This document shows positions 1 through 64,000 of a stretch of 64,000 nucleotides of DNA, one piece after another. Numbering within the stretch: the first letter of the stretch is position 1; each line of letters opens with the position of its first letter. The stretch spans positions 4,663,324 through 4,727,323 of the forward strand of contig NC_133041.1 in NCBI RefSeq assembly GCF_048771995.1, written 5' to 3'. Below the pieces are notes generated by a model. It had not been told where the DNA came from and did no database searches. It saw only the letters and a list, made by a program, of their open reading frames with translations. Position numbers and translations under genes: made by a program. The stretch comes from Taeniopygia guttata. Taxonomy: Eukaryota.

Positions 1-518
1 AACACACCTGGGTGGAGTCAGGGTACACCTGGATTGGGTTAGGGAACACCTGGATACACCTGGGTGGGGTCAGGGCACACCTGGGCACACTTGGAGGGGG
101 TAAAGACACACCTGGAGGGGGTTAGGGCACACCTGGGTGGGGTTGGGGCACACCCGGGTACACCAGGAGGGGGTCAGGGCACACCTGGGTGGGGTAAAGA
201 CACACCTGGGCACACCTGGGTGGGGTTGGGGCACACCTGGATACACCTGGAGGGGGTCAGGGCACACCTGTCCCTAAAATCTGTCCCTAAAATCTCAGGA
301 TTTTTGGGTTGAAATTCTGGATTTTTGGCATTTTTTTACCTGCCCAGGTGCGCCTCACCTGTTGCAGAAGTTCTCACCTGGTTTTGGGCCCTCACCTGTC
401 CCTAAAATCTCAGTATTTTTGGGTTAAAATTCCGGATTTTGGGCATTTTCTCACCTGCCCAGGTGTGCCTCACCTGTCTCACCTGTCCAGGTGTGCCTCA
501 CCTGTCTCACCTGCGCAG

Positions 519-678
519 GTTCGTGTACGCCAAGGACCGCACGGACCGGATCCGCACCTGCGCCATCCTGTGCCACATCTACCACCACGCCCTGCACAGC
601 CGCTGGTACCGCGCCCGCGACCTGATGCTGATGTCGCACCTGCAGGACAACATCCAGCACGCCGACCCACCTGTGCAG
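519..678 (+). CDS. EIF3C: EIF3C internal exon, translating (R)[53 protein letters not shown]; first EIF3C exon inside the window, upstream exons lie before position 1
   Basis: The translation is near-identical to the human eIF3c segment ...[49 protein letters not shown]. The acceptor is cgcag|g at 518/519 and the donor gtgcag|gtgagt at 678/679; the reading frame is continuous with the next exon. Confidence 0.88.
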
Positions 679-679
679 G

Positions 680-1615
680 TGAGTCTGATACACCTGGGCA
701 GGTAAATCACACACCTGGGCAGGTAAATCACACACCTGAGGGGGTTAAACACACCTGCAGGACAACATCCAGCACGCCGACCCACCTGTGCAGGTGAGTC
801 TGATACACCTGAGGGGGTTAAACACACCTGGGCAGGTGAGTCTGATACACCTGGGCAGGTAAATCTGACACACCTGAGGGGGTTAAACACACCTGCAGGA
901 CAACATCCAGCACGCCGACCCACCTGTGCAGGTGAGGGACACACCTGAGGGGGTTAAACACACACCTGAGGGGGTTAAACACACCTGCAGGACAACATCC
1001 AGCACGCCGACCCACCTGTGCAGGTAAAGCACACCTGGGCAGGTGAGTCTGACACACCTGTGCAGGTAAATCACACACCTGAGGGGGTTAAACACACCTG
1101 GGCAGGTGAGTCTGACACACCTGTGCAGGTAAATCACACACCTGAGGGGGTTAAACACACCTGGGCAGGTGAGTCTGACACACCTGGGCAGGTGAGTCTG
1201 ACACACCTGAGGGGGTTAAACACACACCTGGGGGGGTTAAACACACCTGGGCAGGTGAGTCTGACACACCTGAGGGGGTTAAACACACCTGCAGGACAAC
1301 ATCCAGCACGCCGACCCACCTGTGCAGGTGAGTCACACCTGGGCAGGTGAGTCTGACACACCTGAGGGGGTTAAACACACACCTGAGGGGGTTAAACACA
1401 CCTGGGCAGGGAAATCACACACCTGGGGGGGTTAAACACACCTGCAGGACAACATCCAGCACGCCGACCCACCTGTGCAGGTAAAGCACACCTGGGCAGG
1501 TGAGTCTGACACACCTGAGGGGGTTAAACACACCTGGGCAGGGAAATCACACACCTGAGGGGGTTAAACACACCTGCAGGACAACATCCAGCACGCCGAC
1601 CCACCTGAGCCCTAA
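680..1615 (+). repeat. Tandem array (CACCTG-core minisatellite) containing six degenerate copies of the last ~45 nt of the EIF3C exon at 519-678 ([13 protein letters not shown] plus the donor caggtgag)
   Basis: Copies lie at about 752-796, 888-936, 982-1030, 1286-1334, 1437-1487 and 1570-1606. Five keep the GT donor; the last is truncated. Confidence 0.9.
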
Positions 1616-4600
1616 AATTGCCAAAAAAATTTCCAAAAAATGCTAAAAAAAATCCCCCAAAAATGCTAAAAAAAATCCCCCAAAATTGCCAAAAAAATCC
1701 CGCAAATTTTCCAAAAAAATTGCTAAAAAAAAACCCCAAAATTACTAAAAAAATCGCCCAAAATTGCCAAAAAAACGCCCCAAAATTGCTTAAAAAAATG
1801 CCCCAAAATTCCTAAAAAAATCACCCAAGTTTTCCACAAATCACCAAAAATTGCTAAAAAATCACCCAAAAGTTTCCAAAAATCACCCAAAATTTACAAA
1901 AAATCACCCAAAATTTACAAAAATCACCCACTTGTCTCATCTGAGACTCATCTGGGCATCCTCATTTTTTACCCTAAATCCCTCCAAAAATCCCCCTCAA
2001 AACCCCCTAAAATCACCCAAAAATCACTGAAAATTGCCAAAAATCCCCAAAATCCCCAAAACCCCCAAAATCTCCTTTTTTCCCGCAGATCCTGTACAAC
2101 CGCACCATGGTGCAGCTGGGCATCTGCGCCTTCCCTCACCTGTCCCACCTGTCCCAAGAAACCCCCTAAAACCCCCTAAAATCACCCAAAATTGCCAGAA
2201 AAGTCACCAAAAACCGCCTTAAATCACCCAAAATTGCTAAAAAATTCCCCAAAATTGCTAACAAATTTTTCCAAAATTTCTAAAAAAATCCCTCAAAAAT
2301 GCTAAAAATATTCCTAAATTTGCCCCAAAATTCCCCAAAATTGCCAAAAAAAATTCCAAAAATTGCTAAAAAAAACCACCCAGAATTTTCCAAAAATCAC
2401 CCTAAATTGCCAAAAAATCCCCCAAAATTGCCCAAAAAATCCCCCAAAATTTACAAAAAATCACCGAAAATTGTTAAAAAATCAACCAAAAATCACCAAA
2501 AAAATCCCCAAAATCCTCCCAAAATCACCAAAAATCCCCCTCAAAACCCCCAAAATCCCCCAAAAATCCCAAAAATTCCCAAAAACCCCCAAAAACCCCC
2601 CAAAAATCTCCTTTTTTTCCAGATCCTGTACAACCGCACGATGGTGCAGCTGGGCATCTGCGCCTTCCCTCACCTGTCCCACCTGTCCCAAGAAACCCCC
2701 TAAAATCACCCAAAATTGCCAGAAAAATCACCAAAAACCATCTAAAATCACCCAAAATGGCCAAAAAAATCACTAAAAACCACCTAAAATCACCCAAAAT
2801 TGCTAAAAAAATCACCCAAAATTTCAAAAAAAAAAATCCCAAAATTGCCCAAAAAATCCCCCAAAATTGCTAAAAAATCACTCAAAATTGCTAAAAAAAA
2901 ATCACACAAAATTTACAAAAAATCCCCCAAAATTGCTAAAAAATCCCCTAAAATTGCCCAAAAAATCACTCAAAATTGCTATAAAAAATCCCCCAAAATT
3001 GCCCAAAAAATCCCCCAAATTTGCTCAAAAAAATCCCCCAAAATTGCCAAAAAATCACTCAAAATTGCTAAAAAAATCACATAAAATTTACAAAAAATCT
3101 CCCAAAATTGCTAAAAAAATCCCCCCAAAGTGCCATAAAATCACCCAAAATTGCCAAAGAAATCCCTTAAAATAGCTAAAAAATCTCACAAAATTGCCAA
3201 AAAAATTCCCCAAATTTTCAAAAATAATCCCCCAAATTTTCCAAAAATCACCCAGAATCTCTAACAAAATTCCCCCAAAATGCTAAAAAATCCCCAAAAA
3301 TTGCTAAAATAAATCACCCCAAAATTTTTTTTTAAATCCCCCAAAATTGCTTAAAAATCCCAGAAAATTGCTAAAAAAATTCCCCAAAATTGCTAAAAAA
3401 ATTCCCCAAAATTGCTAAAAAAATTCCCCAAAATTGCTAAAAAAAATCACCCGAAATTGCAAAAAAAACCACCCAAAATTGTTTAAAAATCACCCAAAAA
3501 TCACCAAAAAAATCCCCAAAATCCTCCCAAAATCACCAAAAATCACCAAAAAAAACCCCAAAATTCCCAAAATCCCCAAAACTCCCCAAAACCCCAAAAA
3601 TCTCCTTTTTTTTCCCCAGATCCTGTACAACCGCACGATGGTGCAGCTGGGCATCTGCGCCTTCCCTCACCTGTCCCACCTGTCCCAAGAAACCCCCTAA
3701 AGTCACCCAAAATTGCCAAAAAAATCACCAAAAACCATCTAAAATCACCCAAAATGGCCAAAAAAATCACTAAAAACCACCTAAAATCACCCAAAATTGC
3801 TAAAAAAATCACCCAAAATTTAAAAAAAAAAATCCCAAAATTGCCCAAAAAATCCCCCAAAATTGCCAAAAAAATCACCCAAAATTGCTAAAAAAATCAC
3901 CCAAAAATGCTAAAAAATCTTCCCAAAATTGCTAAAAAGAAATCCCTTCAAAATAGCTGAAAAATCCCCTAAATTTGCCCCAAAAATCCCCCAAAATTGC
4001 CAAAAAAATCACCCAAAATTGCTAACAAAATTCCCCAAAATTGCTAAAAGAATTCCCCAAAATTGCTGAAAAATCACCCAAATTTGCTCAAAAAAATCCC
4101 CCAGAATTTTGCAAAAATCACCAAAATTGCCAATAAAATCACCCAAAATTGCCAAAAATCACCTACATTTTCCAAAAATCACCCACCTGTCCCACTTGGG
4201 ACTCACCTGGGCACCTCAAATCCTCATTTTTTACCCTAAATCCCCCTAAAAATCCATCAAAAATCTCCCTCAAAACCCTCTAAAATTCCCCCAAAGCCCC
4301 TTAAAATCACTGAAAATTGCCAAAAATCACCAAAAACCCCCAAAAATCTCCCTTTTATCCCCAGATCCTGTACAACCGCACGATGGTGCAGCTGGGCATC
4401 TGCGCCTTCCCTCACCTGTCCCAAGAAACCCCCTAAAACCCCCTAAAATCACCCAAAATTGCCAGAAAAATCACCCAAAATTGCTAATAAAATTCCCCAA
4501 AATTGCTAAAAAAATCACCCAAATTTGCCAAAAAAATTCTTCAAAAATGCAAAAAAAATTCCCAAAAAATGTTTAAAAAATTCCCCAAAATTGCTAAAAA

Positions 4601-6475
4601 AATCACCCAAGATGTACAAAAAATGACTCGAAATTGCCAAAAAATACCCCAAATATTGCCAAAAAAATTGCCCAAAAATTCCCCAAAATTGCTTAAAAAT
4701 CCCTCAAAATTGCGAAAATAAATCCCCCAAAAATGCTAAAAAACCCCCCCAAAATGCTAAAAAAATCCCCTAAAATTGCAAAAAAAATCACCCAAAATTG
4801 CCAAAAAAAGCACCCAAAATTACTAAAAAATTTCCCAAAAATGCTAAAAATTCCCTTTAATTTGCCCCAAAAATCAGCCAAAATTGCCAAAGAAGTCCCT
4901 CAAAAATGCTAAAAAAATCCCCCAAAATTGCCATAAAATCCCCCAAAATTTTCCAAAAATCCCCCAAAATTGCCAAAAAAATCCCCCAAAAATCCCCAAA
5001 AACCCCCCAAAATCCCCAAAAATCCCAAAAAATCTCCTTTTTCCCAGCTCCTGTACAACCGCACGATGGTGCAGCTGGGCATCTGCGCCTTCCCTCACCT
5101 GTCCCAAGAAACCCCCTAAAATCACCCAAAATTCCCAAAAAAATCCCCCAAAATTGCTAAAAAAATCCCCCAAAATTGCCATAAAATCTCCCAAAATTGC
5201 TAAAAAATCCCGCAAAGCTGCTAAAAAAATCACCCAAAATTACCCAAAATATCCCCCAAAATTTACAAAAAACTACCCAAAAATGCTGAAAAATCCCCCA
5301 AAATTGCTAAAAAGAAATCCTCTCAAAATAGCTGAAAAATCCCCTAAATTTGCCCCAAAAATCCCCCAAAATTGCTCAAAAAATCCCCCAAAATTTCTTT
5401 AAAAATCCCTCAAAAATGCTAAAAAATGACCCAAAAATCCCCCCTAATTTACAAAAAATCACCCAAAATTGCTATAAATATTCCCTAAAATTGCTAAAAA
5501 AATCACTCAAAAGTCCCATAAAATCACCCAAAATTGCCAAAAATCACCCACATTTTCCAAAAATCACCCAAAATTGCTAAAAAAATCCCCCAAAATTGCC
5601 AAAAAAATTCCCAAAAATGCTAAAAATATCCCCCAAAATTTACAAAAAATTCCCAAAAATTGCCAAAAAATTACCAAAAAAATTCCCAAAATTCCCCAAA
5701 ATCCCAAAAAAAACCCCCAAAATCTCCAAAACTTTTTTTTTTGCAGATCCTGTACAACCGCACGATGGTGCAGCTGGGCATCTGCGCCTTCCCTCACCTG
5801 TCCCAAGAAACCCCTGAAAACCCCCTAAAATCACCCAAAATTGCCAGAAAAGTCACCAAAAACCATCTAAAATCACCTAAAATTGCCAAAAAAATTACAA
5901 AAAACCGCCTTAAATCACCCAAAATTGCTAAAAAAATCACCCAAAATTTCAAAAAAAAAATCCCAAAATTGCCAAAAAAATCCCCCAAATTTGCCCCAAA
6001 AAATCCCCCAAAATGCTAAAAAATCTCACTAAATTGCCAAAAAACTTCCTAAAATTCCTAAAAAATCCCACAAAATTGCTAAAGAAATCCCCCAAAAATG
6101 ATAAAAAAGTCACCCAGAATTTTCCAAAAATCACCCAAAATTGCCAAAAAAATCCCCCAAAATTGCTAAAAGAATCACCCAGAATGTTCCAAAAATCACC
6201 CAAAATTGCCAAAAAAAATCCCAAAAAATGCTAAAAAATATTCGAAGTTGCTAAAAAAACATCAAAATTGCCATAAAATCACCCAAAATTGCCCAAAAAC
6301 TCACCCAAAATTGCCAAAAAAATTCAACTAAATTGCCAAAAAAATCCCCCAAAATTTACAAAAAATCCCCCAAAAATCACCCAAAATTGTTAAAAAATCA
6401 CCCAAAAATCACAAAAAAACACCCCAAAATTCCCAAAACCCCCAAAAAACCCAAAAACCCCTTTTTTCTCCCCAG
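1616..6475 (+). repeat. 4.8-kb A-rich microsatellite-like array (ccaaaattgccaaaaaaatcacc variants) organised as ~0.7-kb higher-order units, each carrying a copy of the first ~50 nt of the next EIF3C exon with its acceptor (cag|ATCCTGTACAACCGCACGATGGTGCAGCTGGGCATCTGCGCCTTCC)
   Basis: Pseudo-exon copies lie at about 2089, 2623, 3619, 4364, 5048 (an atc-to-ctc variant) and 5747. The real exon starts at 6476. After gccttcc, every copy diverges to ctcacctgtccc. Confidence 0.9.
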
Positions 6476-6839
6476 ATCCTGTACAACCGCACGATGGTGC
6501 AGCTGGGCATCTGCGCCTTCCGGCAGGGGCTGATCAAGGACGCGCACAACGCGCTGCTGGACATCCAGAGCTCCGGCCGGGCCAAGGAGCTGCTGGGCCA
6601 AGGTCTTCTCCTGCGCAGCCTCCAGGAGCGCAACGCCGAGCAGGAGAAGGTGGAGAAGCGCCGCCAGGTGCCCTTCCACATGCACGTCAACCTGGAGCTC
6701 CTCGAGTGCGTCTACCTGGTGGCCGCCATGCTGCTGGAGATCCCCTACATGGCGGCGCACGAGTTCGACGCGCGCCGCCGCATGATCAGCAAGCAGTTCC
6801 ACCACCAGCTGCGCGTGGGCGAGAGGCAGCCGCTGCTGG
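6476..6839 (+). CDS. EIF3C: EIF3C exon, translating [122 protein letters not shown]
   Basis: About 95% identity to the PCI-domain region of human eIF3c. The acceptor is ccccag|atc and the donor ctgctgg|gtgagg, leaving phase 1 to join the next exon. Confidence 0.9.
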
Positions 6840-6849
6840 GTGAGGGGCA

Positions 6850-8930
6850 GATTTAGGAATTTTTATCCAAAATTGGGTTCTTGAGGTCCATAATTACCTC
6901 AGTTCGGTCTTGGTTTGGTTTTTCTATCACTTAAAATGGCAGTTGTAGATCTTCTTGAGGTTCCTCAGACCATTTGTGGCATTTTACCAGATTTGGAGGT
7001 TTTGGGATGAAATTTTGTGTTCTTGAGGTCCATAATTATCTTGATTTGGTCTTGGTTTGGTTTTTCTACCCCTTAAAATGGCGGTTCTAGATCTTCTTGA
7101 GGTTCCTCAGACCGTGCTTAGAGATTTTGACCAAAATTTTGGGATTTTGACCCAGAATTGGGTTCTTCAGGTCCATAATTACCTTAATTCAGCCTTGGTT
7201 TTGTTTTTCTATTTCTTAAAATGGCGGTTCTAGATCTTCATGAGGTTCCTCAGACTGTGCTTAGAGATTTTGACCAAAATTTCGGGATTTTGACTCAAAA
7301 TTGGGTTCTTGAGGTCCATAATTACCTTAATTTGGCTTTACTTTGGTTTTTGTATCACTTAAAATGGCCGTTCTAGATCTTCATTAGGTTCCTCAAACCA
7401 TGGTTGGTGGTTTTTGAACATAATTGGAAGTTTTAGGTTGAAATTTTGGGGTTTTGGGGTCAAAAGTTGGGTTTGGAGGTCCATAATTATCTTAATTCGG
7501 TCTTGGTTTGGTTTATCTATCTCTTAAAATGGCGATTCTAGATCTTCTTGAGGTTCCTCAGACTGTGCTTAGAGATTTTGACCAAAATTTCAGGATTTTG
7601 ACTCAAAATTGGGCTCTTGAGGTCCATAATTACCTTAATTCAGTTTTAGTTTGGTTTTTTTATCACTTAAAATGGCGGTTCTAGATCTTCTTGAGGTTTC
7701 TCAGACAAAAATTGAGTTTTTTCACCGAAGTCTAGGAATTTTGACCCAAAATTGGGTTCTTGAGGCCCATAATTACCTTTATTTGGTCTTGGTTTGGTTT
7801 TTCTATCTCTTAAAATGGCGGGTCTAGATCTTCATAAAGTTCCTCAAATCATGTCTGGTGGCTTTGACCAGAGTTTGTTGATTTTGACCCAAAATTGGGT
7901 TCATCAGGTCCATAATTACTTAATTTGGTCTTGGTTTGGTTTTTGTATCACTTAAAATGAAGATTTTAGATCTTCTTGAGGTTCTTCACACCATGGTTGG
8001 TGGTTTTTACCAAAATTTTGGGATTTTGACCCAGAATTGGGTTCTTCAGGTCCATAATTACTTAATTTGGTCTTGGTTTCGTTTTTCTATCTCTTAAAAT
8101 CGCGGTTCCAGACCTTCATGAGGTTCCTCAGACCATGGTGTGGGATTTTGACCAAAATTTTGGGATTTTGACCCAGAATTGGGTTCTTGAGGTCCATAAT
8201 TACTTTGATTTGGTCTTGGTTTGGTTTTTTTATCTCTAAAAATGAAGATTCTAGATCTTCCTGAGGTTCCTCAGACAATGGTTGGGGATTTTGACCAAAA
8301 TTTCAGGATTTTGATCCAGAATTGGGTTCTTGAGGTCCATAATTATCCTAATTCAGCTTTAGTTACCTTTTTTAGCCCTTAAAATGGCGGTTCTAGATCT
8401 TCATTATGTTCCTCAGACCATTTGTGGTATTTTACCAAATTTGGAGGTCTTAGCTTGAAATTTTGGGGTCTTGAGGTCCATAATTACCTTAATTCAGTTT
8501 TAGTTTGTTTTTTTTTATCACTTAAAATGGCGGTTCTAGATCTTCCTGAGGTTCCTCAGACCGTGATTTGAGATTTTGACAAAAATTTAGGAATTTTTAT
8601 CTAAAATTGGGTTCTTGAGGTCCATAATTATCCTAATTCAGCTTTAGTTACCTTTTTTAGCCCTTAAAATGGCGGTTCTAGATCTTCCTTAGGTTCCTCA
8701 GACCATTTGTGGTATTTTACCAGATTTGGAGGTTTTGGGATGAAATTTTGGGTTCTTGAGGTCCATAATTACTTAATTTGGTCTTGGTTTGGTTTTTTTA
8801 TCTCTTAAAATGAAGATTCTAGATCTTCCTTAGGTTCCTCAGACCATGGTTTGGGATTTTGACCAAAATTTCGGGATTTTGACCCAGAATTGGGTTCTTC
8901 AGCTCCATAATTACCTTAATTCGGCTTTAC
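6850..8930 (+). repeat. About 15 tandem copies of a ~140-bp AT-richer satellite (core ...gttcttgaggtccataattaccttaattcagtcttggtttggtttttctatcacttaaaatggcggttctagatcttcttgaggttcctcagacc...gattttgaccaaaattt.gggattttgacccagaattgg) in an EIF3C intron
   Basis: ggtccataatta recurs about every 135-150 bp from 6886 to 8905. Copies are 85-95% identical. Confidence 0.9.
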
Positions 8931-9171
8931 TTCTGTTTTTTACCCCAAAAATTCCCATTTTTTTGCCCAAAATCACCATTTTTCACCCCAAAACTGCCAA
9001 TTTTTTACTCCAACCTGTCTCAGGTGCTTTTCTGACCTCCAAAATCCAAAAAAAATCCCATTTTTTTGCCCCAAAACCACTGATTTTTTGGGATTTTTTT
9101 TTATTTCCCGTCCCCTCACCTGCCCCAGTGTCCCTCACCTGTCCCAGGTGTGTCTCACCTGTCCCCCCCAG

Positions 9172-9331
9172 GTCCCCCCGAGTCGATGCGGGAGCACGTG
9201 GTGGCCGCCTCCAAGGCCATGAAAACGGGCGACTGGCGGCGCTGCCATCGCTTCGTGGTCAATGAGAAGATGAACGGAAAGGTCTGGGACCTGTTCCCCG
9301 AGGCCGACCAGGTGCGCGCCATGCTGGTCAG
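9172..9331 (+). CDS. EIF3C: EIF3C exon, translating (G)[53 protein letters not shown]
   Basis: Matches human [53 protein letters not shown]. The acceptor is cccccag|gt and the donor gtcag|gtgagc. Confidence 0.9.
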
Positions 9332-9339
9332 GTGAGCAC

Positions 9340-10600
9340 ACCAAAATTTGGGGGGTTTTGGGAAAATTTGGGCGAAATTTGGGCGATTTTTGGCCATTTT
9401 TTGGTGATTTTATAGTGATTTTTGGGGGGTTTTTAGGGGCATTAAAGGGTTAAAAATGAGGGTTTGAGGTGCTCAGGTGAGTCTCAGGTGAGCCTCAGGT
9501 GAGTCAGGTGAGTCCCACCTGGGCCAATTAAAAATTTTGGGGGATTTTGGGAAATTTTGGGCGAATTTTGGCAATTTTGAGCAATTTTACGGTGATTTTT
9601 TAGAGATTTTCGGGGGTTTTTGGGGAGGATTTTCGGCAGGAAATGAGGATTTAAAGTGATCAGGTGTGTCTCAGGTGAGTCTCACCTGGGCAGGTGTGGC
9701 CAGGTTAAAAAAAACTGTGAATTTTGGGGGATTTTGGGCAATTTTGGGTGAATATTGCCAATTTCGGATAATTTTTGGCATTTTTAAGTGATTTTTGGGG
9801 GTTTTGGGGTGATTTTGGCCGTTTTGGGGGGATTTGGGGAGGTTCAAAGTCTGGGACCTGTTCCCCGAGGCCGACCAGGTGCGCGCCATGCTGGTCAGGT
9901 GAGCGACCCCAAATTTTGGGGGGTTTTGGGAAAATTTGGGCGAAATTTCGGCGATTTTTGGCCATTTTTGGGCGATTTTATAGCGATTTTTAGGGGTTTT
10001 TTTGGGGCGTTAAGGGTTAAAAATGAGGATTTGAGGTGCTCAGGTGAGTCTCAGGTGAGCACACCTGGACACAGGTGAAAAAATTTAGGGGGAATTTTCA
10101 GGGATTTTGGGCAATTTTGGGCAAATTTTGGCCATTTTTGGGTGATTTTAGAGGGATTTTAGAGGGATTTTTGGGGGTTTTTGGGGAGATTTACGGTTAA
10201 AAATGAGGATTTGAGGTGCTCAGGTGAGTCTCAGGTGAGTCTCAGGTGAGCACACCTGGACACAGGTGAAAAATTTTTGGGGTAAATTTGGGCAAATTTT
10301 GGCAATTTTGGGTGAATTTTCGGCAATTTTGAGCGATTTTAGGGCGGTTTTATGGGGATTTTCGGGGTTTTTTGGGAGATTTAGGGTTAAAAATGAGGAT
10401 TTGAGGTGCTCAGGTGAGTCTCAGCTGAGTCTCACCTGGGCAGGTGTGGCCAGGTAAAGAAAAACGTGAATTTCGGGGAATTTTGGGCGAATTTTGGCAA
10501 TTTTGGGTGATTTTAGGGGGATTTTAAGAGAATTTGGGGTAAAAAATGTGGATTTGAGGTGCCCAGGTGCACCCAGGTGTGCCCAGGTAAGGAAATTTAG
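9340..10600 (+). repeat. Intronic array of ~250-bp units ending in gtgctcaggtgagtctcaggtgagc; one unit (9848-9898) contains a copy of the 3' end of the EIF3C exon at 9172-9331 with its donor
   Basis: gtctgggacctgttccccgaggccgaccaggtgcgcgccatgctggtcag|gtgagcg at 9848-9898 duplicates 9281-9338. Confidence 0.85.
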
Positions 10601-11330
10601 CCAATTTTGGAATATTTTGGGATATTTTGGGACATTTTGGGGCAGGAAATGAGAATTTGGGGGGTCAGGGGCGTGCCCAGGTGTGCCCAGGTGTGCCCAG
10701 CTGCCCCCAGGTGTGCCCAGCTGCCCCCAGGTGTGCCCAGGTGTGCCCCAGGTACCCTCAGGTGTGCCCAGGTGTATCCCAGGTGTGCCCAGGTGTATCT
10801 CAGGTGTATCTCAGGTGTGCCCAGGTGTGCCCAGGTGTGCCCAGGTGCCCCAGGTGTGCCCAGGTGTGCCCAGGTGTGCCAGGTGTGCCAAGGTGGCCCC
10901 AGGTGTATCTCAGGTGTGCCCAGGTGTGCCCAGGTGTGCCCAGGTGCCCCAGGTGTGCCCAGATGTGCCCAGGTGTGCCCAGGTGTGCCCAGGTGTATCT
11001 CAGGTGGTGCCCAGGTGTGCCCAGGTGTGCCCAGGTGTGCCCAGGTGTATCTCAGGTGTGCCCAGCTGTGCCCAGGTGTGCCCCAGGTGTGCCCAGGTGT
11101 GCCCAGGTGTGCCCAGGTGTATCCCAGGTACCCCCAGGTGTGCCCAGGTGTATCTCAGGTGCCCCCAGGTGCCCCCAGGTGCCCCCAGGTGCCCCCAGGT
11201 GCCCCCAGGTGTGCCCAGGTGTATCTCAGGTGTGCCCAGGTGTGCCCAGGTGTGCCCAGGTGCCCCCAGGTGTGCCCAGGTGTATCCCAGGTGTGCCCAG
11301 GTGTGCCAGCTGTGCCCTCTGTGCCCGCAG
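10600..11330 (+). repeat. Array of about 80 copies of (CCCAGGTGTG) with a CAGGTG E-box core, ending at the acceptor of the EIF3C exon at 11331
   Basis: The period is 9-10 bp. All three forward reading frames are open (ORFs 10607-11536, 10627-11454 and 10683-11489). Confidence 0.9.
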
Positions 11331-11396
11331 GAAGATCCAGGAGGAATCTCTCCGCACGTACCTGTTCACCTACAGCAGCGTCTACGACTCCATCAG
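11331..11396 (+). CDS. EIF3C: EIF3C exon, translating (R)[21 protein letters not shown](S)
   Basis: Identical to human [22 protein letters not shown]. The acceptor is cccgcag|g and the donor catcag|gtcc. Confidence 0.88.
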
Positions 11397-11399
11397 GTC

Positions 11400-12840
11400 C
11401 GTTTTTTGGGGGGAAAAATGGGGATTTTGGGTCAAAAAAAAGAAAAAAAAATAATTTTTGGGGTGAAAAATGGGGATTTTGGAGTTTAAAAAAAAATATT
11501 AATTTTGGGGTAAAAAAAAAGCTTATTTGGGGGTAAAAAATGGGAATTTTGGGGTATAAAAAGCGGGTTTGGGGGTAAAAAAAAGTGAATTTTGGGGTAA
11601 AAAATTTGAATTCGGACGGGAAAAATTGGTGAGTTTTGGGGTTAAAAATGTAAATTTTCAGGTAAAAAATGGAGGAGTTAAAAGGGAAAAATTGGTGAAT
11701 TTTAGGGTAAAAAAATAATTTTGGGGTATAAAAAGTGGGTTTGGGGGCAAATAAAACTGAATTTTCGGGTAAAAATGTGAATTCTGAACGGAAAAATTGG
11801 TGAATTTAGAAGGGAAAAATTGGTGATTTGGGGTAAAAAATGGATTTTGGGGTGAAAAATGGGAATTTTGGGGTAAAAAAACCTGGATTTTGGGGTAAAA
11901 AATGTGAATTTTGGGGTAAAAAAGGGTGATTTGGGGTAAAAAAAAAAGCGAATTTTGGGGTAAAAAATGTGAATTTTGGGGTAAAAAAGTGTATTTGGGT
12001 ATAAAAAAAAGTTAATTTTGGGTAAAAAATAGCGGCTTTACAAGGCAAAAATTGGTGAATTTTGGGGTTAAAAAAATGTGAATTTTGGGCTAAAAAATGT
12101 GAATTTTGGGGTAAAAAGGGGTGAATTTAGAAGGGAAAAATTAGTGAATTTTGGGGTAAAAAAATGTGAATTTTGGGGTAAAAAGGGGTGAATTTAGAAG
12201 GGGAAAATTAGTGAATTTTGGGGTAAGAAACAGCTATTTTAGAAGAAAAAAACTAGTGAATTTTGGGGTAAAAAATATAAATTTTGGGGTAAATAAGAGT
12301 GGATTTAAAAGGGGAAAGTTGGTGAATTTTGGGGTAAGAAATGTGAACTTTGGGGTAAAAACTAGCGATTTTAGAAGGGAAAAATTGGTGAATTTTGGGG
12401 TAAAAAATCATAAATTTTGGGGTAAAAAAATAATTTTAGGGTACAAAAAAAGTTGATTTTGGGGTAAAAATGAATTTTTCGGGTAAAAAATAGCAGATTT
12501 AAAAGGCAAAAATTGGTGAATTTTGGGGTAAAAAAATGTGAATTTTGGCATAAAAAGGGGTGAATTTATAAGGGAAAAATTGGTGAATTTTGGGGTAAAA
12601 AGGGGTGAATTTAGAAGGGAAAAATTTGTGGATTTTGGGTAAAAAATATTAATTTTGGGGTAAAAAATGTGAATTTTTGGGTAAAAAATAGGAATTTTGG
12701 GGTAAAAAAATAATGAATTTTGGGGTAAAAAGGGGTGAATTTAGAAGGGAAAAATTAGTGAATTTTGGGGTAAAAAAACCACAAATTTTGGGGTAAGAAA
12801 TACTTTGGGTGTAAGAGGGCCGGATTTTGGGTTGAAAAAG
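11400..12840 (+). repeat. A/G-rich minisatellite (ggggtaaaaaatgtgaattttggggtaaaaagggg..)
   Basis: A simple tandem repeat, seen directly. Confidence 0.85.
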
Positions 12841-12859
12841 GGGGATTTTGGGCCGGCAG

Positions 12860-12947
12860 CATGGAGACGCTGGCGGCCATGTTCGAGCTGGACCTGCCGA
12901 CGGTGCACGGCATCATCAGCAAGATGATCATCAACGAGGAGCTGATG
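12860..12947 (+). CDS. EIF3C: EIF3C exon, translating (S)[29 protein letters not shown]
   Basis: Matches human [30 protein letters not shown]. The acceptor is ggcag|c and the donor gatg|gtgagc. Confidence 0.88.
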
Positions 12948-12949
12948 GT

Positions 12950-15300
12950 GAGCGCCTTTTGGGGCAAATTCCGGCCGGTTTGGGTCAAAAGGGAAATTTG
13001 GGGGATTTGGGGTCATTTCCGGCTCGGTTTGGGTCACCCGCGGGCAAATTCGGGGCAGTTTTGGGGCAGTTTTGGTGTTTTGGGGTCAAATTTGGGAACA
13101 GGTTGGGTGATTTTGGGTCAGATTTGGGGCAGTTTTGGGGTCAATTTTGGGGTCAGATTGGGTGATTTTGGGGCAGTTTTGGGGTCAATTTTGGTGATTT
13201 TGGGTCAAATTTGGGTTCTAATTGTGTGATTTTGGGACAGTTTTGGGGCAGTTTTGGGGTCAATTTTGGTGATTTTGGGTCAAATTTGGGTTCTAATTGT
13301 GTGATTTTGGGACAGATTTGGGATCAGGTTGGGTGATTTTGGTTCAAATTTTGGGTCAGATTGTGTCAAATCTTGGGTTTAATTTGGGGGAGTTTTGGGT
13401 CATTTGGGCTCATTTTGGGTCATTTTGGGTCACTTGGGGTCAATTTGGGTGATTTGGGGTCAAATTTGGGGCCGTTTTGGGGTCAATTTTGGTGATTTTG
13501 GGTCAAATTTGGGGCAGTTTTGGGGTTAATTTTGATGATCTTGGGTCAAATTTGGGGTCAGGTTGGGTGATTTTGGGGCAGATTTGGGGCGGGTTTTGGG
13601 TCAAATTTGGGGTCAGATTGGGTGATTTTGGGTCAGTTTTGGGGAAGTTTTGGGGTAAATTTTGGTGATTTTGGGGCAGTTTTGGAATCAATTTTGGTGG
13701 TTTTGGGTCAAATTTGGGGCAGTTTTTGGTGTAAATTTTGGTGATTTTGGGTCAATTTTGGGAACAATTTGGGTGATTTTGGGTCAGATTTGGGGCAGTT
13801 TTTGCGTCAATTTTGGTGATTTTGGGTCAGATTTGGGATGAGGTTGGGTGATTTTGGGTCAAATTTTAGGGGTTTAGATTGGGTCAAATCTTGGGTTTAA
13901 TTTTGGGGAGTTTTGGGTTATTTGGGCTCAATTTGGGGAGTTTAGGGTCACTTGGGGTGAATTTGGGTGATTTGGGGTCACATTTGGGGCAGTTTTGGGG
14001 TCAATTTTGGTGATTTTGGGTCAGATTTGGGGCAGTTTTGGGGTCAATTTTGGTGATTTTGGGACAGATTTGGGGCAGTTTTTGGGTCAATTTTGGTGAT
14101 TTTGGGTCAGATTTGGGAACAGGTTGGGTTATTTTGGGGCAGATTTGGGGCAGTTTTTGGGTCAAATTTGGGGTCAGATTGGGTGATTTTGGGTCAGATT
14201 TGGGGCAGTTTTGAGGTCAATTTTGGTGATTTTGGGTCAAATTTGGGGTGGTGTTGGGAGATTTTGGGACAGATTTGGGGTCAATTTTGGGGTCAATTTT
14301 GGTGATTTTGGGTCAAATTTGGGGCAGTTTTGGGGTTAATTTTGATGATCTTGGGTCAAATTTGGGGTCTGGTTGGGTGATTTTGGGTCAGATTTAGGGC
14401 GGTTTTGGGTCAATTTTGGGGATTTTGGGTCAAATTTGGGGCAGTTTTGGGATCAATTTTGGTGATTTTGGGTCAAATTTGGGGTCTGGTTGGGTGATTT
14501 TGGGTCAAATTTGGGGTCAGGTTGGGTGATTTTGGGGCAGTTTTGGGGTCAATTTTAGGGTCAATTTTGGTGATTTTCGGTTAAATTTGGGGCAGTTTTT
14601 GGGTCAATTTTGGTGATTTTGGGTCAGATTTGGGGTCAGATTGGGTGATTTTGGGTCAGATTTGGGGTCAGATTGGGTCAAATCTTGGGTTTAATTTCGG
14701 GGAGTTTTGGGGCATTTGGGCTCATTTTGGGGAGTTTTGGGTTACTTGGGGTGAATTTGGGTGATTTGGGGTCAATTTAGGGCGGTTTTGGGGCAAATTT
14801 GGGGCAGTTTGGGTGATTTTGGGGCAGATTTGAGGCAGTTTTGGGGTCAGTTTATGTGATTTTGGGTCAAATTTGGGGTCTGGTTGGGTGATTTTGGGTC
14901 AGATTTGGGGCCATTTTGGGGTCAATTTTGGTGATTTTGGGTCAAATTTGGGGTCAGGTTGGGTGATTTTGGGTCAAATTTGGGAACAAGTTGGGTGATT
15001 TATGTCAAATTTGGGGTCAGATTGGGTGATTTTGAGTCAAATTTGGGGCAGTTTTTGGGTCAAATCTGGGGTCAGATTGGGTCAAATCTTGGGTTAAATT
15101 TTGGGGAGTTTTGGGTCACTTGGGGTCAATTTGGGTGATTTGGGGTCACATTTGGGGCAGTTTTGGGGTCAATTTCAGTGATTTTGGGTCAAATTTGGGT
15201 CACTTGAAATTTGGGCTCAATTTGGGTCATTTTGGGGTCGGTTTGGGTGATTTTGGGGCAGATTTGGGGCAGTTTTGGTGGGATTTCAGGTGGGGTTTTG
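12950..15300 (+). repeat. G/T-rich minisatellite (ttttgggtcagatttggggcagttttggggtcaattttggtga)
   Basis: A simple tandem repeat, seen directly. Confidence 0.85.
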
Positions 15301-16413
15301 GGGGTTACCTGCAGCACAGGTGAGTCACCTGTGACCCCGTTTGGGGCCATTTTGGGGTGATTTTGGTCGGGTTTGGGGCAATTTTGGGCAGTTTTGGGGC
15401 AATCTCAGGTGGGTTTTCAGGGGTTACCTGCAGGACAGGTGAGCCTCACCTGGGCCCACTTTAGACCTCACTGGATGAGCCCAAGGTCACCACGATGATG
15501 GGGTGACCCCATTTGGGGCCATTTTGGGGTGATTTTGGGCAGGTTTGGGGTGATTTTTGGTAGTTTTGGGGTGATTTCGGGTGGGTTTTTGGGGGTTACC
15601 TGCAGGACAGGTGAGTCTCACCTGGGCCCACTTTAGACCTCACTGGATGAGCCCAAGGTCACCATGATGGTGGGGTGACCCCATTTGGGGCCATTTTGGG
15701 GTGATTTTGGGCAGTTTTGGGGCGATTTTGGGTGGGTTTTTGGGGGGGTTACCTGCAGGACAGGTGAGTCTCACCTGGGCACACCTGCAGGCCTCGCTGG
15801 ACCAGCCCACGGCCACGGTGATGATGGGGTGACCCCGTTTGTGGCCATTTTGGGGTGATTTTGGGCAGTTTTGGGGTGATTTTGGATGGGTTTTTGGGGC
15901 GGTTACCTGCAGGACAGGTGAGTCTCACCTGGGCACACCTGCAGGCCTCGCTGGACCAGCCCACAGCCACGGTGATTGTGGGTTGACCCCATTTGATGCC
16001 ATTTTGGGGTGATTTTGAGCAGGTTTGGGGCAGTTTTGGGGTGATTTCGGGTGGGTTTTTGGGGGTTACCTGCAGGACAGGTGAGCCTCACCTGGGCCCA
16101 CTTAAGACCTCACTGGATGAGCCCAAGGCCACCATGATGATGGGGTGACCCCGTTTGGGGCCATTTTGGGGTGATTTTGGGCAGTTTTGGGACGATTTTG
16201 GGTGGGTTTTTGGGGGGTTACCTGCAGGACAGGTGAGTCTCACCTGGGCACACCTGCAGGCCTCGCTGGACCAGCCCACAGCCACGGTGATGATGGGGTG
16301 ACCCCGTTTGGGGCCATTTTGGGGTTATTTTGGGCAGTTTTGGAGCGATTTCGGGTGGGTTTTTGGGGGGGTTACCTGCAGGACAGGTGAGTCTCACCTG
16401 GGCACACCTGCAG
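15300..16413 (+). repeat. About seven tandem ~120-bp units, each containing a copy of the acceptor and first ~45 nt of the EIF3C exon at 16414 (cacctgcag|GCCTCGCTGGACCAGCCCACGGCCACGGTGATGATG..)
   Basis: Close copies lie at about 15783, 15939 and 16250. Diverged copies (..ctcactggatgagcccaaggtcaccacgatgatgggg) lie at about 15461, 15630 and 16100. Confidence 0.88.
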
Positions 16414-16576
16414 GCCTCGCTGGACCAGCCCACGGCCACGGTGATGATGCACCGGACGGAGCCGACGGCCACGCAGAACCTGGCGCTGCAGCTGGCCGAG
16501 AAGTTGGGCAACCTGGTGGAGAACAACGAGCGGGTGCTGGACCAGCGGCAGGGCGCCTACGGGGGGTACTTCAGAG
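16414..16576 (+). CDS. EIF3C: EIF3C exon, translating [54 protein letters not shown](D)
   Basis: Matches human [55 protein letters not shown]. The acceptor is cacctgcag|gcc and the donor ttcagag|gtgagc. Confidence 0.88.
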
Positions 16577-16744
16577 GTGAGCACACCTGGGCACACCTGG
16601 GCACACCTGGGGGCACCTGGGAGGGAGAGAACAAAAAAAACCCGGTGGAAATGGGGTGAAAAATGGGGATTTTGGGGGGTTTTTGGGTTACCTGGGCACA
16701 CCTGAGCCCTGCCCCGTTCTCACCTGTCCCATCTTGTCCTGCAG

Positions 16745-16824
16745 ACCAGAAAGATGGCGGATACCGCAAAGGTGACGGGTACCTGCGGCGGGGCGGCTTC
16801 CGGCAGGAGCGCGGCAACTACTGA
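16745..16824 (+). CDS. EIF3C: EIF3C terminal coding exon, translating (D)QKDGYRKGDGYLRRGGFRQERGNY followed by a stop
   Basis: Matches the human eIF3c C-terminus [26 protein letters not shown]. The acceptor is tcctgcag|ac and the stop codon TGA is at 16822-16824. Confidence 0.85.
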
Positions 16825-16838
16825 CCCACACCTGCCCC

Positions 16839-17335
16839 ATGGATCCTTACCTGCCCCATAGATCCCTTACCTGCCCCATGGATCCTCACCTGTTCTACAA
16901 ATTCACTCACCTGGGCAAAAAGTCATCACCTGCCCCATGGACCCCTCACCTGCCCCATGGACCCCTCACCTGCCCCATAGATCCCTTACCTGCCCCATGG
17001 ATCCTCACCTGCCCCATAGATTCCTCACCTGCCCTATGGATTCCTCACCTGCCCCATAGATCCCTCACCTGCCCCATGGATCCCTTACCTGCCCCATAGA
17101 TCCCTCACCTGCCCCATAGATCCCTTACCTGCCCCATAGATCCCTTACCTGCCCCATAGATCCTCACCTGTTCTACAAATTCACTCACCTGGGCAAAAAG
17201 TCATCACCTGCCCCACGGACCCCTCACCTGCCCCATAGATCCCTTACCTGCCCCATAGATCCTTCACCTGCCCCATGGATTCCCTCACCTGCCCCATAGA
17301 TCCCTCACATGCCCCATAGATCCTCACCTGTTCCA
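16839..17335 (+). repeat. Minisatellite of ~21 bp (cacctgccccatagatccctt) in the EIF3C 3' flank or UTR
   Basis: It starts 15 bp after the EIF3C stop. ORF 16839-17099 there is repeat-encoded. Confidence 0.85.
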
Positions 17336-17359
17336 TCAAGGGTCCCACAGCTGGAAATG

Positions 17360-17365
17360 AATAAA
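17360..17365 (+). terminator. EIF3C: AATAAA polyadenylation signal, candidate EIF3C 3' end about 540 bp after the stop
   Basis: A canonical AATAAA sits in a short AT-rich unique segment (17340-17420) immediately after the 3'-UTR minisatellite. Assigning it to EIF3C is an inference. Confidence 0.4.
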
Positions 17366-17449
17366 TTAATTATTAAAGAGCATGGTAATGAGGAGTTAAT
17401 TAATTCATTAGGCAGGGGCTGCCCCATAGATCCTGGCCCTGCCCCATAA

Positions 17450-18690
17450 GTGGCCCCAAAGTTTCTCCCCTCACGTTTTCCCGCCTTTTTTCCTCACATT
17501 TTCCCGCCTTTTTTCCTCACGTTTTCCCGCCTTTTTTCCTCCCCTCACGTTTTCCCGCCTTTTTTCCTCACATTTTCCCGCCTTTTTTCCCCCCTCACGT
17601 TTTCCCGCCTTTTTTCCTCCCTCACATTTTCCCGCCTTTTTCCTTCCCTCACGTTTTCCCACCATTTTTTTTCCCCTCACGTTTTCCCGCCTTTTTTCTC
17701 CCCTCACGTTTTCCCTCCATTTTTCCTCCCCTCACATTTTCCCTCCTTTTTTCCCCCCTCACATTTTCCCGCCTTTTTCCCTTCCCTCACATTTTCCCGC
17801 CTTTTTTCCCCCCTCACATTTTCCCGCCATTTTTGTTCCCCTCACGTTTTCCCGCCTTTTTCCTCTGTCACATTTTCCCGCCTTTTTCCTCCCCTCACAT
17901 TTTCCCGCCTTTTTCCCTCCCTCACATTTTCCCGCCTTTTTCCTCTGTCACATTTTCCCGCCTTTTTCCTCCCCTCACATTTTCCCGCCTTTTTCCCTCC
18001 CTCACATTTTCCCGCCTTTTTCCCTCCCTCACATTTTCCCGCCTTTTTTCCCCCCTCACATTTTCCCGCCTTTTTTCCCCCCTCACATTTTCCCGCCTTT
18101 TTTCCCCCCTCACATTTTCCCGCCTTTTTTCCTCCCTCACATTTTCCCGCCTTTTTTCCCCCCTCACATTTCCCGCCTTTTTTGTTCCACTCACATTTTC
18201 CCGCCATTTTCTTCCCTCACATTTTCCCGCCATTTTCCCCCCTCACATTTTCCCGCCTTTTTCCCCCCTCACATTTTCCCGCCATTTTTCCCCCTCACGT
18301 TTTCCCGCCTTTTTTCCCCCCTCACATTTTCCCGCCTTTTTTCCCCCTCACATTTTCCCGCCTTTCCCCCCCCCTTACATTTTCCCGCCTTTTTTCATCC
18401 CCTCACATTTTCCCGCCTTTTTTCCCCCTCACATTTTCCCTCCTTTTTCCCCCTCACATTTTCCCGCCTTTTTCCTCCCCTCACATTTTCCCTCCTTTTT
18501 CCCCCTCACATTTTCCCGCCTTTTTCCTCCCCTCACATTTTCCCTCCTTTTTTCCCCTCACGTTTTCCCGCCTTTTTCCCCCTCACATTTTCCTGCCTTT
18601 TTTCTCCCCTCACGTTTTCCCGCCTTTTTTTTCACATTTTCCCGCCTTTTTTCCCCCTCACGTTTTCCCGCCATTTTGTTTGATCCACAA
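17450..18690 (+). repeat. Minisatellite of 25 bp (cctcacattttcccgccttttttcc), about 50 copies
   Basis: Seen directly. The 427-aa ORF at 17450-18733 is repeat-encoded. Confidence 0.9.
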
Positions 18691-18989
18691 ATTCCACTCC
18701 CATAACTCAATTTTAATAAAACAACAATTTTAAAACCCTTAATTAATTATCCCTCATTAATTAACAGCGCCCCCTGCGATGTGACTTTCCCCGTCCATTC
18801 CGCCCCATTGCTCCCACCCATTTTAATAAAATTAATTCATTGATTAATACAAATATGAATTAATTAAACGATTACTTATTAATTAGCGATTTATTAACGA
18901 GCAGCAAACCCCTGCCCCATAATCAACTCCCCATTTCCATAAAATTAATTAAGTGAAAGATGAAAAACACGCATCAATTACCTTAAATT

Positions 18990-19229
18990 ATTAATTAATT
19001 AATCAATCAGCCCTGGTTAATGAGCGACGAGGGGCTGCGCCCTGCCCCCAAAAACCTTCGGCCATTAATTACTCATTAAAAACCCTCGTTAATGAGTGAC
19101 CGGGGGGGGGAGGGGCGGCTGTGCCCCTCATTAATCCCTCACTAATTAACCGCGTTAATGAGTGACTCGGGGGGGGGTGGGGGATAAAATTCCCTCCCCC
19201 ACCTCCCTCAGGGCCTTCCCGGCGCCGCC
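18990..19229 (+). promoter_or_regulatory. PRODH2: Candidate PRODH2 promoter with three spaced copies of an HNF1-like half-site GTTAATGAG(T/C)GAC and attaat motifs; it ends in a perfect Kozak context gccgccATGG at 19221-19233
   Basis: The motif occurs at about 19016, 19088 and 19152 (ggttaatgagcgac, cgttaatgagtgacc, cgttaatgagtgactc), each followed by a G-run. The HNF1 consensus is GTTAATNATTAAC, and PRODH2 is liver/kidney-specific in mammals. The assignment is an inference. Confidence 0.4.
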
Positions 19230-20420
19230 ATGGGGCAGGGGGGGTCCCTGCTGAGATCTGTGGGGCAGGGGAGATCTGTGGGGCAATCTATGGGGGGATT
19301 TATGGGGGGATCTATGGGGGGATCTATGGGGCAGGGGAGGTCCTTGGGGGGATCTATGGGGCGATCTATGGGGGGATTTATGGGGGGATCTATGGGGCAG
19401 GGCAGATCTATGGGGCAGGGGAGGTCCTTGGGATTTATGGGGGGATCTATGGGGGGATTTATGGGGGGATCTATGGGGCAGGGGAGGTCCTTGGGGGGAT
19501 TTATGGGGGGGTCCCTGTGGAGATCTGTGGGGCAGGGCAGACCTATGGGGGGATTTATGGGGCAGGGGAGGTCCTTGGGATTTATAGGGAGATCTGTGGG
19601 GGGATTTATGGGGGGATCTATGGGGCAGGGGAGGTCCTTGGAGGGATTTATGGGGGGATTTATGGGGGGATCTATGGGGCAGGGCAGATCTATGGGGCAG
19701 GGGAGGTCCTTGGGATTTATGGGGGGATCTATGGGGGGATTTATGGGGAGATCTATGGGGCAGGGGAGATCTATGGGGCAGGGCAGATCTATGGGGCAGG
19801 GGAGATCTATCGGGGGATTTATGGGGGGATCTATGGGGCAGGAGAGATCTATGGGGGGATTTATGGGGGGATCTATGGGGCAGGGAGCATCCCTGAGGGG
19901 ATTTATGGGGAGATCTGTGGGGGGATTTATGGGGGGATCTATGGGGCAGAAACCATCCTTGGGGGGATCTATGGGGCAGAGGAGATCTATGGGGGGATCT
20001 ATGGGACAGGGAGGGGTTAAGGGTGGATCTATGGGTCAGGGAAGCTCTATGCCGAGATCTATGGGGCAGGGAGGCTCTATGGGCGGATCTATGGGTCAGG
20101 AGGGTTCTATGGGGGGATCTGTGGGTCAGGAGGGATCAGTGGGTCAGGAGGGCTCCATGGGGCGGCGTGTGGGGCAGGAGGGATCTATGCCGGGATCTAT
20201 GGGTCAGGAGGGATCAGTGGGTCAGGAGGGCTCCATGGGGCGGCGTGTGGGTCAGGAGGGCTCCATGGGGCAATCAGTGGGTCAGGAGGGCTCCATGGGG
20301 GAATCTGTGGGTCAGGAGGGATCAGTGGGTCAGGAGGGCTCCATGGGGCGGCGTATGGGGCAGGAGGGATCTATGGGCGGATCTGTGGGTCAGGAGGGAT
20401 CTGTGGGTCAGGAGGGCTCT
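19230..20420 (+). repeat. Array of gggggatctatggggcagggg(aggtccttg) units and related variants, reading in frame from the Kozak ATG at 19230 into the PRODH2 exon
   Basis: The 454-aa ORF at 19230-20594 is Gly/Met/Ser/Gln-rich and periodic. Confidence 0.85.
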
Positions 20421-20561
20421 ATGGGGCGGCGTGTGGGGCAGGTGCAGGCGCAGCTGGGGCAGGGCCGGGCGCTGGCGGTGCTGACTTGGGGGGAGCTGCT
20501 CCGGGCCCTGCTGGTGCTCGGCCTGTGCGCCCACCCCCGGCTGCAGCGCGACCCCCAGGCG
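20421..20561 (+). CDS. PRODH2: PRODH2 (hydroxyproline dehydrogenase) first recognisable coding exon, translating MGRRVGQVQAQLGQGRALAVLTWGELLRALLVLGLCAHPRLQRDPQA; the true start is uncertain (see the finding on the in-frame ATG at 19230)
   Basis: GELLRALLVLGLCAHP aligns to human PRODH2 GELTRALLVLRLCAWP. The N-terminus is Arg-rich and looks like a mitochondrial targeting sequence. The donor is caggcg|gtgaga at 20561/20562. Confidence 0.6.
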
Positions 20562-20569
20562 GTGAGACC

Positions 20570-22380
20570 CACAAGTGGGGGGCGGGACCCATAGAGACAG
20601 CCCTGACCCATAGACAGACCCATAGACAGACCCACAAGTGGGGGGCAGGACCCATAGAGACAGCCCTGCCCCATAGAGAGCCCTGCCCCATAGACAGAGC
20701 CCTGACCCATAGATGGAGCCTGACCCATAGACAGACCCATAGACAGACCCACAAGTGGGGGGCGGGCCCCATAGAGAGCCTGACCCATAGACAGACCCAT
20801 AGAGAGAGCTGTGACCCATAGACAGACCCAGAGACAGACCCATAGATGGAGCCCTGACCCATAGACAGACCCATAGATGGAGCCCTGCCCAATAGACAGA
20901 GCCCTGCCCCAGAGACAGACCCAGAGACAGACCCACAAGTGGGGGGCAGCACCCCATAGACAGAGCCCTGACCCATAGAGAAACTCCATTTCCCCCCATT
21001 TCCCCCAATTTCTCCCCATTTTATTCCCCCCATTTCCCCCAAAATTTCTCCCCATTTCCCCCATTTTTTTTACGTTTTCCCCAATTTTTTCCCAAATTTT
21101 CCCCAATTTTTCCCTATTTCCTCCCCTTTTTTTTCAAATTTCCCCCAATTTTCCCCATTTTCCCCCATTTTCCCCCATTTCCCCCCCATTTCCCACCCAT
21201 TTTCCCCCATTTTTTTTACTTTTTTCCCAATTTTTCCCCATTTCCCCCAATTCTTTTCAATTTTTTCCCAATTTTTCCCAATTTTACCCAATTTTCCCCA
21301 TTTTCCCCCATTCCCCCCATTTTCCTGCCCATTCCCCCCCATTTTCCCCCCATTTCCCCCCATTTTATCCCCATTTTCCCCCCTTTTTTTTCAATTTTTC
21401 CCAATATTTTCCCAATTTCCCCCCATTTCTCCCCATTTCCCCCCATTTTCTCCTTTTCCCCCCATTTCTCCCCATTTCTCCCCATTTTACTCAATTTTTT
21501 CTCATTTTTCCCCATTTTTCCCCATTTTCCCCATTTTTCCCCATTTTTCCCCATTTTTCCCCCATTCCCCCAATTTCCCCCCATTTCCCCCCATTTTTTC
21601 CTATTTTTTCCCAATTTTTCCCCCATTTCCCCCAATTTCCCCCCATTTCCCCCCATTTTCTCCCCAATTTCCCCCCATTTCCCCCAACTTTATCCCCATT
21701 TTTCCACATTTTCCCCCATTTTCTCCATTTTTCCCCCTTTTTTTTTCCATTTTTCCCTATTTTCCCCCATTTCCCCCCATTTTTCCCCATATCTTCCCAT
21801 TTTATCCCAATTTTGCCCCATTTTTTCCCAATTTTCCCCCATTTCCCCTATTTTTTTTCTATTTTTTTTCAATTTTTTTTCAATTTTTTCCCAATTATCC
21901 CCAATTTTTTCCCATTTCCCCCATTTTTTCCCCATTTTTCCCTATTTCCCCCCTTTTTTTTCAATTTTTCCCAATATTTTCCCAATTTCCCCCCATTCCC
22001 CCCATTTTTTTCCCAATTCCCCCCATTTTCTCCCCATTTCCCCCCATTTTCCCCTTTTTATCTCCATTTTCCCCCATTTCCCCCATTTTCCTCCATTTTT
22101 TCCTAATTTTTTCCCAATTTCCCCCCAATTTTCACCATTTCCCCCCATTTTATCCCCATTCTTCCTCATTTTTTCCCCATTTCCCCCATTTTTCCCAATT
22201 TTCCCCCTTTTTCCCCCATTTCCCCCCATTTCTCCCCATTTTCTCCCCAATTTCCCCCAATTTTTTTCGTTTTTTTTTCCCGATTTTCCCGATTTTCCCC
22301 CATTTTATCCCCATTTTACCCATTTTCCCCATTTTTTTTCAATTTTTTCTCATTTTTCCCCATTTCCCCCAATTTCCCCC
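20570..22380 (+). repeat. Two adjoining intronic arrays: gacccatagacagacc units (20570-20990), then ccccatttcccccaatttt units (20990-22380)
   Basis: Seen directly. Confidence 0.85.
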
Positions 22381-22392
22381 CTCTCCCCGCAG

Positions 22393-22583
22393 TTCCTGCT
22401 GCTGTCCCGCCGGGCTCTGGGCCGCCGCCTCTGGCGGCTGCTGCTCTCGGTGTCGCTGTGGGGTCACTTCGCTGTGGGGCTCAGCCCCACGGCCGTGGCG
22501 GTTTTGGGCCGGCGGCTCCGGGCCCGGGGGCTGCGGCCGCTGCTGGCGCTGCCCCTGGAGGGGGACGCGCCCCACGGACAGGG
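22393..22583 (+). CDS. PRODH2: PRODH2 exon, translating FLLLSRRALGRRLWRLLLSVSLWGHFAVGLSPTAVAVLGRRLRARGLRPLLALPLEGDAPHGQ(G)
   Basis: Aligns to human PRODH2 SRRLLGSRLSGAFLRASVYGQFVAGE...LRPLLAVPTEEEPDSA. The acceptor is ccccgcag|ttc and the donor cagggg|gtcagc, leaving phase 2. Confidence 0.72.
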
Positions 22584-22589
22584 GTCAGC

Positions 22590-23740
22590 ACTTGGGGGGC
22601 ACTTGGGGGGCGGCTGTGGGGTGGTTGTGGGGGTTTGGGGTCACTGATGGAGCAGTTGTGGGGCAGTTATGGGGTCACTTATGGGGCAGTTATGGGGTTT
22701 GGGGTCACTTATGGGGCACTTATGGGGCAGTTATGGGGTTTGGGGTCACTTATGGGGCACTTATGGGGCAGTTATGGGGCAATTATGGGGTTTTGGGGTC
22801 AATTGTGGGGCGGTTATGGGGTCAATTATGGGGCAGTTATGGGGGCACTTGGGGGGTGCAGGGGGCACTGGGGGAGTGTGGGGGGCACTAATGGGGCAGT
22901 TATGGGGCAGTTATGGGTCACTAATGGGGTGTGGGGGTCACTTATGGGGCAGTTATGGGGTTTTGGGGTCACTTATAGGTCACTAATGGGGCAGTTATGG
23001 GGCAGTTATGGGGGTTTGGGGTCACTTATGGGGCAGTTATGGGGTTTTGGGGGCACTTGTGGGGCAGTTTCGGGGTCACTAATGGGGTTTTGGGGTCACT
23101 AATGGGTCACTTGTGGGTCATTTGTGGGTCACTGATGGGGTTTGGGGTCACTTATGGGTCACTGATGGAGTTTGGGATCACTTGTGGGGCAGTTTCGGGG
23201 TCCCTTATGGTGCTCGGGGGTCACTTGTGGGGCAGGGAGGAGTTTGGGGTCACTTATGGGTCACTCGTGGGTCACTGATGGGGTTTTGGGGTCACTTATG
23301 GGTCACTTACAGGTCACTCATGGGGTGTAGGGGTCACTTGTGGGTCACTAATGGGGTTTTGGGGTCACTTATGGGGTGTAGGAGTCACTGATGGGGCAGT
23401 TATGGGGTCACTTGTGGGTCGTTTTAGGGTCACTTGTGGGGCAATTATGGGTCACTGATGGGGTTTTAGGGTCACTTGTGGGTCATTGATGGGGTTTTGG
23501 GGTCACTTACGGGGCAGTTCTGGGGTCACTTGTGGGGCAGTTCTGGGGTCACTTGTGGGGTTTGGGGTCACTTGTGGGGCAGGGAGGCGCAGCTGCAGCA
23601 GAACTGTGGGGCAGCGCTCCGATGTGTGGGGCAGTTCTGGGTCACTTGTGGGGCAGGGAGGCTCTCAGTGTCACTTGTGGGGCAGTTATGGGGCAGTTCT
23701 GGGTCACTTGTGGGGCAGTTATGGGTCACTTGTGGGGCAG
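22590..23740 (+). repeat. Array of ggggtcacttatggggcagttatgg units; its last units (about 23575-23640) carry a copy of the 5' half of the PRODH2 exon at 23741
   Basis: gcagggaggcgcagctgcagcagaactgtggggcagcgctccgatgtgtggggcag at 23577-23632 copies 23738-23793. Confidence 0.85.
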
Positions 23741-23861
23741 GGAGGCGCGGCTGCAGCAGAACTGTGGGGCGGCGCTCCGATGTGTGGGGCTGGCGGCGGC
23801 CGCGGGCCCCGAACCCGCGATGCAGCTGAAGCTGACGGCGCTGCTGGACCCACGGCTCTGC
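23741..23861 (+). CDS. PRODH2: PRODH2 exon, translating (G)EARLQQNCGAALRCVGLAAAAGPEPAMQLKLTALLDPRLC
   Basis: Aligns to human GEAWYEGNLGAMLRCVDLSRGLLEPPSLAEASLMQLKVTALTSTRLC. The acceptor is tggggcag|g and the donor ctctgc|gtgagt. Confidence 0.78.
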
Positions 23862-23869
23862 GTGAGTGG

Positions 23870-24900
23870 GGCGGGTGTGGGGCAGAGGGGATCTGTGGGG
23901 CAGGGATCTGTGGGGCAGGGGGATCTATGGGGTGGGATCTGTGGGGCAGGGTGTGGGGCAGGGGTATGGGGTCTATGGGGCTGAAGCTGACGGCGCTGCT
24001 GGACCCACGGCTCTGCGTGAGTGGGGCGGGGGGATCTGTGGGGCGGGATGTGGGGCAGGGTGTGGGGTCTATGGGGTGGGGATCTGTGGGGCGGGATCTA
24101 TGGGGCAGGGTGTGGGGCAGGGATGTGGGGCAGGGTGTGGGGTCCATGGGGCAGGGGGATGTGTGGGGCAGGGGGATCTGTGGGGTGGGATCTGTGGGGC
24201 AGGGTGTGGGGTGGGGATGTGGGGTCTATGGGGTCTATGGGGCAGGGGATGTGTGGGGAAGGCAGATGTGGGGTGGGATCTGTGCGGTGGGATCTGTGGG
24301 GCAGGGGTATGTGTGGGGCAGGGGGATCTATGGGGCAGGGACCTATGGGGCAGGGGTGTGGTGGGATCTGTGGGGCAGGAGATCTGTGGGGCAGATTTGG
24401 GATCTATGGGGCAGATTTGGGATCTATGGGGCAGGGCTGTGATCTATGGGGCAGATTTAGGATCTATGGGGCAGGATTGGAATCTATGGGGCAGATTTGG
24501 ATCTATGGGGCAGATTTGGGATCTATGGGGCAGATTTGGGATCTATGGGGCAGATTCGGGATCTATGGGGCAGATTTGGGATCTATGGGGCAGGATTGGG
24601 ATCTATGGGGCAGATTTGGGATCTATGGGGCAGATCAATGGGGCAGGATCGGGATCTATGGGGCAGGATTAAATCTATGGGTCAGGATTAAATCTCTGGG
24701 GCACATTCGGATCTATGGGGCAGATTTGGATCTATGGGGCAGGATTGGGATCTATCGGGCAGGATTGGGATCTATGGGGCAGATTTGGATCTATGGGGCA
24801 GATTTGGGATATATGGGGCAGATTTGGATCTATGGGGCAGATCTATGGGGCAGGATCGGGATCTATGGGGCAGGATTAAATCTATGGGGCAGGATTAAAT
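23870..24900 (+). repeat. Array of gggatctatggggcag(atttgg) units, with a second copy of the 3' half of the PRODH2 exon at 23741-23861 embedded at 23975-24022 (ggctgaagctgacggcgctgctggacccacggctctgc|gtgagtgggg)
   Basis: Seen directly. Confidence 0.85.
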
Positions 24901-24938
24901 CTATGGGGCAGCTCACCCCTCCCTGGCCACGCCCCCAG

Positions 24939-25019
24939 GAGAAAATCGCGCTCCGATTGGCTGAGCCGGAAGGGGCGGGGCTGAGCCCGGAAGAGGTGGC
25001 GGCCATGTTGGACGGGCAG
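24939..25019 (+). CDS. PRODH2: PRODH2 exon, translating EKIALRLAEPEGAGLSPEEVAAMLDGQ
   Basis: Aligns to human PRODH2 ...SLELSPERLAEAMDSGQ. The acceptor is cccccag|gag and the donor gggcag|gtaacc; the exon is 81 nt and in phase 0. Confidence 0.7.
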
Positions 25020-25139
25020 GTAACCACGCCCCCTTTAACAAACCCCGCCCCCTTTGGGACAGGCCACGCCCATTTTACATAACCCCGCCCCCTTCCCAGT
25101 GACCACGCCCCCTTTGATGAAGCCCCGCCCCCTTTTCAG

Positions 25140-25220
25140 GCGCCGGCGCTCGATTGGCTGAGCCCGGACGAGAACGAGGCTCTGGGGCGGGGCCTGGGGC
25201 GGCTGCAGCGCGTGGTGCAG
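25140..25220 (+). CDS. PRODH2: PRODH2 exon, translating APALDWLSPDENEALGRGLGRLQRVVQ
   Basis: Aligns to human PRODH2 ...AEQNQHLRASLSRLHRVAQ. The acceptor is ttttcag|gcg and the donor gtgcag|gtgagg. Confidence 0.7.
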
Positions 25221-25224
25221 GTGA

Positions 25225-25976
25225 GGGGGCGGGGCCGGAGCACCTGGGCACACCCAAAACACACCTGGGCACACCTGGGCACACCTGGGGGCACCTGGGG
25301 CACACCTGGGCACACCTGGGGTTACCTGGGCACACCTGAGATACACCTGGGCACACCTGGGGCACACCTGGGCACACCTGGGCACACCTGGGACACGCCC
25401 CCGACCCCCCAAATTCTCATTTCCTGCCCCAAAATGACCCAAAATGTCCCAAAATTGTCCCAATTCCCCTACCTGGGCACACCTGAGCACACCTGAGATA
25501 CACCTGGGCACACCCAAAACACACCTGGGCACACCTGGGGGCACCTGGGCACACCTGGGCACCCCTGGCACACCTGGGCACACCTGGGCATGGCCCCGAC
25601 CCCCAAATTCTCATTTCCTGCCTCCAAAATAACCCAAAATCTCCCAAAATTGTCCCAATTTCCTTACCTGGGCACACCTGGGCACCCCTGGGCACACCTG
25701 GGATACACCTGGGGGTTCCTGAGATACACCTGGGCACACCTGGGGGATTTTTTGGGCACACCTGGGCACACCTGGGCACACCTGGGGGTACCTGGGCACA
25801 CCTGGGCACACCTGGGCACACCTGGGCACACCTGGGGGGTATTTTGGGCACCCCTGGGCACACCTGGCACACCTGGGGGATATTTTGGGCACACCTGGCA
25901 CACCTGGGCACACCTGGGCACACCTGGGCACACCTGGGGGGTATTTTGGGCACCCCTGACACCCCTGTGCCCGCAG
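25225..25976 (+). repeat. CACCTGGGCACACCTGG minisatellite with interspersed ccaaaattgtcccaatt.ccctacctgg units
   Basis: Seen directly. Confidence 0.85.
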
Positions 25977-26129
25977 GCGGCGGTGGCCGGGGGCGTGCAG
26001 GTGCTGGTGGACGCGGAGCTGTCCCACCTGAACCCGGCCCTCACCTGCCTCACCTGCGGCCTCATCTGGCGCCACAACCGGGCGGGGCCCCGGCCCTGGG
26101 TCTGGTACACCTGGCAGGCCTACCTGAGG
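25977..26129 (+). CDS. PRODH2: PRODH2 exon, translating AAVAGGVQVLVDAELSHLNPALTCLTCGLIWRHNRAGPRPWVWYTWQAYLR
   Basis: Strong match to human PRODH2 YARAQHVRLLVDAEYTSLNPALSLLVAALAVRWNSPGEGGPWVWNTYQACLK. The acceptor is cccgcag|gcg and the donor ctgagg|gtgagc. Confidence 0.85.
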
Positions 26130-27117
26130 GTGAGCGCACCTGGGCACCTGGGGGCACCTGGGCGCACCTGGGGGCACCTGGGGGCACCTGGGAGGGGCGG
26201 GGCAAAAAAAACCCGGTGGAAATGGGGTGGAAAATGGGGATTTTGGGGGGTTTTGGGGGTACCTGGGAACACCTGGGGGGGTAAAAACACACCTGGGCAC
26301 AGCTGGGCACAGCTGGGGCACATTTTGGGGTACTTGGAGCACACCTGGGCACATTTTGGGCACATTTTGGGCACACTTTGGGCACACCTGGGCACACCTG
26401 GGGTATATTTTGGGCACATTTTGGGCACATTTTGGGCACACCTGTCCCCCCCAGGACACCAAGGCCCGGCTTGGGGCACACCTGGGCACACCTGGGGCAC
26501 ATTTTGGGGTACCTTGGGCAAACCGGGGGCACACCTGGGTACACCTGGGGCACATTTTGCGGTACCTGGGGCACACCTGGGCCCACTTAAATACACCTGG
26601 GCACACCTGGGCACACCTGGGGCACATTTTGGGTATATTTTGGGCACACCTGTCCCCCCAAGACACGGAGTCCCGGCTCGGGGCTCACCTGGGCACACCT
26701 GGGGGGTACCTGTGACACACCTGGGCACACCTGGGGGATATTTTGGGCACATTTTGGGCACATTTTGGGCACACCTGGGGGTACCTGTGTCACACCTGTC
26801 CCCCCAGGACACGGAGTCGCGGCTCGGGGCTCACCTGGCGCAGGTGGGGCACACCTGGGGGATATTTTGGGTATATTTTGGGTATATTTTGGGTATATTT
26901 TGGGCACACCTGTCCCCCCAGGACACGGAGTCCCTCCTCGGGGCTCACCTGGGCACACCTGGGTGATATTTTGGGCACATTTTGGGTATATTTTGGGCAC
27001 ACCTGTCCCCCCAGGACACCAAGTCCCGGCTCGGGGCTCACCTGGCGCAGGTGGGGCACACCTGGATGATATTTTGGGTATATTTTGGGTATATTTTGGG
27101 CACACCTGTCCCCCCAG
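26130..27117 (+). repeat. CACCTGGGCACA / cattttgggcacattttggg array carrying five copies of the acceptor and first ~40 nt of the PRODH2 exon at 27118 (cccccag|GACAC[CG][AG]AG[GT]CCCGGCT[CT]GGGGC.CACCTGG)
   Basis: Copies lie at about 26445, 26652 (caag, acceptor lost), 26800, 26908 and 27008. Several extend to tcacctggcgcaggtg before diverging. Confidence 0.88.
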
Positions 27118-27284
27118 GACACGGAGTCCCTGCTCGGGGCTCACCTGGCGCAGGTGCGGGGGGCGGGGCTGCGCTGTGGGGTGAAGTTGGTGCGCGGGGC
27201 TTACCTGGCCCAGGAGCAGGGGCGGGCCCGGGAGCGCGGCCGCCCCGCCCCCACCTGGGACACACCTGAGCAGACCTCGGCCAG
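27118..27284 (+). CDS. PRODH2: PRODH2 exon, translating DTESLLGAHLAQVRGAGLRCGVKLVRGAYLAQEQGRARERGRPAPTWDTPEQTSA(S)
   Basis: Matches human DTFERLGRDAEAAHRAGLAFGVKLVRGAYLDKERAVAQLHGMEDPTQPDYEATSQS, including the conserved GVKLVRGAYL motif. The acceptor is cccccag|gac and the donor ggccag|gtacgg. Confidence 0.85.
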
Positions 27285-27289
27285 GTACG

Positions 27290-29040
27290 GGAATTTGGGG
27301 GGATTTGGGGGGATTTTGGGGTAATATTTGGGAAATTTTGGTGGAATTTTTGTGGGGATTTTGGTGGAATTTTTTGGAAATTTTGGGGAAATTTGGAATA
27401 GTTTTTGGGAAAATTTGGTGGAATTTCAGTGAAATTTTGGGGGAAATTTTGGGGGAATTTTGGGGGATTTTGGGGGAATTTTGTGGGAATTTTGTGGGAA
27501 TTTTGTGGGAATTTTGTGGGAAATTTGAAATGATTTTGGGGGAATTTGGGGAAAATTTGGGGAAATTTTGGGGGAATTTTGGAGAATTTTGGGGGAATTA
27601 TGTGAGAATTTTAAGGGAATGTAGAGGGAATTTGGGGGGAATTTTGGGGAAATTTGGAATAACTTTGGGGAAATTTTGAGAGAATTTTTGGGAAAATTTG
27701 GTGGAATTTTTGGGAAATTTGGGGTAAATTTTGGGAAAATTTGGGGGAAGTATGGGAGAATTTAAGGGAATGTAGAGGGAATTTGGGGGGAATTTTGGGG
27801 AAATTTGGAATAGCTTTTGGGAAAATTTGGTGGAGCTTTGGGAAATTTTGGAGGGAATTTTGGAGTAATTTTGGAGGGAATTTTGGGGGAATTTTGGGGG
27901 AATTTTGGGTGAATTCGCACCGATTTTTGGGGTGATTTTTGGGTGAATTTTGGCTGATTTTGGGGTGATTTCTGATCCAATTTTTGGGTGAATTTGGGGT
28001 GATTTTTGTGTGAGTTTGGGCCAATTTTGGGGTGATTTGGGGGTGATTTCTGATCCAATACTTGGGTGATTTTGGGGTGATTTTGGGGTGAATTTTGGGT
28101 GAATTTTGGGTTATTTTGGGGTGATTTCTGATCCGATTTTTGGGTGAATTTTGGGCGATTTTGGGGTGATTTCTGATCCGATTTTTGGGGTGATTGTGGG
28201 CCGATTTTTGGGTGATTTTGGGGTGATTTCTGTGTGAATTTTGGGTGAATTTGGGCCGATTTCTGGGTGAATTTTGGGTGAATTTTGGGGTGATGTTGGG
28301 GTGAATTTTGGGTGAAATTTGGGTGAATTTTGGCCAATTTTGGGGTGATTTTGGGGTGATTTATGAGCCAATTTTTGGGTGATTTATGAGCCGATTTTTG
28401 GGTGATTTTTGAGCCGATTTTTGGGTGAATTTTGGGTGAACTCGCACCGATTTTTGGGGTGATTTTTGGGTGATTTCTGATCCAATTTTTGGGTGATTTT
28501 TGGGTGAATTTTGGGTGATTTATGAGCCGATTTTTGGGTGATTTTTGAGGCGATTTTGGGGTGAATTTTGGGTGAACTTGCACCGATTTTTAGGTGATTT
28601 CTGAGCCAATTTTTGGGGTGATTTTGGGATGAATTTTGGCCGATTTTGGGGGTGATTTCGGGGTGAATTCCGGGTGAATTTTGTGTGATTTTGGGGGTGA
28701 ATTTTGGGTGAATTTTGGGTGATTTTTGGGCTGATTTTGGGGTGAATTTTGGCGGATTTTTGGGTGATTTTTGGGGTGAATTTTGGGTGAATTTCTGGGT
28801 GATTTTGGGGTTACTTTTGGCCGATTTCTGGGTGAATTTCGGGTGACTTTTGGGCCGATTTTGGGGTGAATTTTGGGTGATTTCTGGGTGAATTTTGGCT
28901 GATTTCTGGTTGAATTTTGGGTGAATTTGGGCCGATTTTTGGGGTGATTTCTGGGTGATTTCTGGGTGAATTTTGGGTGAATTTTGGCTGAATTTTTGGG
29001 TGACTTTTGGGTGAATTTAGGCCGATTTTGTGTCTCTCTC
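27290..29040 (+). repeat. G/T-rich minisatellites (gggaattttgggg..., then ttttgggtgaattttgggtgatttctgagccgatttttgg); the second family recurs at 33960-34560
   Basis: Seen directly. The minus-strand ORFs at 27611-28583 are repeat-encoded. Confidence 0.85.
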
Positions 29041-29046
29041 CCCCAG

Positions 29047-29157
29047 CTACGAGCGCTGCCTGGCGCTGGTTTTGGCCGCTCTGGCCCGGCCCGACCCGGG
29101 TCTGGCGCTGATGGTGGCGACGCACAACGAGGAGTCGGCCATGGCCGCGCTCCGAGG
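29047..29157 (+). CDS. PRODH2: PRODH2 exon, translating (S)YERCLALVLAALARPDPGLALMVATHNEESAMAALR(G)
   Basis: Matches human YSRCLELMLTHVARHGPMCHLMVASHNEESVRQATKR. The acceptor is ccccag|c and the donor cgagg|gtcagc. Confidence 0.85.
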
Positions 29158-29159
29158 GT

Positions 29160-31020
29160 CAGCGGGAACGGGAAAAATGGGAGATTTTGGGATTTATTGG
29201 GGATTTATTGGGATTTATTGGGGATTTATTGGGATTTATTGGGGATTTATTGGGATTTATTGGGATTTATTGGGGTTTATTGGGATTTATTGGGATTTAT
29301 TGGGATTTATTGGGATTTATAGGGGATTTATTGGGGATTTATTGGGATTTATTGGGATTTATTGGGATTTATTGGGATTTATTGGGGATTTATTGGGATT
29401 TATTGGGATTTATTGGGATTTATTGGGGATTTATTGGGATTTATTGGGATTTATTGGGATTTATTGGGATTTATTGGGATTTATTGGGATTTATTGGGGA
29501 TTTATTGGGATTTATTGGGGATTTATTGGGGTTTATTGGGATTTATTGGGATTTATTGGGATTTATTGGAGATTTATTGGGATTTATTGGGATTTATTGG
29601 GATTTATTGGGATTTATTGGGATTTATTGGGATTTATTGGGATTTATTGGGATTTATTGGGGAATTTTTGGGGTTTATTGGGATTTATTGGGGTTTATTG
29701 GGAATTATTGGGATTTATTGGGATTTATTGGGATTTATTGGGATTTATTGGGGTTTATTGGGATTTATTGGGATTTATTGGGGATTTATTGGGATTTATT
29801 GGGGATTTATTGGGATTTATTGGGATTTATTGGGATTTATTGGGGATTTATTGGGATTTATTGGGGATTTATTGGGAATTATTGGGATTTATTGGGATTT
29901 ATTGGGGATTTATTGGGATTTATTGGGATTTATTGGGGATTTATTGGGATTTATTGGGATTTATTGGGATTTATTGGGGATTTATTGGGATTTATTGGGA
30001 TTTATTGGGATTTATTGGGATTTATTGGGGTTTATTGGGATTTATTGGGATTTATTGGGATTTATTGGGGATTTATTGGGATTTATTGGGATTTATTGGG
30101 GATTTATTGGGATTTATTGGGATTTATTGGGGTTTATTGGGATTTATTGGGAATTTATTTGGGTTTATTGGGATTTATCGGGGATTTATTGGGATTTATT
30201 GGGGATTTATTGGGGTTTATTGGGATTTATTGGGATTTATTGGGGTTTATTGGGATTTATTGGGATTTATTGGGGTTTATTGGGGATTTATTGGGATTTA
30301 TTGGGATTTATTGGGATTTATTGGGAATTTATTGGGGTTTATTGGGATTTATTGGGATTTATTGGGATTTATTGGGATTTATTGGGATTTATTGGGATTT
30401 ATTGGGATTTATTGGGGATTTATTGGGGATTTATTGGGATTTATTGGGATTTATTGGGATTTATTGGGATTTATTGGGGTTTATTGGGGATTTATTGGGA
30501 TTTATTGGGATTTATTGGGGATTTATTGGGGATTTATTGGGGTTTATTGGGATTTATTGGGATTTATTGGGAATTTATTGGGGATTTATTGGGATTTATG
30601 GGGATTTATTGGGGATTTATTGGGATTTATCGGGGATTTATTGGGGTTTATTGGGATTTATTGGGGTTTATTGGGATTTATTGGGATTTATTGGGATTTA
30701 TTGGGGATTTATTGGGATTTATTGGAGTTTATTGGGGTTTATTGGGATTTATTGGGAATTTATTGGGAACTTGTTGGGAATTTTGGGGAATTTTTTGGGA
30801 ATTATTGGGAATTTTTGGGGAATTTTTTCTGGGAATTTTGGGGGAAATTTTTGGGATTTTTCTGGGAATTTTTGGGGATTTTTTTGGGGAATTTTGGGGG
30901 GATTTTTTGGGATTTTTCTCTGAATTTTTTTGCGGAATTTTTTTTGGGATTTTTGTTAATTTTTATTCAATTTTGGGTTCATTTTTTAAATTTTTTTTTT
31001 ATTTTGGGCATATTTTGCCC
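29160..31020 (+). repeat. 1.86-kb array of the 12-mer GGGATTTATTGG(G) with all three forward frames open
   Basis: ORFs 29030-31120 (696 aa), 29187-30923 and 29362-31140 are all repeat-encoded. Confidence 0.9.
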
Positions 31021-31055
31021 AAAAAGCCCCGATTTGACCCCAAAATCCCCCCCAG

Positions 31056-31132
31056 GATGTCGCGGGTCCCGCCCGGCTCCGTTTGCTTCGGGCAACTGCG
31101 GGGGATGGGCGACAGCCTGAGCCTGGCGCTGG
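31056..31132 (+). CDS. PRODH2: PRODH2 exon, translating (G)MSRVPPGSVCFGQLRGMGDSLSLAL(A)
   Basis: Matches human ...GTVCFGQLLGMCDHVSLALGQ. The acceptor is cccccag|g and the donor ctgg|gtgagtgacc. The donor sequence is also the first unit of the downstream satellite. Confidence 0.82.
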
Positions 31133-32430
31133 GTGAGTGACCCTGAGTGACCCCTGTGACCCCTGAGTGACCCCTGTGTGACCCTGAGTGACCCCTGTGA
31201 CCCCTGTGACCCTGAGTGACCCTGAGTGACCCTGAGTGACCCTGAGTGACCAATGAGTGACCCTGAGTGACCCTGAGTGACCCTGAGTGACCCTGAGTGA
31301 CCCTGAGTGACCCCGAGTGACCCCAATCTGACCCCTGAGTGACCCCTGAATGACCCCTGAGTGACCCCTGAGTGACCCCTGTGACCCCTGAGTGACCCTG
31401 AGTGACCCCTGAGTGACCCTGTGACCCCTGAATGACCCCTGAGTGACCCTGAGTGACCCTGAGTGACCCTGAGTGACCCCTGAGTGACCCCTGTGACCCT
31501 GAGTGACCCCTGAGTGACCCCTGTGACCCCTGAGTGACCCCTGTGACCCTGAGTGACCAATGAGTGACCCTGAGTGACCCTGAGTGACCCTGAGTGACCC
31601 CTGAGTGACCCCTGAGTGACCCCTGAGTGACCAGTGACCAATGAGTGACCCCTGAGTGACCCTGAGTGACCCCTGAGTGACCCTGAGTGACCCCTGTGAC
31701 CCCTGAGTGACCCCTGAGTGACCCCTGAGTGACCCTGAGTGACCCTGAGTGACCCTGAGTGACCAATGAGTGACCCCTGAGTGACCCCTGTGACCCCTGA
31801 GTGACCCCTGAATGACCCAGAGTGACCCTGAGTGATCCCAAATCCCCCAAATCCCCCAAAATCCCCCCAAAATCCCCCCAAAAATCCCCAAAAATCCCCT
31901 TAAATGACTCCAAACTGACCCCAAGTGACCGAGTGACCCTGAGTGACCCTGAGTGACCCCAAATCCCCCAAAATGCCTCAAAAATCCCTAAAAAAAACCC
32001 TAAAATTACCCCAAACTGACCCTGAGTGACCCCAAATGACCCCGAATGACCCTGAGTGACCCCTGAGTGACCCCTGAGTGACCAATGAGTGACCAATGAG
32101 TGACCCCTGAGTGACCCAAAATCCCCCAAAAGGCCTCAAAAATCCCCCAAAAAACCCCTAAAATTACCCCAAACTGACCCCAAATGACCCCAAATGACCC
32201 TGAGTGACCCCTAAGTGACCCCTGAGTAAGCCCTGAGTGACCACTGACCACTGAGTGACCCCTGAGTGACCCCAAATCCCCCAAAATCCCCCAAAAATCC
32301 CCCAAAAATCCCTAAAAAATCCCCCAAAATCCCCTTAAACGACCCCAAATGACCCCAAATGACCCCGAGTGACCCCCGAGTGACCCCCGAGTGACCCCCG
32401 AGTGACCCCGAGTGACCCCGAGTGACCCCC
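31133..32430 (+). repeat. GTGACCC(C)TGAGTGACC minisatellite beginning exactly at the PRODH2 donor gtgagtgacc
   Basis: The repeat unit reproduces the splice-donor consensus GTGAGT about 75 times. Confidence 0.9.
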
Positions 32431-32444
32431 GCGCTGTCCGGCAG

Positions 32445-32614
32445 CCTCTGGGGGGTTCCGGGTGTACAAGTCGGTGCCGGTGGGACCCCCCGAAGTGACC
32501 GTCCCGTACCTGGCGCGGCGAGCGGCCGAAAACCGCGAGGCCCTGGGCGGGGCCCGGCGCGAGCGGGAGCAGCTGTGGGCGGAGCTCCGCCGCAGGCTCC
32601 GCCCCTGGGCGTGA
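32445..32614 (+). CDS. PRODH2: PRODH2 terminal exon, translating (A)SGGFRVYKSVPVGPPEVTVPYLARRAAENREALGGARREREQLWAELRRRLRPWA followed by a stop
   Basis: Matches human PRODH2 AGYVVYKSIPYGSLEEVIPYLIRRAQENRSVLQGARREQELLSQELWRRL. YKSxP and GARRE favour PRODH2 over PRODH. The stop codon TGA is at 32612-32614. Confidence 0.85.
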
Positions 32615-32619
32615 ATCCC

Positions 32620-33110
32620 AAAATTTCCCAAAATTTCCCAAAAATTTCCATCAAAATCCCGAGATTTGTACGCGAAAAATAAAAAAAATTGCGTTAAAAA
32701 CAGCCAAAATAGGCCCAAATATGGGAGTGGGCGGGGCTGTGGGCGTGGCTAAGCACAGGCTCCGCCCCCAGGCATAATTTCCAAAATTTCCCAAAATTCT
32801 CCCAAAGTTTCCCCAAAATTTCCATCAAAATCCTGAGATTTCCATCCGAAAAATAAAAAAAATTGCATTAAAAACGGCCAAAATCTGCCCAAATATGGGA
32901 GTGGGCGTGGCTAAGCACAGGCTCCGCCCCCCAGGTGCGAATTCCAAAATTTCCCAAAATTTTCCCAAAGTTTCCCCAAAATTAATCAAAATTCTCAAAA
33001 TTTCCAACAAAAAATAAAAAAAATTGCATTTAAAACACCCAAAATATGCCCAAATATGGGAGTGGGCGTGGCTGTGGGCGGGGCTTAGGTGGAGGCTCCA
33101 CCCACATCTT
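32620..33110 (+). repeat. Three tandem ~165-bp copies of the PRODH2 3'-end unit (..ccaaaatttccatcaaaatcc.gagatttg...gaaaaataaaaaaaattgc.ttaaaaac.gccaaaat..gcccaaatatgggagtgggcg.ggct...gcacaggctccgcccccagg)
   Basis: Unit starts lie at about 32640, 32805 and 32970. Each contains AATAAA and a GC box. Confidence 0.85.
32678..32683 (+). terminator. PRODH2: AATAAA polyadenylation signal about 65 bp after the PRODH2 stop; two more copies follow because the ~165-bp 3'-end unit is triplicated up to about 33110
   Basis: AATAAA lies within gcgaaaaataaaaaaaattgcgttaaaaacagcc; the same motif recurs near 32850 and 33020. Confidence 0.5.
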
Positions 33111-34559
33111 AAAAATTCAAAAATATCCCCCCAAAATCCTGGATTTTTAGGCCAAAATTTACAAAATTCCCATTTAAAAAGCTCAAAATTGGGCTGAGGA
33201 CCCAAAACTTTCAGAAATCCCCAAAATTCTCCCAAATTTTCCACCCAAGTTGGAATTTTTGGGGAAAAATGCGGAAAAAAGACGGATTTGGGGTAAAAAC
33301 AAAAACTAAAAGTGAATTTTTTTGTTATATTGGGAAAAAGAAAATTTTTTGGGGAAAATGGGGATTTTGGGGGGAAAAAGTAAAATTTTGGGGACAAAAT
33401 GCAGAAGTTTTGGGGGGAGAAAAAGGCGGATTTTTGGGGGAAAAAAGTGGATTTTTTCTGGAAAAATGTGGATTTTAAAAGGATTTTTTATTTTTTAACG
33501 GAAAAGGGGACATTTTGGGAGAAAAATAAAATTTTTTAGATAATTCAAAGCGGGGAAAACGTGGATTTATGGGAGTAAAAAGGTGAATTTTTGGGTGAAA
33601 AATGTGAATTTTGGGGAATGAAATGCAGATTTTGGGCAAAAAAAGGTGAATTTTTGGGGAGGGAAGGGGGATTTGAGGGGAAAAAATGACAATTTGGGCG
33701 CAAAAATAAAGATTTTGGGGGAAGAAAATCAGATTTCGAGGGGTAAAAGTAGAATTTGGGTCAAAAAAAAGTGGATTTTGGGATTAAAATTGTGGATTTT
33801 GAGGTAAAAATGTGGATTTTGGGGTGAAAAATGTGGATTTTGTGGTTAAAAAAAAGCGATTTTGGTGGGAAAAAGCCGATTTTTCCCTCACGAAAGTGGA
33901 ATTTTTGGGATCAAAACCCTTTTTGGGGGATCCCGTTGGGATTTGTGGGATTTGGGTGAATTTTCGGGGAATTTTGGGTGAATTTTGGCCAATTTTGAGG
34001 TGATTTTTGGGTGAATTTACACCGATTTTTGGGGTGATTTTGGAGTGATTTTGGGGTGATTTTTGGGTGATTTTTGAGCCGATTTTGGGTGATTGTTGGG
34101 TGATTTTGGGGTGAATTTTGGCCGGTTTTGGGGTGATTTTTGGGGCGATTTTGGGATGACTTTTGGGTGAATTTTGGACGATTCTTGGGGTGATTTTGGG
34201 GTGATTTTTGGGTGATTTCTGATCCGATTTTTGGGTGATTTTTGGGTGATTTTTTTTGTGATTTCTGGGTGAATTTGGGGTGAATTTGGGCCGATTTCGG
34301 GTGAATTTGGGCCGATTTTGGGGTGATTTTTTGGTGAATTTTGGGTGATTTTTTGATGAATTTTGGGTGAATTTTGGCCGATTTTTGGGTGATTTTTGGG
34401 TGAATTCGCACCGATTTTTGGGTGATTTCTGAGAGGATTTTTGGGGTGATTTTTGGCTGAATTTGGGCCTATTTGGGGGTGATTTTGGGGTGATTTCTGA
34501 TCCGATTTTTGGGTGATTTTGGGGTGAATTTTGGGTGAATTTTGGGCGATTTTGGCGCC

Positions 34560-35281
34560 TTTAGGGAGGGGCTTGGGGGGGGGCTCAAAATGGCGGCGGC
34601 TCCTGAGGGGCGCGAAAATGGCGGGAAAACGGCGGGGTGGGTGTGGCTTATCGCGCGCGGGGGGGGCGGAGTCACCGGCAGGGCGTGGCCGCAATTAATA
34701 ATTATTAATTAACAACCAATTAATCGATCAGGGCGTGGCTTTATCGATTAGCGGGGGCGCGGCTTTCGCGCTGCGCGGCCAATCAGCGCCGCGCCCGCGC
34801 GGTTGCCATGACAACGCTCTGCCATCATGGCGCCGCGGCCGCGCCGGCTGCTGATTGGTTCTCCCTCCTCTTGGCGGGCGTGTCCCGACCAATCAGCGCT
34901 CCGCTTTTCCGTGAGGGGGATCCGCGCCATTTTGCGGCAGGGCGGGAAAACCGCGGTGGGCGTGGCTTCGCTTAGAAAAAAAAGGAGAAAGGGGCGTGGC
35001 TTTTGCTGCGCCCAATCAGCGCCCACCGCGGGCGCGCCGCGCCCAATCAGCGCCCGCCTTTTGGCCACGCCTACCTATATTGAAGCCACGCCCACCTCCC
35101 CCCTCACTCCGCGCCCCCCTTTCCCCTCAGCGCCCCCCGCCCCTCCCCCACCGCAGCCCCCTCCCCTCCCCCACCCCTCCCCCACCCCTCCCCCACCCCT
35201 CCCCCACCCCTCCCCCACCCCTCCTCCTCCTCCTCCTCCCGGCCGCGGCTCCGGTCGCGATTCTGTCGCGACAGTGGCGAG
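34560..35281 (+). promoter_or_regulatory. MAZ: MAZ CpG-island promoter with at least four CCAAT boxes (ccaatcag/ctgattgg at about 34790, 34851, 34881 and 35012-35045), a TATA-like tatattgaag at about 35080, and tandem CCCCTCCCCCA (G3AG3 complement, an ME1a1/MAZ-type motif) repeats at 35100-35250
   Basis: CpG density is high and ccaatcagcg is repeated. The C-rich array lies immediately 5' of the putative MAZ ATG at 35282. Confidence 0.6.
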
Positions 35282-35317
35282 ATGGACCCCGCGAACTGGA
35301 GCAGCTTCATCTTCCAG
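35282..35317 (+). CDS. MAZ: MAZ putative first coding exon, translating MDPANWSSFIFQ
   Basis: The ATG follows a CpG island with four CCAAT boxes and a TATA-like tatattgaa. FQ joins in frame to AAPPPP of the next exon, mirroring human ...SPFQAAPAPPP. The donor is ttccag|gtgggg. The exon is short and diverged, hence the moderate confidence. Confidence 0.45.
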
Positions 35318-35319
35318 GT

Positions 35320-38257
35320 GGGGGAGGGGCGGGGGGGGAGGGGGGGATGGGGGGAGGGGGAGGGGCTGGAGGGTGGGGGAGGGGGAGGGAGGCTCGGACT
35401 GGGAGCACTGGGAGGGACTGGGAGGGACTGGGAGGGACTGGGGGGTGGGGGCGGGGGAGGGGGGGTGAACTGGGAGCGCTGGGGGGTGGTACTGGTGTCA
35501 CTGGGAGCTGTTACTGGTGATACTGGGAGCACGGGGAGCTGTTACTGGTGGTACTGGGAACATTGGGGGGCTTCGTACTGGTCTTACTGGTGATACTGGG
35601 AGCACTGGGAGCATTGGGAGCTGTTACTGGTGTTACTGGGAGCTGTTACTGGTGGTACTGGGAGCACTGGGAGCGATGGGGACACCGGTGTGGCTCTGTA
35701 CTGGGAGCACTGGGAGCTGTTACTGGGAGCACTGGTAATACTGGGAGCTGTTACTGGTGTTACTGGTGGCACTGGGAGCACTGGGAGCTGTACTGGGAGC
35801 ACTGGGAGCTGTTAATGGGAGCACTGGGAGCAGTTACTGGTGTTACTGGTGGCACTGGGAGTGATGGGGACACCGGCGTGGCTTTATACTGGGAGCACTG
35901 GGAGCTGTTACTGGTGATACTGGTGATACTGGGAGCACTGGGAGATGTTAATGGGAGCACTGGGAGCACTGGGGGATGGTACTGGTGTTACTGGGAGCAC
36001 TGGGAGTGATGGGGACACCGGTGCGGCTTTATACTGGGAGCACTGGGAGCTGTTACTGGTGTTACTGGTGTCACTGGGAGCTGTACTGGGAGCACTGGGG
36101 GGTGGTACTGGTGGCACTGGGAGCGATGGGGACACCGGTGTAGCTCTGTACTGGGAGCACTGGGAGCTGTTACTGGGAGTACTGGGAGCTGTTACTGGTG
36201 TTACTGGTGATACTGGTGGCACTGGGAGCTGTTACTGGTGATACTGGGAGCACTGGGAGCAATGGGGACACCGGCATGGCTTTATACTGGGAGCACTGGG
36301 AACTGTTACTGGGAGCACTGGGGGATGGTACTGGTGATACTGGGAGCACTGGTGTCATTGGGAGCGATGGGGACACCGGTGTCGCTCTGTACTGGGAGCA
36401 CTGGGAGCTGTTACTGGTGATACTGGGAGCACTGGGAGCGATGGGGGTGATGGGGACACCGGCGTGGCTTTATACTGGGAGCACTGGGAGCTGTTACTGG
36501 TGTTACTGGTGATACTGGGAGCGATGGGGACACCAGTGTGGCTCTGTACTGGGAGCACTGGGAGCCGTTACTGGTGAAACTGGGAGCACTGGGGGGCTTC
36601 GTACTGGTCTTACTGGTGATACTGGGAGCACTGGGGGCACTGGGAGCACTGGGAGCACTGGGAGCTGTTACTGGTGTTACTGGGAGCACTGGGAGCGATG
36701 GGGACACCGGTGTGGCTTTATACTGGGAGCACTGGGAGCTGTTACTGGTGTTACTGGGAGCTGTTACTGGGAGCACTGGGAGCTGTTACTGGTGTCATTG
36801 GGAGCTGTTACTGGGAGCACTGGGAGCTGTACTGGGAGCACTGGGAGCTCTTACTGGGAGCACTGGGAGCTGTTACTGGTGTTACTGGGAGCACTGGGAG
36901 TGATGGGGACACCGATGTCACCCTGTACTGGGAGCACTGGGAGCTGTTACTGGTGATACTGGTGGTACTGGGAGCTGTACTGGGAGCACTGGGGGGTGGT
37001 ACTGGGAGCACTGGGAGCACTGGGGAAACTGGCGTGGCTTTATACTGGGAGCACTGGGAGCTCTTACTGGTGACACTGGGAGCTGTACTGGGAGCACTGG
37101 GAGCACTGGGAGCGATGGGGACATCGATGTCGCTCTGTACTGGGAGCACTGGGAGCCGTTACTGGTGTTACTGGGAGCTGTTACTGGTGTTACTGGTGTT
37201 ACTGGGAGCACTGGTGTCACTGGGAGCTGTTACTGGTGTTACTGGTGGCACTGGGGACACCGGCTTGGCTCCCGTTACTGGTTTATACTGGTCCATACTG
37301 GTTTTACTGGTCCGTACGGCTCCTTACTGGTCTAAACTGGTCCCTACTGGTTTATACTGGTCCGTAGTGACCCACACGAGTAGTAAACCAGTCCAAACCA
37401 GTCTATACTGGTTTATACTGGTCTGTAGTGACCCACACCAGTCTAAACCAGTCCACACCAGTTCATACTGGTTTATACTGGTCCATACTGGTTTTTAGTG
37501 ACTCACACCAGTAGTAAACCAGTCCACACCAGTTTATACTGGTTTATACTGTTTTATACTGGTCCATACTGGTTTTTAGTGACTCACACCAGTACTAAAC
37601 CAGTCCAAACCAGTCCACACTGGTTTATACTGGTTTATACTGGTCCGTAGTGACCCACACCAGTACTAAACCAGTCCAAACCAGTCTATACTGGTTTATA
37701 CTGGTCCGTAATGACCCACACCAGTCCAAACCAGTCTAGACCCGTTTATACTGGTCCATACTGGTCCATATTGACCCACACCAGTCCAAACCAGTTCATA
37801 CTGGTTTATACTGGTCCACACCAGTTCATAGTGGTTTATACTGGTCCAAACCACTTTATATTGGTTTATACTGGTCCAGACTAGTTTATACTGGTTTATA
37901 CTGGTCCATACTGGTCCGTAGTGACCCACACCAGTCTAAACCAGTCCAAACCAGTTTATACTGGTTTATACTGGTCCATACTGGTCTGTAGTGACTCACA
38001 CCAGTCCAGACCAGTTCATACTGGTTTATACTGGTCCAAACCAGTTCATACTGGTTTATACTGCTCCAAACCAGTTCATACTGGTTTATACTGGTTCATA
38101 CTGGTTTATACTGGTCCAAACTGGTTCATACTGGTTTTTACTGGTCCATAATGACCCAAACCAGTCCAAACCAGTCCACACCAGTTCATACTGGTTTATA
38201 CTGGTTCATACTGGTTTATACTGGTCCAAACTGGTTCATACTGGTTTTTACCCCCAG
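35320..38257 (+). repeat. MAZ intron 1 satellites: tactgggagcactgggagctgttactggtg family (35320-37290), then tactggtttatactggtccaaaccagt family (37290-38257)
   Basis: Seen directly; several frames are open on both strands. Confidence 0.88.
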
Positions 38258-38895
38258 GCCGCCCCTCCCCCTCCCCCCTCCCCCTCCCCCCTCCCCGTCG
38301 ACCTCCTGCCCCTCCCCCCTCCCCCTCCCACCCCCGACCCTCCCCCCACCCCCACCCCCGCCCCTCCCCCTCCCACCATCGACCCCTCCCCCCTCAAACC
38401 CCCACTCCCGGAAGCCACGCCCACCGCCGTGACGTCACCGATGACATCATCAATGACGTCACCGCGCAAGAAGGGCGCGCCGCACGTCTGCGGCCTGTGC
38501 GCCAAGGAGTTCAAGAACGGCTACAACCTGCGGCGCCACCAGGCCACGCACGGTGACACCAACACCGCGACGGCGACAACACCCAAACGCGGCCACCACC
38601 CCCGCCCCTCCCCCACCCCGCCCATCCCCCACCCAAACCCGATGGAAGGAGGGGAAAACAAGGAATCGGCGCCGAAACGGAAGAGCCACGCGTGTGACAC
38701 GTGTGGGAAGGCGTTCCGCGACGTGTACCACCTGAAGCGGCACCGGCTGTCGCACACGGACGAGCGGCCGTTCCAGTGCCCCGTGTGCCAGCAGCGCTTC
38801 AAGCGCAAGGACAGGATGGCGGCGCACGTGCGCTCCCACCAGGGACACGTGCACAAGCCCTACGCGTGTGGCCACTGCGGGAAGAGCTTCTCCAG
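38258..38895 (+). CDS. MAZ: MAZ large exon with a Pro-rich region and zinc fingers 1-3, translating AAPPPPPSPSPLPVDLLPL...PHVCGLCAKEFKNGYNLRRHQATH...HACDTCGKAFRDVYHLKRHRLSHTDERPFQCPVCQQRFKRKDRMAAHVRSHQGHVHKPYACGHCGKSFS(R)
   Basis: Near-identity to human MAZ fingers PYICALCAKEFKNGYNLRRHEAIH and HACEMCGKAFRDVYHLNRHKLSHSDEKPYQCPVCQQRFKRKDRMSYHVRSHDGAVHKPYNCSHCGKSFSR. The acceptor is cccccag|gcc and the donor tccag|gtgggg. Confidence 0.88.
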
Positions 38896-38899
38896 GTGG

Positions 38900-40690
38900 G
38901 GTTTGGGCGTGGGGTGGTGGTGGGGGTTTGGGTCATTGGGTCATCATGGGGTCATGGTGGATCTTGGTCATGGTTGGATCATTGGGTCATCATTGGGTCA
39001 CGGTTGGGTCATGATTGGGTCATGGTGGGTCTTGGTCATGGTGGGTTTTGGTCATGGTTGGGTTTGGTGTCATGGTTGGGTCATGGTCATTGGGTCATGG
39101 TCGGACTTGGGGTCATCATTGGGTCATGGTTGGGTCATTGTTGGGTCTTGGTGGGTCTTGGTCATGGTTGGGTCACAGTTGGGTCATGGTTGGGTCGTGA
39201 TGGTTGTTGGATCATGGTTGGGTCTTGGTTGGGTCATGGTTGGGTCATTGTTGGGTCATGGTGGGGTTTGGAGTCATTGGGTCATTGTTGGGTCATGGTT
39301 GTCGTTGGGTCATCGTTGGGTCATGGTGGGTCTTGGTCATGGTGGGGTTTGGGGTCATCATTGGGTCATGGTCATAGTTGGGTTTGGGGTCATGGGTCGT
39401 CATTGGGTCATGGTGGGTCTTGGTCACGGTGGGGTTTGGGGTCATTGTTCGGTCATGGTGGGTCATGGTCATTGAGTCATGGTCGTTGGGTCATGGTTAG
39501 GTCTTGGTGGGATTTGGGTTCATGGTTGGGTCTTGGTCATGGTGGGTCTTGGTCATGGTGGGGTTTGGGGTCATCGTTGAGTCATGGTTGGGTCATAGTT
39601 GTTGTTGGGTCATGGTGGGCCTTGGTGGGGTTTGGGGTCATTGGGTCATGGTTGGGTCATGGTCGTTGGGTCATTGTTGGGTCTTCGTGGGGTTTGGGGT
39701 CAAGGTTGGGTCATGGTCATTGGGCAATGGTGGGTCATCGTCATGGTTGGGTTTGGGAACATTGGGTCATCATTGGGTCATTACTGGGTCATCGTTGCGT
39801 CATTGTTGGGTCATTGTTGGGTCATGGTCGTTGGGTCACGGTTGGTCTTCATGGGTTTTGGGGTCATTGTTGGGTCATGGTGGGTCTTGGTGGGGTTTGT
39901 GGTCATGGTTGGGTCATGGTTGGGTCATTGGGTCATGGTGGGTCTTGGTCATGGTGGGTCTTGGTGGGATTTGGGGTCAACGTTGGGTCATGGTGGGTCA
40001 TGGTCATGGTGGGGTTTGGGGTCATGGTTGGGTCATGGTGGTTGAGTCATGGTGGTTGTTGGGTCATGGTGGGTCTTGGTCATGGTGGGGTTTGGGGTCA
40101 TCGTTAGGTCATTGTTGGGTCATGGTTGGGTCATGGTGGTCGTTGGGTCATGGTGGGTCTTGGTGGGATTTGGGGTCAGCGTTGGGTCATGGTCATTGGG
40201 TCATCGTTGGGTCATGGTGGGTCTTGGTGGGTCTTGGTCATGGTGGGATTTGGGGACATGGTTGGGTCATGGTGGTCGTTGGCTCATGCTTGGGTCATTG
40301 TTGGGTCATGGTGGGTCTTGATCATAGTGGTTGTTGGGTCATGGTTTGGTCTTGGTGGGGCTTGGGGTCATTGGGTCATGGTTGGGTCATGTTGGTCGTT
40401 GGGTCATGGTGGGTCTTGGTGATGGTGGGGTTTGGGGTCATTGTTGGGTCATCGTTGGGTCATGGCGGTCATCGGGGTCATTGGGGTCATGGTGGGACTT
40501 GGGGACATTGTCTTGGTCAGTGGTGGCACTGGTCACTCTCTGGTCAGTCACTGGTCACTCACTGGTCAGTCACTGGTCACTCACTGGTCAGTCACTCGTC
40601 ACTCACTGGTCACTCACTGGTCAGTCATTGGCCAGTTTTGGTCACTGGTCACTCACCGGTCACTCAGTGGTCACCTCTGGTCACTCCCCA
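38900..40690 (+). repeat. gggtcatggttgggtcattg minisatellite (MAZ intron)
   Basis: Seen directly. Confidence 0.88.
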
Positions 40691-40691
40691 G

Positions 40692-40755
40692 GCCGGACCA
40701 CCTCAACAGCCACGTCCGGCAGGTTCACTCCACCGAGCGGCCGTTCAAGTGCCAG
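40692..40755 (+). CDS. MAZ: MAZ exon, translating (R)PDHLNSHVRQVHSTERPFKCQ
   Basis: Identical to human RPDHLNSHVRQVHSTERPFKCE. The acceptor is ccccag|g and the donor gccag|gtgaga. Confidence 0.88.
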
Positions 40756-40759
40756 GTGA

Positions 40760-43140
40760 GACACCCCTGACCCCTGACCTCTGACCCCTGACCTCTGACC
40801 TCTGACCCCTGACCACTGACCACTGACCCCTGACCACTGACTGCTGACCTCCTGACCCTCCAAATGACCCCTGAGTGACCCCGAACCACCCCTGAGTGAC
40901 CTTTTGACCTCCCAAACCGCCCCTAGGTGACTTTTTGACCCTCTGACCGACCCCTGACTGACCCCTTGACCCCTGACTGACCCCTTGACCACCAGAATGA
41001 CCCCTTGTCCACCTGAGTGTCCCCTTGACCACCCGAGTGACCCCTTGACTGACCCCTTGGCCCCTTGAGTGACCTTTTGACCTCCCAAACCACCCCTAAA
41101 TGACCTTTTAACCCCCTCAATGACCCCTGACTGACCCCTTGACCACCTGAGTGACCCCTCGACTGACCCCTTGAGTGACCTCTTGACCCTCCCAATGACC
41201 CCTGAGTGACCTTTTGACTGCCCAAACCACCCCTAAATGACCTTTTAACCCCCTAAATTACTTTTTAACCCCCTGACTGACCCCTTGATGACCCAAGTGA
41301 CCCCTTGTCCATCTGAGTGACCCCTCGACTGACCTCTTGACCCCTTGACTCACCTCTTGACCCTCCAAATGACCCCTTGAGTGACCTCTTGACCCTCCAA
41401 ATGACCCCTAAGTGACCCCGAACCACCCCTGAATGACCTTTTGACCTCCCAAACTGCCCCTAAATAACCTTTTAACCCCCTAAATGACTTTTTAACCCCC
41501 CGCCTGACCCCTGACTGACCCCGTGACCCTTGTGTGACCCTTGACTGACCCCTGACTGACCCCTGACTGACCCCTTGACCCCTTGACTGACCTCTTGACC
41601 CTCCCAATGACCCCTGAGTGACCTTTTGACTGCCCAAACCACCTTTAAATGACCTTTTAACCCCCCAAATGACGTTTTAACCCCCTCAATGACTTTTTAA
41701 CCCCCCAAGTGACCCCTGACTGACCCCTTGACCACCTTACTGAACCCTTGACCCCTTGAGTGACCTTTTGACCTCCCAAACCGCCCTTAAATGACCTTTT
41801 AACCCCCTCAATGACTTTTTAACCCACCAAATGACCCCTGAAGGACTTGTTAACCCCCTAAATGACCCCTGCCTGACCCCGTGACCCCTGACTGACCCTT
41901 GACTGACCCCTGACTGACCCCTGACTGACTCCTTGACCACCCGAGTGACCCCTTGACTGACCTCTTGACCCTCCAAATGATCCCTAAGTGACCCCGAACG
42001 ACCCCTGAATGACCTTTTGACCCCCCAAACTATCCCTAAACGACCTTTTAACCCCCTGACTGACCCCGTGACCCCTGAATGACCCCTTGACCACCTGAGT
42101 GACCCCAAACCACCCCTGAATGACCTCTTGACCCTCCAAATGACCCCTGAATGACCTTTTGACCACCCAAACCGGCCTTAAATGACTTTTTAACCTCCTA
42201 AGTGACTTTTTAACTCCCTTAATGACTTTTTAACCCCCCAAATGACCCCTGACTGACCCCTTGTCCACCTGACTGACCCCTAACCCCTTGAGTGACCTTT
42301 TGACCACCCAAACCATTTTTAAATGGCCATTTAACCCCCAAAATGACTTTTTAACCCACCAAATGACCCCTGAAGGACTTGTTAACCCCCCGCCTGACCC
42401 CTGCCTGACCCTGTGACCCCTGACTGACCCCTGTGTGACCCCTGCCTGACCCCTGACTGGCCCCTTGACCACCTGAGTGACCCCTTGACTGACCTCTTGA
42501 CTCTACAAATGACCCCTGAATGACCCCGAACCACCCCCTAATGACCTTTTGACCACCCAAACTGTCCCTAAACGACCTTTTAACCCCCTGACTGACCCCT
42601 GACTGACCCCTTGACCACCCGAGTAACCCCTTGACCACCCCTTGACCCTCTGAGTGACCCCTCGACTGACCCCTTGACCCCTTGAGTGACCTTTTGACTG
42701 CCCAAACCACCTTTAAATGACCTTTTAACCCTTTATGTGACTTTTTAAACCTCCTAAATGACCTTTTAATGCCCCAAATGACTTTCTAACCCCCTGACTG
42801 ACCCCTGCCTGACCCCGTGACCCCTGTGTGACCCCTGTGACCCCCTCAGCGGTGCGAGGCGGCGTTCGCCACGCGGGACCGGCTGCGGGCGCATTCGGCG
42901 CGGCACCAGGAGAAATCACTGACTGACCCCTGACTGACCCCTGACTGACCCCTGCCTGACCCCCTGACCCCTGTGTGACCCCTGTGACCCCTGTCAGCGG
43001 TGCGAGGCGGCGTTCGCCACGCGGGACCGGCTGCGGGCGCATTCGGCGCGGCACCAGGAGAAATCACTGACTGACCCCTGACTGACCCCTGACTGACCCC
43101 TGCCTGACCCCCTGACCCCTGTGTGACCCCTGTGACCCCT
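40760..43140 (+). repeat. tgacccctgactgacccc / tgacc.tttaacccc arrays with two truncated copies of the MAZ exon-4 head (42848-42915 and 43006-43072)
   Basis: ccctcag|CGGTGCGAGGCGGCGTTCGCCACGCGGGACCGGCTGCGGGCGCATTCGGCGCGGCACCAGGAGAAATC is present three times. Only the third copy continues into the rest of the exon. Confidence 0.88.
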
Positions 43141-43145
43141 GTCAG

Positions 43146-43296
43146 CGGTGCGAGGCGGCGTTCGCCACGCGGGACCGGCTGCGGGCGCATTCGGCGCGGC
43201 ACCAGGAGAAATCCCCGTGTCCCGTCTGCGGGAAACTGCTCAGCCCCGCCCACCTCGGGGAGCACCTGCGCGGCCACGGACACGCCCCCAGGACAG
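43146..43296 (+). CDS. MAZ: MAZ exon, translating RCEAAFATRDRLRAHSARHQEKSPCPVCGKLLSPAHLGEHLRGHGHAPRT(G)
   Basis: Matches human KCEAAFATKDRLRAHTVRHEEKVPCHVCGKMLSSAYISDHMKVHSQGP. The acceptor is gtcag|cgg and the donor acag|gtcagc. Two truncated copies of the 5' part lie just upstream at 42848-42915 and 43006-43072. Confidence 0.85.
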
Positions 43297-43299
43297 GTC

Positions 43300-44400
43300 A
43301 GCCGGGGGTCACGCGGGGGTCAGCCGGGGGTCACGCAGGGGTCACTCATTGGTCACTCATTGGTCACTCAGGGGTCACTCACGGGTGGAAATGGGGAAGG
43401 GTTGGGGGTCAGGAGGGAGCAGAGGGGGCGTGGCCTTTGGGAATGGGGGCGTGGCCTAAGTGGGTGTGGTCAGTGGTCACTCATTGGTCACTCAGGGGTC
43501 ACTCAGGGGCGGAATTGGGGAAGGGTTTGAGGTCAAAAGGGAACAGGAGAGGGCGGAGGGGGCGTGGCCAAAGTGGGTGTGGTCAGTGGGCGTGGTCAAG
43601 GGTCAGTGGTCACTCATTGGTCACTCATTGTTCACTCATTGTTCACTCAGTGGTCACTCATGGGTCACTCATTGGTCACTCATTGGTCACTCAGGGGTCA
43701 CTCAGGGGTGGAAATGGGGAAGGGTTTGAGGTCAAAAGGGGAGGAGGGGGCGTGGCCTTTGGGGATGGGGGCGTGGCTAAAGTGGGCGTGGTCAGTGGTC
43801 ACTCATTGGTCACTCAGTGGTCACTCATTGGTCACTCAGGGGTCACTCAGGGGTCACTCAGGGTCACTCAGGGGTCACTCATTGGTCACTCAGGGGTCAC
43901 TCATTGGTCACTCAGGGTCACTCAGGGGTCACTCATTGGTCACTCAGGGGTCACTCATTGGTCACTCAGGGGTCACTCTGGGTCACTCAGTGGTCACTCG
44001 GGGTCACTCAGAGGTCACTCAGGGGTCACTCATTGGTCACTCAGGGTCACTCATTGGTCACTCATTGGTCACTCAGGGTCACTCATTGGTCACTCAGGGT
44101 CACTCATTGGTCACTCTGGGTCACTCAGGGTCACTCATTGGTCACTCAGGGTCACTCATTGGTCACTCAGGGTCACTCAGGGTCACTCAGGGTCACTCAG
44201 GGGTCACTCAGGGGTCACTCAGTGGTCACTCATTGGTCACTCATTGGTCACTCAGGGGTCACTCATTGGTCACTCAGGGGTCACTCATTGGTCACTCATT
44301 GGTCACTCAGGGTCACTCAGGGTCACTCATTGGTCACTCAGGGGTCACTCAGGGTCACTCAGGGTCACTCAGGGTCACTCAGGGTCACTCATTGGTCATT
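43300..44400 (+). repeat. ggtcactcattggtcactcagg minisatellite (MAZ last intron); the related family gtcactcagtggtcactcca is at 46580-47980 and gggtcactcggggtcactca at 48110-48700
   Basis: Seen directly. Confidence 0.88.
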
Positions 44401-44430
44401 TTGTTTCTCTCTCCCCTCCCCCCCCCGCAG

Positions 44431-44519
44431 GTTCCGGCTGCCCCTCCCCCTCCCCCGGCCCCGCCCCCGCCCCTCCCCCACCCCTGGACGGGGCCCCCGG
44501 GGGCAGCCAGGGCTGGTGA
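44431..44519 (+). CDS. MAZ: MAZ terminal coding exon, translating (G)SGCPSPSPGPAPAPPPPLDGAPGGSQGW followed by a stop
   Basis: The acceptor is ccccccgcag|gt. It ends ...SQGW followed by a stop, like human MAZ ...PLPSQPW followed by a stop. The TGA at 44517-19 overlaps a possible alternative donor tgg|tgagg. The human HVCELCNKG finger and poly-Ala tail are not seen here. Confidence 0.6.
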
Positions 44520-44622
44520 GGCCACGCCCCCTCCACAGGCCACGCCCCCTTTGCAAACCCCGCCCCCTCCCTAAGCCACGCCCCCTCCTTTCACAAGCCC
44601 CGCCCCCAATGGAGAGGGGACC

Positions 44623-44628
44623 AATAAA
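44623..44628 (+). terminator. MAZ: AATAAA polyadenylation signal about 105 bp after the MAZ stop
   Basis: The motif lies within gaccaataaaaatccg. Confidence 0.5.
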
Positions 44629-44639
44629 AATCCGATCTA

Positions 44640-44745
44640 CAAAAAGGCTCCGCCCACTTTTTAAAGAGGCGCGGGATTGGCTGGGGAGGAGTGGGCGGGG
44701 CCGAGCGGCGATGACGTCATGACCACGCCCAGGTAAAAATAAAAT
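44640..44745 (+). promoter_or_regulatory. Orphan promoter-like module: GC box, CCAAT box (gattggctg), a perfect palindromic CRE gatgacgtcatg, then a splice-donor-like caggtaaaaa
   Basis: The sequence ggctccgcccacttttta...gcgcgggattggctgggg...ggcgatgacgtcatgaccacgcccag|gtaaaa lies between the MAZ 3' end and the CLN3 3' end, and no downstream exon can be identified. Confidence 0.3.
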
Positions 44746-44749
44746 TTCA

Positions 44750-46580
44750 GGAATTTCGGGTCAAAATTGGGAATTTTGGGCAAAAAAAAAGAAATTCAGG
44801 TTTTTTGACTCTCAAATTTTTGATTTTTCGCATCAAAGTTTTCGGTTCTTAACCCTGAAATTGAAATTTTGGACAAAAAATTGAGATTTTTGACTCCCAT
44901 TTTTCTCGGTTTTTTTTTACCCAAAATTCTGAAATTTTGGACCCAAAATTCCAATTTTAGACAAAAATTGAGATTTTTGACTCTCGGGATTTTCGGGGGG
45001 TTTTTTTTACACAAAATTGTGAAATTTTGGACACAAAATTCCAATTTTGGACGAAAAATTGAGATTTTTGACTCTTGGGTTTTTCGTTGTTTTTTTTTTT
45101 ACCCAAAATTGTGTAATTTTGGACACAAAATTCCAATTTGGACGAAAAATTGAGATTTTGGACTCTCCGGTTTTTAATTTTTTTTTTTTACCCAAAATTG
45201 TGAAATTTTGGACTCAAAGTTCCAATTTTAGACCCAAAATTCACAATTTTTCACCCGAAATTGAATGTTTTGACACAAAGTTTTCATTTTTTAACACAAA
45301 ATTAACATTTGGACCGAAAATTGACATTTTCTCCCCAAAAATTTGGGAATTTTAACAAAAAATGAAGAAAGTCGGGCCCAAAATTGAGATTTTTGACTCT
45401 CGGGTTGTTTGGGGGTTTTTTAACCCAAAATTGTGAAATTTTGGACCCAAAATTCCAATTTTGGACCCAAAATTCAGAATTTTTCACCCAGAATTGAAAT
45501 TTTTGACCCAAAGTTTTCATTTTGTAACACAAAACTGACATTTTGGACTGAAAATTGACATTTTCTCCCCAAAAATTTGGGAATTTTGGCAACACATGAA
45601 GAAAGTCGGGCCCAAAATTGAGATTTTTGACCCCAAACTGTGAGTTTTAAACCCAAATTTAAATTTTTTTTACCGAGAATTGAATTTTTCAAGGCAAAAT
45701 TTAAATTTTTTACCAAAAATGGAGAATTTCAGACACCAAATTGAGAATTTTCAGGCCAAAATTCAGAATTTTTTCTTCAAATCCCGAATTTTTGCCTGAA
45801 ATTCAAAACTTTTAACCCAAAATTAAATTATATTAAATTAAATTAATTTTTTCACCCCCAATTTGAATCTTTTTGGTCCAACTTTGGAATTTTCCACCCC
45901 AAATTCAAGAATTTTCTCAAAAAATCAATTTTTTTCCCAAAATTGACCTTTTTTTCCCCCAAAATTCCCATTTTTTGCTCCCAAACCTCTTTTTTTTCCC
46001 TAAAACCCACAAATTTTCCACCAAAACCCCCAAATTTTCCAAAAATATTTTTATTTCCAGCTTAAAATCAATTTTTTCCTTAAAAATCCCTTTTTTTGCC
46101 TTCCAAAATTCTATTTTTGCCACCAAAAATATTCAACTTTTTAATAAAAAAAAATTTCCATTTTTACCTTCTGAAATTCGAATTTTCTGCCTTAAAATTT
46201 TGGATTTTTTTTCCACCAAAATTCCATTTTTTCCTTAAAAAAAAAATTAAATTTTTTCCTTCTGAAATTCGAATTTTCTCCCTTAAAATTTTGGATTTTT
46301 TTCCCCCAAAATTCCATTTTTTCTCTAAAAAGAATTTCCATTTTTCCTCCCAAAATTGCATTTTTCTTGCAAAAATTCTTTTTTTGTTCATCCAAAATTC
46401 CATTTTTCCCCCCCCCTCCAAATTTTGGATGTTTGCCCAAAATTTCTTTTTTTTTCCCCCCCAAAATTCAAAATTTTTTCCTCAAAATTTTGGATTTTTT
46501 TTTTCCTGAAATTCTGAGTTTTTCTAAAAAATTCAGTTTTTCTTTTCTCTCCCAAAATTCTGTTTTTATTCCAAAATTTG
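44750..46580 (+). repeat. AT-rich satellite (aaattttggacccaaaattgagatttttgactc...)
   Basis: Seen directly, in the intergenic interval between MAZ and CLN3. Confidence 0.85.
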
Positions 46581-47979
46581 GTCAGTGACCGGTCCAGGGG
46601 TCACTCAGTGGTCACTCAGTGGTCACTCCGTGGTCACTCAGTGGTCACTCAGTGGTCACTCAGTGGTCACTCATTGGTCACTCAGTGGTCACTCAGTGGT
46701 CACTCATCGATCACTCCAGGGTCACTCTGAGGTCACTCCAGTGGTCACTCAGTGGTCACTCTATCGCCAATCCAGAGGTCACCCACTGGTCAGTTCAAGG
46801 TCAATTCCAGGGTCACTCAGTGGTCACTCAAAGGCCATTCCAGTGGTCACTCAGTGGTCACTCAGTGGTCAGTTCAGGGTCACTTTGTGACCGATCCATG
46901 TGGTCACTCAACGGTCACTCAGTGACCAGTCCATGGGTCAATCCAGTGGTCACTCAGTGGTCACTTGTGACTTCATTTCCAGTGGTCACTCAGTTACCAT
47001 TCCAGTGGTCACTCAGTGGTCACTCCAAGACCAATCCAGTGGTCACTCAGTGGTCAGTTTGTGGTCACTTCCAGGGGCCAATCCAGTGGTCACTCTGTGG
47101 TCACTCTGTGGTCACTCCGTGGTCACTCCAAGGCCATTCCAGTGGTCACTCAATGGTCACTCAGTGGTCACTCTTTGGTCACTCAAAGGCCATTCCAGTG
47201 GTCACTCAGTGGTCAGTTCAGGGTCACTTCCATGGTCACTCTGTGGTCACTCAGTGACCAGTCCATGGGTCAATCCAGTGGTCACTCAGTGGTCACTTGT
47301 AGCTTCGTTTCCAGTGGTCATTCCAAGGCCAACTCAGTGGTCACTCACTGGTCACTTCAAGGTCACTTCCAGGGTCACTCTGAGGTCACTCTGTGGTCAC
47401 TTCCAGGGTCATTCCAAGTCCATTCCAGTGGTCACTCAGTGGTCACTCCATGTGGTCACTCTGGTCACTTGTGACTTCATTTCCAGTGGTCACTCAGTGG
47501 TCACTCCAAGGCCAACTCAGTGGTCACTCCATGGTCACTCAGTGGTCACTCAGGGGTCACTTCCAGGGTCACTCTGTGACCAGTCCATGGGTCAATCCAG
47601 TGGTCACTCAGTGGTCACTCAATGGTCAGTTTAGGGTCACTTTGTGACCGATCCATGGGGTCACTCAGTGGTCACTCATTGGTCACTCTGAGGTCACTCC
47701 AGGGGTCACTCAGTGGTCACTTCCAGGGTCACTCCAAGGCCATTCCAGCGGTCACTCAGTGGTCACTCAGGGGTCACTCAGTGGTCACTCCAAGGCCAAC
47801 TCAGGGGTCACTCAGTGGTCACTCAATGGTCACTTCAGGGTCACTTTGTGACCGATCCATGTGGTCACTCAGCGGTCACTCCAAGGCCAATCCAGTGGTC
47901 ACACAGAGGTCACTCACTGGTCACTCAATGGTCACTCAGTGGTCACTCAGGGGTCACACAGAGGTCACTCACTGGTCAC

Positions 47980-48081
47980 TCAGTGGCCGCAGAAGACGGC
48001 GTGAGCGGCCAGGGCGACCCCTCCGGCCGCGGCGATGGCGACTTCGGCCATGAGAGTGACCACAGCGACGGCCAACGGCTG
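47980..48081 (-). CDS. CLN3: CLN3 terminal exon, translating QPLAVAVVTLMAEVAIAAAGGVALAAHAVFCGH followed by a stop
   Basis: The reverse-complement translation aligns with the human CLN3 C-terminus [32 protein letters not shown]. The acceptor cccccag| is at 48082/48083 and the stop codon is the complement of 47980-47982. Confidence 0.72.
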   Translation of the reverse strand, partial: QPLAVAVVTLMAEVAIAAAGGVALAAHAVFCGH

Positions 48082-48707
48082 CTGGGGGAGGGGCAGCTGC
48101 GGACAGCGGGCAGCGGTCACTCGGGGTCACTCGGGGTCACTCGGGGTCACTCGGGGTCACTCGGGGTCACTCAGGGGTCACTCAGGGGTCACTCATTGGT
48201 CACTCAGTGGTCACTCAGGGGTCACTCATTGGTCACTCATTGGTCACTCGGGGTCACTCAGGGTCACTCATTGGTCACTCGGGGTCACTCAGGGTCACTC
48301 AGGGGTCACTCATTGGTCACTTGGGGTCACTCGGGGTCACTCGGGGTCACTCAGGGTCACTCAGGGGTCACTCGGGGTCACTCATTGGTCACTCAGGGGT
48401 CAGGGGTCACTCAGAGTCACTCAGGGTCACTCGGGGTCACTCGGGTCACTCAGGGTCACTCAGGGTCACTCGGGGTCACTCGGGGTCACTCGGGGTCACT
48501 CAGGGTCACTCAGGGGTCACTCATTGGTCACTCAGGGGTCACTCAGGGTCACTCAGGGGTCACTCATTGGTCACTCAGGGGTCACTCAGGGGTCACTCAG
48601 GGTCACTCAGGGTCACTCAGGGTCACTCAGGGTCACTCAGGGTCACTCAGGGGTCACTCGGGGTCACTCAGGGGTCAGAGGTCACTCCGGGGTCAGAGGT
48701 CACTCAC

Positions 48708-48851
48708 CTCTCCGGCCAGGTTGGCGAATCCGTTCCCGTAGGCCCCTCCCCCCACCAGCCCCTCCCCCACCATCAGCGCCGCGGCCACGCCCAGCCCCGG
48801 CAGCAGCTGATTGGTCGCCACCGCAGCCAATAGGAACGCGGCGAGCAGCGC
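48708..48851 (-). CDS. CLN3: CLN3 exon, translating ALLAAFLLAAVATNQLLPGLGVAAALMVGEGLVGGGAYGNGFANLAGE
   Basis: Aligns to human [51 protein letters not shown]. The acceptor ccccag|gcg and donor gagag|gtgagtgacc are read on the minus strand. Confidence 0.82.
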
Positions 48852-48899
48852 CTGGGGGCGGGGCCAGCAGAGGGGCGGGGCCAGCACAGGGGGCGGGGC

Positions 48900-50590
48900 C
48901 AGAGGAAATGGGGGAAAAAAGAGAGAAACGGGAAAAATTAGTTAGAAATGGGGAAAAATGAGTTTAAAATGGGGTAAACGGGGGAAAAATGGGGGAAAAA
49001 TGGGGGAAATTGGGAACATTGGGGGAAAATGGAGGAAATGGGGAAAAATGGAGGAAATGGGGAAAAATTTGGGAAAATGGGGAGAAAATGGGGGAAATTG
49101 GGGAAAAAATTGGGGGAAATAGGGAAAAAATGGGGAAATTGGGGGGAAATGGGGAAATGGAAGAAATAGGGGGAAATGGGAAAAAAGGGAAAAATAGGGG
49201 GAAAAATTGGGGGAAAAATTGGGGGAAAAATTGGGGGAAAAATTGGGGGGAAAAATTGGGGGAAAAATGTGGAAATTGGGGAATAGATGGGGGAAATTGC
49301 AGAAAATGGGGGAAATGGGGAAAAAAGGGGGAAATTTGGGATAAAATGGGGGAAATAGGGAAAATTGATAAAAACGGGGGAAATCGGGAAAAAATGGGAA
49401 ATTTTGGATTAGAGTTGGGGGAAATTGGGGAAAAATGGGGGGAAATGGGAAAAAAATGAGGTAAACATGGGGAAAATTGGGGAAAATGAGTTAAAAATGG
49501 GGAAAATGGGGGAAAATGGGGAAAATGGGGGGAAATGGGGGAAATGGGGCAAAAAATGGGGGAAATTAGTTTAAAATGGGGAAAATTAGTCAGAAATGGG
49601 GAAAGTTAGTTAAAAATGGGGAAAGTTAGTTAAAAATTAGGGAAATGGGGAAAAACGGGCAAAATGGGAAAAAAATTGGGAAAAATGGGGGGAAATCAGG
49701 AGAAAATAGGGGAAATGGGGGGAAAAAGAGAGAAATGGGAAAAACGAGTTAAAATGTTGGAAATAAGGGAAAAAATTGGGGAAATGGGGAAAAAATGGGG
49801 GAAATGGGGAAAAATGGGGGAAATGAGTTTAAAATGGTGAAAATGAATTGAAAATGGGGAAAATGAGTTAAAATGGGGAAAATGGGGAAAAGACGGGGAA
49901 AACAGGGAAAAAATGGGGAAAATGAGTTAAAAATGGGCAAAATTGAGGGAATAGGGGAAATTCGGGGGGAATTGGGGAAATTTGGGGGGAAATGGGGAAA
50001 TTTGGATTGAAATTGGGGCAGGATTGGGATCTGTGGGGCAGGGCGGGGATCTATGGGGCAGACAGGATCTATAGGGCAGGATTTCAGGATCTATAGGTCA
50101 GACAGGATCTATAGGTCAGGAATGATCTATGGGTCAGGATCTGTGGGTCAGATCTATGGGGCAGACCTGTGCCAGCGCCAGCCCCCAGAGGGATCCATGG
50201 GGCAGGATTGGGATCTATGGGTCAGGATTTCAGGATCTATGGGTCAGATCTATGGGTCAGACAGGATCTATGGGTCAGGATTTCAGGATCTATGGGTCAG
50301 GATTTCAGGATCTATGGGTCAGGATTTCAGGATCTATGGGTCAGACAGGATCTATAGGGCAGGAATGATCTATGGGTCGGATCTATGGGTCAGACAGGAT
50401 CTATGGGGCAGATCTATGGGGCAGACCTTGGCCAGCGCCAGCCCCCAGAGGGATCCATGGGGCAGGATTGGGATCTATGGGTCAGGATTGGGATCTATGG
50501 GTCAGACAGGATCTATGGGTCAGGATTTCAGGATCTATGGGTCAGGATGGATCTATGGGTCAGATCTATGGGTCAGATCTATGGGGCAGA
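48900..50590 (+). repeat. ggggaaaatggggaaat array (48900-50000), then ggatctatgggtcaggatttca array (50000-50590) with two embedded copies of the CLN3 exon edge cagcgccagcccccagagg (about 50169 and 50428)
   Basis: The real exon edge is at 50592-50612. Confidence 0.8.
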
Positions 50591-50591
50591 C

Positions 50592-50685
50592 CTGAGCCAG
50601 CGCCAGCCCCCAGAGGCGCCGCAGGCGGACCCAGCGCAGCGACGAGCGGGAGGCGAAGACGCCGGCCTGGTACAGCAGCTGCAGC
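50592..50685 (-). CDS. CLN3: CLN3 exon, translating (T)[31 protein letters not shown]
   Basis: Aligns to human [32 protein letters not shown]. The acceptor is gcccag|gctg and the donor ctcag|gtctgc. Confidence 0.85.
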
Positions 50686-51650
50686 CTGGGCGGGAAGGGG
50701 TTAAAATATCACATTTTTGGGGTAAAAAACGGCGATTTCGGGGCTGAAAATTTGGGGGAAAAATTGGGATTTTTTGGGGTTAAAAATGGGATTTTTGGGA
50801 GATAAAATTTGGGATTTTTGGGGGGAAATTTGGGATTTTTTGGGGTTAAAAATGGGATTTTTGGGCATAAAATTGGGGAATTTTGGGGTTAAAATTTGGG
50901 ATTTTTTGGGGTTAAAAATGGATTTTTTTGGGGGTTAAAAATGGGATTTTTGGGGGAAAAATGTGGCAATTTTGGGGTTAACGTTCAGGAGTTTTGGGGT
51001 TAAAAATGGGATTTTTTTGGGGGTAAAATTTGGGAATTTTGGAGTTAAAATTTGGGAACTTTCGGGACAGGATTTGGAATTTCGGGGATAAATTTTGGGA
51101 ATTTTAGAGATAAAAGTTGGGAACTTAAGGGGATAAAATTTGGGGATTTTAGAGATAAAATTTGGGAATTTTCAGGACAGAATTTGGAATTTTGGGGATA
51201 AAATTGGGGGATTTTGGGGGGATAACATTTGGGAATTTTGGGGTTAAAGTTTGGGATTTTTTGGGGGGAAAATGGGATTTTTGGGGGATAAAATTGGGGA
51301 ATTTTAGAAATAAAAATGGGGAGTTTTTGGGGATAAAATTGGGGAATTTTAGAGATAAAATTTGGGAATTTTCAGGACAGAATTTGGAATTTTGGGGATA
51401 AAATTTAGAGATTTTGGGGAGGTAAAATTTGGACATTTTGAGGGATAAAAATTGAGAACTTTTGGTTGAAAATCGGGAATTTTGGGTATGAAAACCTGGG
51501 AATTTTCGAGGATAAAATTGGGAATTTTTGGGGATAAATTTTGGAAAATTTCAGGGGGATAAAACCGGGAATTCGGGCGACAAACCTGTGGAATTTTGGG
51601 GTAAAAAAGGGGAATTTTTGGGGTAAAAAAGGGGATTTTGGGTCACTCAC

Positions 51651-51706
51651 GTGCGGTACTGGGCGCTGTGGGGGAGGGGCGAGGAGGGGAAGTAGAGCAG
51701 CTCCAT
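51651..51706 (-). CDS. CLN3: CLN3 exon, translating MELLYFPSSPLPHSAQYR(T)
   Basis: Aligns to human FELLFFWNTSLSHAQQYR. The acceptor is ccacag|atg and the donor cgcac|gtgagtgacc. Confidence 0.78.
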
Positions 51707-52269
51707 CTGTGGGGGAGGGGCGGGGCGGGGCTTAAAAACACAAGCCCCGCCCACTACTCAAATATGCAAATCGCGCCCCTCCCCCACCCCAAATCTGCCA
51801 TATTTTCCCCTCCCCCACCCCAAACCCGCCATTTTAGCCCCTCCCCCACCCAATTTCCCCCATTTTAGCCCCTCCCAAACTCATTAGGCCCCTCCCCCAC
51901 CCCAAATCCACCATCTTGGACCCCTCCCCCACCCCAAATCCGCCATATTTTCCCCTCCCCCACCCCAAATCTGCCATTTTAGCCCCTCCCCACCCTAAAT
52001 CTGCCATATTGGACCCCTCCCCCCTCCCCAAATCCGCCATTTTATCCCCTCCCTCACCCATATCCGCCATTTTGGATTCTTCCCCCACCCCAAATTTGCC
52101 ATTTTAGCCCCTCCCCCATAAAAAATCCACCATCTTTCCCCTCCCCCACCCCAATTTAGCCCCTTCCAAACTCTTTAGGCCCCTCCCCCGGCCCTTTAGG
52201 CCCCTCCCCCACCCCCTCAAGCCCCTCCCCCACCCCAGGCCCCTCCCCCTCAGGCCCCGCCCCTCTCAC

Positions 52270-52338
52270 CAGCCCCATGTTAACGAAGTACTCGGCGAAG
52301 TAAACGACGCTCAGTGGCGCCCCCTGCCGGAGCGCGGC
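52270..52338 (-). CDS. CLN3: CLN3 exon, translating AALRQGAPLSVVYFAEYFVNMGL
   Basis: Contains VVYFAEYFxNxGL, diagnostic of CLN3 (human PLVVVYFAEYFINQGL). The acceptor is cccccag|gcc and the donor ggctg|gtgagag. Confidence 0.85.
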
Positions 52339-54068
52339 CTGGGGGGGCGGAGCTTGTTTAGGCCACGCCCCCTTTTAATCACAAAGCCCCTCCCACCGCC
52401 CCAAGCCCCGCCCACTCCCTTCAGCCCCTCCCCTCCGCAAATTTCTGAATTTTAACCACAAAAATTCCCATTTTTTACCCCGAAATCTTTGAATTTAAAC
52501 CCCCAAAACCCCCAAAATTTTAATCGCCAAAATTCTCAATTTTTGACTGCAAAATTTCTGGTTTTTTACCCAAAAAATCCTAAATTTTATCCCCCAAATT
52601 CCCAAATTTTATCCCAAAAATTCCAAAATTTTAACTCAGAAACACTTAAAATTTGATCCAAAATTTCCCCAATTTTTTAACCCCAAAAATTCCCATTTTT
52701 TACCCCAAAATTTCCGAATTTAAAGCCCAAAATCTCAAAAATTCCAAAATTTTATCTCAGAAACACTTAAAATTTGATCGAAAAATTACCCAATTTTTTA
52801 ACCCCAAAAATTCCCATTTTTTTATCGAAAAATTCCCAAATTTAAAGCCCAAAATCTCAAAAATTCCAAAATTTTAACTCAGAAACACCCAAAATTTGAT
52901 CCAAAAATTCCCCAATTTTTTAACCCCAAAAATTTCCATTTTTTACCCCAAAATTTCCAAATGTAAAGCCCAAAATTCCAAAATTTTCTCCCCTAAAATT
53001 CCCATTTTTTAACCCCAAAACTCCCAAATTTTCTCCCCAAAATTATCAAACTTTATCCCCAAAATTCCCAAATTTTAACCCCCAAATTTTGTGGTTTTTT
53101 TTAAACCAAAAATCCCAAGTTTTAACTCTAAAACACCCAAAATTTGATCCAAAAACACCCCAATTTTTTAACCCACAAAATTTTCAATTTTTAACCCCAA
53201 AACTCCCAAATTTTTACCTCAAAATTCCAGATTTTAACTCCAAAAATTCCCACTTTTTCCCCAAAAAAATTCCCAAGTTTAATCCAAAAAACTCCCAATT
53301 TTTAACTCCAAATTTCCGGTTTTCAACCCTTAAAATTTCCATTTATTTACGCAAAAATCCCAAATTTTATCCCAAAATTTCTAGTTTTTTTAACCCATAA
53401 ACCACAAAATTTAAGCTCAAAATTCCTGAATTTTATCCCCAAAAATTCTCAAATTTTAACTCCCAAACTCTCAATTTTTTACCCCAAAATTTCCAGTATT
53501 TTTACCCAAAAATACCAAATTTCATCCCCAAAATTCCCAAATTTTAACAACAATACTCCCAATTTTTATCCCCAAATTCCCAATTTTTAACCACAAAACT
53601 CCCAAATTTTAACTTCAAAATTCCAAGTTTTAACTCCAAAAATTCCAATATTTTACCCCAGAAATTCCCAGTTTTTAACTCCAAATTTCCAGTTTTCAAC
53701 CCTAAAATTTCAGGTTTTTTACCCAAAATTCCCAAATTTTATCCCAAAATGTCTAGGTTGTTTTAACCAATAAACCACAAAATTTAACCTAAAAATTCCC
53801 AATTTTTTAACCGCAGAAATCCCAAATTTTAACCCCCAAACTCTCAAATTTTAACCCCAAAATTTTCAGGATTTTTTACGGAAAAATACTAAATTTCATC
53901 CCCAAAATTCCCAAATTTTAACAACCATATACTCCCAATTTTTATCCCCAAAATTCCTAATTTTTATCCCCAGAATTCCCAATTTTTTACCCCAAAATTC
54001 CCAATTTTGGACCCAATTTCCCCTTTAAGCCCCGCCCCTTTCTCACCGTGGCCCCGCCCCCTTCTCAC

Positions 54069-54175
54069 CTTGGCCACGCCCCATTTCTCGGCCCAGGCCC
54101 CGCCCCCTTGGTCCGGGGGGGGGAGGGGCGGCTCCGGCGGGGGGGGAGGGGCGGGGCCCAGCAGGAAGAAAAAAC
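54069..54175 (-). CDS. CLN3: CLN3 candidate exon, translating ..FFLLGPALPPPPEPPLPPPDQGGGAWAEKWGVAK; its 5' boundary and junction phase are unresolved
   Basis: The 3' part ...AWAEKWGVAK|gtgaga aligns to human ...LSLRERWTVFK and joins the next exon in phase 0. The 5' part FFLLGPALPP resembles YFLLLTSPEA. Phase at the upstream junction does not close with the candidate acceptor cctcag| at 54176. Long poly-C runs (9 C) in the exon could hide an indel. Confidence 0.45.
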
Positions 54176-55393
54176 TGAGGGAAAAAAAGGAAAAATTGGG
54201 AAAAAATTAAAAATATTCATTAAAAACGGGAGGGGGAGGGGCCAAGGGAGGCCACGCCCAATCCGGGAGGGTTTTGGCGGGAAAATGGGGAAATTTGGCG
54301 GGAAAATGGGGAGGTTTTGGGACAAAAATTGGGATTTTTGGAGATAAAAAATTTGGGAAATTTTGGGGATAAAATCTGGGAGTTTTGCGGTTAAAATTTG
54401 GGAATTTTAAGGGTAAATTTTGTGACTTTCTGCGGATAAAAATTGGGAATTTTGGGGTTAAAACTTGGGAATTCTTGGGGTTAAAAATTCACAATTTTGT
54501 GGATAAAATTGAGAGTTTTGGGGATAAAATTTGGGAATTTCTGGGGTTAAAATTTGGTAATTTTGGGGACAAAATTGGGGAATTTTGGGTTAAAAATTGG
54601 GAAATTTTGGGATAAAACTTAAGAATTTTGGGATAAAATTTGGAATTTTTGGGTGAAAATTTGGAACTTTCGGGGAAAAAACGTTTGGGAACTTGGGGTT
54701 AAAAGAATTGGGAAATTTGAGAATTTTTGGGATGAAATTCAGGGATTTTGGGGTTAAAAACAGAATTTTTGGGTTAAAATTTGTCATAATTGGACATTAA
54801 AAATTGGACAACTTTGGGCTTAAAATTGGGAATTTTTAGGTTAAAAATTGGGATTTCGGGGATAAAATTTGGGAATTTTGATGTTAAATTTTTGTATTTT
54901 GGGGTAAAAAACCTGGAAATTTTGGGGTTAAAAATTTGGAGTTTCGGGGTTCAAAGTTTGAGAATTTTTGGGCATAAAATTTGTGAATTTTGAGCTTAAA
55001 TTTTGTGGTTTATGGGTTAAAAACCTAGAAATTTTAGGATAAAATTTGGCAATTTTGGGTAAAAAACTGGAAATTTGGAGTTTAAAATTGGGAATTTTTT
55101 GGATAAAAATTGGAATTTTTTTGGGTAAAGAATGGGGATTTTTGGAGTTAAAATTTGGAATTTTGAGGTTAAAATTTGGGAGTTTTGTGGTTAAAATTTG
55201 GGGTTTTGGGGTTAAAAATTGAGAATTTTCGGGTTAAAATTTGGCGTTATTGGAGGTTAAAAATTCAGGAATTTGGGGTTAAAATTCGGGAATTTTTTGG
55301 GGTTTAAACTGGGAAGTTTCAGGTTAAAAATTTGAGATTTTTTGGGGTTAAAATAAAGAATTTTGGGTGAAAAAAAGGAAATTTTGGTCTCAC

Positions 55394-55534
55394 CTGAGCA
55401 GCATGAGGGGGGGCAGGGCCAGGAAGGGCAGCAGCGAGTGGGGGAGGGGCAGCCACGCCCGCAGCCCCCAAAACGCCAAAGCCCCGCCCAGCCCGGCCCC
55501 GCCCGTCCCCGACGACCAATGGGAGAGCCCGGAG
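55394..55534 (-). CDS. CLN3: CLN3 exon, translating (S)[46 protein letters not shown]
   Basis: Aligns to human [48 protein letters not shown]. The acceptor is ccgcag|ctcc and the donor gctcag|gtgagacc. Confidence 0.78.
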
Positions 55535-56266
55535 CTGCGGGGGGCGGAGCCCGGTCAGAATGGCCACGCCCACTTCGAATTTTACTCAATTTCTGCGATT
55601 TTTGACCCAATTTTGGGATTTTGACCCAATTTTTGGGATTTTGGACCAAATTTTTGGGATTTTGGTCCCAATTTTTGGGATTTTTGGACCCCATTTTGGG
55701 AGATTTAAACCAATTTTAAAGCCTCAGCCCCAATTTGCATAGCCACGCCCACCTGACCCCGCCCAAATCCAATTTTTTGTAAATTTAAACGAATTTTCGC
55801 AAATTTTGACCCAATTTGGGTGATTTTGACCCAATTTTGCTGATTTTGACCCCATTTTTGGATAATTTAAAGTCATTTTAGAGCCCCAACCCCATTTTTG
55901 CATAACCACACCCACCCACAAAAAGCTCCGCCCAGTTGGCCCCACCCCAAATCCTTTTTTTTTTGTAATTTTGGATAAAATTCGTCCAATTTTGACCCAA
56001 TTTTGGGTGACTTCGACCTGATTTTGTAAGATTTAAACAAAATTTAAAGCCCCACACCCACTTTTGCATAACCACGCCCCCCACAAGAAGCCACGCCCAC
56101 AAGGCAAAAAAAATTTAACAATTTTGGTGATTTTTGACCAAATTTGAGAAATTTTGCCCCAAATTTTTGGGTTTTTTTTGGCCCCTCCCCCTTCTGAGGT
56201 GTGGCCCCAGGTGGGCGTGGCCCTGAGGTGAGGCCACGCCCCCCGAGCGAGGCCACGCCCCCTTAC

Positions 56267-56339
56267 CTGGGGTAGGAGGAGGCCAAGGTCAAGAAGGTCA
56301 CCTCGCCAAGCCCCGCCCCCGCACTGCCCAGCGCCACAC
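56267..56339 (-). CDS. CLN3: CLN3 exon, translating (G)[23 protein letters not shown](S/R)
   Basis: Aligns to human [25 protein letters not shown]. The acceptor is cactcag|gt and the donor ccccag|gtaagg. Confidence 0.85.
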
Positions 56340-57195
56340 CTGAGTGACCAATGGGGGAGCGTGAGTGACCGGTGAGTGACCTCTGACCCCGAGTGACACT
56401 GAGTGACCCATGAGTGACCCCAGAGTGACCCCTGAGTGACCAATGAGTGACCAGTGAGTGACCCCGAGTGACCCTGAGTGACCCTGAGTGACCACTGAGT
56501 GACCCCTGAGTGACCAATGAGTGACCCTGAGTGACCCCTGAGTGACCAATGAGTGACCAATGAGTGACCAATGAGTGACCAATGAGTGACCACTGAGTGA
56601 CCCCTGAGTGACCCCGAGTGACCCCTGAGTGACCAATGAGTGACCCCGAGTGACCAATGAGTGACCAATGAGTGACCAATGAGTGACCCCGAGTGACCAA
56701 TGAGTGACCAATGAGTGACCCCTGAGTGACCCCTGAGTGACCCCTGAGTGACCCTGAGTGACCAATGAGTGACCAATGAGTGACCCTGAGTGACCCTGAG
56801 TGACCAATGAGTGACCAATGAGTGACCCTGAGTGACCAATGAGTGACCAATGAGTGACCAATGAGTGACCCTGAGTGACCCTGAGTGACCAATGAGTGAC
56901 CCTGAGTGACCCCTGAGTGACCACTGAGTGACCCCTGAGTGACCCCGAGTGACCCTGAGTGACCCTGAGTGACCCTGAGTGACCACTGAGTGACCCCTGA
57001 GTGACCCCGAGTGACCCTGAGTGACCCTGAGTGACCCTGAGTGACCCTGAGTGACCACTGAGTGACCCTGAGTGACCAATGAGTGACCCCGAATGACCCC
57101 TGAGTGACCCCTGAGTGACCCTGAGTGACCCCTGAGTGACCCTGAGTGACCCCGAGTGACCCCTGAGTGACCCCGAGTGACCCCGAGTGACCGCT
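56340..57195 (+). repeat. gtgaccaatgagtgaccc / gtgaccctgagtgaccc array between two CLN3 exons, the reverse complement of the GTGAGTCAC-type donor satellite
   Basis: On the minus strand it reads ggtcactcagg units. It abuts the acceptor of exon 56267-56339 and the donor of exon 57199-57284. Confidence 0.88.
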
Positions 57196-57198
57196 CAC

Positions 57199-57284
57199 CC
57201 CCCAGGCCGCTCAGGGTCCCTCTGGCCGCGGCCACGGCGCTGAGGCTGCCCCAGAGGCAGAGAGCCACGGCCACCGCGCGGCAC
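57199..57284 (-). CDS. CLN3: CLN3 exon, translating (R)CRAVAVALCLWGSLSAVAAARGTLSGLG(G)
   Basis: Aligns to human [28 protein letters not shown]. The acceptor is ccgtag|g and the donor gggg|gtgagcgg. Confidence 0.8.
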
Positions 57285-57299
57285 CTACGGGACAAAAAT

Positions 57300-58800
57300 C
57301 CCCTTTTTTACCCCCAAAATTCACTTTTTTAACCCCAAATTCCCTTTTTTAAATAAAAACAATTCTTTTCCCAAAAAAAATCCGTTTGTACCTCTCCAAA
57401 ATTCCATTTTTTCCCCCCTTAAATCCCGTTTTCTCTCTAAAACTTGCATTTCCTGCCGTAAAAATTCCCATTTTTTACCTCAAAATTCCCTTTTCACTCT
57501 AAATTCCCTTTTTCTGCCTAAAAATCCTTTTTCCCCAAAAAAATTCTTTTTTTATTCCCCAAAGTTCCACTTTTTCCCCATAAAAATTTCCTTTTTTCAT
57601 TGCATATTCACTTTCTCCCCCAAAATTCCATTTTCCCCTATAAAAATCCCCCTTTTTCTCCCCAAAATTCCCTTTTCACCCAAATATCCCTTTTTAGCCT
57701 AAAAATCCTTTTTCCCCCAAAAAATTCTTTTTTTATTCCCCAAAGTTCCACTTTTCCCCCATAAAAATTTCCTTTTTTCACCCCCCAAAATTCCCTTTGC
57801 ACCCCAAAAATCCATTTTTTACACTAAAGTTGATTTCTGCCCCCAAAAATCCTTTTTTCTCTTTAAAAATTCCTTTCTCCCCTGAAAACTCCCTTTTAAT
57901 CTTTTAATTCCCAAATTTACAATTTTTCGCCCCAATATTCCCCTTTTTTCCCAAAAATCACACTTTTTTACCCTCAAATCCCCCTTCTCACCCCCAAATC
58001 CCATTTTCCATCCCAAAATTTCCCTTTTTTCCCCAAAAATCCCATTTTTTCCCTCTAAATTCCCCTTTTTTTTCTCAAAAATCCCATTTTTTCCCTCCAA
58101 ATTCCCCTTTTTTCCTGCATATTCACTTTCTCCCCAAAATTTCCATTTTCCCCTCTAAAATTTGCATTTTTCCCCATAAAAATTCTATTTTTTCACCCCA
58201 AAAATCCCTTTTTTACCCCAAAGTTGATTTTTTACCCCCAAAATCCCATTTTTTTCCCTAAAAATTCCTTTCTCCCCCTGAAAACTCCCTTTTAACCCCC
58301 AAATTTACAATTTTTGACCCCAAAATTCCCTTTTTTTCCCAAAAATCACACTTTTTCACCCTCAAATTCCCCTTTTCACCCCCAAATCCCATTTTCCATC
58401 CCAAAATTCCCCTTTTTTCCCCAAAAATCCCATTTTTTCCCTCTAAATACCCTTTTTTTCTCAAAAATCCCATTTTTTCCCTCCAAACTCCCTTTTTTCC
58501 TGCATATTCACTTTCTCCCCAAAAATTCCATTTTCCCTCTAAAATTTGCATTTTTCCCCATAAAAATCCACTTTTTTCACCCCAAAATTCCCTTTTCACC
58601 CTAAGTTCCCTTTTTCTGCCTAAAAATCCTTTTTCCCAAAAAAATTTCTTATTTTATTCCCCAAAACTCCACTTTTCCCCCATAAAAATTTCCTTTTTTC
58701 ACCTTCCAAAATTCCCTTTTTTTACCCCAAATCCCCTTTACCCCCCAAAATTCCCCTTTACACCCTCAACCTTTCTCATTTCCTCCCCAAAATTTGCATT
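57300..58800 (+). repeat. ccccaaaattccctttttt minisatellite with ~290-bp higher-order periodicity
   Basis: Seen directly (compare 57560-57780 with 58130-58330). Confidence 0.85.
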
Positions 58801-58909
58801 TTCCTCCCCAAAATCCCCTCCTTGCTCTCGCCCCGCCCAATTTAAGCCACGCCCCTTTATGCCACGCCCACTTTAATCCCCGCCCCTTTAAGCCCCGCCC
58901 CTTTCTCAC

Positions 58910-58989
58910 CTGTCGGGCAGGTACGGCCCCAGCAGGGGCAGCAGCAGCTTCACCACCAGGGCGGGGACGACGTCGGCCAATAGCACGGC
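58910..58989 (-). CDS. CLN3: CLN3 exon, translating AVLLADVVPALVVKLLLPLLGPYLPD(R)
   Basis: Aligns to human [30 protein letters not shown]. The acceptor is attcag|gcc and the donor gacag|gtgagaaag. Confidence 0.85.
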
Positions 58990-59029
58990 CTGAATGGCCA
59001 CGCCCACACGGCCACGCCCAGTTAAGCCC

Positions 59030-60400
59030 CACCCACTTTTAAATTTAACCCCTCTCTTAAAACCCCGCCCCTTTTAGCCACACCCAATCAAACCCTGCCT
59101 ATTTAAATCCCACCCCTTCAAGCCCCTCCTATTTAATCTCCATAATTTAAGCCCCGCCCATTTAGGCTCCGCCCTTTTAAGACCCTCCCACTTAAGCCCC
59201 ATCCCTTAAAGCATTTCCAATTTAAGCCCCACCCACAAAGCCCAACCCCTTTAAGCTCCTCCCACTTGAGCCGCACCCATTTAAGCCCCACCCCTTAAAG
59301 CTTTTCCCATTTAAACCCCACCCATTTAAGCTCCACCCCTTTAAGCTCCTCCTATTTAATCTCCATAATTTAAGCCCCACCCATTTAAGCTCCTCCCACT
59401 TAAGCCACACCCATTTAAACCCCACCCCATAAATTTTTTATGATTTAAACCCTGCCCATTTTAAGCCCCACCCCTTTAAGCTCCTCCCACTTGAGCCCCA
59501 CCCCTTTAAGCCCCACCCCTTAAAGCTCCTCCCATTTAAACCCCGCCCTTTTAAGCCCCACCCCTTTAAGCCCCTCCCTTTAAAGCCCCACCCATTTAAG
59601 CCCCGCCCCTCAAAGATTTTCCTATTTAAACCCCGCCCCTTTAAGCCACACCCCTTTAAGCTCCTCCCACTTGAGCCCCACCCCTTTAAGCCCCACCCCT
59701 CAAAGCTTTTCCTATTTAAACTCCGCCCATTTTAAGCCCCACCCCTTTAAGATCCTCCTATTTAATCTCCATAATTTAAGCCCCACCCATTTAAACTCCT
59801 CCCACTTAAGCCACACCCATTTAAACCCCGCCCCATAATTTTTTATTATTTAAACCCCGCCCATTTTAAGCCACACCCATTTAAGCTCCTCCCACTTAAG
59901 CCCCACCCATTTAAGCCCCACCCCAAAGCTTTTCCTAATTAAACCCCGCCCATTTTAAGCCCCACCCCTTTAAACTCCTCCTATTTAATCTCCATAATTT
60001 AAGCCCCACCCCTTTAAGCTCCTCCCACTTAACCCCCACCCATTTAAGCCCCACCTCCAAAGATTTTACTATTTAAACTCTGCCCCTTTAAGCCCCACCC
60101 CTTTAAGCTCCTCCCACTTGAGCCCCACCCCTTAAAGCCCCTCCATTTAAACCCCGCCCCTTTAAGCCCCACCCATTTAAGCTCCTCCCACTTGAGCCAC
60201 ACCCATTTAGGCCACACCCCTCAAAGCTTTTACCATTTAAATATTGCCCCTTTAAGCCACACCCCTTTAAGCCCCTCCTGTTAATGCCCCACCCACTTAA
60301 TCCCCACCCCTTTATCACCCTGTCACTTTAAGCCACACCCACAAAGCCACACCCTTTATGCCCCGCCCCTTAAGCCACGCCCCCTTAAGCCCCACCCACC
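59030..60400 (+). repeat. About 35 copies of a ~40-bp unit aagccccacccatttaagctcctcccacttaagccacaccc, dense in CCACGCCC / CCCCGCCC / CCACACCC (SP/KLF-type) boxes
   Basis: Seen directly. It lies in the CLN3 intron where the human gene encodes its first lumenal loop. Confidence 0.85.
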
Positions 60401-60573
60401 CCTGTCCCCACAGGGTCGCAGTCGTGCCGGCTCCGATTCCGCGGCTCCTCCCCCTAAAAAAACCCGGGAAAACCCCAAAAATCCAGTCAGGAAAGGGGCG
60501 TGGCCACCCAAAAAAGGGGCGTGACCATCTAAAAAGGGGTGTGGTCCCCAAAAAAGGGGGCGTGGCCACTCAC

Positions 60574-60649
60574 GGGGCGTGGCTCCAGCAGGTCGCGGGC
60601 GGCGCTGAGCATCACCACGTACGGGAGGTTGTTGCACAGCCCCAAAATC
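60574..60649 (-). CDS. CLN3: CLN3 exon, translating (W)[25 protein letters not shown]
   Basis: Aligns to human [26 protein letters not shown]. The acceptor is ctacag|g and the donor cgcccc|gtgagtgg. Confidence 0.85.
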
Positions 60650-61167
60650 CTGTAGGGGCGGGGCTTAGGTGGGCGTGGCCACACTTGTGGGCGTGGTCAC
60701 AGATGGGTGTGGCTCGTCTGGAAGGGGCGTGGTTATGGGGGAAAGGGGAGGGGCCAAAATGGGGCAGTTTTGGCGGGAAATTTTTATGGGGTTGGAGTGG
60801 GGTTTAAATGGGTGTGGCAAAAGGGGCGGGGCTTAAATGGGTGGGGTGTCCACAAAATGGCTCCATTTTGGCGGGAAATTTTGGGGGAGAGTCTGTGTGG
60901 GCGTGGCCACAGGTTGGAGGGTCCGAAATGGGCGGTGCTTAAATGGGTGGAGTGCCCCTAAAATGTCTCAAGTTTGGCGGGAATTTCTTAAATGGGGGAG
61001 GGGCTTAAATGGGTGTGGCCACTCAGGTGGGTGTGGTCCAAAATGGGCGGGGTTTAAATGGGTGGGGGTGTCTCCAAAAGTGCTGAGTTTTGGGGGGAAA
61101 TTTGGCGGTTTTAGGGGTGTGGGAGGGGCTTAGGGGGCGTGGCCTCTTGTGGGGGCGGGGCACTTAC

Positions 61168-61231
61168 CAAAAAGCGGCTCCGATTCGCCAGGAAGGGGTC
61201 GGAGGGGGCGGGGCAGGGGCGGAGTCTTCAT
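61168..61231 (-). CDS. CLN3: CLN3 exon 2, translating (D)EDSAPAPPPPTPSWRIGAAF(W)
   Basis: Aligns to human [28 protein letters not shown]. The acceptor is ccaccag|at and the donor tttttg|gtaagtgcc. Confidence 0.75.
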
Positions 61232-61447
61232 CTGGTGGGGAGGGAGGGAAAGAGAAAAATTTCCAAAGGGATTTTGGGGCAATTTTAGGAGATTTTGGGG
61301 TTGTTTTTTCCCATCCCGCTCCCCACTCCCGGTTCCATTTCCTGCCTCCATTCATGTCCGTTTATCCCCGTTTTAATTCCAGGTTTTTTACCCCGAATTC
61401 CCAATTTTTAACCCTATTTTTAAATCCATATTTTTTTCCCCTCTCAC

Positions 61448-61478
61448 CCTGCTGCAGCAGCGGTTCCTCGTCCGCCAT
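61448..61478 (-). CDS. CLN3: CLN3 exon 1 coding part, translating MADEEPLLQQ(D)
   Basis: The ATG is the complement of 61476-61478 and the donor cagcagg|gtgagag is on the minus strand. It joins exon 2 in frame. The N-terminus is acidic like human MGGCAGSRRRFSDSEGEE. Immediately upstream, on the minus strand, are the TCACGTGA and TCATGTGA boxes. Confidence 0.65.
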
Positions 61479-61855
61479 GTTGAACACCGGTCATGTGACA
61501 CCGCCATCACGTGATTACCCCAAACTTAATCCCCATTGGGCGCTGCGTGGGCGTGGCTTTGAGACAGAAAAATGCATATTAATAACTTAGGGCGTGGCTT
61601 TGTAATAAGTTCATTCATATAATCACTATTGTGAGCGTGGTTTAAGAGCTCATAAATAATGATGTTACACAGGAGCGGGTTGGCGCCATATAAGGTAAAA
61701 AAGGCGTGATTTTGACCATATATGGTGCTAAGTGGGCGTGGCTTGTGGCTCCCCCTTTCCCTCCCGCTTCTCCCCTCAGGAGGCGCCGCCATTTTCTCCC
61801 CCCGCCGCCATTTTCTGCCCCCCCCCCCCCCTCCGCCATCCCCGTTTTTCCCCTC
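61479..61855. promoter_or_regulatory. Bidirectional CLN3 (-) / SGF29 (+) promoter interval, about 380 bp between the ATGs, with a palindromic E-box/CLEAR-type site aTCACGTGAt at 61506-61515 and an M-box-like TCATGTGA at 61491-61498, plus GC boxes (gggcgtggc)
   Basis: The motifs are seen directly in the sequence. CLEAR elements (GTCACGTGAC, bound by TFEB/TFE3) are characteristic of lysosomal gene promoters including CLN3; that part is established knowledge. Confidence 0.55.
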
Positions 61856-61930
61856 ATGGCGCTCGTCTCGGCCGATTCGCGCATCGCGGAGTTGCTGGGG
61901 GAGCTGCACCAGCTCATCAAACAGACGCAG
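61856..61930 (+). CDS. SGF29: SGF29 (CCDC101) exon 1, translating MALVSADSRIAELLGELHQLIKQTQ
   Basis: Matches the human SGF29 N-terminus MALVSADSRIAELLTELHQLIKQTQ as I recall it. The donor is acgcag|gtaccc. The ATG lies about 380 bp from the CLN3 ATG on the opposite strand. Confidence 0.82.
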
Positions 61931-62099
61931 GTACCCCCATTTATTTTAGGTTTTTCCCCTTTTTTATTTATTTTTTTTTTTAAGGATTTTTGGGGGTTTT
62001 TTTCCCTCAGGGTTTCCCCGTTTTGCAGCCCCGGGTCCCGTTTGGCCCTGAGGGATCCTCAAGGGTTTCGGTCTTTTCAAACTGTTTCCGCTGAGGGAG

Positions 62100-63180
62100 C
62101 CCAAAATCAATAATTTCACCCCAAAATAAGCCTTTTGCCCATCAGGGATCCCAAAAAATCACATACTTAACCCAAGAATCACCCATTTCACCCCAAAATA
62201 TGTTTTTTTCCCCCTCAGGGATCTCAAAAATCACACATTTAACCCAAGAATCACCCATTTCACCCCAAAATATTTTTTTTCCCCTCAGGGATCTCAAAAA
62301 TCACCTATTTCACCCCAAAATCACCCATTTCACTCCAAAATCAATTTTATTTCCCCATAGGATTCCAAAAATCACCCATTTAACCCCAAAATAACATTTT
62401 TTCCCCTCACTGATTACAAAAATCACCCATTTCACCCAAAAATCACCCATTTCACCCCCAATTCACCCATTTTACCCCAAAATCACCCATTTCACCCCAA
62501 AAATCACCAATTTCAGCACAAAATATCTTTTTTCCCCCTCACTGAGCCAAAAAAATCACCATTTCACATCCAAAATCAACTTTTTATTCCCTCAGGAATC
62601 TCAAAAATCACCCATTTTACCCCAAATCAGCAATTTCACCCAAAATAAACTTTTTTTTTCCCTTCACAAACCCCAAAAATCACCCATTTCACCCCAAAAT
62701 CACCCATTTCACCCCAAAAATCAACATTTTTTGCACCTTTCAACTTATTTTCTTCATTTCCCCAGTTTTTCCTAATTTCCCTCCTTTTTTCGTCATTTCC
62801 CCCTTCTCCTTTTTTCATTTCCCCATTTTTTCCTAATTCCCCCCCTTTTCCCCTCCACTTTCTTAATTTTCCCCCCATTTCCCCCTATTTTCCATTCTTT
62901 TTTCCTAATTTTCCCCCATTTCCCCCCCTTTTCCCTTCAGTTTTTCCCCATTTTCCCCCTCTTTACTAATTTCACCCCTTTTTTCCTTCCTTTACTTTTC
63001 ATTTACCCCTTTTTTTCCTAATTTCCTCCCCTTTCACCTCCTTTTTTTCCTCCTTTCCCCCTCTTTTCACCTCCTTTTTTCCCCATTTCCCCTCCTTTTT
63101 TCTTCATTTTCCCCAATTTCCCCCCCTTTTTCCCTCTTTTCCCCCAATTTTTCCCAAATTCCCCAATTTTTCTCCCCTCA
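62100..63180 (+). repeat. caccccaaaatcacccatttcac minisatellite in SGF29 intron 1; ctcacaattccctcctttttcct array from 63410
   Basis: Seen directly. Confidence 0.85.
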
Positions 63181-63181
63181 G

Positions 63182-63257
63182 GAGGAGCGTTCCCGCAGCG
63201 AGCACAACCTGGTGAACATCCAGAAGACGCACGAGCGGATGCAGACGGAGAACAAAA
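63182..63257 (+). CDS. SGF29: SGF29 exon 2, translating EERSRSEHNLVNIQKTHERMQTENK(I)
   Basis: Identical to human EERSRSEHNLVNIQKTHERMQTENKI. The acceptor is ccctcag|gag and the donor aaaa|gtaaaa. Confidence 0.85.
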
Positions 63258-63331
63258 GTAAAAAAATTCCGAGGTTTAAAGGGAATTTTGGGGCTTTTTG
63301 GCACATTTTGACTCTCAAAATTCCATTTTAG

Positions 63332-63404
63332 TTTCCCCCTATTACCGCACCAAGCTCCGAGGGCTCTACACCACAGCCAAGGCTGATGCCGAAGCCGAGT
63401 GCAA
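63332..63404 (+). CDS. SGF29: SGF29 exon 3, translating (I)SPYYRTKLRGLYTTAKADAEAEC(N)
   Basis: Identical to human SPYYRTKLRGLYTTAKADAEAECN. The acceptor is tttag|tt and the donor tgcaa|gtgagt. The gene continues beyond the window. Confidence 0.85.
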
Positions 63405-64000
63405 GTGAGTCCAAAATCCACAATTTTAAACCCAAAACCCCTCAAATTCTCATTTTATCCCCTCAAATTCCCATATTTCCCCTTCAAATTCCCATTTTAT
63501 CCCTTCAAATTCCCATTTTTCCCCCGTAAATTCCGATTTCCTCCCCCAGATTTCCACTTTTTGCACTCACATTTTCTTTTTTCCCCTCAGATTTCTGCTT
63601 TTTAACCTCAAATTCCCACTTTATCCCTTCAAATTCCCATTTTTCCCCTTCAAATTCCCATTTCTTCTGCAGTTCCCCCCTTTTTCCTCACAGTTCTCTT
63701 ATTTTTCCTCTCAATTCCCGTTTTTTCCCCACAATTCTCTCCTTTTCCCCCACAATTCCCTCCTTTTTCTTTACAATTCCCTCCTTTTTTCTCACAATTC
63801 CTTCCTTTTTCCTCATATTCCCTTATCTCCCCTCACAATTACCTTTTTTTCTCAAATTCTCTCCTTTTTCTTTAAAATTCCCTCATTTTTCCTGAAAATT
63901 CCCCCCTTTTTCCTCACAATTCCTTTTCCCCCACAATTGCTCCCTTTTTCTTTAAAATTCCCCCCTTTTTCTTTTTAAATTCCATTTTCTTTACAATTCC

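What the first reader, a model, noticed from the sequence alone, without database searches (positions are those of the whole stretch)
1..64000. Locus-level picture: five genes with total coding sequence under 5 kb in 64 kb, introns almost entirely satellite, and 16p11.2 synteny with PRODH2 inserted between EIF3C and MAZ
Exons average about 100 nt and sit 1-6 kb apart, separated by arrays that are individually homogeneous but differ from intron to intron. This is the architecture reported for hard-to-assemble GC-rich microchromosomal regions. The junction of PRODH2 (human 19q13) with 16p11.2 genes, and the CLN3-SGF29 adjacency, are rearrangements relative to human. If this is a recent long-read assembly, these genes may be among those previously called missing in the taxon.
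Basis: partly seen in the sequence, partly recalled or inferred. Interest (0 to 1): 0.65.

Follow-up and report, generated by a model that had tools for sequence, protein, structure and literature searches.

The report
Zebra finch dot-chromosome genes, repeat-filled introns
This is a zebra finch micro ("dot") chromosome segment carrying EIF3C, PRODH2, MAZ, CLN3 and SGF29, whose introns are about 90% tandem repeats; the picture is real but matches the recently published "sequence stuttering" of bird dot chromosomes, and PRODH2 beside EIF3C is the ancestral vertebrate order, not an insertion.

Summary
The window is zebra finch: its exon chains reproduce the RefSeq proteins for hydroxyproline dehydrogenase, MAZ and battenin. 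It carries EIF3C (3' part, +), PRODH2 (+), MAZ (+), CLN3 (-) and SGF29 (first 3 exons, +).

Key numbers:
- 4.6 kb of coding sequence in 39 exons (median 88 nt).
- 34 introns (median 1.2 kb, maximum 5.8 kb).
- 82% of the window and 90% of intron bases are tandem repeat.

The interpretation needs correcting:
1. The architecture is published. It is "sequence stuttering" on chicken dot chromosomes (Hron 2026, which lists chicken EIF3C and MAZ), and intronic minisatellites are described for zebra finch dot chromosomes. I found 19 partial exon-edge copies with intact splice sites.
2. EIF3C-PRODH2 adjacency occurs in a fish, a lizard, ostrich and gannet, so it is ancestral and mammals are derived.
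3. Both PRODH2 boundaries are collinear with an independent Lonchura assembly, so there is no sign of chimerism.
4. CLN3-SGF29 head-to-head adjacency is shared by gannet, owl and wagtail.
5. The only lineage-specific junction is MAZ|CLN3 (44.8-48.0 kb). It fits an inversion of the EIF3C-PRODH2-MAZ block or a misjoin.
6. The window is 48% GC, not GC-rich; only the exons are (GC3 0.85-0.95).
7. None of the genes appears in the searchable text of the classic "missing in birds" paper.

Ordinary for a dot chromosome; modest interest.

The parts
520..16824 (+). EIF3C, last seven coding exons (human residues ~554-913): 520-678, 6476-6839, 9172-9331, 11331-11396, 12860-12947, 16414-16576, 16745-16824 (includes the stop codon)
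   Evidence: Exact spliced chain with GT/AG junctions. 93% identity to human eIF3c residues 607-885. Pfam eIF-3c_N and PCI.
637..1612 (+). Exon stuttering: six extra copies of the last 42 nt of EIF3C exon 520-678. Five of them carry a GTGAG or GTAAA donor. Copies start at 752, 890, 982, 1286, 1439 and 1571.
   Evidence: Five copies are 42/42 identical to the exon.
2089..6475 (+). Exon stuttering: six extra copies of the first 45 nt of EIF3C exon 6476-6839. Each has a polypyrimidine tract and a CAG acceptor. Copies start at 2089, 2623, 3620, 4365, 5048 and 5747, embedded in a 22-bp AAAATCACCCAAAATTGCCAAA array.
9846..9899 (+). Extra copy of the last 54 nt of EIF3C exon 9172-9331, together with its donor site
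15791..16413 (+). Three extra copies (15791, 15945, 16260) of the first 36 nt of EIF3C exon 16414-16576, each with its acceptor, inside a 154-bp-period array
20400..32614 (+). PRODH2 (hydroxyproline dehydrogenase), ten coding exons: 20400-20561 (the annotated start lies further 5' inside the array), 22393-22583, 23741-23861, 24939-25019, 25140-25220, 25977-26129, 27118-27284, 29047-29157, 31056-31132, 32445-32614
   Evidence: Chains for RefSeq isoforms X2, X3 and X4 match exactly from residue 40 onward. Named hits. Pfam Pro_dh.
23981..24022 (+). Extra copy of the last 36 nt of PRODH2 exon 3, with a GTGAGT donor
35284..44519 (+). MAZ. Putative exon 1 at 35284-35319 (inferred). Exon 2 ends at 38895, and its open frame extends 5' to about 38300; the RefSeq protein starts at the Met at 38441. 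Remaining exons: 40692-40755, 43146-43296, 44431-44519.
   Evidence: Exact chain for T. guttata MAZ P0241. Exon 1 is 94% identical to Lonchura in collinear position. The frame was read.
42791..43145 (+). Two extra copies (42850, 42998) of the first 66 nt of MAZ exon 43146-43296, each with its acceptor. The unit is 148 bp at 98% identity.
44800..47979 (.). MAZ|CLN3 tail-to-tail junction. This is the only gene junction in the window not seen in other birds, and it consists almost entirely of arrays (90/233-bp units and a 2-kb CAGTGGTCACT array).
   Evidence: Thrush and sparrow have INO80E after MAZ. Gannet and owl have EIF3C after CLN3. Homology to the sparrow MAZ 3' flank ends near 44790.
47980..61478 (-). 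CLN3 (battenin), 14 coding exons: 61448-61478, 61168-61231, 60574-60649, 60400-60453, 58910-58989, 57199-57284, 56267-56339, 55394-55534, 54069-54174, 52270-52338, 51651-51706, 50592-50685, 48708-48851, 47980-48096
   Evidence: Chains for RefSeq battenin isoforms X1 and X2, with one residue difference in exon 54069-54174. Pfam CLN3.
61479..61855 (.). A 377-bp spacer between the divergent CLN3 and SGF29 start codons, probably a bidirectional promoter. It lies in the largest repeat-free stretch of the window (60570-62099).
   Evidence: The same head-to-head pair occurs in owl (740 bp apart) and gannet.
61856..63405 (+). SGF29, first three coding exons (61856-61930, 63182-63257, 63332-63405). The gene runs off the window.
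   Evidence: Orthologous exons lie in genes annotated with SGF29_Tudor in owl, gannet and wagtail.

Best explanation
The window is part of the euchromatic arm of a zebra finch dot microchromosome. It carries five conserved housekeeping-type genes from the block that corresponds to human 16p11.2, plus PRODH2.

The coding exons are intact and extremely GC3-rich. Almost every intron and intergenic spacer has been filled by local, imperfect tandem expansion of short sequences, the 'sequence stuttering' described for chicken dot chromosomes. The expansions start from sequence already in that intron. In six places they start from an exon edge together with its splice site (exon stuttering).

The arrays are inherited: orthologous introns of two estrildid finches keep the same motif. 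Their length changes fast. The likely cause is replication slippage or unequal exchange and gene conversion in a very highly recombining, non-B-DNA-prone region. This mechanism is inferred, not shown here.

The gene order EIF3C-PRODH2 is the ancestral bony-vertebrate order. PRODH2-MAZ and SGF29-CLN3 adjacency are shared among birds. Only the MAZ|CLN3 junction is specific to this assembly or lineage. It is best explained by an inversion of the EIF3C-PRODH2-MAZ block.
For: - Species and genes.
- Repeat load: 82% of the window and 90% of intron bases.
- Bird specificity at this same locus. The TRF fraction is 0.63 in ostrich, 0.42 in gannet, 0.71 in owl and 0.75-0.87 in four passerines, against 0.01 in a lizard and 0.02 in a fish.
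- Exon stuttering: 19 extra exon-edge copies, 18 of them with intact splice sites. CAGGTGAGT occurs 28 times against 0.23 expected.
- Published description of exactly this pattern, with chicken EIF3C (chr38:191080-288434) and MAZ (chr38:339873-355391) among the 115 exon-stuttering genes (PMC12954441).
- Zebra finch dot chromosomes with intronic minisatellites (10.1101/2025.10.14.682431).
- Arrays are homologous but change in length. In a zebra finch x Lonchura comparison of PRODH2 introns, 0.11-0.68 of 12-mers are shared on the diagonal and about 0 off it. Intron 2 is 1.1 kb against 4.2 kb, and intron 4 is 92 bp against 1199 bp.
- Exon-copy numbers differ between the two finches, and ostrich and gannet have single copies.
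- Synteny.
Against: - Chromosome identity is inferred, not read from a record name. My look-ups of the zebra finch proteins themselves failed.
- No read-level data were available, so array lengths in this assembly are unverified. The annotated PRODH2 N-terminus, which is translated from an array, differs in repeat number from the window. This shows that at least one array differs between zebra finch sequences.
- The proposed inversion rests on composite gene orders from different species. The second breakpoint is outside the window, so a misjoin within the 3-kb array block at 44.8-48.0 kb cannot be excluded.
- The mechanism of expansion is inference from the literature.
Confidence: 0.85

Rival explanations
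1. Assembly artefact: the window is a chimeric join of unrelated GC-rich or repeat-rich contigs, specifically at the PRODH2 boundaries.
For: Arrays of this kind are hard to assemble. The window has no read-level support that I can inspect.
Against: - Unique intergenic segments 18678-19252 and 33875-35319 align in order with the Lonchura striata chromosome CM100646.1, between the same genes.
- EIF3C-PRODH2-MAZ is also the order in ostrich.
- PRODH2-MAZ is the order in thrush and sparrow.
- EIF3C-PRODH2 is the order in gannet, lizard and fish.
Confidence: 0.03
2. The MAZ|CLN3 junction (44.8-48.0 kb) is a scaffolding or assembly misjoin or misorientation inside satellite arrays, rather than a real inversion in the zebra finch lineage.
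For: - No other bird examined shows MAZ next to CLN3.
- The junction is 3 kb of arrays whose 11-mer family (GGTCACTCA) also occurs in other introns in both orientations.
- Another passerine assembly (wagtail) has a 1000-N gap directly after CLN3, which shows this spot is assembly-prone.
Against: - The window has no N.
- The arrangement is exactly what a simple inversion of one three-gene block would give.
- Homology to the sparrow MAZ 3' flank runs uninterrupted to about 44790.
Confidence: 0.2
3. PRODH2 was transposed into the 16p11.2-like block in the bird lineage.
For: In human, PRODH2 is on 19q13 (own knowledge). In two eutherians, PRODH2 and CLN3 lie on contigs of different length: Talpa 59.1 against 103.4 Mb, and Camelus 80.5 against 32.9 Mb.
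Against: - EIF3C is the immediate upstream neighbour of PRODH2, on the same strand, in the teleost Albula goreensis and the lizard Elgaria.
- PRODH2 and MAZ share a contig in alligator and at least nine teleosts.
Confidence: 0.02
4. The intronic arrays and exon-edge copies are functional, for example splice decoys, elongation-rate or G4/non-B regulatory elements, and are maintained by selection rather than being neutral by-products of instability.
For: - The exon-derived parts of the copies are 98-100% identical to the true exon, while their flanks vary.
- Intron-specific motifs persist between two finch genera.
- 25 perfect consensus donors lie in sense orientation in the EIF3C part of the window; 24 of them are intronic decoys and one, at 676, is the true donor.
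Against: - Copy numbers and array lengths differ freely between close relatives, and the copies are absent in ostrich and gannet.
- High identity is equally expected from recent duplication or gene conversion.
- Chicken data show intraspecific length variation (PMC12954441).
Confidence: 0.1

Closest known systems
'Sequence stuttering' (intronic and exon stuttering) of genes on chicken dot chromosomes, Hron et al., Genome Biol Evol 2026 (PMC12954441)
   Same: - Introns are almost entirely covered by imperfect local tandem repeats that stay within single introns.
- Coding exons are intact.
- Lateral parts of exons, with their splice site, are copied into the adjacent intron.
- Array length differs between relatives.
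- The chicken orthologues EIF3C and MAZ (chr38) are themselves on the published exon-stuttering list.
   Different: - This is a songbird, not chicken.
- The paper suggests that orthologous introns of related species expanded independently. Here, orthologous PRODH2 introns of two estrildid genera share the same motifs, so these arrays predate that split and mainly change in length.
- Many arrays here are AT-rich (32-41% GC), and the window is only 48% GC.
Euchromatic arm of zebra finch dot chromosomes in the T2T assembly bTaeGut7 (bioRxiv 10.1101/2025.10.14.682431)
   Same: - The species is the same.
- Gene-dense euchromatin with minisatellites concentrated in introns and non-B DNA motifs matches.
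   Different: The preprint describes this genome-wide. As far as the text searched shows, this locus, its exon-edge copies and its gene order are not discussed individually.
Human 16p11.2 gene block (CLN3, SGF29, EIF3C, MAZ, INO80E, TBX6, BOLA2, SLX1) and PRODH2 at 19q13 (human positions from my own knowledge)
   Same: - The gene set is the same.
- CLN3 and SGF29 are divergently oriented.
- EIF3C and MAZ are on the same strand.
- In the other loci examined, the neighbours of these genes match 16p11.2-type families: INO80E (thrush, sparrow), BolA and SLX1 domains (owl), and a T-box gene (fish).
   Different: - PRODH2 lies between EIF3C and MAZ in birds, and next to EIF3C in fish and lizard.
- APOBR, IL27 and NUPR1 are not between CLN3 and SGF29.
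- The distances are kilobases, not hundreds of kilobases.
Intronic satellite DNA in gigantic Drosophila Y-linked genes (reviewed by Fingerhut and Yamashita 2022, cited in PMC12954441)
   Same: Functional genes whose introns consist mainly of tandem repeats that must be transcribed and spliced out.
   Different: - There the introns are megabase-scale arrays of simple satellites shared between genes, in heterochromatin.
- Here the arrays are kilobase-scale and intron-specific, sit in gene-dense euchromatin, and include exon-edge copies.

Membership tests
Avian dot-chromosome 'sequence stuttering' locus | Introns largely covered by TRF-detectable simple or tandem repeats (chicken dot chromosomes: median intron coverage 7-93%, other chromosomes about 0) | tested here: met
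   90% of 48.2 kb of intron sequence is covered. 27 of 34 introns are at least 80% covered.
Avian dot-chromosome 'sequence stuttering' locus | Repeat clusters are confined to individual introns and coding exons stay intact | tested here: met
   Exact GT/AG exon chains reproduce the RefSeq PRODH2, MAZ and CLN3 proteins. Only 11% of exon bases are touched by TRF. There are about 38 motif families, mostly intron-specific.
Avian dot-chromosome 'sequence stuttering' locus | Exon stuttering: a lateral part of an exon, with its splice site, is copied into the adjacent intron | tested here: met
   There are 19 extra copies at six exon edges in EIF3C, PRODH2 and MAZ. All are in the proximal intron, and 18 have a donor or acceptor preserved.
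Avian dot-chromosome 'sequence stuttering' locus | Location on a dot chromosome | tested here: inconclusive
   The zebra finch contig with PRODH2 and MAZ is 5,740,876 bp, against 5.99 +/- 1.57 Mb for dot chromosomes. The chicken orthologues are on chr38. The record name of the window itself could not be retrieved.
Avian dot-chromosome 'sequence stuttering' locus | Intron length varies within or between closely related genomes | tested here: met
   - Between genera: PRODH2 introns differ by up to 13-fold between zebra finch and Lonchura, and exon-copy numbers differ.
- Within the species there is only a hint: the array-encoded PRODH2 N-terminus differs by about 32 residues between RefSeq and the window.
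PRODH2 / hydroxyproline dehydrogenase orthologue | Pro_dh domain, with best hits named hydroxyproline dehydrogenase rather than PRODH | tested here: met
   All named hits among the 120 listed are hydroxyproline dehydrogenase or 'proline dehydrogenase 2'. Pfam PF01619.
EIF3C orthologue | Collinear high identity to eIF3c, including the PCI domain | tested here: met
   563 bits and 93% identity to human eIF3c residues 607-885 without gaps. Pfam PF05470 and PF01399.
MAZ orthologue | Best named hits are MAZ, not other C2H2 proteins | tested here: met
   T. guttata MAZ matches at 100% identity, followed by MAZ of other vertebrates; VEZF1-named fish proteins score lower. A PDB search gave only generic zinc-finger hits.
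SGF29 orthologue | Tandem Tudor domain (PF07039) | not testable with these tools
   The Tudor exons lie beyond the window end. The three N-terminal exons match the first exons of genes carrying PF07039 in owl, gannet and wagtail at 96-100% identity.
Genes 'missing in birds' (Lovell et al. 2014 list) | Gene listed as absent from avian genomes | tested here: not met
   MAZ, PRODH2, EIF3C, CLN3, CCDC101 and SGF29 do not occur in the main text or the four held supplementary files. They also do not occur in Kim et al. 2022. Supplements not held as text could not be searched.

The most novel reading that the evidence does not exclude
The zebra finch lineage carries a real inversion of the three-gene block EIF3C-PRODH2-MAZ, with its breakpoints inside stuttering arrays. 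Motif families such as GGTCACTCA occur in both orientations and could mediate non-allelic exchange. If so, intronic and intergenic stuttering arrays would drive fine-scale gene-order change on dot chromosomes. In addition, the near-perfect identity of exon-edge copies to their parent exons would reflect ongoing gene conversion between decoy copies and the real exon.
Probability: 0.3. Interest if true: 0.5.

Novelty: new member of a known kind. Interest (0 to 1): 0.3.

Why it matters
The finding mainly serves as a clean songbird example of a phenomenon published so far for chicken. It shows the following at one orthologous locus:
- Stuttering is present from ostrich to passerines and absent in a lizard and a fish.
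- Arrays can persist as intron-specific lineages across genera while changing length many-fold.
- An essential gene (EIF3C) tolerates dozens of perfect decoy splice sites in its introns.

It also corrects the polarity of a synteny claim. PRODH2 next to EIF3C is ancestral and the mammalian position is derived. Finally, it points to one junction (MAZ|CLN3) that deserves read-level validation in the zebra finch reference. Nothing here opens a long-standing question by itself.

Tried and rejected
- Look-ups of the zebra finch proteins themselves (P0001, P0014, P0241) found no record. I therefore could not read the window's own accession or its annotated neighbours.
- A PDB search with the SGF29 N-terminus found nothing. 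A PDB search with the MAZ zinc fingers gave only generic zinc-finger proteins.
- An unmasked tblastx of thrush and sparrow flanks against the window was swamped by low-complexity repeat matches and was discarded. I replaced it with a targeted tblastn using an INO80E N-terminus recalled from memory. That query was validated by 81-85% hits in the thrush and sparrow loci, and it found nothing significant in the window.
- Wagtail seemed to place a kinase after CLN3, but a 1000-N gap lies at that point, so I did not use it.
- The 297-aa 'gene' between ostrich EIF3C and PRODH2 is a translated tandem repeat, not a sixth gene.
- Searches for the five gene names found nothing in the main text or held supplements of Lovell 2014 and Kim 2022, and a full-text library search found no relevant paper.
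- A fixed-spacing G4 pattern was nearly absent (2 hits) and uninformative.
- There were no tRNA or Rfam hits.

Full report
WHAT IS THERE

The window has no Ns and is 48.3% GC. Tandem Repeats Finder at score >=50 covers 81.8% of it. What remains is about 65 short unique segments, most of them 60-77% GC. I translated those segments and searched the peptides to identify the genes.

- EIF3C. The plus-strand peptides between 520 and 16824 align without gaps to human eIF3c residues 607-885 at 93% identity (563 bits). They hit Pfam eIF-3c_N and PCI.
- PRODH2. Peptides at 20.4-32.6 kb hit hydroxyproline dehydrogenase. The best hit is Taeniopygia guttata isoform X3, and many exons are 100% identical.
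- MAZ. Peptides at 38.4-44.5 kb hit T. guttata MAZ at 100% identity.
- CLN3. Minus-strand peptides at 48.0-61.5 kb hit T. guttata battenin.
- SGF29. Three plus-strand exons at 61.9-63.4 kb are 96-100% identical to the first exons of genes annotated with SGF29_Tudor in little owl, gannet and white wagtail.

A splice-aware exact chaining (GT/GC...AG, exact translation) reproduces the RefSeq proteins. PRODH2 matches from residue 40 to the end, MAZ matches completely, and CLN3 matches except for one residue. The window is therefore zebra finch. It may be a different haplotype or assembly version from the annotated one, because the array-encoded N-terminus of PRODH2 differs in repeat number.

THE NUMBERS BEHIND THE OBSERVATION

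- Coding sequence totals 4605 nt in 39 exons (mean 118, median 88 nt).
- There are 34 introns of 74-5797 nt (median 1235).
- TRF covers 90% of intron bases, 75% of intergenic bases and 11% of exon bases.
- Exon GC is 0.60-0.75 and GC3 is 0.85-0.95, whereas many arrays are 32-41% GC.

Greedy selection gives 74 non-redundant arrays, which fall into about 38 families by shared 9-mers. Most families are confined to one intron. Four recur across introns and genes, in either orientation:
- A/T-rich TTTTGGG(T/C)GA-type repeats.
- GGTCACTCA 11-mers.
- CACACCTGGG 10-mers.
- GATCTATGGGGCAG 20-mers.

Within-array identity is mostly 62-87%, so 'homogeneous' overstates it.

EXON-EDGE COPIES

Six exon edges are themselves part of the arrays. 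Counts of extra copies in the proximal intron are:

| Exon edge | Extra copies |
|---|---|
| last 42 nt of EIF3C exon 520-678 | 6 |
| first 45 nt of EIF3C exon 6476-6839 | 6 |
| 3' end of EIF3C exon 9172-9331 | 1 |
| 5' end of EIF3C exon 16414-16576 | 3 |
| 3' end of PRODH2 exon 3 | 1 |
| 5' end of MAZ exon 43146-43296 | 2 |

That makes 19 copies. The copies keep the splice signal: GTGAGT or GTAAAG donors, or a polypyrimidine tract plus CAG acceptor. They are 98-100% identical to the parent exon, while the flanks vary.

The perfect donor consensus CAGGTGAGT occurs 28 times against 0.23 expected. Of these, 25 are in sense orientation within EIF3C, and only one is the real site.

Ostrich and gannet have single copies of the EIF3C edges. 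Lonchura has one extra copy where zebra finch has three, and none at the PRODH2 edge. The duplications are therefore recent and lineage-specific.

THIS IS A PUBLISHED KIND OF ARCHITECTURE

Hron et al. (Genome Biol Evol 2026, PMC12954441) describe 'sequence stuttering' on chicken dot chromosomes. Its features are:
- Introns filled by imperfect local tandem repeats that do not cross exons.
- 'Exon stuttering', which copies a lateral part of an exon with its splice site.
- Strong intraspecific length variation.

Their supplementary list of 115 exon-stuttering genes includes chicken EIF3C (chr38:191080-288434) and MAZ (chr38:339873-355391).

The T2T zebra finch preprint (10.1101/2025.10.14.682431) reports 11 dot chromosomes of 5.99 +/- 1.57 Mb, whose euchromatin has minisatellites and non-B motifs concentrated in introns. 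The zebra finch contig bearing PRODH2 and MAZ is 5.74 Mb.

The window is thus a songbird instance of a known phenomenon.

WHAT MY COMPARISONS ADD

1. At this same locus the TRF fraction varies by lineage.

| Group | TRF fraction |
|---|---|
| ostrich | 0.63 |
| gannet | 0.42 |
| owl | 0.71 |
| four passerines | 0.75-0.87 |
| lizard | 0.01 |
| teleost | 0.02 |

2. Orthologous PRODH2 introns of zebra finch and Lonchura share 11-68% of their 12-mers, and non-orthologous introns share about none (introns 5 and 6 share one family). Lengths differ by up to 13-fold. These arrays were therefore inherited from the common ancestor and mainly change in length. They are also real in two independent assemblies.

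SYNTENY

Using proteins returned by the searches, I fetched the orthologous loci with their annotated neighbours.

| Species | Gene order |
|---|---|
| Ostrich | EIF3C(+), PRODH2(+), MAZ(+) |
| Lonchura | EIF3C(+), PRODH2(+), MAZ(+) |
| Thrush, sparrow | PRODH2(+), MAZ(+), INO80E(-) |
| Gannet | SGF29(-), CLN3(+), EIF3C(+), PRODH2(+) |
| Little owl | BolA, SLX1, SGF29(-), CLN3(+), EIF3C(+) |
| Lizard Elgaria | EIF3C(+), PRODH2(+), an EF-hand gene |
| Teleost Albula | EIF3C(+), PRODH2(+), a T-box gene, a kinase |

In ostrich, a 297-aa 'gene' annotated between EIF3C and PRODH2 is a translated tandem repeat.

PRODH2 and MAZ also share a contig in alligator and in at least nine teleosts. In two eutherians, PRODH2 and CLN3 lie on contigs of different length.

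From this I draw four conclusions:
- PRODH2 beside EIF3C is the ancestral bony-vertebrate arrangement and the mammalian position is derived. It was not inserted in birds.
- The CLN3-SGF29 divergent pair is shared by all four birds examined for it (zebra finch, gannet, owl, wagtail). In the window the two start codons are only 377 bp apart, inside the largest repeat-free stretch.
The unique intergenic segments at both PRODH2 boundaries (18678-19252, 33875-33950, 34554-35319) align in order with Lonchura, between the same genes.
- The composite bird order is SGF29(-) CLN3(+) EIF3C(+) PRODH2(+) MAZ(+) INO80E(-).

The window shows EIF3C(+) PRODH2(+) MAZ(+) CLN3(-) SGF29(+). That is exactly what inversion of the EIF3C-PRODH2-MAZ block would produce. 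INO80E is absent from the window. Homology to the sparrow MAZ 3' flank ends near 44790, so the breakpoint lies in the array block at 44.8-48.0 kb.

I cannot tell a true inversion from a misjoin. The second breakpoint is outside the window and my locus look-ups were exhausted. A wagtail locus that seemed informative has a 1000-N gap at the critical point.

'MISSING' GENES

None of the five names (nor CCDC101) occurs in the text or held supplements of Lovell et al. 2014 or Kim et al. 2022. PRODH2 and CLN3 were already predicted in Pseudopodoces humilis on contigs of only 36 and 119 kb.

Kim et al. do report eight newly found zebra finch microchromosomes under 6 Mb, carrying 322 genes that were entirely absent from the old assembly. 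Absence from that one assembly is therefore plausible, but it is untested.

VERDICT

The locus is a new member of a known kind. The residual points of interest are the possible array-mediated inversion at MAZ|CLN3 and the tolerance of many perfect decoy splice sites in EIF3C.

Human chromosomal positions and gene orders quoted here are from my own knowledge, not from a tool.

Noticed in passing
window 676-16392, + strand: The perfect 5' splice-site consensus CAGGTGAGT occurs 28 times in the window against 0.23 expected. 25 of these are in sense orientation within EIF3C, and only the one at 676 is the true donor. Many arrays seem to be built around CAGGTG/CACCTG cores, as if seeded from exon-intron junctions.
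   Followed up: partly
window 20187-20561: The RefSeq N-terminus of zebra finch PRODH2 (MPGSMGQEGSVGQEGSMG...) is a translation of the upstream tandem array. It differs from the window by about 32 residues of repeat. Either the annotated start codon is dubious, or this array is length-polymorphic between zebra finch sequences.
   Followed up: partly
window 25977-29157 (PRODH2 exons 6-8): RefSeq isoforms X2, X3 and X4 each skip a different single internal exon: 27118-27284, 29047-29157 and 25977-26129 respectively. This looks more like an annotation or alignment difficulty in repeat-filled introns than real alternative splicing.
   Followed up: no
window 61479-61855: The CLN3 and SGF29 start codons are divergent and only 377 bp apart. 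They lie in the largest repeat-free stretch of the window (60570-62099; CpG o/e 0.65). This is probably a shared bidirectional promoter, and the pairing is conserved in owl and gannet.
   Followed up: partly
L001 6569-7504 (ostrich, between EIF3C and PRODH2): The annotated 297-aa minus-strand gene is a translated proline-rich tandem repeat (PAPSGPKPAPSGPE...). It is almost certainly a spurious gene model.
   Followed up: yes
L005 18558-19786 against window 25020-25139: PRODH2 intron 4 is 120 bp in zebra finch but about 1.2 kb in Lonchura. There a motif (AAAGGGGCGTGG...) has expanded into an array, while zebra finch intron 4 is too short to hold a comparable array. This is an example of a new array arising in one lineage.
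   Followed up: partly
L007 29061-29876 (little owl): A second CLN3-like gene (410 aa, 'battenin-like') is annotated overlapping the EIF3C gene downstream of CLN3. It may be a local duplication or an annotation artefact.
   Followed up: no
L001, L002, L007 against the window and L005-L009: Base composition of the orthologous locus differs strongly between bird groups. GC is 0.72 in ostrich, 0.68 in gannet and 0.60 in owl, against 0.48-0.54 in five passerines. The passerine arrays are much more A/T-rich, while exon GC3 stays around 0.9.
   Followed up: no

Follow-up and report, generated by a model that had tools for sequence, protein, structure and literature searches.

The intron between two EIF3C exons, here called A and B, raises the question of what its repetitive sequence is made of, how it arose and what it means for splicing of the gene. 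The analysis covered the surrounding 64 kb of Taeniopygia guttata DNA (the window). The original prediction, that the intron consists of both exon edges copied serially in direct orientation along with their splice signals, was borne out by probe searches that found such copies repeatedly in the intron and never in shuffled sequence.

Exon framework of the EIF3C locus

Exon A (519–678, plus strand; FVYAKDRT...; donor CAG|GTGAGT) and exon B (6476–6839, plus strand; ending ...RQPLL; donor TGG|GTGAGG) translate to eIF3c and together give a gapless match to human eIF3c residues 554–727 (E = 7e-110, ∼97% identity), in which exon A aligns contiguously to residues 554–606. Since this alignment contains no gap, the real edges of the two exons are identified as the first copy on the donor side and the last on the acceptor side. 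The real donor of exon A matches the U1 consensus at 8/9 positions. Tandem repeats make up 81.6% of the window by TRF masking, with GC-rich exon islands between arrays, and the A–B intron lies almost wholly under TRF rows. MAZ is found downstream of EIF3C on the same strand, matching the chicken order, and this synteny with chicken chr38 would place the locus on a dot chromosome. Such a placement agrees with the extreme repeat content and with exons rich in GC.

Copies of the donor edge of exon A

A 44-nt probe (CACCTGCAGGAC...GTGCAG+GT) matched exactly at 637 (the real site), 752, 890, 982, 1286 and 1439, with 0 matches in 100 dinucleotide-preserving shuffles. Identity derived from exon A spans 42 nt, slightly less than the 45 nt originally proposed. 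The five complete copies, all on the plus strand, lie at 752–793 (100% identical, then GTGAGT), 890–931 (then GTGAGG), 982–1023 (then GTAAAG), 1286–1327 (then GTGAGT) and 1439–1480 (then GTAAAG). A truncated copy of 37 nt (1571–1607, plus strand) stops just past the second CACCTG of the exon A end and abuts the A-rich satellite. Five copies thus bear a donor, as against the six donor-bearing ones first noted, and the truncated one has none. Together they span ∼0.97 kb (637–1607; 5+1 copies).

These copies sit within a larger plus-strand array (679–1620, delimited by TRF rows and a donor scan) in which 21- to 23-bp units derived from the junction are interspersed among the longer 42-nt exon A units. 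Sequences of the short units include CACCTGGGCAG|GTGAGTCTGAC, CAG|GTAAAT and ACACACCTGAGGGGGTTAAAC. Decoy donors are considerably more numerous than the five first counted: 18 with at least a 7/9 U1 consensus match occur in the first 942 nt of the intron, 13 of them being short units derived from the exon A junction itself. The end of exon A contains two CACCTG motifs at a distance of 30 nt; the reverse complement of this motif, CAGGTG, overlaps the donor consensus.

Copies of the acceptor edge of exon B

A 46-nt exon B probe matched with 0–1 mismatch at 2089, 2623, 3620, 4365, 5048, 5747 and 6476 (the real site) and never matched in shuffled sequence, in agreement with the predicted six acceptor-side copies. 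All are on the plus strand. The first (2089–2146) has a polypyrimidine tract and AG upstream of 46 nt of exon sequence with one mismatch (ACC for ACG), followed by CTCACCTGTCCC; the fifth (5048–5105) differs at its first base (A>C); and the remaining four (2623–2680, 3620–3677, 4365–4422 and 5747–5804) have no mismatches. As originally noted, the copies diverge exactly where the real exon continues, at one same base in 6/6 (GCCTTCC|CTCACCTGTCCC versus the real GCCTTCC|GGCAGGGG). Successive copies are spaced 534, 997, 745, 683, 699 and 729 bp apart, and the description as ∼0.7-kb higher-order units is roughly right. The acceptor-side span is ∼4.4 kb (2089–6521; 6 copies). Each copy retains an equally good acceptor, with an AG in every case and a pyrimidine fraction of 0.71–0.94 as compared to 0.88 at the real site.

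The sequence between the acceptor-side copies is an A/C-rich satellite (1610–6461, plus strand) with a 21- to 22-bp unit (AAAATCACCCAAAATTGCCAAA), a 10- to 11-bp sub-period and 4 AATAAA motifs; no plausible 5′ splice site was found in it. Across both edges, the exon-derived pieces are 97.8–100% identical, higher than the 90–98% first given. In the comparison of cores with flanks, the cores reach 98.6–100% identity and the flanks 63–86% when only substitutions are counted, the latter figure being lowered by the ambiguity of alignment in satellite DNA.

Splice-site competence of the copies

In this intron, correct splicing of EIF3C, an essential translation-factor gene, has to contend with 18 decoy donors that match the consensus and 6 decoy acceptors of full strength. 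The term “pseudo-exons”, as applied to the copies in the original prediction, is not appropriate. No GT above a 4/9 U1 consensus match occurs anywhere in 1621–6475, the 4.85 kb in which the acceptor copies would need a downstream donor, and all that precedes the donor copies is a purine-rich cag (41% pyrimidines at positions −20 to −4). The copies are half-exons with one splice site each. As computed from sequence, use of a decoy donor would add 115 nt or more and bring in a stop codon after 24 nt, and use of a decoy acceptor would meet a stop after 23–27 codons, or 90 for the last copy. Any use of a decoy would therefore be predicted to yield a premature stop and not the in-frame duplication initially envisaged. 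By splice-site logic, transcripts that did use a decoy should be removed by nonsense-mediated decay. The copies may be tolerated because each offers a single splice site, so that exon definition cannot be satisfied; this half-exon structure and the premature stop on any use would explain why such arrays can persist. Given RNA data, the locus would offer a convenient natural setting in which to test how splice sites are chosen when many competitors are equally strong.

The decoy acceptors, lying inside a long intron, also resemble recursive splice sites, which in principle permit stepwise intron removal. Recursive sites depend on an AG|GT juxtaposition that re-creates a 5′ splice site once the first step of splicing is complete. 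At the decoy acceptors the sequence is cag|ATCCTG or cag|CTCCTG, which leaves no donor behind, and they were rejected as recursive sites.

Exon-edge copies elsewhere in the window and in other birds

The phenomenon is not peculiar to the A–B intron but recurs in two other EIF3C introns, in the neighboring gene MAZ and in birds other than the one studied here. Two introns further along, a plus-strand copy of the exon C 3′ edge (9846–9898; real exon 9172–9331) shows 98.3% identity over 59 nt, followed by GTGAGC. Three plus-strand copies of the exon F 5′ edge (15791–15826, 15945–15980 and 16260–16295), each consisting of the acceptor and first 36 nt, form an array of 154-bp units ahead of the real start at 16414. 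Two plus-strand copies of a MAZ exon 5′ edge (∼42847–42918 and ∼42992–43066; acceptor plus ∼72 nt, 100% identity by tblastn) precede the real copy, which starts near 43140; the identification of this gene as MAZ was confirmed.

An orthologous contig from Zonotrichia leucophrys carries its own set of copies, comprising the exon B 3′ edge (two copies), the exon C 5′ and 3′ edges, the exon E 3′ edge (two copies) and the exon F 5′ edge (six copies). Copy numbers differ between the window and Zonotrichia (3 versus 6 for the exon F edge; 0 versus 2 for the exon B 3′ edge), and the exon C and exon F copies have breakpoint flanks common to both. Each species has synonymous sites of its own (GTC/GTT, CTG/CTC) that its real exon C and its exon C copy have in common, a sign of concerted evolution. 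Stutter copies can thus outlive a speciation event while being homogenized against the real exon. In an unrelated bird (L004, assembled by Logan from public sequencing runs), ∼85 nt of the exon B 5′ edge has been copied independently, and the breakpoint differs. In Tauraco (L003) and another sauropsid (L002), no copy was found within 600–900 bp upstream of exon B. An NCBI model of Zonotrichia EIF3C strings decoy copies together as exons, an example of how automated annotation can be misled by such copies.

Origin of the arrays

One breakpoint is shared by all copies of each edge, 42 nt into exon A and 46 nt into exon B. This identical breakpoint supports tandem duplication or unequal exchange across the exon–intron junctions, in line with the unequal crossing-over originally proposed. 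That proposal placed the seed of the events at the exon boundaries, which is not supported: the breakpoints fall within the exons, and each boundary was spanned by a direct duplication unit. Of the exon A edges, the one still joined to upstream coding sequence serves as the real exon end, leaving the others stranded farther downstream in the intron; of the exon B edges it is the last that remains real, with the others stranded upstream of it. All exon-edge copies are in direct orientation, on the sense strand and in the adjacent intron only. No copies with exon–exon junctions, target-site duplications or inverted orientation were seen, nor any join of exon A to exon B.

These features suggest a sequence of events in which each edge was captured once and then amplified, and the short-period satellite between copies expanded independently later, giving units of 534–997 bp. 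CACCTG is found at the junctions as well as in duplicate at the exon A end, and is therefore probably the microhomology at which slippage or template switching occurred. This CACCTG/CAGGTG microhomology, which overlaps the donor consensus, may be what determines the breakpoints at the sequence level, and loss of the segment between the two CACCTG repeats may have produced the short 21- to 23-bp donor-like units. Unequal exchange or gene conversion would keep the exon-derived cores near the parental exon while the low-complexity flanks scramble. The copies are probably non-adaptive passengers. Repeated re-copying from the parental exon via the same CACCTG fits the data as well as a single capture followed by amplification. 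The difference in identity between cores and flanks could also reflect selection on the cores.

Exon stuttering and alternative explanations

“Exon stuttering” was described on chicken dot chromosomes by Hron et al. (2026, Genome Biol Evol; PMC12954441), with PHF8 as the worked example and with EIF3C and MAZ, both on chr38, listed in the supplement. Reported cases involve exon parts of 20–187 bp in 1–44 copies spanning 112–23,555 bp, the source sequence lying within 1 base of the exon border in over 90% (PMC12954441). The A–B intron shows the same characteristics: partial exon copies in the adjoining intron (five complete and one truncated of exon A; six of exon B) that reach the exact exon border and carry a GT donor or a polypyrimidine tract and AG, imperfect tandem clusters in a simple-repeat intron, parental exons and coding sequence intact in the eIF3c alignment, and sizes within the reported ranges (42 and 46 nt; 5+1 and 6 copies; ∼0.97 and ∼4.4 kb). 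As in chicken, a lateral exon part with its donor or acceptor is repeated in tandem-like clusters of the adjacent intron, in the same two genes. Exon stuttering having been published for chicken, EIF3C included, the A–B intron is a songbird instance of it and not a discovery. It differs in being passerine, with lineage-specific satellite sequences and breakpoints. Intraspecific polymorphism is central to the chicken study, whereas the comparison here is between species; splice-site competence, breakpoint microhomology, interspecies sharing of breakpoints and concerted evolution were examined here and not analyzed by Hron et al. The additions are modest, namely the single breakpoint per edge, CACCTG at the junctions, breakpoints common to two songbirds and concerted evolution with the real exon. 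Exon stuttering in passerine EIF3C, a repeat instability that acts locally in the gene-rich euchromatin of avian dot chromosomes, is with good confidence the best explanation of the intron.

Three alternatives were considered. Separate arrival of the exon fragments, for instance as retro-copied or transposed EIF3C mRNA or DNA and not by local tandem duplication, would account for exon-derived sequence embedded in unrelated satellite and for the different breakpoint in L004. This is the least probable of the alternatives and hardly credible, as copies of one edge share both a breakpoint and intronic flank (polypyrimidine tract, AG or GT) that spliced mRNA does not contain, all are direct and confined to the adjacent intron, and none joins exon A to exon B sequence. 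A false expansion during assembly, the true intron having one copy per edge, is very improbable. Such regions are hard to sequence and assemble, exact copy numbers depend on assembly quality, and a search for the read-through ORF of the window found it in no other public assembly; yet, unlike identical false duplicates, the units differ in length (534–997 bp), satellite content and point substitutions (2089, ACC for ACG; 5048, C for A), the same type of structure occurs in the same gene in independent assemblies of other birds, and the PHF8 arrays were verified with raw nanopore reads (Hron et al., PMC12954441).

More plausible than these, and still unlikely, is that the arrays are functional splicing decoys. 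Here the 18 tandem U1 sites and six U2AF-competent acceptors would engage the real sites unproductively, causing regulated retention or detention, or U1 would suppress premature polyadenylation in the A-rich satellite, and EIF3C output would be tuned. A decoy-exon model of intron retention exists for introns >1 kb (Parra et al. 2018, PMC6097662; 2020, PMC7373989), the OGT detained intron being another case (PMC12017769), and the intron resembles these in having internal sites that could engage the intron-terminal sites unproductively. In strength the decoy sites equal the real ones (8/9 U1 match; pyrimidine fraction 0.71–0.94 versus 0.88), their exon-derived cores are far better conserved than the flanks, some copies in other EIF3C introns keep the same breakpoints in two songbird species, and the intron contains 4 AATAAA. 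However, the published decoys are conserved, regulated cryptic exons, and the model requires both a 3′ and a 5′ splice site; the EIF3C copies, known from sequence alone, carry one site each in variable arrays. Similar copies are also found at many exon edges and in MAZ, in species-variable numbers (exon F, 3 versus 6), some in one species only (e.g., the exon B 3′ edge), with none within 600–900 bp upstream of exon B in Tauraco (L003) and sauropsid L002, and intron length varies extensively among individual chickens (Hron et al., PMC12954441). Conservation of the cores is explained by concerted evolution with a selected parental exon. Equally doubtful is maintenance of the arrays as a splice-site sponge, with 18 U1 sites ahead of six U2AF sites, that sets the rate of intron removal or shields the A-rich satellite from premature polyadenylation; if true, this would provide tunable, copy-number-dependent control of eIF3c dosage. 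The grounds for a sponge are the core versus flank identity gap and, in other EIF3C introns of two songbirds, co-evolution with the parental exon. In a weaker version, the copies could be gene-conversion partners feeding changes back into an essential exon.

Comparison with other repeat-rich introns

Domination by tandem repeats links the stuttered EIF3C intron to the satellite-rich introns of gigantic genes, reviewed by Fingerhut and Yamashita (2022, as cited in PMC12954441), and to the dot-chromosome introns of the zebra finch T2T genome, where minisatellites and A-phased and direct repeats occupy euchromatic introns (bioRxiv 10.1101/2025.10.14.682431). In contrast to the EIF3C arrays, the repeats in these accounts are of purely intronic origin, and no exon-edge copies bearing splice sites are reported. 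The A-phased 10- to 11-bp and 21- to 22-bp periodicity of the A-rich satellite matches repeats reported in zebra finch dot chromosomes.

Serial copies of both exon edges in an EIF3C intron

The repeat structure in the window is real and represents, in a passerine, exon stuttering (partial copies of exon edges, with their splice site, in the adjacent intron), a phenomenon previously described for EIF3C and MAZ of chicken. Two GC-rich blocks in the reading of positions 1-7200, 519-678 (exon A) and 6476-6839 (exon B), translate to FVYAKDRT... and ...RQPLL, respectively. When joined, these exons align without gaps to residues 554-727 of human eIF3c (E = 7e-110), showing that the original prediction had named the gene and placed both exon boundaries correctly. 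The nearest database matches are partial bird proteins, 100% identical in Zonotrichia leucophrys and 98% identical in pigeon and turaco.

A 44-nt probe from the end of exon A (CACCTGCAGGAC...GTGCAG + GT) had exact matches at the real exon end (637) and at 752, 890, 982, 1286, and 1439, and none in 100 shuffles. A seventh copy at 1571-1607 stops directly past its second CACCTG, gives way to A-rich satellite, and lacks a donor. From exon B, whose real start is 6476, the first 46 nt recur with 0-1 mismatch at 2089, 2623, 3620, 4365, 5048, and 5747, and a probe of these 46 nt found no match in shuffled sequence. The polypyrimidine tract and AG preceding each exon B copy are as good as the real ones (pyrimidine fraction 0.71-0.94 versus 0.88). 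Upon alignment of the seven acceptor regions, all six copies were found to depart from the exon at the identical base, entering CTCACCTGTCCC where the real exon continues into GGCAGGGG, exactly as had been predicted. The predicted serial copies of both exon edges are thus present in the intron, with small corrections: five exon A copies carry a donor and one does not, rather than six with donors; their length is 42 nt rather than 45 nt; and copies are 97.8-100% identical rather than 90-98%. The exon B copies are spaced 534-997 bp apart in ~0.7-kb units with a whole-unit identity of 82-89%. This identity was set aside as uninformative, since any two stretches of 22-bp satellite align about that well, and breakpoints and unique cores were used instead.

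Every GT in the intron was scored against the 9-nt U1-complementary consensus. Eighteen donor sites with a match of at least 7/9 lie in 679-1620, not counting the real donor (8/9), as compared to the five decoy donors originally proposed. Five of these belong to the 42-nt exon A copies; the other 13 lie in 21-23-bp units such as CACCTGGGCAG|GTGAGTCTGAC, which correspond to the exon A junction (CACCTGTGCAG|GTGAGTCTGAT) minus the 30 nt separating the two CACCTG repeats of the exon A end.

Predicted consequences for splicing

The copies had been described as pseudo-exons. However, no GT above a 4/9 U1 match occurs in the remaining 4.85 kb (1621-6475), leaving the acceptor copies without a partner donor, and pyrimidines make up 41% of the sequence upstream of the sole AG that precedes the donor copies (cacacctgcag|GACAAC). 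Judged by these predicted sites, each copy is a half-exon. Use of a decoy donor extends exon A by at least 115 nt, with a TAA reached after 24 nt, and entry at a decoy acceptor reads ...GICAFPHLS(HLS)QETP* after 23-27 codons (90 codons for the last copy); decoy use would thus lead to stops instead of the in-frame duplications that had been anticipated. The sole in-frame product would be a 33-nt mini-exon (11 residues), which would require the weak acceptor. On the established principles of exon definition in vertebrates and of nonsense-mediated decay, the decoys are inferred to be passed over in most cases and splicing errors to be degraded. Recursive splicing and the classical decoy-exon architecture were also considered, and the sequence has the features of neither.

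The A-rich satellite (1610-6461) exhibits 10-11-bp and 21-22-bp periodicity with phased A-tracts and contains four AATAAA hexamers (3308, 4132, 4486, and 4717). The one at 4486 lies ~50 nt past the stop of the frame entering at decoy acceptor 4365, raising the possibility of a truncated terminal-exon isoform.

Stuttered edges elsewhere in EIF3C, in MAZ, and in other birds

The A-B intron is not special, as judged from orphan exon edges elsewhere in EIF3C, in MAZ, and in other birds. Further edges were sought by tblastn with bird EIF3C fragments, and a plus-strand copy of the 3' edge of exon C (9172-9331), comprising its last 53 nt and the donor, was found at 9846-9898. The 5' edge of exon F (acceptor and first 36 nt; real start 16414) is present in three plus-strand copies at 15791, 15945, and 16260, within an array of 154-bp units (15791-16295). 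MAZ lies ~21 kb downstream (best named matches, MAZ/myc-associated zinc finger protein), and two 100%-identical copies of an acceptor plus ~72 nt of a zinc-finger exon (CQRCEAAFATRDRLRAHSARHQEKS), at a spacing of ~147 bp, precede the real exon of this gene in the plus-strand interval 42847-43289. ORF annotation of the rest of the window is dominated by satellite-derived open frames, MAZ alone being named with confidence.

An orthologous 18.7-kb contig from Zonotrichia leucophrys (L001; JAPPSN020000949.1) has introns merely 75-90% identical to those of the window, so the two come from different species. This contig begins downstream of exon B, placing the A-B intron outside its coverage, and carries exon-edge copies of its own: two of the exon B 3' edge, one each of the exon C 5' and 3' edges, two of the exon E 3' edge, and six of the exon F 5' edge, the last as compared to three in the window. 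Among the positions of these copies are 3321-3359, 4699-4752, 8859-8908, 9723-9772, and 11378-12280. The NCBI gene model of Zonotrichia EIF3C (protein P0068; L001 316-1959) incorporates two partial exon B 3'-end copies, linked by a mini-exon translated from a 143-bp satellite (LKMAVLDLLDVPQTM). This model is probably an annotation artefact of exon stuttering, and it illustrates how stutter arrays mislead annotation; likewise, Hron et al. dropped 77 of 192 candidate genes, mainly for wrong annotation (PMC12954441).

Nineteen contigs from one unrelated bird (L004-L009; Logan assemblies of public runs ERR152852xx and ERR7254637) have mostly short EIF3C introns. In L004, an ~85-nt copy of the exon B 5' edge without an AG lies in a CCCCGCCCC repeat at 245-340, the real exon B starting at ~415, and the same is seen in L005-L009. 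The breakpoint of this copy is unlike that in the window, and the edge seems to have been captured independently here. In Tauraco (L003) and another sauropsid (L002), satellites adjoin exon B, and no copy is present in the 600-900 bp upstream that are covered. In L002 (Logan run SRR31752268), the exon B donor motif (GGTGGGTAGACCT) is repeated in the downstream intron (1300-1433), and the GGGTAGACC motif also fills the contig start (1-130), upstream of exon B; the repeated donor motif could reflect junction-derived stuttering or an assembly-graph tangle. When the read-through ORF that crosses exon B in the window was sought in other public assemblies, nothing matched.

Probable origin and homogenization of the copies

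The single breakpoint per edge among copies in the A-B intron points to one capture followed by amplification, although repeated re-copying from the parental exon, each time entering at the same CACCTG, is a possible alternative. The exon A copies have CACCTG at their 5' boundary (...TTAAACA-CACCTG-CAGGAC), and the last of them is truncated at this motif (CCCACCTG|AGCCCTAAAA). CACCTG is also found within the sequence following the exon B copies, and in reverse complement (CAGGTG) it overlaps the donor consensus. These positions suggest that slippage or template switching at CACCTG microhomology may have generated the copies. The donor array, folded as DNA, had z = -2.57, and 1 in 100 shuffles folded equally well; this hairpin propensity would at most hint at a structure-driven mechanism.

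Counting substitutions only, identity among copies is 100% for the 42-nt exon A piece, 98.6% for the 46-nt exon B piece, and 100% for the 12 nt that follow the latter (CTCACCTGTCCC), as compared to 63-86% for the flanks in either array; uniformity is thus much higher in the exon-derived cores than around them. Between the window and Zonotrichia, the exon C 3' copy and the exon F 5' copies agree in their breakpoint flanks, indicating that they are older than the species split. Yet the exon C synonymous states GTC/GTT and CTG/CTC are species-specific, with real exon and copy agreeing within each species, a pattern that reads as the signature of concerted evolution through unequal exchange or gene conversion. 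Concerted evolution would account for the uniformity of the cores without invoking function.

A functional decoy or "splice-site sponge" is disfavoured: decoy exons described in the literature have both splice sites (PMC6097662, PMC7373989), which these copies do not, and the copies affect many exon edges as well as MAZ and vary in number and presence across species. Separate insertion of mRNA-derived or transposed fragments is contradicted by the intronic splice signals in every copy, by the breakpoints common to copies, and by direct orientation throughout. An assembly artefact is unlikely, given that the units vary in length, in what satellite they contain, and by point substitutions and that structure of the same type is present in independent assemblies of other birds; the exact copy number in the A-B intron is as given by one assembly.

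Exon stuttering is the preferred reading, and the arrays fall inside every range published for chicken. Hron et al. (2026, Genome Biol Evol) described "sequence stuttering" in chicken dot-chromosome genes, with 115 genes and 236 introns in their screen (190 of these on dot chromosomes), source sequence at most 1 base away from the border of the exon in >90% of cases, exon parts of 20-187 bp (median 36), 1-44 copies (median 4), spans of 112-23,555 bp, and strong length variation between individual chickens (PMC12954441). Their supplement lists EIF3C (chr38:191080-288434) followed by MAZ (chr38:339873-355391), the same neighbours as in the window, and on mechanism they "only speculate," naming replication stress or non-B DNA as one possibility and meiotic gene conversion as another (PMC12954441). 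A zebra finch T2T preprint reports that minisatellites with A-phased and direct repeats are concentrated in euchromatic introns on the dot chromosomes of songbirds (bioRxiv 10.1101/2025.10.14.682431), which the A-rich 10-11/21-22-bp satellite fits. The EIF3C locus of a passerine was analysed in neither study.

Further repeats in the window

Tandem repeats masked by TRF at periods up to 200 make up 81.6% of the 64-kb window, the remainder being mostly short GC-rich islands (exons), and strand composition turns sharply from array to array (GC skew -0.98 to +0.94 across 1-64000). The possibility that units from the exon A edge had spread into the E-F intron was considered and rejected. The E-F unit contains GGGGGTTACCTGCAGGACA-GGTGAGTCTCACCTGGGCA, resembling an exon A copy that has lost 29 nt; however, C-D intron segments match the E-F unit equally well or better (60.4 versus 58.8; maximum for random segments taken from 17-64 kb, 55.8), and the likeness is attributed to a shared CAGGTGAGTCT/CACCTG repeat family, such that spread is not demonstrable. 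CAGGTGAGTCT occurs 21 times, always on the plus strand and across several introns of the EIF3C part (0-17 kb), and is absent from the other 47 kb (17-64 kb). The 190-bp unit of the C-D intron includes TCAGGTGAGCACACC, a match to the donor junction of exon C. A 73-nt stretch at 16632-16704, immediately upstream of the final EIF3C coding exon, recurs with 94.5% identity at 26203-26275, ~9.5 kb downstream and outside EIF3C. Between EIF3C and MAZ, two GC-rich islands are accompanied by partial edge copies, at 20628, 20745, and 20929 for the island at 20565-20604 and at 23583 and 23980 for that at 23741-23875, which may represent more exon stuttering.

Follow-up and report, generated by a model that had tools for sequence, protein, structure and literature searches.

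In one intron of EIF3C, the zebra finch (Taeniopygia guttata) carries a tandem array with a complex unit of about 143 bp. Is this unit a member of a satellite family with further arrays elsewhere, the amplified fragment of an old interspersed element, or a product of the intron itself? We addressed this question in a window of 64,000 nucleotides (GCF_048771995.1, contig NC_133041.1, positions 4,663,324 to 4,727,323 of the forward strand), whose own coordinates are used below, and in the orthologous sequences of other birds. The results lead us to regard the array, with a probability of roughly 0.75, as a locally generated intronic higher-order repeat that arose from the “sequence stuttering” of avian dot chromosomes.

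Structure of the array and its host intron

The coding exons that flank the array were recognized by tblastn and by their Pfam domains (eIF-3c_N and PCI); they stop at 6840 and restart at 9172, which bears out the placement within an EIF3C intron given in the preliminary description. Both exons are intact and in frame, and the tandem blocks are confined to the single intron between them, of which the 143-bp repeat occupies 89%. Exon A matches human EIF3C at 88% (tblastn), and its homologues are bird EIF3C sequences, 97-99% identical. The features of the locus are the following:

6476 to 6840, forward strand: EIF3C coding exon A (ending in GERQPLLG), directly upstream of the array; acceptor AG at 6474-6475, donor GT at 6841-6842; tblastn and Pfam eIF-3c_N (1.8e-49)
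6841 to 9171, forward strand: array-bearing intron of 2,331 bp, GT...AG; tblastn places the exon junction between QPLLG and PPESMREH, which are contiguous in homologous proteins
6851 to 6873, forward strand: incomplete spacer that opens the array 11 nt past the 5' splice site and amounts to about one 20-bp minisatellite unit
6874 to 8890, forward strand: 14 full monomers, each a core of about 99 bp followed by a spacer of 43-46 bp made of two units of about 20 bp (alignment in register, core HMM E values of 1e-25 to 1e-29, spacer table)
Starts of the full monomers, forward strand: 6874, 7016, 7159, 7302, 7467, 7610, 7753, 7896, 8038, 8180, 8323, 8464, 8608 and 8749
7302 to 7466, forward strand: variant monomer m04, whose spacer has three units (66 bp) and which is 165 bp long (15 x 11) (register and spacer table)
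8891 to 8951, forward strand: truncated 15th monomer, core positions 1-63 (nhmmer, E 9.7e-9)
8936 to 9171, forward strand: intron tail with short C/A-rich 21-22-bp repeats and CCCTCACCTGTCCCAGGTGT repeats (TRF rows 8936-9013 and 9113-9165), then the polypyrimidine tract and the acceptor AG at 9170-9171
9172 to 9331, forward strand: EIF3C coding exon B (ending in AMLV(R)); tblastn and Pfam PCI

TRF reported a single array at 6851-8924 (period 143, 14.4 copies, 76% matches, 4% indels, score 2026), an anchor search recovered 15 copies at even intervals, all of 141-144 bp save a single one of 165 bp, and alignment in register gave 14 full monomers plus a truncated 15th at 8891-8935, whose end is stretched to 8951 by the HMM. 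The array of about 15 units noticed at first is thus real. Its copies, however, are less alike than the 85-95% then ascribed to them: between pairs of monomers, identity averages about 77% (range 62-95%), and between monomer and consensus 85.5% (range 69-92%). A gapped pattern derived from the monomers had four matches in the window, all of them within the array, against 0.00 expected in shuffled sequences. The register alignment further revealed monomer subtypes, with a consistent pattern of substitutions between non-identical copies, and a second TRF period of 285 bp (82% matches) adds a weak dimeric higher-order layer. The spacer of the variant monomer shares 82% identity with the long spacers of Zonotrichia, compared with 58% for the best-matching spacer of the window.

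Tandem arrays detected by TRF make up 82% of the window, and 48 of them measure at least 300 bp. Of these, the 143-bp array is the only one without a TRF-detected sub-period of 9-22 bp, and in this respect it does stand apart, as first described. The related statement that it is compositionally unlike its neighbours holds for strand skew and sequence complexity and fails for GC content: GC skew is about +0.1 in the array, -0.65 upstream and +0.5 downstream, whereas its GC content (0.35-0.37) falls within that of the upstream arrays (0.30-0.40).

Search for copies outside the intron

If the array were one of several belonging to a satellite family dispersed in passerine genomes (in dot heterochromatin or at subtelomeric or pericentromeric sites), its position in an intron would be incidental. 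The monomer length, which lies within the classical satellite range, the weak 285-bp dimeric period together with the monomer subtypes, and a conservation across songbird families like that of some songbird satellites are all consistent with such a family. However, neither the core HMM nor the anchor search found the core outside the EIF3C intron on either strand of the 64-kb window or of the orthologous contigs, which add 45 kb and bring the passerine DNA searched to about 109 kb. Instead of a long homogeneous array of tens of kilobases or more, we found 2.1 kb of repeats with a mean pairwise identity of 77%, residing in the same intron in four species and with spacer units that are those of the local minisatellite. 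A wider satellite family is therefore unlikely.

Searches of metagenome, prokaryote, protein and full-text collections gave chance matches only, which weigh weakly against a satellite family as these collections hold no bird genomes. The gapped pattern, which matches 25 monomers across the four species, hit none of the contigs in the metagenome scan, a collection without bird genomes. A 20-mer had matches in 10 contigs from metagenomes and in 3 from bacterial genomes; these were discarded as array copies, being limited to the 20-26 nt around the 20-mer and never in tandem, and are all attributable to chance. A search of 5.8 billion proteins with an 11-sequence alignment of translated monomers had no hits, a negative result that is uninformative, and a full-text search for GGTCCATAATTA returned only listings of PAX6 primers. 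No 143-bp passerine satellite emerged from the literature search, nor is the EIF3C-intron array described in the literature searched.

Other tandem repeats conserved among passerines are the satellites Tgut191A and Tgut716A. By their descriptions, these are set apart as genome-wide centromeric or subtelomeric families with units of 191 and 716 bp and tens of thousands of copies; the EIF3C array, in contrast, has 15 copies in one intron and no known copies elsewhere.

Short-period structure of the 143-bp unit

Autocorrelation of the array peaks at lags of 21, 41-42, 61-62, 81-82, 101-102 and 122 bp (z 5-12), and its Fourier spectrum at 20.4, 11.0 and 10.2 bp, the strongest period being 11.0 bp for A and 10.2 bp for T. 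The unit lengths obey the same arithmetic, since 143 = 7 x 20.4 = 13 x 11 = 14 x 10.2 and 165 = 15 x 11. The array thereby shows the two properties by which the intronic minisatellites of dot chromosomes are recognized, a unit length that is a multiple of 10-11 bp and phased A/T tracts. Tandem repeats make up more than 70% of zebra finch dot-chromosome introns, their unit lengths being multiples of 10-11 bp (bioRxiv 10.1101/2025.10.17.683159), and the degenerate intronic minisatellites of zebra finch dot euchromatin have units of 10-30 bp and are rich in A-phased repeats (bioRxiv 10.1101/2025.10.14.682431, 10.1101/2025.10.17.683159). The likeness extends to the 20-bp spacer units, to A/T phasing at 10.2-11 bp and to a window that is 82% tandem repeat; the difference is that here seven sub-units form a higher-order repeat, with inner units diverged past detection by TRF, and that no other large array of the window is of this type. 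The “nucleosome-sized” unit of the preliminary description is probably a coincidence, as a length of 7 x 20.4 or 13 x 11 bp fits a class whose units are multiples of 10-11 bp (bioRxiv 10.1101/2025.10.17.683159).

The periodicity reaches into the core. The core consensus alone is self-similar at lag 21 (p = 0.003) and at lag 42 (p = 0.0007), with a family-wise significance that is modest in the window (0.04) and absent in the other three consensus sequences. It aligns in phase to a tandem 21-bp unit, TGGGGTTTTGAGGTCAAAAAT, with z 8.8 for the whole core and z 4.1 (p = 0.004) for its inner 79 bp; the reverse complement aligned to TGGGGTTTTGAGGTCAAAAAT gave a background score only. The inner 79 bp gave no signal with two of the three minisatellite units tried. 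Two neighbouring units of the window, AATTTTGGGGGATTTTGGGC and the reverse complement of AAAATCCCCCAAAATTGCCAAA, were rejected as templates, their alignment to the core not exceeding that of shuffled sequences, and the only templates that align to it are units with the TTGAGGTC motif.

The monomer can be linked to an older avian minisatellite. In the turaco (Tauraco), a non-passerine, the intron that precedes the same exon consists of a 21-bp minisatellite with the unit TCATCATCTCCTTGAGGTTCC. This unit agrees with core positions 76-94 in 18 of 19 bases; the match of core 1-70 to it was not significant (p = 0.11). The TTGAGGTYC unit is present in the core and also builds the 21-bp minisatellite of turaco EIF3C. 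Within the window, the 14-mer CTTGAGGTTCCTCA occurs inside the array only (0.03 occurrences expected).

Recognizable units comprise the two at the 3' end of the monomer, which form the spacer, the first 21 bp or so of the core, and core positions of about 73-95. Similarity is 77-85% between monomers and about 41% between sub-units, as a higher-order repeat would predict: shorter-period sub-units have diverged, and the monomers resemble one another more than their sub-units do. The assignment is weakly supported in the central 50 bp or so of the core (about 22-72), which are weakly periodic and strongly diverged; this stretch may have been unique intron sequence at the outset, or a fragment of foreign origin.

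The latter case would make the centre of the monomer a piece of an old interspersed element (a SINE, LINE tail or LTR) that had landed in the minisatellite and been amplified with the flanking units. In keeping with it, core 22-72 is not convincingly minisatellite-like when taken alone, and the array has no short TRF sub-period, unlike all 47 other large arrays. Several observations argue against it, namely (i) Rfam gave no match to tRNA, SINE or other RNA at E <= 1, (ii) no ORF or Pfam signal was detected, (iii) the core alone is self-similar at lags 21 and 42 and aligns in phase to the 21-bp unit on the forward strand only, and (iv) a second copy is absent from the 109 kb of passerine DNA. 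An origin from such an element is accordingly improbable. In the proposal that a fragment of an older interspersed element had been locally amplified, the local amplification is supported, given that the core is absent elsewhere in the window and in the three contigs and sits in the same intron in four songbirds; the element has found no support, given the 20.4-bp sub-period, the in-phase 21-bp alignment and the lack of Rfam, ORF and Pfam signals.

The higher-order repeats of classical satellites are made in the same manner. As in primate alpha satellite, diverged sub-units (about 41% alike at lag 21) have been amplified as a block whose copies are 77-85% alike, with a weak dimeric layer of 285 bp above. 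Unlike alpha satellite, the sub-unit is of about 20 bp and not of about 171 bp, the array spans 2 kb in an intron of an expressed gene and not megabases of a centromere, and we found no evidence of a chromosomal function.

The orthologous intron in other birds

The core HMM located the core in the orthologous intron of three further songbirds, with 15 full copies in Zonotrichia, 5 copies in Melospiza and 3 in Cyanistes, so that at least four oscine species, including that of the window, and three families hold the array. Core identity to the window is about 82% for Zonotrichia and Melospiza and about 70% for Cyanistes; the exons are 94-98% identical to all three alike. In both the window and Zonotrichia, a spacer is built of two units, spanning 43-46 bp, or of three, spanning 66-70 bp; in Cyanistes it reaches about seven units (146-151 bp, period 245). 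The corresponding TRF periods are 143, 165, 171, 286 and 452 in Zonotrichia and 144 and 245 in Cyanistes. Copy number, spacer length and higher-order layout differ in each species, and this variation of intron length and repeat structure between species is one by which stuttering introns are recognized.

The array was absent from the non-passerines sampled. The orthologous intron of Tauraco measures 79 bp, versus 2,331 bp in the window, and two further bird sequences at non-passerine distance (97-98% protein identity) have other repeats after exon A. Descent of the passerine intron from an ancestral short intron was considered and rejected, the alignment to the 79-bp Tauraco intron not exceeding shuffled sequences on either strand; a CCGCCAT(C/T)TT motif common to the Tauraco and passerine introns was set aside as chance.

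Monomer subtypes are common to several species, indicating that the array is old and fairly stable. Likewise, the array is shared across families, and core identity between lineages (82%) is close to that within the array (85%), which makes it older and more stable than the described norm for such repeats.

In principle, an array of this kind could be an assembly error in a region that resists sequencing: a repeat that was collapsed or over-expanded, or a mis-join. Severe drop-outs of HiFi coverage over minisatellites in dot-chromosome euchromatin are known from the literature, and two of the comparison contigs, those of Zonotrichia and Melospiza, stop inside the array. Yet four assemblies, made independently and from different species, all place the same monomer in this intron, and the monomers are not identical but differ by many substitutions, with consistent subtypes. 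An artefact is for these reasons extremely improbable, although the copy number of the array could be wrong in the assembly.

Tests for function

Rfam gave no match at E <= 1 over positions 6500-9400, and the folding of the consensus and of four monomers gave z-scores of -0.46 to +0.56, so that a structured or known RNA was rejected. Coding potential was rejected as well, the ORFs of the array being of 41-63 aa and its stop-to-stop stretches of at most 62 aa, with no Pfam match. Many monomers contain AAAATGGCGG, which we take to resemble a YY1 site. As a candidate binding site it was discarded: it occurs in none of the three Cyanistes copies, is missing from most Zonotrichia copies, and its CpG decays within the window. 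No conserved factor site was found in the array. It also holds roughly 30 GAG|GT sites, candidates at most for cryptic splice donors.

These results bear on the possibility that the array is under selection as a functional element of EIF3C, acting as bent DNA or in nucleosome positioning, as a recombination hotspot, as a cluster of factor sites, or as a regulator of splicing or elongation. That at least four oscines of three families have retained it in the same intron agrees with selection, as do the A/T tracts phased at 10.2-11 bp, the YY1-like AAAATGGCGG in many monomers, and published speculation on intronic minisatellites as recombination hotspots or modifiers of splicing. Against it, the core has kept about 82% identity (Zonotrichia and Melospiza) or about 70% (Cyanistes) where the flanking exons have kept 94-97%; copy number, spacer length and higher-order layout vary in every species; the YY1-like motif is lacking in all 3 Cyanistes copies and in most of those of Zonotrichia; no structured RNA was detected; and an intron of 79 bp suffices in Tauraco. 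Furthermore, 143 bp is shorter than any known nucleosome repeat length. Selection on the array thus appears quite improbable.

Quite improbable too, and slightly more doubtful, is the more specific idea that a phased-A/T higher-order repeat has been kept in this intron since before the split of tits and sparrows for a function, whether as bent DNA, as a recombination hotspot or as a satellite that tunes the transcription or splicing of EIF3C. If it were true, it would be a conserved functional case among stuttering introns of otherwise fast turnover, in an essential translation factor gene. The negative evidence rather suggests that the array is transcribed in the EIF3C pre-mRNA and then spliced out, with neither a product nor a specific binding function. 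It is probably neutral, and its main effect would be the growth of the intron, from 79 bp in turaco to 2.3 kb.

Chromosome context and sequence stuttering

Chicken EIF3C lies on dot chromosome 38 (chr38:191080-288434), and MAZ comes after it in the chr38 list (PMC12954441 supplement). The EIF3C exons of the window have a GC3 of 0.97. About 26 kb downstream there is a C2H2 zinc-finger exon (a generic C2H2 match), presumably resembling MAZ. From the location of the chicken gene, the repeat density, the GC3 value and the MAZ-like neighbour, we infer that the window probably lies on a dot chromosome.

In the introns of genes on avian dot microchromosomes, “sequence stuttering” denotes the imperfect tandem repetition of blocks that measure tens to hundreds of bases (Hron et al., Genome Biol Evol 2026, PMC12954441), and chicken EIF3C is among the 115 exon-stuttering genes listed there (Hron et al., PMC12954441 supplement). 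The zebra finch array resembles that description in that its blocks fill one intron, stop short of the exons and are apparently of local origin, and in the presence of duplicated exon fragments. Such duplicates occur in the same gene: the 3' end of exon B and its donor are copied at 9846-9905, and the 5' end of exon E is copied at 15785, 15939 and 16254 of the window, while Zonotrichia has partial copies of exon A within the array and copies of the 5' end of exon B are repeated in all three orthologous passerine contigs. The difference concerns age. Stuttering expansions in chicken are recent and differ between close species and individuals (PMC12954441), whereas the EIF3C monomer family occupies the orthologous intron of at least four songbirds of three families.

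The reading that we favor, a local higher-order repeat born from stuttering, would run as follows. The 143-bp unit would consist of about seven sub-units of about 20.4 bp, derived from the A/T-phased 20-21-bp TTGAGGTYC minisatellite of bird EIF3C introns. The units that are still recognizable would supply homology in register, through which unequal exchange, replication slippage or non-crossover gene conversion may lengthen or shorten the array by whole units, of 143 bp or, where the spacer has three sub-units, of 165 bp; this amplification mechanism is borrowed from proposals for such repeats. The array would have originated after the passerine lineage split from the sampled non-passerines and before the split of Paridae and the sparrow lineage, and since then it would have stayed in one intron, with slow and partial homogenisation.

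Nothing in these data points to a new kind of biological system. The process is already known, and what is mildly new is the persistence of an array in one intron across several songbird families, as opposed to the recent and species-specific expansions described in chicken. The locus offers a worked example of how a “complex”, satellite-like unit of 143 bp may come from a simple 20-21-bp minisatellite, by divergence and the subsequent amplification of a multi-unit block. If such persistence were general, orthologous arrays could help to date and to model the turnover of repeats on bird dot chromosomes.

On the practical side, the Zonotrichia and Melospiza contigs both terminate inside the array, and the EIF3C gene models are partial in all three passerine comparison assemblies.

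Results

The array lies in an intron of EIF3C: the GC-rich blocks on either side of it are EIF3C exons on the + strand. They were identified by tblastn with a human EIF3C sequence, together with the Pfam domains eIF-3c_N (1.8e-49) and PCI, and their products are 97-99% identical to bird EIF3C homologues. The coding exons form GC-rich islands in the window, with a GC3 of 0.97 in exon A.

Features of the array-bearing intron
6476-6840, + strand: upstream exon (exon A), followed by a GT donor at 6841
6841-9171, + strand: array-bearing intron, 2,331 bp, between the GT donor at 6841 and AG at 9170-9171
From 9172, + strand: downstream exon (exon B), preceded by AG at 9170-9171

The array begins 11 nt past the splice donor and fills 89% of the intron; the final ~235 bp hold short C/A-rich repeats along with the acceptor region. 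Tandem Repeats Finder (TRF) reports a single array at 6851-8924 with a period of 143, 14.4 copies, 76% matches and 4% indels, plus a second period of 285 bp (82%) spanning 7467-8924. The anchor GAGGTCCATAATTA has 15 sites at no more than 3 mismatches, spaced by 141-144 bp with the single exception of 165 bp, and the in-register count is 14 full monomers (6874-8890) followed by a truncated 15th that reaches 8951 by the core HMM. Monomers are 62-95% identical in pairs (mean ~77%) and 69-92% identical to the consensus (mean 85.5%), so the 85-95% given in the preliminary description was too high. That description had also called the array comparatively AT-rich and compositionally unlike its neighbours: strand skew and complexity do differ, but its GC (0.35-0.37) lies inside the 0.30-0.40 spanned by the upstream arrays. 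Its distinctness from the other arrays was borne out. TRF arrays (score at least 50) cover 82% of the 64-kb window, and among the 48 that measure at least 300 bp only this one is without a TRF-detected 9-22-bp sub-period.

Each monomer consists of a ~99-bp core and a 43-46-bp spacer, the latter a pair of ~20-bp units that follow the pattern GGGATTTTGACCCAAAATT(G); two spacer subtypes occur in the array, and the variant monomer m04 (7302-7466) has three units, hence a 66-bp spacer and a length of 165 bp. Autocorrelation of the array peaks at lags 21, 41-42, 61-62, 81-82, 101-102 and 122 (z 5-12) and Fourier power at 20.4, 11.0 and 10.2 bp, so that 143 can be written as 7 x 20.4 or 13 x 11. The sub-period signal comes from the core as well as from the spacer. 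The core consensus of the window is self-similar at lags 21 (p = 0.003) and 42 (p = 0.0007), with a modest family-wise value of 0.04, which was not significant in the core consensuses of the other three species compared. The core can also be aligned in phase to tandem copies of a 21-bp unit, TGGGGTTTTGAGGTCAAAAAT, with z 8.8 over its whole length and z 4.1 over its inner 79 bp; the reverse complement scores at background. Plainly recognisable sub-units are core positions 1-21 and ~73-95 and both spacer units, and the central ~50 bp are weakly periodic. In our reading the monomer is a putative higher-order repeat whose seven sub-units belong to a 20-21-bp minisatellite. Where the central part came from is less certain, and we give a small probability to a transposon origin for it.

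The closest EIF3C proteins are those of songbirds, and the genomic contigs of three of them were compared with the window.

Cores in the orthologous intron and mean core identity
Zonotrichia leucophrys: 15 full cores (identity to the window consensus 82-90%)
Melospiza melodia: 5 cores
Cyanistes caeruleus: 3 full and 1 partial core, 76-82% identity
Mean identity within the window: 84.5%
Mean identity within Zonotrichia: 86%
Mean identity, window versus the two sparrows: ~82%
Mean identity, window versus Cyanistes: 70%

The preliminary description had raised the possibility of a satellite family present elsewhere in the genome. The anchor GAGGTCCATAATTA has no site outside the array at up to 2 mismatches on either strand of the 64-kb window, and no core was found elsewhere in the Zonotrichia, Melospiza and Cyanistes contigs; searches for the repeat in metagenomes, prokaryote genomes, protein space and full texts returned chance matches only. 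That the array belongs to a dispersed satellite family has, in our view, a small probability.

In Cyanistes the cores are separated by either 48 bp or ~150 bp of a pure 20-bp minisatellite, GGGTCAAAAGTTGGGTTTTG (periods 144 and 245), which is direct evidence of a spacer built from minisatellite units in varying number; the Zonotrichia periods are 143, 165, 171, 286 and 452. The nearest relative is conspecific for 28 of the 37 cores, and at one fixed difference all sparrow copies carry CTTGATGTTCC and 12 of 14 window copies CTTGAGGTTCC. The three-unit spacer of m04 is 82% identical to the long spacers of Zonotrichia as against 58% to the closest window spacer. Taken together with the mean core identities, these results argue that homogenisation is real but slow, and that monomer subtypes pre-date the species split.

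Exon fragments also occur in these introns. In the Zonotrichia contig (L001), the 143-bp array contains, at 317-465 and again at 1806-1959, a donor-bearing partial copy of the 3' ~150 nt of exon A. The two copies lie ~1.48 kb apart and are mutually 94% identical, the first being the more diverged from other species. This pairing indicates that a block of exon fragment plus ~9 monomers was itself duplicated; the annotated Zonotrichia gene model begins within it. Both sparrows have, between the 143-bp array and exon B, a 181-bp array (L001 2946-3822; Melospiza contig L002 827-2580) every unit of which takes in the acceptor together with ~42 nt from the start of exon B, with 5-6 copies in Melospiza, and in the Cyanistes contig (L003) the first 67 nt of exon B recur twice more (1013-1079 and 1688-1754). 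No such 5' copies lie upstream of exon B in the window.

Among the species sampled, the 143-bp higher-order unit was found only in four oscines. In Tauraco erythrolophus the two orthologous exons are separated by a 79-bp intron without similarity to the passerine one, and the intron upstream of exon A (contig L004, 1-565) is a 21-bp minisatellite, TCATCATCTCCTTGAGGTTCC, with higher periods of 30, 42, 72 and 102 bp; the expanded EIF3C intron thus differs between bird orders. TCATCATCTCCTTGAGGTTCC agrees with the core at 18 of the 19 bases in positions 76-94, and the 14-mer CTTGAGGTTCCTCA, expected 0.03 times per window, occurs in the window within the array only, which suggests that the sub-unit family pre-dates passerines and belongs to EIF3C. 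Two Logan contigs, probably from birds given their 97-98% protein identity over exon A, stand at a non-passerine nucleotide distance from the window; in both, the exon is followed by GC-rich repeats of another kind, and the core is absent from them. The corresponding intron of a vertebrate EIF3C recovered from a metagenome measures 1.1 kb, with no repeats seen and no match to the core HMM. Three ENA metagenome contigs of up to 33 kb (L005-L007; ERZ27299362, ERZ27256891, ERZ27256893) carry a vertebrate EIF3C with 94% amino acid identity in exon A, compact ~90-bp introns and no tandem-repeat filling, presumably DNA of a non-avian or distant host.

Tests for function gave no Rfam match at E <= 1, RNA folding stability within that of shuffles on both strands, and ORFs inside the array of 41-63 aa at the longest, none with a Pfam match. 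The array consensus diverges more between lineages than the flanking exons do. A motif in the monomers, AAAATGGCGG, which we take to be YY1-like, was rejected as a conserved site, as it is not kept between species. A/T tracts are phased at 10.2-11 bp in the array, as in the neighbouring minisatellites, and this phasing is the sole positive structural property found.

Discussion

Hron et al. (Genome Biol Evol 2026, PMC12954441) described "sequence stuttering" in the introns of chicken dot-chromosome genes, which are filled by imperfect, locally expanded tandem blocks of tens to hundreds of bases that sometimes copy exon ends, and listed chicken EIF3C (chr38) among 115 exon-stuttering genes. In the zebra finch, dot-chromosome introns are more than 70% tandem repeat (bioRxiv 10.1101/2025.10.14.682431, 10.1101/2025.10.17.683159), most commonly minisatellites rich in A-phased repeats with units that are multiples of 10-11 bp (bioRxiv 10.1101/2025.10.17.683159). 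The window fits all of these descriptions, including exon stuttering in EIF3C itself, and we therefore file the array as another instance of the dot-chromosome intron stuttering already described. The single departure is its age: orthologous introns of close species usually differ in their repeat clusters (PMC12954441), whereas this array is common to at least three songbird families. The window fits avian dot-microchromosome euchromatin, a location that we infer from the chicken map together with repeat density and GC3. Amplification may have proceeded by unequal exchange, slippage or gene conversion acting on in-register minisatellite units.

Further repeats and exon copies occur in the window. 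The last ~54 nt of exon B recur, complete with the CAG|GTGAGC donor, at 9846-9905, ~570 bp beyond the true end of the exon and within 187-191-bp repeats (9343-10439); this is an instance of exon stuttering that creates a decoy donor. The same intron has short tandem runs (9472-9514 and 10219-10250) of ~3-4 repeats of CTCAGGTGAGT, a perfect 5' splice-site consensus. A 154-bp array at 15544-16449 (87% matches) repeats the 5' end of an EIF3C exon just upstream of the real one (15785-15826, 15939-15980 and 16254-16295), and 4 copies of this kind occur in Zonotrichia. At 42791-43213, a 148-bp unit, present in 2.9 copies at 98% identity, takes in the first part of a C2H2 zinc-finger exon (CQRCEAAFATRDRLRAHSARHQEK), of which the third copy alone continues in frame (...SPCPVCGKLLSPAHLGEHLRGH); exon stuttering appears to have occurred here very recently. 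A PDB search gave generic C2H2 matches only for this exon, which we take to resemble MAZ. On chicken chr38, MAZ follows EIF3C (PMC12954441). Finally, one minisatellite flanks exon A and the array but is inverted from one flank to the other, reading AAAATCCCCCAAAATTGCCAAA upstream (1500-6460) and AATTTTGGGGGATTTTGGGC downstream (9343-10640). These have a common 16-mer as reverse complements, and the GC skew flips from about -0.65 upstream to +0.5 downstream.

Follow-up and report, generated by a model that had tools for sequence, protein, structure and literature searches.

Exon stuttering has been described on the dot chromosomes of chicken, with intron 18 of PHF8 as an example (Hron et al. 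2026, Genome Biol Evol, PMC12954441), and chicken EIF3C, located on chr38, is among the 115 stuttering genes listed in that report. The source of the chicken copies lies within 1 nt of an exon border, the exon part has a median length of 36 bp, the median number of copies is 4 and the affected introns are rich in simple repeats (PMC12954441). Chicken stuttering was read as a set of recent, species-independent expansions, with intron length polymorphism within the species as a main feature (PMC12954441). Here we analyzed a window of 64 kb (the whole stretch of DNA under study) from an oscine songbird. The 3' half of EIF3C lies in this window, and its introns consist mostly of G4-rich minisatellite. 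EIF3C is an essential housekeeping gene. The array found upstream of its exon F is a clear case of the published exon stuttering.

EIF3C exons and the exon E-F intron

In building the exon map, human EIF3C was used only as a tblastn probe; the map was then re-derived from the spliced open reading frame and checked against database proteins and transcripts. The spliced frame is 100% identical to the Chamaea EIF3C-like protein (359 aa), which demonstrates that the source exon is intact. Exon E (12860-12947) and exon F (16414-16576, + strand, phase 0, intact; the ASLDQP exon, with ...GGYFR) are separated by an intron of about 3.5 kb (12948-16413, + strand) with a G/T-rich minisatellite fill, as delimited by the spliced frame, passerine transcripts and TRF. 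Splice junctions 12947|16414 and 16576|16745 are matched by passerine transcripts, and three assembled transcripts of a related passerine use only the canonical junction between exons E and F. All 17 G4 motifs of the intron are on the coding strand, with 0 on the opposite one. TRF arrays span 14000-16449.

An ORF listing for 17.5-64 kb of the window returned repeat-derived ORFs only, and the downstream Chamaea contig aligned to the window with matches that are mostly satellite. PRODH synteny was detected as the neighbor-gene context beside EIF3C, and the Haemorhous EIF3C ortholog resides on a 778-kb record alongside SGF29, CLN3 and PRODH. The position of chicken EIF3C on chr38, the length of the Haemorhous record (778 kb) and the makeup and repeat content of the window suggest that the EIF3C region is of the dot-chromosome type. 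Dot chromosomes are characterized by accelerated protein evolution and gene loss.

Anatomy of the array upstream of exon F

Positions 15304-16449 of the window contain a head-to-tail array of 8 units of 119-172 bp, typically about 154 bp (TRF period 154 x 5.9), as represented in one assembled haplotype whose copy number and exact order may be imprecise or polymorphic. Seven of the 8 units, the real one included, contain a 3' splice site followed by 36 nt from the start of exon F, in agreement with the seven units counted in an earlier note on this DNA; the 6 decoy copies are all on the + strand, head to tail. The earlier note had assigned the first 45 nt of the exon to each unit. This 45-mer, CACCTGCAG|GCCTCG...GATGATG, is composed of 9 nt of intron followed by 36 nt of exon (16414-16449). 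The copied segment takes in 43 nt or more of intron before the acceptor and ends at exon position +36, and repeat homology stops at 16449.

The array opens with U0 (15304-15422, 119 bp), which comprises an H module (H-model match E = 5e-7) and a G-rich tail without the exon-derived segment, and which may either represent the repeat as it was before the capture or have arisen by deletion. Only U0 has the length of about 120 bp that had been attributed to all units. Three units form an old class. U1 (15423-15594, 172 bp) maintains an acceptor-like CCCACTTTAG and 36 exon-like nt at 15465-15500 (27/36 vs the exon head); U2 (15595-15747, 153 bp) has its exon-like 36 nt at 15637-15672 and its closest relative in U5 (95.4%); and U5 (16065-16216, 152 bp) has them at 16107-16142, with 29/36 vs the exon head. 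Three others form a young class: U3 (15748-15901, 154 bp; exon copy 15791-15826), which matches the real site at 79/79 positions over its first 79 nt, a stretch that takes in H, the acceptor and 36 nt of exon; U4 (15902-16064, 163 bp; exon copy 15945-15980, 3 mismatches); and U6 (16217-16370, 154 bp; exon copy 16260-16295, 1 mismatch at a CpG), which is closest to U3 (94.8%). U7 (16371-16449) is the real unit: its H module is followed by the authentic 3' splice site, with CAG at 16411-16413, and by the opening 36 nt of exon F. The seven splice-site units run old, old, young, young, old, young, real.

Comparison of the real 45-mer with sites 15782, 15936, 16251 and 16405 gave 0, 3, 1 and 0 mismatches, respectively, where shuffles expect 0 such sites, which bears out the near-identical copies earlier placed at about 15783, 15939 and 16250 in addition to the real site at 16405. 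The older, diverged copies placed at about 15461, 15630 and 16100 were likewise recovered: all three match the exon head at 27-29 of 36 positions, against a null maximum of 22/36 over about 128,000 windows, and their score was reached by 0/5000 shuffles. An HMM of the segment returned exactly 7 matches in the 64 kb (E <= 3e-14), with the next-best at E = 2.6. Chance sharing of the 45-mer, which the earlier note had named as a refuting outcome, is opposed by the shuffles and E values. A transposon or retrocopy origin was considered and rejected, as the copies contain intron sequence, lie on one strand head to tail and occur nowhere else in the window.

The H module is a 33-nt palindromic element, GTTACCTGCAGGACAGGTGAGTCTCACCTGGGC, and the tail T is G-rich with 10-11-bp sub-repeats of the TTTTGGGG type. 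The inverted-repeat list and DNA folding revealed a nested inverted repeat, CCTGCAGG...CAGGTGAG-T-CTCACCTG...CCTGCAGG, at 16375-16414 (+ strand), across the real 3' splice site. The full structure is present in every young unit, and the inner stem alone is kept in the old units. The fold reaches -13.3 kcal/mol, with z = -2.5 for the 55-nt core (equaled by 3/200 shuffles) and z = -1.8 for the whole unit; the z-score is modest, and the hairpin is a suggestive candidate for a driver of the array. Each of the 6 decoy 3' splice sites runs in frame to a TGA at codon 14 and has a consensus donor, CAG|GTGAG[T/C], at a distance of 126-146 nt on its downstream side. The motif GACAG|GTGAG[T/C] occurs in every unit behind a G-rich tract, where a recursive splice site, with its 3' splice site next to a regenerated AG|GTRAGT, would have a polypyrimidine tract. 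The gap from a unit's donor to the next acceptor, a mini "intron", is 27 nt only. Due to the premature TGA, a transcript using a decoy would be expected to be degraded by nonsense-mediated decay. The reading frame past the junction differs between species, with a TGA directly after the junction here but not in Zonotrichia.

Divergence classes, the three-unit block and other birds

Self-identity is 93% (446/480) at a shift of three units; shifts of one and two units give 85% and 83%, respectively. Multi-unit identity thus exceeds single-unit identity, as is characteristic of a higher-order tandem repeat, and TRF reports a period of 469. Two copies of this three-unit block of about 469 bp occupy 15502-15981 and 15982-16449 (+ strand). 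The earlier note had proposed a check for alternation of the two classes and had read their interleaving as repeated rounds of duplication or gene conversion. The classes are interleaved along the array, and one duplication of the three-unit block explains this. Under this three-unit duplication model, U4 corresponds to the real unit.

In the exon-derived segment (X), 12-14 of 47 positions separate old from young units, vs 0-1 of 33 in H and 2-7 of 74 in T (Fisher p = 1e-4 and 8e-4 vs X). The contrast between the classes is limited to this 47-nt segment, and the flanks are homogenized. At positions 20, 27 and 28 of the exon, the old class has derived states that also occur in the diverged copies of Zonotrichia and Haemorhous, and its substitutions are mostly GC-to-AT. 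Substitutions common to the three species indicate that the old class predates their split, and the proposal of two age classes therefore holds. Within each species, the copy flanks and acceptor match that species' own real acceptor, and the copies outside the old class match its own exon as well. This pattern is one of concerted evolution, through gene conversion or unequal exchange, in which the selected exon serves as the stable partner, and gene conversion accounts for the likeness of the copies to the exon. Repeated duplication or gene conversion had both been suggested for the locus. A multi-step history with gene conversion is upheld by the contrast between X and the flanks; fresh duplications of the exon are opposed by the one breakpoint and one junction.

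The +36 breakpoint and a recognizably homologous junction are common to the 6 copies here, 6 in Zonotrichia and 4 in Haemorhous, with the junction sequence varying by a few bases between species and classes. Based on this uniformity across three species, the exon edge was probably captured once, before the window species, Zonotrichia and Haemorhous split; in principle, a hotspot for particular sequences, and not common descent, could also have produced the same junctions. The species vary in the number and order of their copies and in class content. The old copies of Zonotrichia adjoin the real exon and the young copies are distal, and in the nesting of the old class Zonotrichia groups with Haemorhous, apart from the window. 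The Chamaea exon E-F intron, from an about equally distant bird (4-fold site divergence 0.19-0.24), has no recognizable young copies; the similarity of its satellite to the old class is marginal, with a local score of 30 vs a shuffle maximum of 24, in an alignment that leans on the generic CTCACCTG motif. Quail has captured the same exon edge independently, at +46. The Bucco and Pseudopodoces contigs are N-rich and end before exon F, and are therefore uninformative on the array.

The complete EIF3C introns of the window were screened by BLAST with at least 20 nt of exon required. Exon-edge copies were detected in 3 of 6 complete introns, in place of the "five of seven" reported earlier, and involve 4 exon edges: the donor of exon A (6 copies), the acceptor of exon B (6 copies), the donor of exon C (1 copy) and the acceptor of exon F. 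The exon C donor copy that had been located at 9848-9898 is real (9849-9898, 50 nt, 100% identity), and its upstream junction is identical in Zonotrichia. Synonymous states of exon C are species-specific (GTC/CTG vs GTT/CTC) and co-vary between the real exon and the copy, and the Chamaea exon C copy matches Chamaea's own donor flank. The exon C pattern lends independent support to the account of conversion and shared junctions.

Origin of the array and its relation to known systems

We consider it very probable that the array represents avian exon stuttering, in which a local tandem array took in an intron-exon junction. The ancestral intron upstream of exon F would already have held a repeat composed of the H module and the G-rich tail T. 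One duplication or template switch, extending from position +36 of exon F back to where a tail begins, would then have generated the unit T-H-acceptor-36 nt of exon. Turnover within the array would have followed this capture. Some copies are decaying from GC to AT and others are kept like the real exon by conversion; the most recent step in this genome was the duplication of three units, about 469 bp long. Candidate drivers are replication slippage, template switching and unequal exchange, between sister chromatids or in meiosis, which the G4 tracts and the hairpin may have favored. The array itself would serve no function.

Independent duplications of the real exon edge in repeated rounds, each adding a fresh copy while older ones decayed, would also produce two divergence classes and a unit such as U3 that is identical to the real site over 79 nt, and quail shows that the same edge can be captured separately. 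Such rounds would be expected to leave differing breakpoints, whereas all copies of both classes in all three species end at +36 with the same tail. The flanks of the old units are no older than those of the young units, and the Zonotrichia arrangement, with old copies next to the exon, is the opposite of stepwise addition. We regard this explanation as highly unlikely. Even less probable is that mis-assembly of a low-complexity, G4-rich region created or inflated the tandem units. Dot-chromosome minisatellites do show coverage dropout and are hard to assemble, according to two zebra finch papers (10.1101/2025.10.14.682431, 10.1101/2025.10.17.683159), and the Haemorhous record, with a frameshift in exon F and with upstream EIF3C exons apparently absent, shows that faults can occur in such assemblies. 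The units, however, are non-identical, with 5-24% differences in a structured pattern; homologous arrays with the same junction occur in two independently assembled species, and stuttering in chicken was verified by raw nanopore reads (PMC12954441).

The copies could instead be selected as functional splice modules, either decoy or poison pseudo-exons that tune EIF3C or recursive-splicing ratchets built on GACAG|GTGAGT. Young units do have a branch-point-like CTCAC, an AG in the context of the real site and the downstream donor; their exon-derived parts are far closer to the exon than is the surrounding satellite, and the array persists across species. Against selection, the copies differ in number, order and class between species and are unrecognizable in Chamaea, the frame past the junction is unconserved, the old copies decay in a neutral, AT-biased pattern, gene conversion accounts for the likeness to the exon and the three assembled passerine transcripts are canonical. 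We give this explanation hardly more credence than mis-assembly. An unlikely, though less remote, proposal is that the exon-edge copies are more than recent debris and constitute a long-lived pool across oscine families, in which recurrent gene conversion keeps near-perfect splice modules in register with the functional exon. If this were true, the copies could take part in RNA processing, serving as decoy or poison pseudo-exons or as ratchets in the recursive splicing of introns filled with satellite. Conversion could also go in reverse, from decayed copies into the exon, which would offer a mechanism tying stuttering to accelerated protein evolution and gene loss.

As an instance of exon stuttering, the exon F array suggests that a captured exon edge can outlast speciation and that its copies exchange sequence with the functional exon. 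The locus provides a system for studying correct splicing past six near-identical decoy acceptors, and on it one can ask whether dot-chromosome exons are put at risk by conversion from decayed copies. It also illustrates an annotation hazard, as gene models can choose a decoy edge in such arrays.

The array resembles the stuttering of Hron et al. in its direct tandem copies of an exon edge and splice site within the adjacent intron, with the exon untouched. The source lies at the exon border, the exon part of 36 nt equals their median and the 6 copies compare with their median of 4; simple repeats saturate the intron, and the gene is affected in several of its introns. Stuttering has so far been described, in 2025-26, in chicken only and as recent and species-specific. 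The present locus, by contrast, extends the process to a songbird, its junction and one copy class are common to three oscines, and exon-to-copy gene conversion is shown. The tandem-repeat introns, units in multiples of 10-11 bp and coding-strand G4 are shared with the intronic minisatellites of zebra finch dot chromosomes, and the hairpin too is in line with the data on those chromosomes; the parts of those papers available to us (10.1101/2025.10.14.682431, 10.1101/2025.10.17.683159) describe repeats and non-B DNA with no mention of exon-edge capture. A multi-unit period of greater similarity (93% vs 85%) and species-specific homogenization recall the higher-order repeats and concerted evolution of alpha satellite and rDNA, but the array is tiny (8 units) and its end unit is anchored in a selected exon that acts as a fixed conversion "master". 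Pseudo-exons, poison exons and decoy or recursive splice sites offer a further parallel, given that the unit presents a 3' and a consensus 5' splice site and its inclusion would add a premature stop; unlike in those systems, the sites here are known from sequence alone, enclose a mini "intron" of 27 nt and are a by-product of duplication.

Architecture of EIF3C and its exon F array

EIF3C contributes its final seven coding exons to the window, all on the + strand: exon A (519-678), exon B (6476-6839), exon C (9172-9331), exon D (11331-11396), exon E (12860-12947), exon F (16414-16576) and exon G (16745-16824, the stop codon at its end). Joined as a spliced ORF, they give a clean 359-aa reading frame with eIF-3c_N, PCI and EIF3CL_C domains. 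Three transcript contigs from RNA-seq of a second passerine species, at 93-98% nucleotide identity, put the junctions exactly at 12947|16414 and 16576|16745. The protein matches the EIF3C-like protein of a wrentit, Chamaea fasciata, at 100% identity, while identity between the window DNA and the Chamaea contig is only about 85% and four-fold site divergence is 0.22 to Chamaea and 0.19 to Zonotrichia. The window thus belongs to an oscine distinct from these.

Several further features of the gene were recorded. A 20-bp satellite, CCCTCACCTGCCCCATAGAT x 25 (16825-17330), starts at the first base after the stop codon, which makes the EIF3C 3' UTR a tandem array too; passerine transcripts run into a homologous repeat. 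The octamer CTCACCTG, which is the donor consensus CAGGTGAG in reverse complement, was counted 86 times in the whole window against 1.3 expected, with 75 of the 86 inside EIF3C and a concentration in 354-17330. On the + strand it sits just upstream of acceptors and is branch-point-like (CTCAC); downstream of donors it reads CAGGTGAG, and the two forms often pair as short palindromes. Chamaea carries an AT-rich (27.5% GC) 5.3-kb GT...AG intron at ...SLQ|ERN... (contig 10180-15481), where the window, Bucco capensis and Pseudopodoces humilis have an uninterrupted 364-nt exon B (6476-6839 in the window). This intron is a candidate lineage-specific gain, insertion or assembly artefact.

The array at the 3' end of intron E-F comprises eight tandem units (U0-U7), whose anchor GTTACCTGCAG starts at 15304, 15423, 15595, 15748, 15902, 16065, 16217 and 16371. 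Tandem Repeats Finder detects two periods, 154 (5.9 copies) and 469 (2.3 copies). Each full unit consists of a 33-nt module H (GTTACCTGCAGGACAGGTGAGTCTCACCTGGGC), a part X that joins the intron's final ~10-11 nt, AG included, to 36 nt of exon F, and a G-rich tail T of 73-93 nt. The surrounding intron has 11-bp, TTTGGGG-type sub-repeats, and 17 G4 motifs on the + strand with none on the - strand. The earlier note's description of seven exon F heads (six copies plus the real one, in U7) in two classes at these positions is borne out. The 45-mer occurs four times with three or fewer mismatches against none expected, well beyond chance; an HMM of X gives exactly seven matches in the window (next-best E = 2.6). 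The three diverged copies retain 27-29/36 identity to the exon head, where the null maximum over ~128,000 windows is 22/36, and their score was reached by 0/5000 shuffles. Two dimensions had been misjudged. The units measure 152-172 bp rather than ~120 bp, only U0 (15304-15422, 119 bp, lacking an exon piece) being so short, and exon F contributes 36 rather than 45 nt, the other 9 nt of the 45-mer being intron. Homology to the real site stops at 16449 (...GATGATG|C), and the copies go on as GGGTGACCCC.

Capture, duplication and conversion of the copies

In the window, all six copies stop at exon F +36, beyond which they share one tail sequence. Six copies precede exon F in Zonotrichia leucophrys and four in Haemorhous mexicanus, all of them with the +36 breakpoint and a junction homologous to that of the window, GATGATG|G[G/A]GA[G/A]... 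...ATGGGGCCATTTTGGGG. Because breakpoint and junction are common to the three oscines, there was apparently one capture, before their lineages separated. Position-by-position comparison demonstrated that the substitutions C>A (position 20) and GG>CA (positions 27-28) occur in the old copies of all three species, with two further changes common to Zonotrichia and Haemorhous. Most changes replace GC by AT, the direction that a GC-rich exon decaying neutrally should take. The old copies in the window retain the acceptor CCCAC-TTTAG, which is similar to the one that Zonotrichia still uses (CCCACCTTCAG) but unlike that of the window's real site (CACACCTGCAG). The diverged class is old. Quail (Coturnix japonica) has two exon F edge copies (contig 12080 and 12886; real exon at 13672) with a breakpoint at +46, a different satellite and a period of ~800 bp. 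Since all three features differ from the oscines, the exon F edge was captured independently in Galliformes, as were the exon C acceptor-edge copies (GPPESMREH) also seen in quail at contig 4020 and 4462.

The interleaving of old (U1, U2, U5) and young (U3, U4, U6) units had been read as repeated rounds rather than one event. The alternation and the two ages stand, but one duplication suffices for the interleaving. Identity is highest at a shift of three units (446/480, 93%), against 85% at one and 83% at two, and the closest pairs are U2 with U5 (95.4%) and U3 with U6 (94.8%). These results indicate that the last event was a ~469-bp duplication, which would have copied a block of old unit, young unit and real head, turning old-old-young-real into old-old-young-young-old-young-real.

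The note had also offered repeated duplication or gene conversion. The uniform +36 junction speaks against repeated capture. Conversion is supported by mosaic divergence and by exon C. Old and young units differ at 12-14/47 positions in X, at 0-1/33 in H and at 2-7/74 in T (X against flanks, Fisher p = 1e-4 and 8e-4), and their divergence in H and T is no greater than that among young units. H and the acceptor are uniform inside each species and differ between the window, Zonotrichia and Haemorhous. In Haemorhous old copies, H, the acceptor and the first 19 nt match the species' own real exon and the 3' half remains old, a mosaic that looks like a conversion tract ending within X. The Haemorhous record (CM050261.1, 778 kb, 1-12196) places the CLN3 end only ~2.5 kb upstream of the array, has no upstream EIF3C exons found in 1-12196 and shows an apparently frameshifted exon F; the stuttered EIF3C was probably collapsed or misjoined when this record was assembled. 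The exon C donor copy (window 9849-9898; Zonotrichia ~4703-4753) has a common upstream junction, GGATTTGGGGAGGTTCAA|GT. The window has GTC...CTGGTCAG in exon and copy alike, and Zonotrichia has GTT...CTCGTCAG in both; a shorter Chamaea copy (contig 21330-21356) matches its own donor flank. Because species-specific synonymous states are mirrored in each species' own copy, this covariation is the signature of, and direct evidence for, exon-copy gene conversion after speciation.

Predicted splicing consequences and candidate mechanisms

Intron E-F is phase 0, and every decoy (copied) acceptor opens in frame for 13 codons before a TGA (two peptide forms, one TSLDEPKVTTMMG*). A consensus CAG|GTGAG[T/C] follows 126-146 nt downstream, so each unit would form a formally complete pseudo-exon with a premature stop. 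U3 equals the real site over 79 nt (-43 to +36), and U6 differs at one exon position; in both, the bases next to the 3' splice site are unaltered. Local splice-site scoring therefore cannot separate them from the real acceptor, and discrimination would have to depend on sequence beyond +36. A stem with CTCACCTG contains the pseudo-donor and might hide it in the RNA. Transcripts of a related passerine (three RNA-seq contigs) have only canonical junctions.

For this array structure, with its shared junction, shared variants, mosaic divergence and higher-order block, candidate processes would be template switching or slippage during replication, as well as unequal exchange, between sister chromatids or in meiosis, with short conversion tracts. 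Plausible triggers in each unit are the G4-forming tail and a nested inverted repeat across the splice site, CCTGCAGG...CAGGTGAG-T-CTCACCTG...CCTGCAGG (-13.3 kcal/mol, z = -2.5); these putative triggers agree with the speculation of Hron et al. (PMC12954441). The founding switch could have used TG microhomology between exon ...GATGATG and the H end ...CACCTG.

Relation to published exon stuttering

Hron et al. (Genome Biol Evol 2026, PMC12954441; preprint September 2025) described 'sequence stuttering' in introns of chicken dot-chromosome genes. In 'exon stuttering', a lateral exon part with its splice site is tandemly copied through the adjacent intron. Their chicken screen found 115 genes and 236 introns, with the source sequence at most 1 nt from the exon border in >90% of cases, exon parts of 20-187 bp (median 36 bp), a median of 4 copies and introns thick with simple repeats (PMC12954441). 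A screen of the window modelled on theirs recovered the exon A donor edge (42 nt, six copies), the exon B acceptor edge (46 nt, six copies), the exon C donor edge (50 nt) and the exon F acceptor edge (36 nt). The exon C copy at about 9848-9898 is thus upheld as a single copy at 9849-9898, while the proposed five of seven introns falls to three of six complete introns. In intron A-B (752-1607 and 2089-5792), the six copies of the exon A end (its final 42 nt and donor) and the six of the exon B start (its initial 46 nt and acceptor) are almost all 100% identical to their exons and spaced 0.1-1 kb, in a strongly diverged C/A-rich satellite matrix. Zonotrichia has at least 138 nt of the exon B 3' end copied (contig 328-465, 1807-1959) and two exon E donor-edge copies (contig 8852-8923, 9716-9775). 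The exon E copies are absent from the window, so the stuttered set varies among species.

The EIF3C array belongs to this published phenomenon, and chicken EIF3C (chr38:191080-288434) is already among the genes listed (PMC12954441). The zebra finch T2T papers (bioRxiv 10.1101/2025.10.14.682431, 10.1101/2025.10.17.683159) describe dot-chromosome introns as >70% tandem repeat, with unit sizes in multiples of 10-11 bp and G4 motifs on the coding strand; intron E-F, with its 11-bp sub-repeats and + strand G4s, resembles these. The exon C pattern is unlike the inference of Hron et al. (PMC12954441) that related species expanded repeats independently. To exon stuttering our analysis adds a songbird case, a probably single ancient capture with species-shared variants, explicit exon-copy gene conversion, a three-unit duplication and an independent quail capture of the same exon F edge.

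Follow-up and report, generated by a model that had tools for sequence, protein, structure and literature searches.

The 64-kb window (i.e., the whole stretch of zebra finch DNA that was analysed) consists of tandem repeat over 82% of its length (TRF). Genes of the + strand lie on both sides of the region studied: the 3' end of EIF3C upstream and PRODH2/HYPDH (hydroxyproline dehydrogenase) downstream. The last exon of EIF3C has its TGA at 16820-16822 and an AATAAA at 17360. Beyond this poly(A) signal, the order is: (i) a 27-bp satellite of 1.2 kb (17462-18677); (ii) an island (18678-19252); (iii) again tandem repeat (19253-20442). From 16.8 to 34.5 kb, the island (575 bp) is the sole stretch free of repeats that exceeds about 215 bp, and no other unique DNA separates the EIF3C poly(A) signal from HYPDH exon 1. 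Its 3' half is occupied by three copies of a module that resembles the binding site of HNF1. The features are listed below, distances to the ATG being counted from 19230.

17360..17412, + strand: EIF3C poly(A) signal AATAAA (17360-17365), then a decayed TAATGAG/TTAATTAAT remnant
18678..18989, unstranded: AT-rich (33% GC), TAAT-dense, passerine-specific upstream island
19016..19028, + strand: module 1 (distal), HNF1-like 13-mer GTTAATGAGCGAC, 9/12 to the consensus GTTAATNATTAAC, then GGGG only
19063..19080, - strand: inverted TAATGAG-type copy, minus strand TTTAATGAGTAATTAATG, just upstream of module 2
19088..19100, + strand: module 2, HNF1-like 13-mer GTTAATGAGTGAC, 10/12 to the consensus, -142 from the ATG
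19101..19119, + strand: G9 run and GC box after module 2, candidate Sp1/KLF site
19125..19151, - strand: two inverted copies, minus strand GTTAATTAGTGAGGGATTAATGAGG, just upstream of module 3
19154..19166, + strand: module 3 (proximal), HNF1-like 13-mer GTTAATGAGTGAC, 10/12 to the consensus, -76 from the ATG
19167..19182, + strand: G-rich tract TCGGGGGGGGGTGGGG after module 3
19183..19189, + strand: TATA-like GATAAAA, 47 bp 5' of the ATG
19230..19232, + strand: ancestral HYPDH start codon in GCCGCCATGG context; the same ATG context lies 3' of the modules in all passerines
19253..20442, + strand: 1.19-kb tandem repeat of GGGGATCTATGGGGCAGG type, between the ancestral ATG and conserved exon 1
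20442..20561, + strand: conserved coding part of HYPDH exon 1 (..GELLRALLVLGLCAHPRLQRDPQA)

The ten coding exons of HYPDH were pieced together from short unique gaps between satellite arrays. The assembled protein has 100% identity, over the shared exons, to the NCBI models of Taeniopygia guttata hydroxyproline dehydrogenase, among which several exon-skipping or frame-shifted isoforms are found. The length of the gene is about 13 kb in zebra finch versus about 2.1-3.5 kb in seriema, crane and alligator. The HYPDH protein is fast-evolving among passerines: zebra finch has 72-79% amino acid identity to most of the oscines compared, and 68% to Catharus. The EIF3C exons nearby have 93-99% nucleotide identity.

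The zebra finch record that carries HYPDH is 5.74 Mb in length, within the size range reported for dot chromosomes (5.99 +/- 1.57 Mb). About 51% of the euchromatin of zebra finch dot chromosomes is minisatellite (PMC12954441; zebra finch T2T genome, bioRxiv 10.1101/2025.10.14.682431). The same sources describe on avian dot chromosomes a «sequence stuttering», i.e., a local and imperfect tandem expansion of unique intron or exon sequence. Partial exon copies are present inside intronic arrays of the window, at 2011-6400, 23580-23624, 23964-24016 and 26680-27156. An EIF3C exon piece of 15 residues is repeated about six times within the window, HYPDH exon 3 has fragments on both sides of the real exon, and the 5' end of HYPDH exon 7 forms, with its splice acceptor, the unit of a 103-bp array. 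These partial copies of EIF3C and HYPDH exons thus behave as in the published «exon stuttering».

Downstream of HYPDH, another unique island (34540-35140) is CpG-rich and promoter-like, with repeated CCAATCAGCGC (CCAAT-box-like) and AAAATGGCGG motifs. It includes a small TAAT-rich patch (34696-34730) where ATTATTAATTAAC has 2 mismatches to the HNF1 consensus. No structured RNA was detected by Rfam in 16500-21000 (E <= 0.1).

A search of the whole window with the pattern GTTAATGAGYGAC gives three matches, all on the + strand, at 19016, 19088 and 19154. The count of GTTAATGAG[C/T]GAC is 3, versus a mean of 0.03 in dinucleotide shuffles, and none of 100 shuffles reaches 3. A fourth copy of the full module pattern, even with one mismatch, was not found elsewhere in the 64 kb. 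The start-to-start spacing of the modules is 72 and 66 bp, and module 1 is at -214 from the ancestral ATG. The repeat search returns (i) a 24-nt family whose three copies are spaced by 72 and 66, and (ii) a 53-nt unit with spacing 66, of which the two copies (19063-19115 and 19129-19181) have 79% identity. G9 runs directly follow modules 2 and 3, and module 1 is followed by GGGG only. The GGGGCGG core at 19112-19118, near the putative promoter, is a consensus match to the Sp1/KLF GC box and is considered as a candidate site.

The preliminary description of this DNA had claimed a triplicated module, in agreement with the three matches found against 0.03 by shuffling. Its positions 19016 and 19088 are exact and its third one (19152) is 2 bases off. 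It had also paired GTTAAT with a G-run in each copy, which holds for modules 2 and 3 but not for module 1. The AT-rich, non-satellite segment that it had placed upstream does exist (18678-18989, 33% GC, repeat-free). This segment contains 26 TAAT/ATTA cores and, at about 18890-18918, a decayed module copy TTATTAACGAGCAGCAAACCCCTGCCCC. It is missing from seriema, crane and alligator.

The HNF1 dimer has as consensus a 13-bp palindrome, GTTAATNATTAAC. The match to HNF1 was scored as the number of mismatches over the 12 specified positions of this consensus. Modules 2 and 3 reach 10/12, and module 1 reaches 9/12. In modules 2 and 3 the left half is perfect (GTTAAT), and the right half is AGTGAC versus ATTAAC, i.e., two core mismatches, with the outer AC kept. 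Matches to the consensus with at most 2 mismatches are present in the 250-bp upstream regions, while shuffles give 0.00-0.02. The standard EMSA probe for HNF1A is that of rat albumin (TGTGGTTAATGATCTACAGTTA). Its core, GTTAATGATCTAC, scores 10/12 as well, and GTTAATGA---AC is common to the albumin probe and the bird motif. As far as sequence can tell, modules 2 and 3 match the HNF1 consensus at the level of a validated natural site.

The resemblance to known HNF1A/HNF1B promoters concerns three aspects: (i) the site itself is, as in rat albumin, a 13-bp pseudo-palindrome whose first half is a perfect GTTAAT and whose second half is degenerate (10/12); (ii) as in liver and kidney promoters driven by HNF1A/HNF1B, the candidate sites lie within about 100-150 bp of what would be the start codon (the ancestral ATG), with GC-rich elements adjacent; (iii) PRODH2 is, like HNF1-dependent genes, liver- and kidney-tubule-specific in mammals. 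There are also differences. The right half AGTGAC of the finch is not found among the HNF1 sites verified in this analysis and, unlike known HNF1 promoters, passerines have three tandem copies plus inverted partial copies, located between minisatellite arrays.

Independent literature links HNF1 to Prodh2 in mouse and Xenopus. Mouse Prodh2 has predicted HNF1A/B sites in the core and in the evolutionarily conserved promoter sets, and is an anchor gene of the early proximal tubule (PMC3046260). Xenopus prodh2 is listed with a 95.9-fold increase when HNF1B has been overexpressed for 7 h in animal caps, a value not flagged as significant in the table (PMC3042965). Human PRODH2 is among liver-specific genes (PMC11602805). 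The mouse and Xenopus studies (PMC3046260, PMC3042965) thus deal with the same gene and the same proposed regulator. They contain motif enrichment and expression data, without site sequence, birds, amniote-wide conservation at -80 or amplification.

Orthologous loci were taken as the DNA around HYPDH proteins in ten other species. The oscines compared with zebra finch are Lonchura, Anomalospiza, Passer, Molothrus and Catharus, and the suboscine is Myiozetetes. The non-passerine loci are those of seriema (Cariama), crane, alligator and bat (Desmodus). EIF3C is directly upstream of HYPDH in every sauropsid locus examined. The distance from the EIF3C stop to the HYPDH ATG is 188 bp in seriema and 348 bp in alligator, and the annotated gap is about 210 bp in crane. 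For bat PRODH2, no EIF3C gene is called in the 6 kb examined upstream.

The gap between EIF3C and HYPDH contains one GTTAATGAGT(G/A)AC in seriema and one in alligator. The motif is GTTAATGAGTGAC at -89 from the HYPDH ATG in seriema, GTTAATGAGTAAC at -84 in alligator, GTTAACGAGCGAC at -107 in crane and GTTAATCAGTCAC at -80 in bat, where GTTAATCGTTAAC is found in addition at -148. The position in these outgroups, the second bat site apart, thus ranges from -80 to -107. Module 3 is the positional orthologue of the single copy of non-passerines, alligator and bat. A G-rich tract is also present 3' of the motif in seriema, crane and alligator. Scores to the HNF1 consensus are 11/12 for the alligator site, and 10/12 and 11/12 for the bat sites (the latter for the distal one). 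The crane motif has 4 mismatches, which means that not every bird has a strong match to HNF1.

An alignment of seven amniotes over the 110-140 bp located 5' of the ATG has a mean column identity of 48%, and its invariant columns cluster in the 13-mer (GTTAA-nAG-nA). In the stretch compared, no other block is invariant across bat, alligator, crane, seriema and passerines. The 13-mer is thus a textbook phylogenetic footprint, i.e., the site is conserved and its flanks have diverged. Both outer ends of the 13-mer and its fixed spacing are kept from bat to birds, and a dimeric HNF1 therefore fits better than a monomeric TAAT factor. The preliminary description had spoken of HNF1-like half-sites; the match is better than that, since it extends over the full dimer consensus (10/12, and 11/12 in alligator). 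Conservation in related species, which it had proposed as a check, is observed as well, with invariant columns concentrated in the 13-mer from bat to passerines. Motif quality and conservation both support its interpretation.

At the scale of songbirds, identity among oscines is 87-92% for the module core (19063-19181), 68-77% for the AT-rich island and 74-95% for HYPDH coding exons. Over the six oscines, the number of invariant columns is 9/13 for module 1, 12/13 for module 2 and 11/13 for module 3. The inverted copies have 17/18 (19063-19080) and 23/27 (19125-19151) invariant columns, and the GGGGGAGGGGCGGC box (19104-19119) has 15/16. Altogether, 86% of motif columns are invariant in the six oscines versus 60% of the other columns of 18990-19229 (Fisher p = 3.5e-5, to be read as indicative only since the inverted-copy and GC-box classes were set after viewing the sequence). 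The divergence of oscines is modest, and part of the songbird conservation could come from shared ancestry.

The same three modules are found in the same order in all five other oscines, and are then followed by the same GCCGCCATGGGGC start context. In the suboscine Myiozetetes, modules 2 and 3 are ATTAATGATTGAC and GTTAATGAGTGAC, and module 1 is decayed. With three modules in oscines, two plus a decayed one in the suboscine and one in seriema, the amplification is placed before the oscine-suboscine split and after the split from seriema. Orthologous modules have 87-92% identity between species (19063-19181), versus 79% for modules 2 and 3 within zebra finch. Orthologous copies are thus more alike than paralogous ones, which indicates that the duplication is old and that the copies have not been homogenised.

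Further copies exist upstream. Intact GTTAATGAG copies are located directly after the EIF3C poly(A) signal in Passer (two), Lonchura and Molothrus, and the zebra finch copy (17383-17412) is decayed. In the orthologous loci, these post-EIF3C copies are at L002 7230-7270, L001 4933 and L003 7367. Between them and the main cluster stands the 27-bp satellite 17462-18677 (CCCCTCACATTTTCCCGCC, reminiscent of CCCCTCATTAAT), which may have arisen within the module array. In Lonchura, the AT-rich part (L001 7458-8082, corresponding to about 18820-18950 of the window) has been multiplied in tandem, about 5 times, with a period of 126/246 bp. The 246-bp units have 96% identity and the zebra finch counterpart is single-copy; duplication is thus recent and ongoing beside the conserved modules.

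The modules are imperfect head-to-tail copies of locally derived unique sequence, which is the definition of stuttering. As in stuttering, the duplication is lineage-specific and the outgroups are single-copy. It differs from the published cases in two ways: (i) these concern introns and exons (a search of PMC12954441 did not find the word «promoter»), whereas the unit is here a candidate cis-regulatory module; (ii) the copies are few (three plus relics), old and individually conserved, whereas the published copies are fast-evolving. The locus is also comparable to homotypic clusters, with several sites of the same type, in either orientation, over about 150 bp close to a putative promoter. 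Unlike the usual clusters, its origin from a single ancestral site by tandem duplication is directly traceable; cooperativity between the sites is hypothetical.

The place of the modules relative to the start of HYPDH deserves attention. The ATG at 19230 occupies the same place as the start codon in seriema, crane, alligator and bat, and in Catharus the annotated CDS begins at the corresponding ATG (L005:10001). The ELxRALLVL anchor comes 102-114 nt after this ATG in the four outgroups, but 497-1748 nt after it in the seven passerines, because a tandem repeat has expanded inside the ancestral exon 1. In four of these passerines (zebra finch, Passer, Molothrus and Catharus) the exon-1 repeat has no stop codon and preserves the reading frame. 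In the other three (Lonchura, Anomalospiza and Myiozetetes) the ATG beside the modules and exon 1 are in different frames. HYPDH is a mitochondrial enzyme, and the region that normally encodes its N-terminus is thus disrupted or extended in passerines. An open reading frame runs from 19230 into exon 1, but it was not taken as evidence that the repeat is translated, since the repeat unit is stop-free in all forward frames and only 4/7 passerines are in frame.

The NCBI protein models of zebra finch HYPDH have their first codon within the repeat, at an ATG about 1 kb 3' of the modules. Together with the three out-of-frame ATGs, these models suggest that the modules may be an upstream enhancer and not the core promoter. 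The TATA-like element is conserved as GGGGATAAA(A/T) in all oscines (7/11 columns invariant), but the suboscine and the non-passerines do not have it in this form. Depending on where transcription starts, the modules would act as the core promoter or from about 1.1 kb 5' of the present start site, and both fit an HNF1-driven regulation.

Taken together, the three modules are probably songbird tandem copies of an ancestral proximal promoter element of PRODH2/HYPDH, made of an HNF1-type site and a GC box, as judged from the DNA of the loci compared. This element would combine a pseudo-palindromic HNF1-type site of 13 bp, GTTAATnAGTnAC, with a G-rich/GC-box tract on its 3' side. The amniote ancestor would have had one such element, about 80-90 bp 5' of the HYPDH start codon. 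We infer that an HNF1A/HNF1B dimer binds the 13-mer and confers promoter activity. With Sp/KLF-type factors on the adjacent GC box, it would drive transcription in liver and kidney tubule. In the passerine lineage, a unit of about 66-72 bp would then have been duplicated head-to-tail before the oscine-suboscine split. The likely process is «sequence stuttering», the same as the one that would have made 82% of the window minisatellite. Since then modules 2 and 3 would have stayed nearly unchanged, giving a homotypic cluster, and module 1 and the further upstream copies would be decaying.

The duplication may however be without consequence, one copy (probably the proximal one) being at work and the others being neutral by-products that look conserved through the kinship of songbirds. 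Such an outcome is unlikely, though it would suit a locus where duplication is indiscriminate (82% tandem repeat, partial exon copies in the flanking arrays), where Lonchura has re-amplified upstream copies that are otherwise degenerate, and where module 1 is decaying (9/12 to the consensus, 9/13 columns invariant, lost in the suboscine). It is less easily reconciled with module 2, which has the best-conserved 13-mer in oscines (12/13) and its own GC box (15/16 invariant), with the retention of both modules 2 and 3 in the suboscine, and with the neighbouring AT-rich island, which has drifted to 68-77% over the same time. Neutral copying thus fits module 1 well and module 2 poorly.

It is less probable still that the likeness to HNF1 is incidental and that another factor is recognised, i.e., that TAATGAG serves another TAAT-recognising homeodomain/POU factor, or TGAGTGAC a bZIP-type factor. 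In favour of this, the right half of the site is degenerate, crane matches HNF1 poorly, the island has dozens of TAAT cores, and TAATGAG occurs in both orientations, including in copies without the full 13-mer. Nevertheless, the full 13 bp are conserved from bat to birds with the outer G1 and A12/C13 and a fixed spacing, which fits a dimeric HNF1. The alligator copy and the second bat site match the HNF1 palindrome at 11/12, bat and alligator have TCAGTCA and TGAGTAA in place of TGAGTGA, and the link between HNF1 and Prodh2 comes from an independent literature.

An absence of any function, the motif being a relic of the local 11-bp GAGTGAC satellites or an element of EIF3C 3'-end formation or termination, is hardly credible: GAGTGAC is indeed the core of the arrays 31134-32334, 43470-44398 and 56339-57192 and the sauropsid motif lies just about 60 bp 3' of the EIF3C poly(A) signal, but the window has no further match to the full pattern, even with one mismatch, and seriema and alligator have just one 13-mer, in a compact intergenic region without satellites. 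A descent from the TGAGTGACCCC and GGTCACTCATG 11-bp satellites is effectively ruled out by this single-copy 13-mer and by its presence in bat, and an EIF3C 3'-end element is effectively ruled out by the bat site, which is upstream of PRODH2 with no EIF3C called in the 6 kb upstream.

Under the preferred reading, i.e., copies of an ancestral HNF1-type promoter element, the feature is otherwise a fairly ordinary tissue-specific promoter element, and the HNF1-Prodh2 link had already been predicted in mouse. PRODH2/HYPDH has drawn interest as an enzyme to target in primary hyperoxaluria. If confirmed, the site would provide a precise, amniote-wide candidate cis-element for this gene, and the HNF1-PRODH2 link of mouse and Xenopus would rest on one identifiable site about 80 bp 5' of the ATG.

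A stronger proposal is that stuttering has turned one functional HNF1 site into a homotypic cluster that was selected and kept for tens of millions of years. It is put forward only tentatively and is rather doubtful at present, a functional gain from the extra copies being presumed. If the cluster is selected, a possible benefit would be the expression of HYPDH despite kilobases of satellite and a repeat of 0.5-1.7 kb before the coding exon. For bird genomics, the locus would be a small example of a dot-chromosome gene that keeps its regulatory DNA, the module being a constrained island amid fast-evolving satellites. It suggests that local duplication can copy regulatory elements too, besides introns and exons. 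In the case of a selected cluster, it would be a traceable case where the instability of tandem repeats builds regulatory architecture, beyond the bloating of introns.
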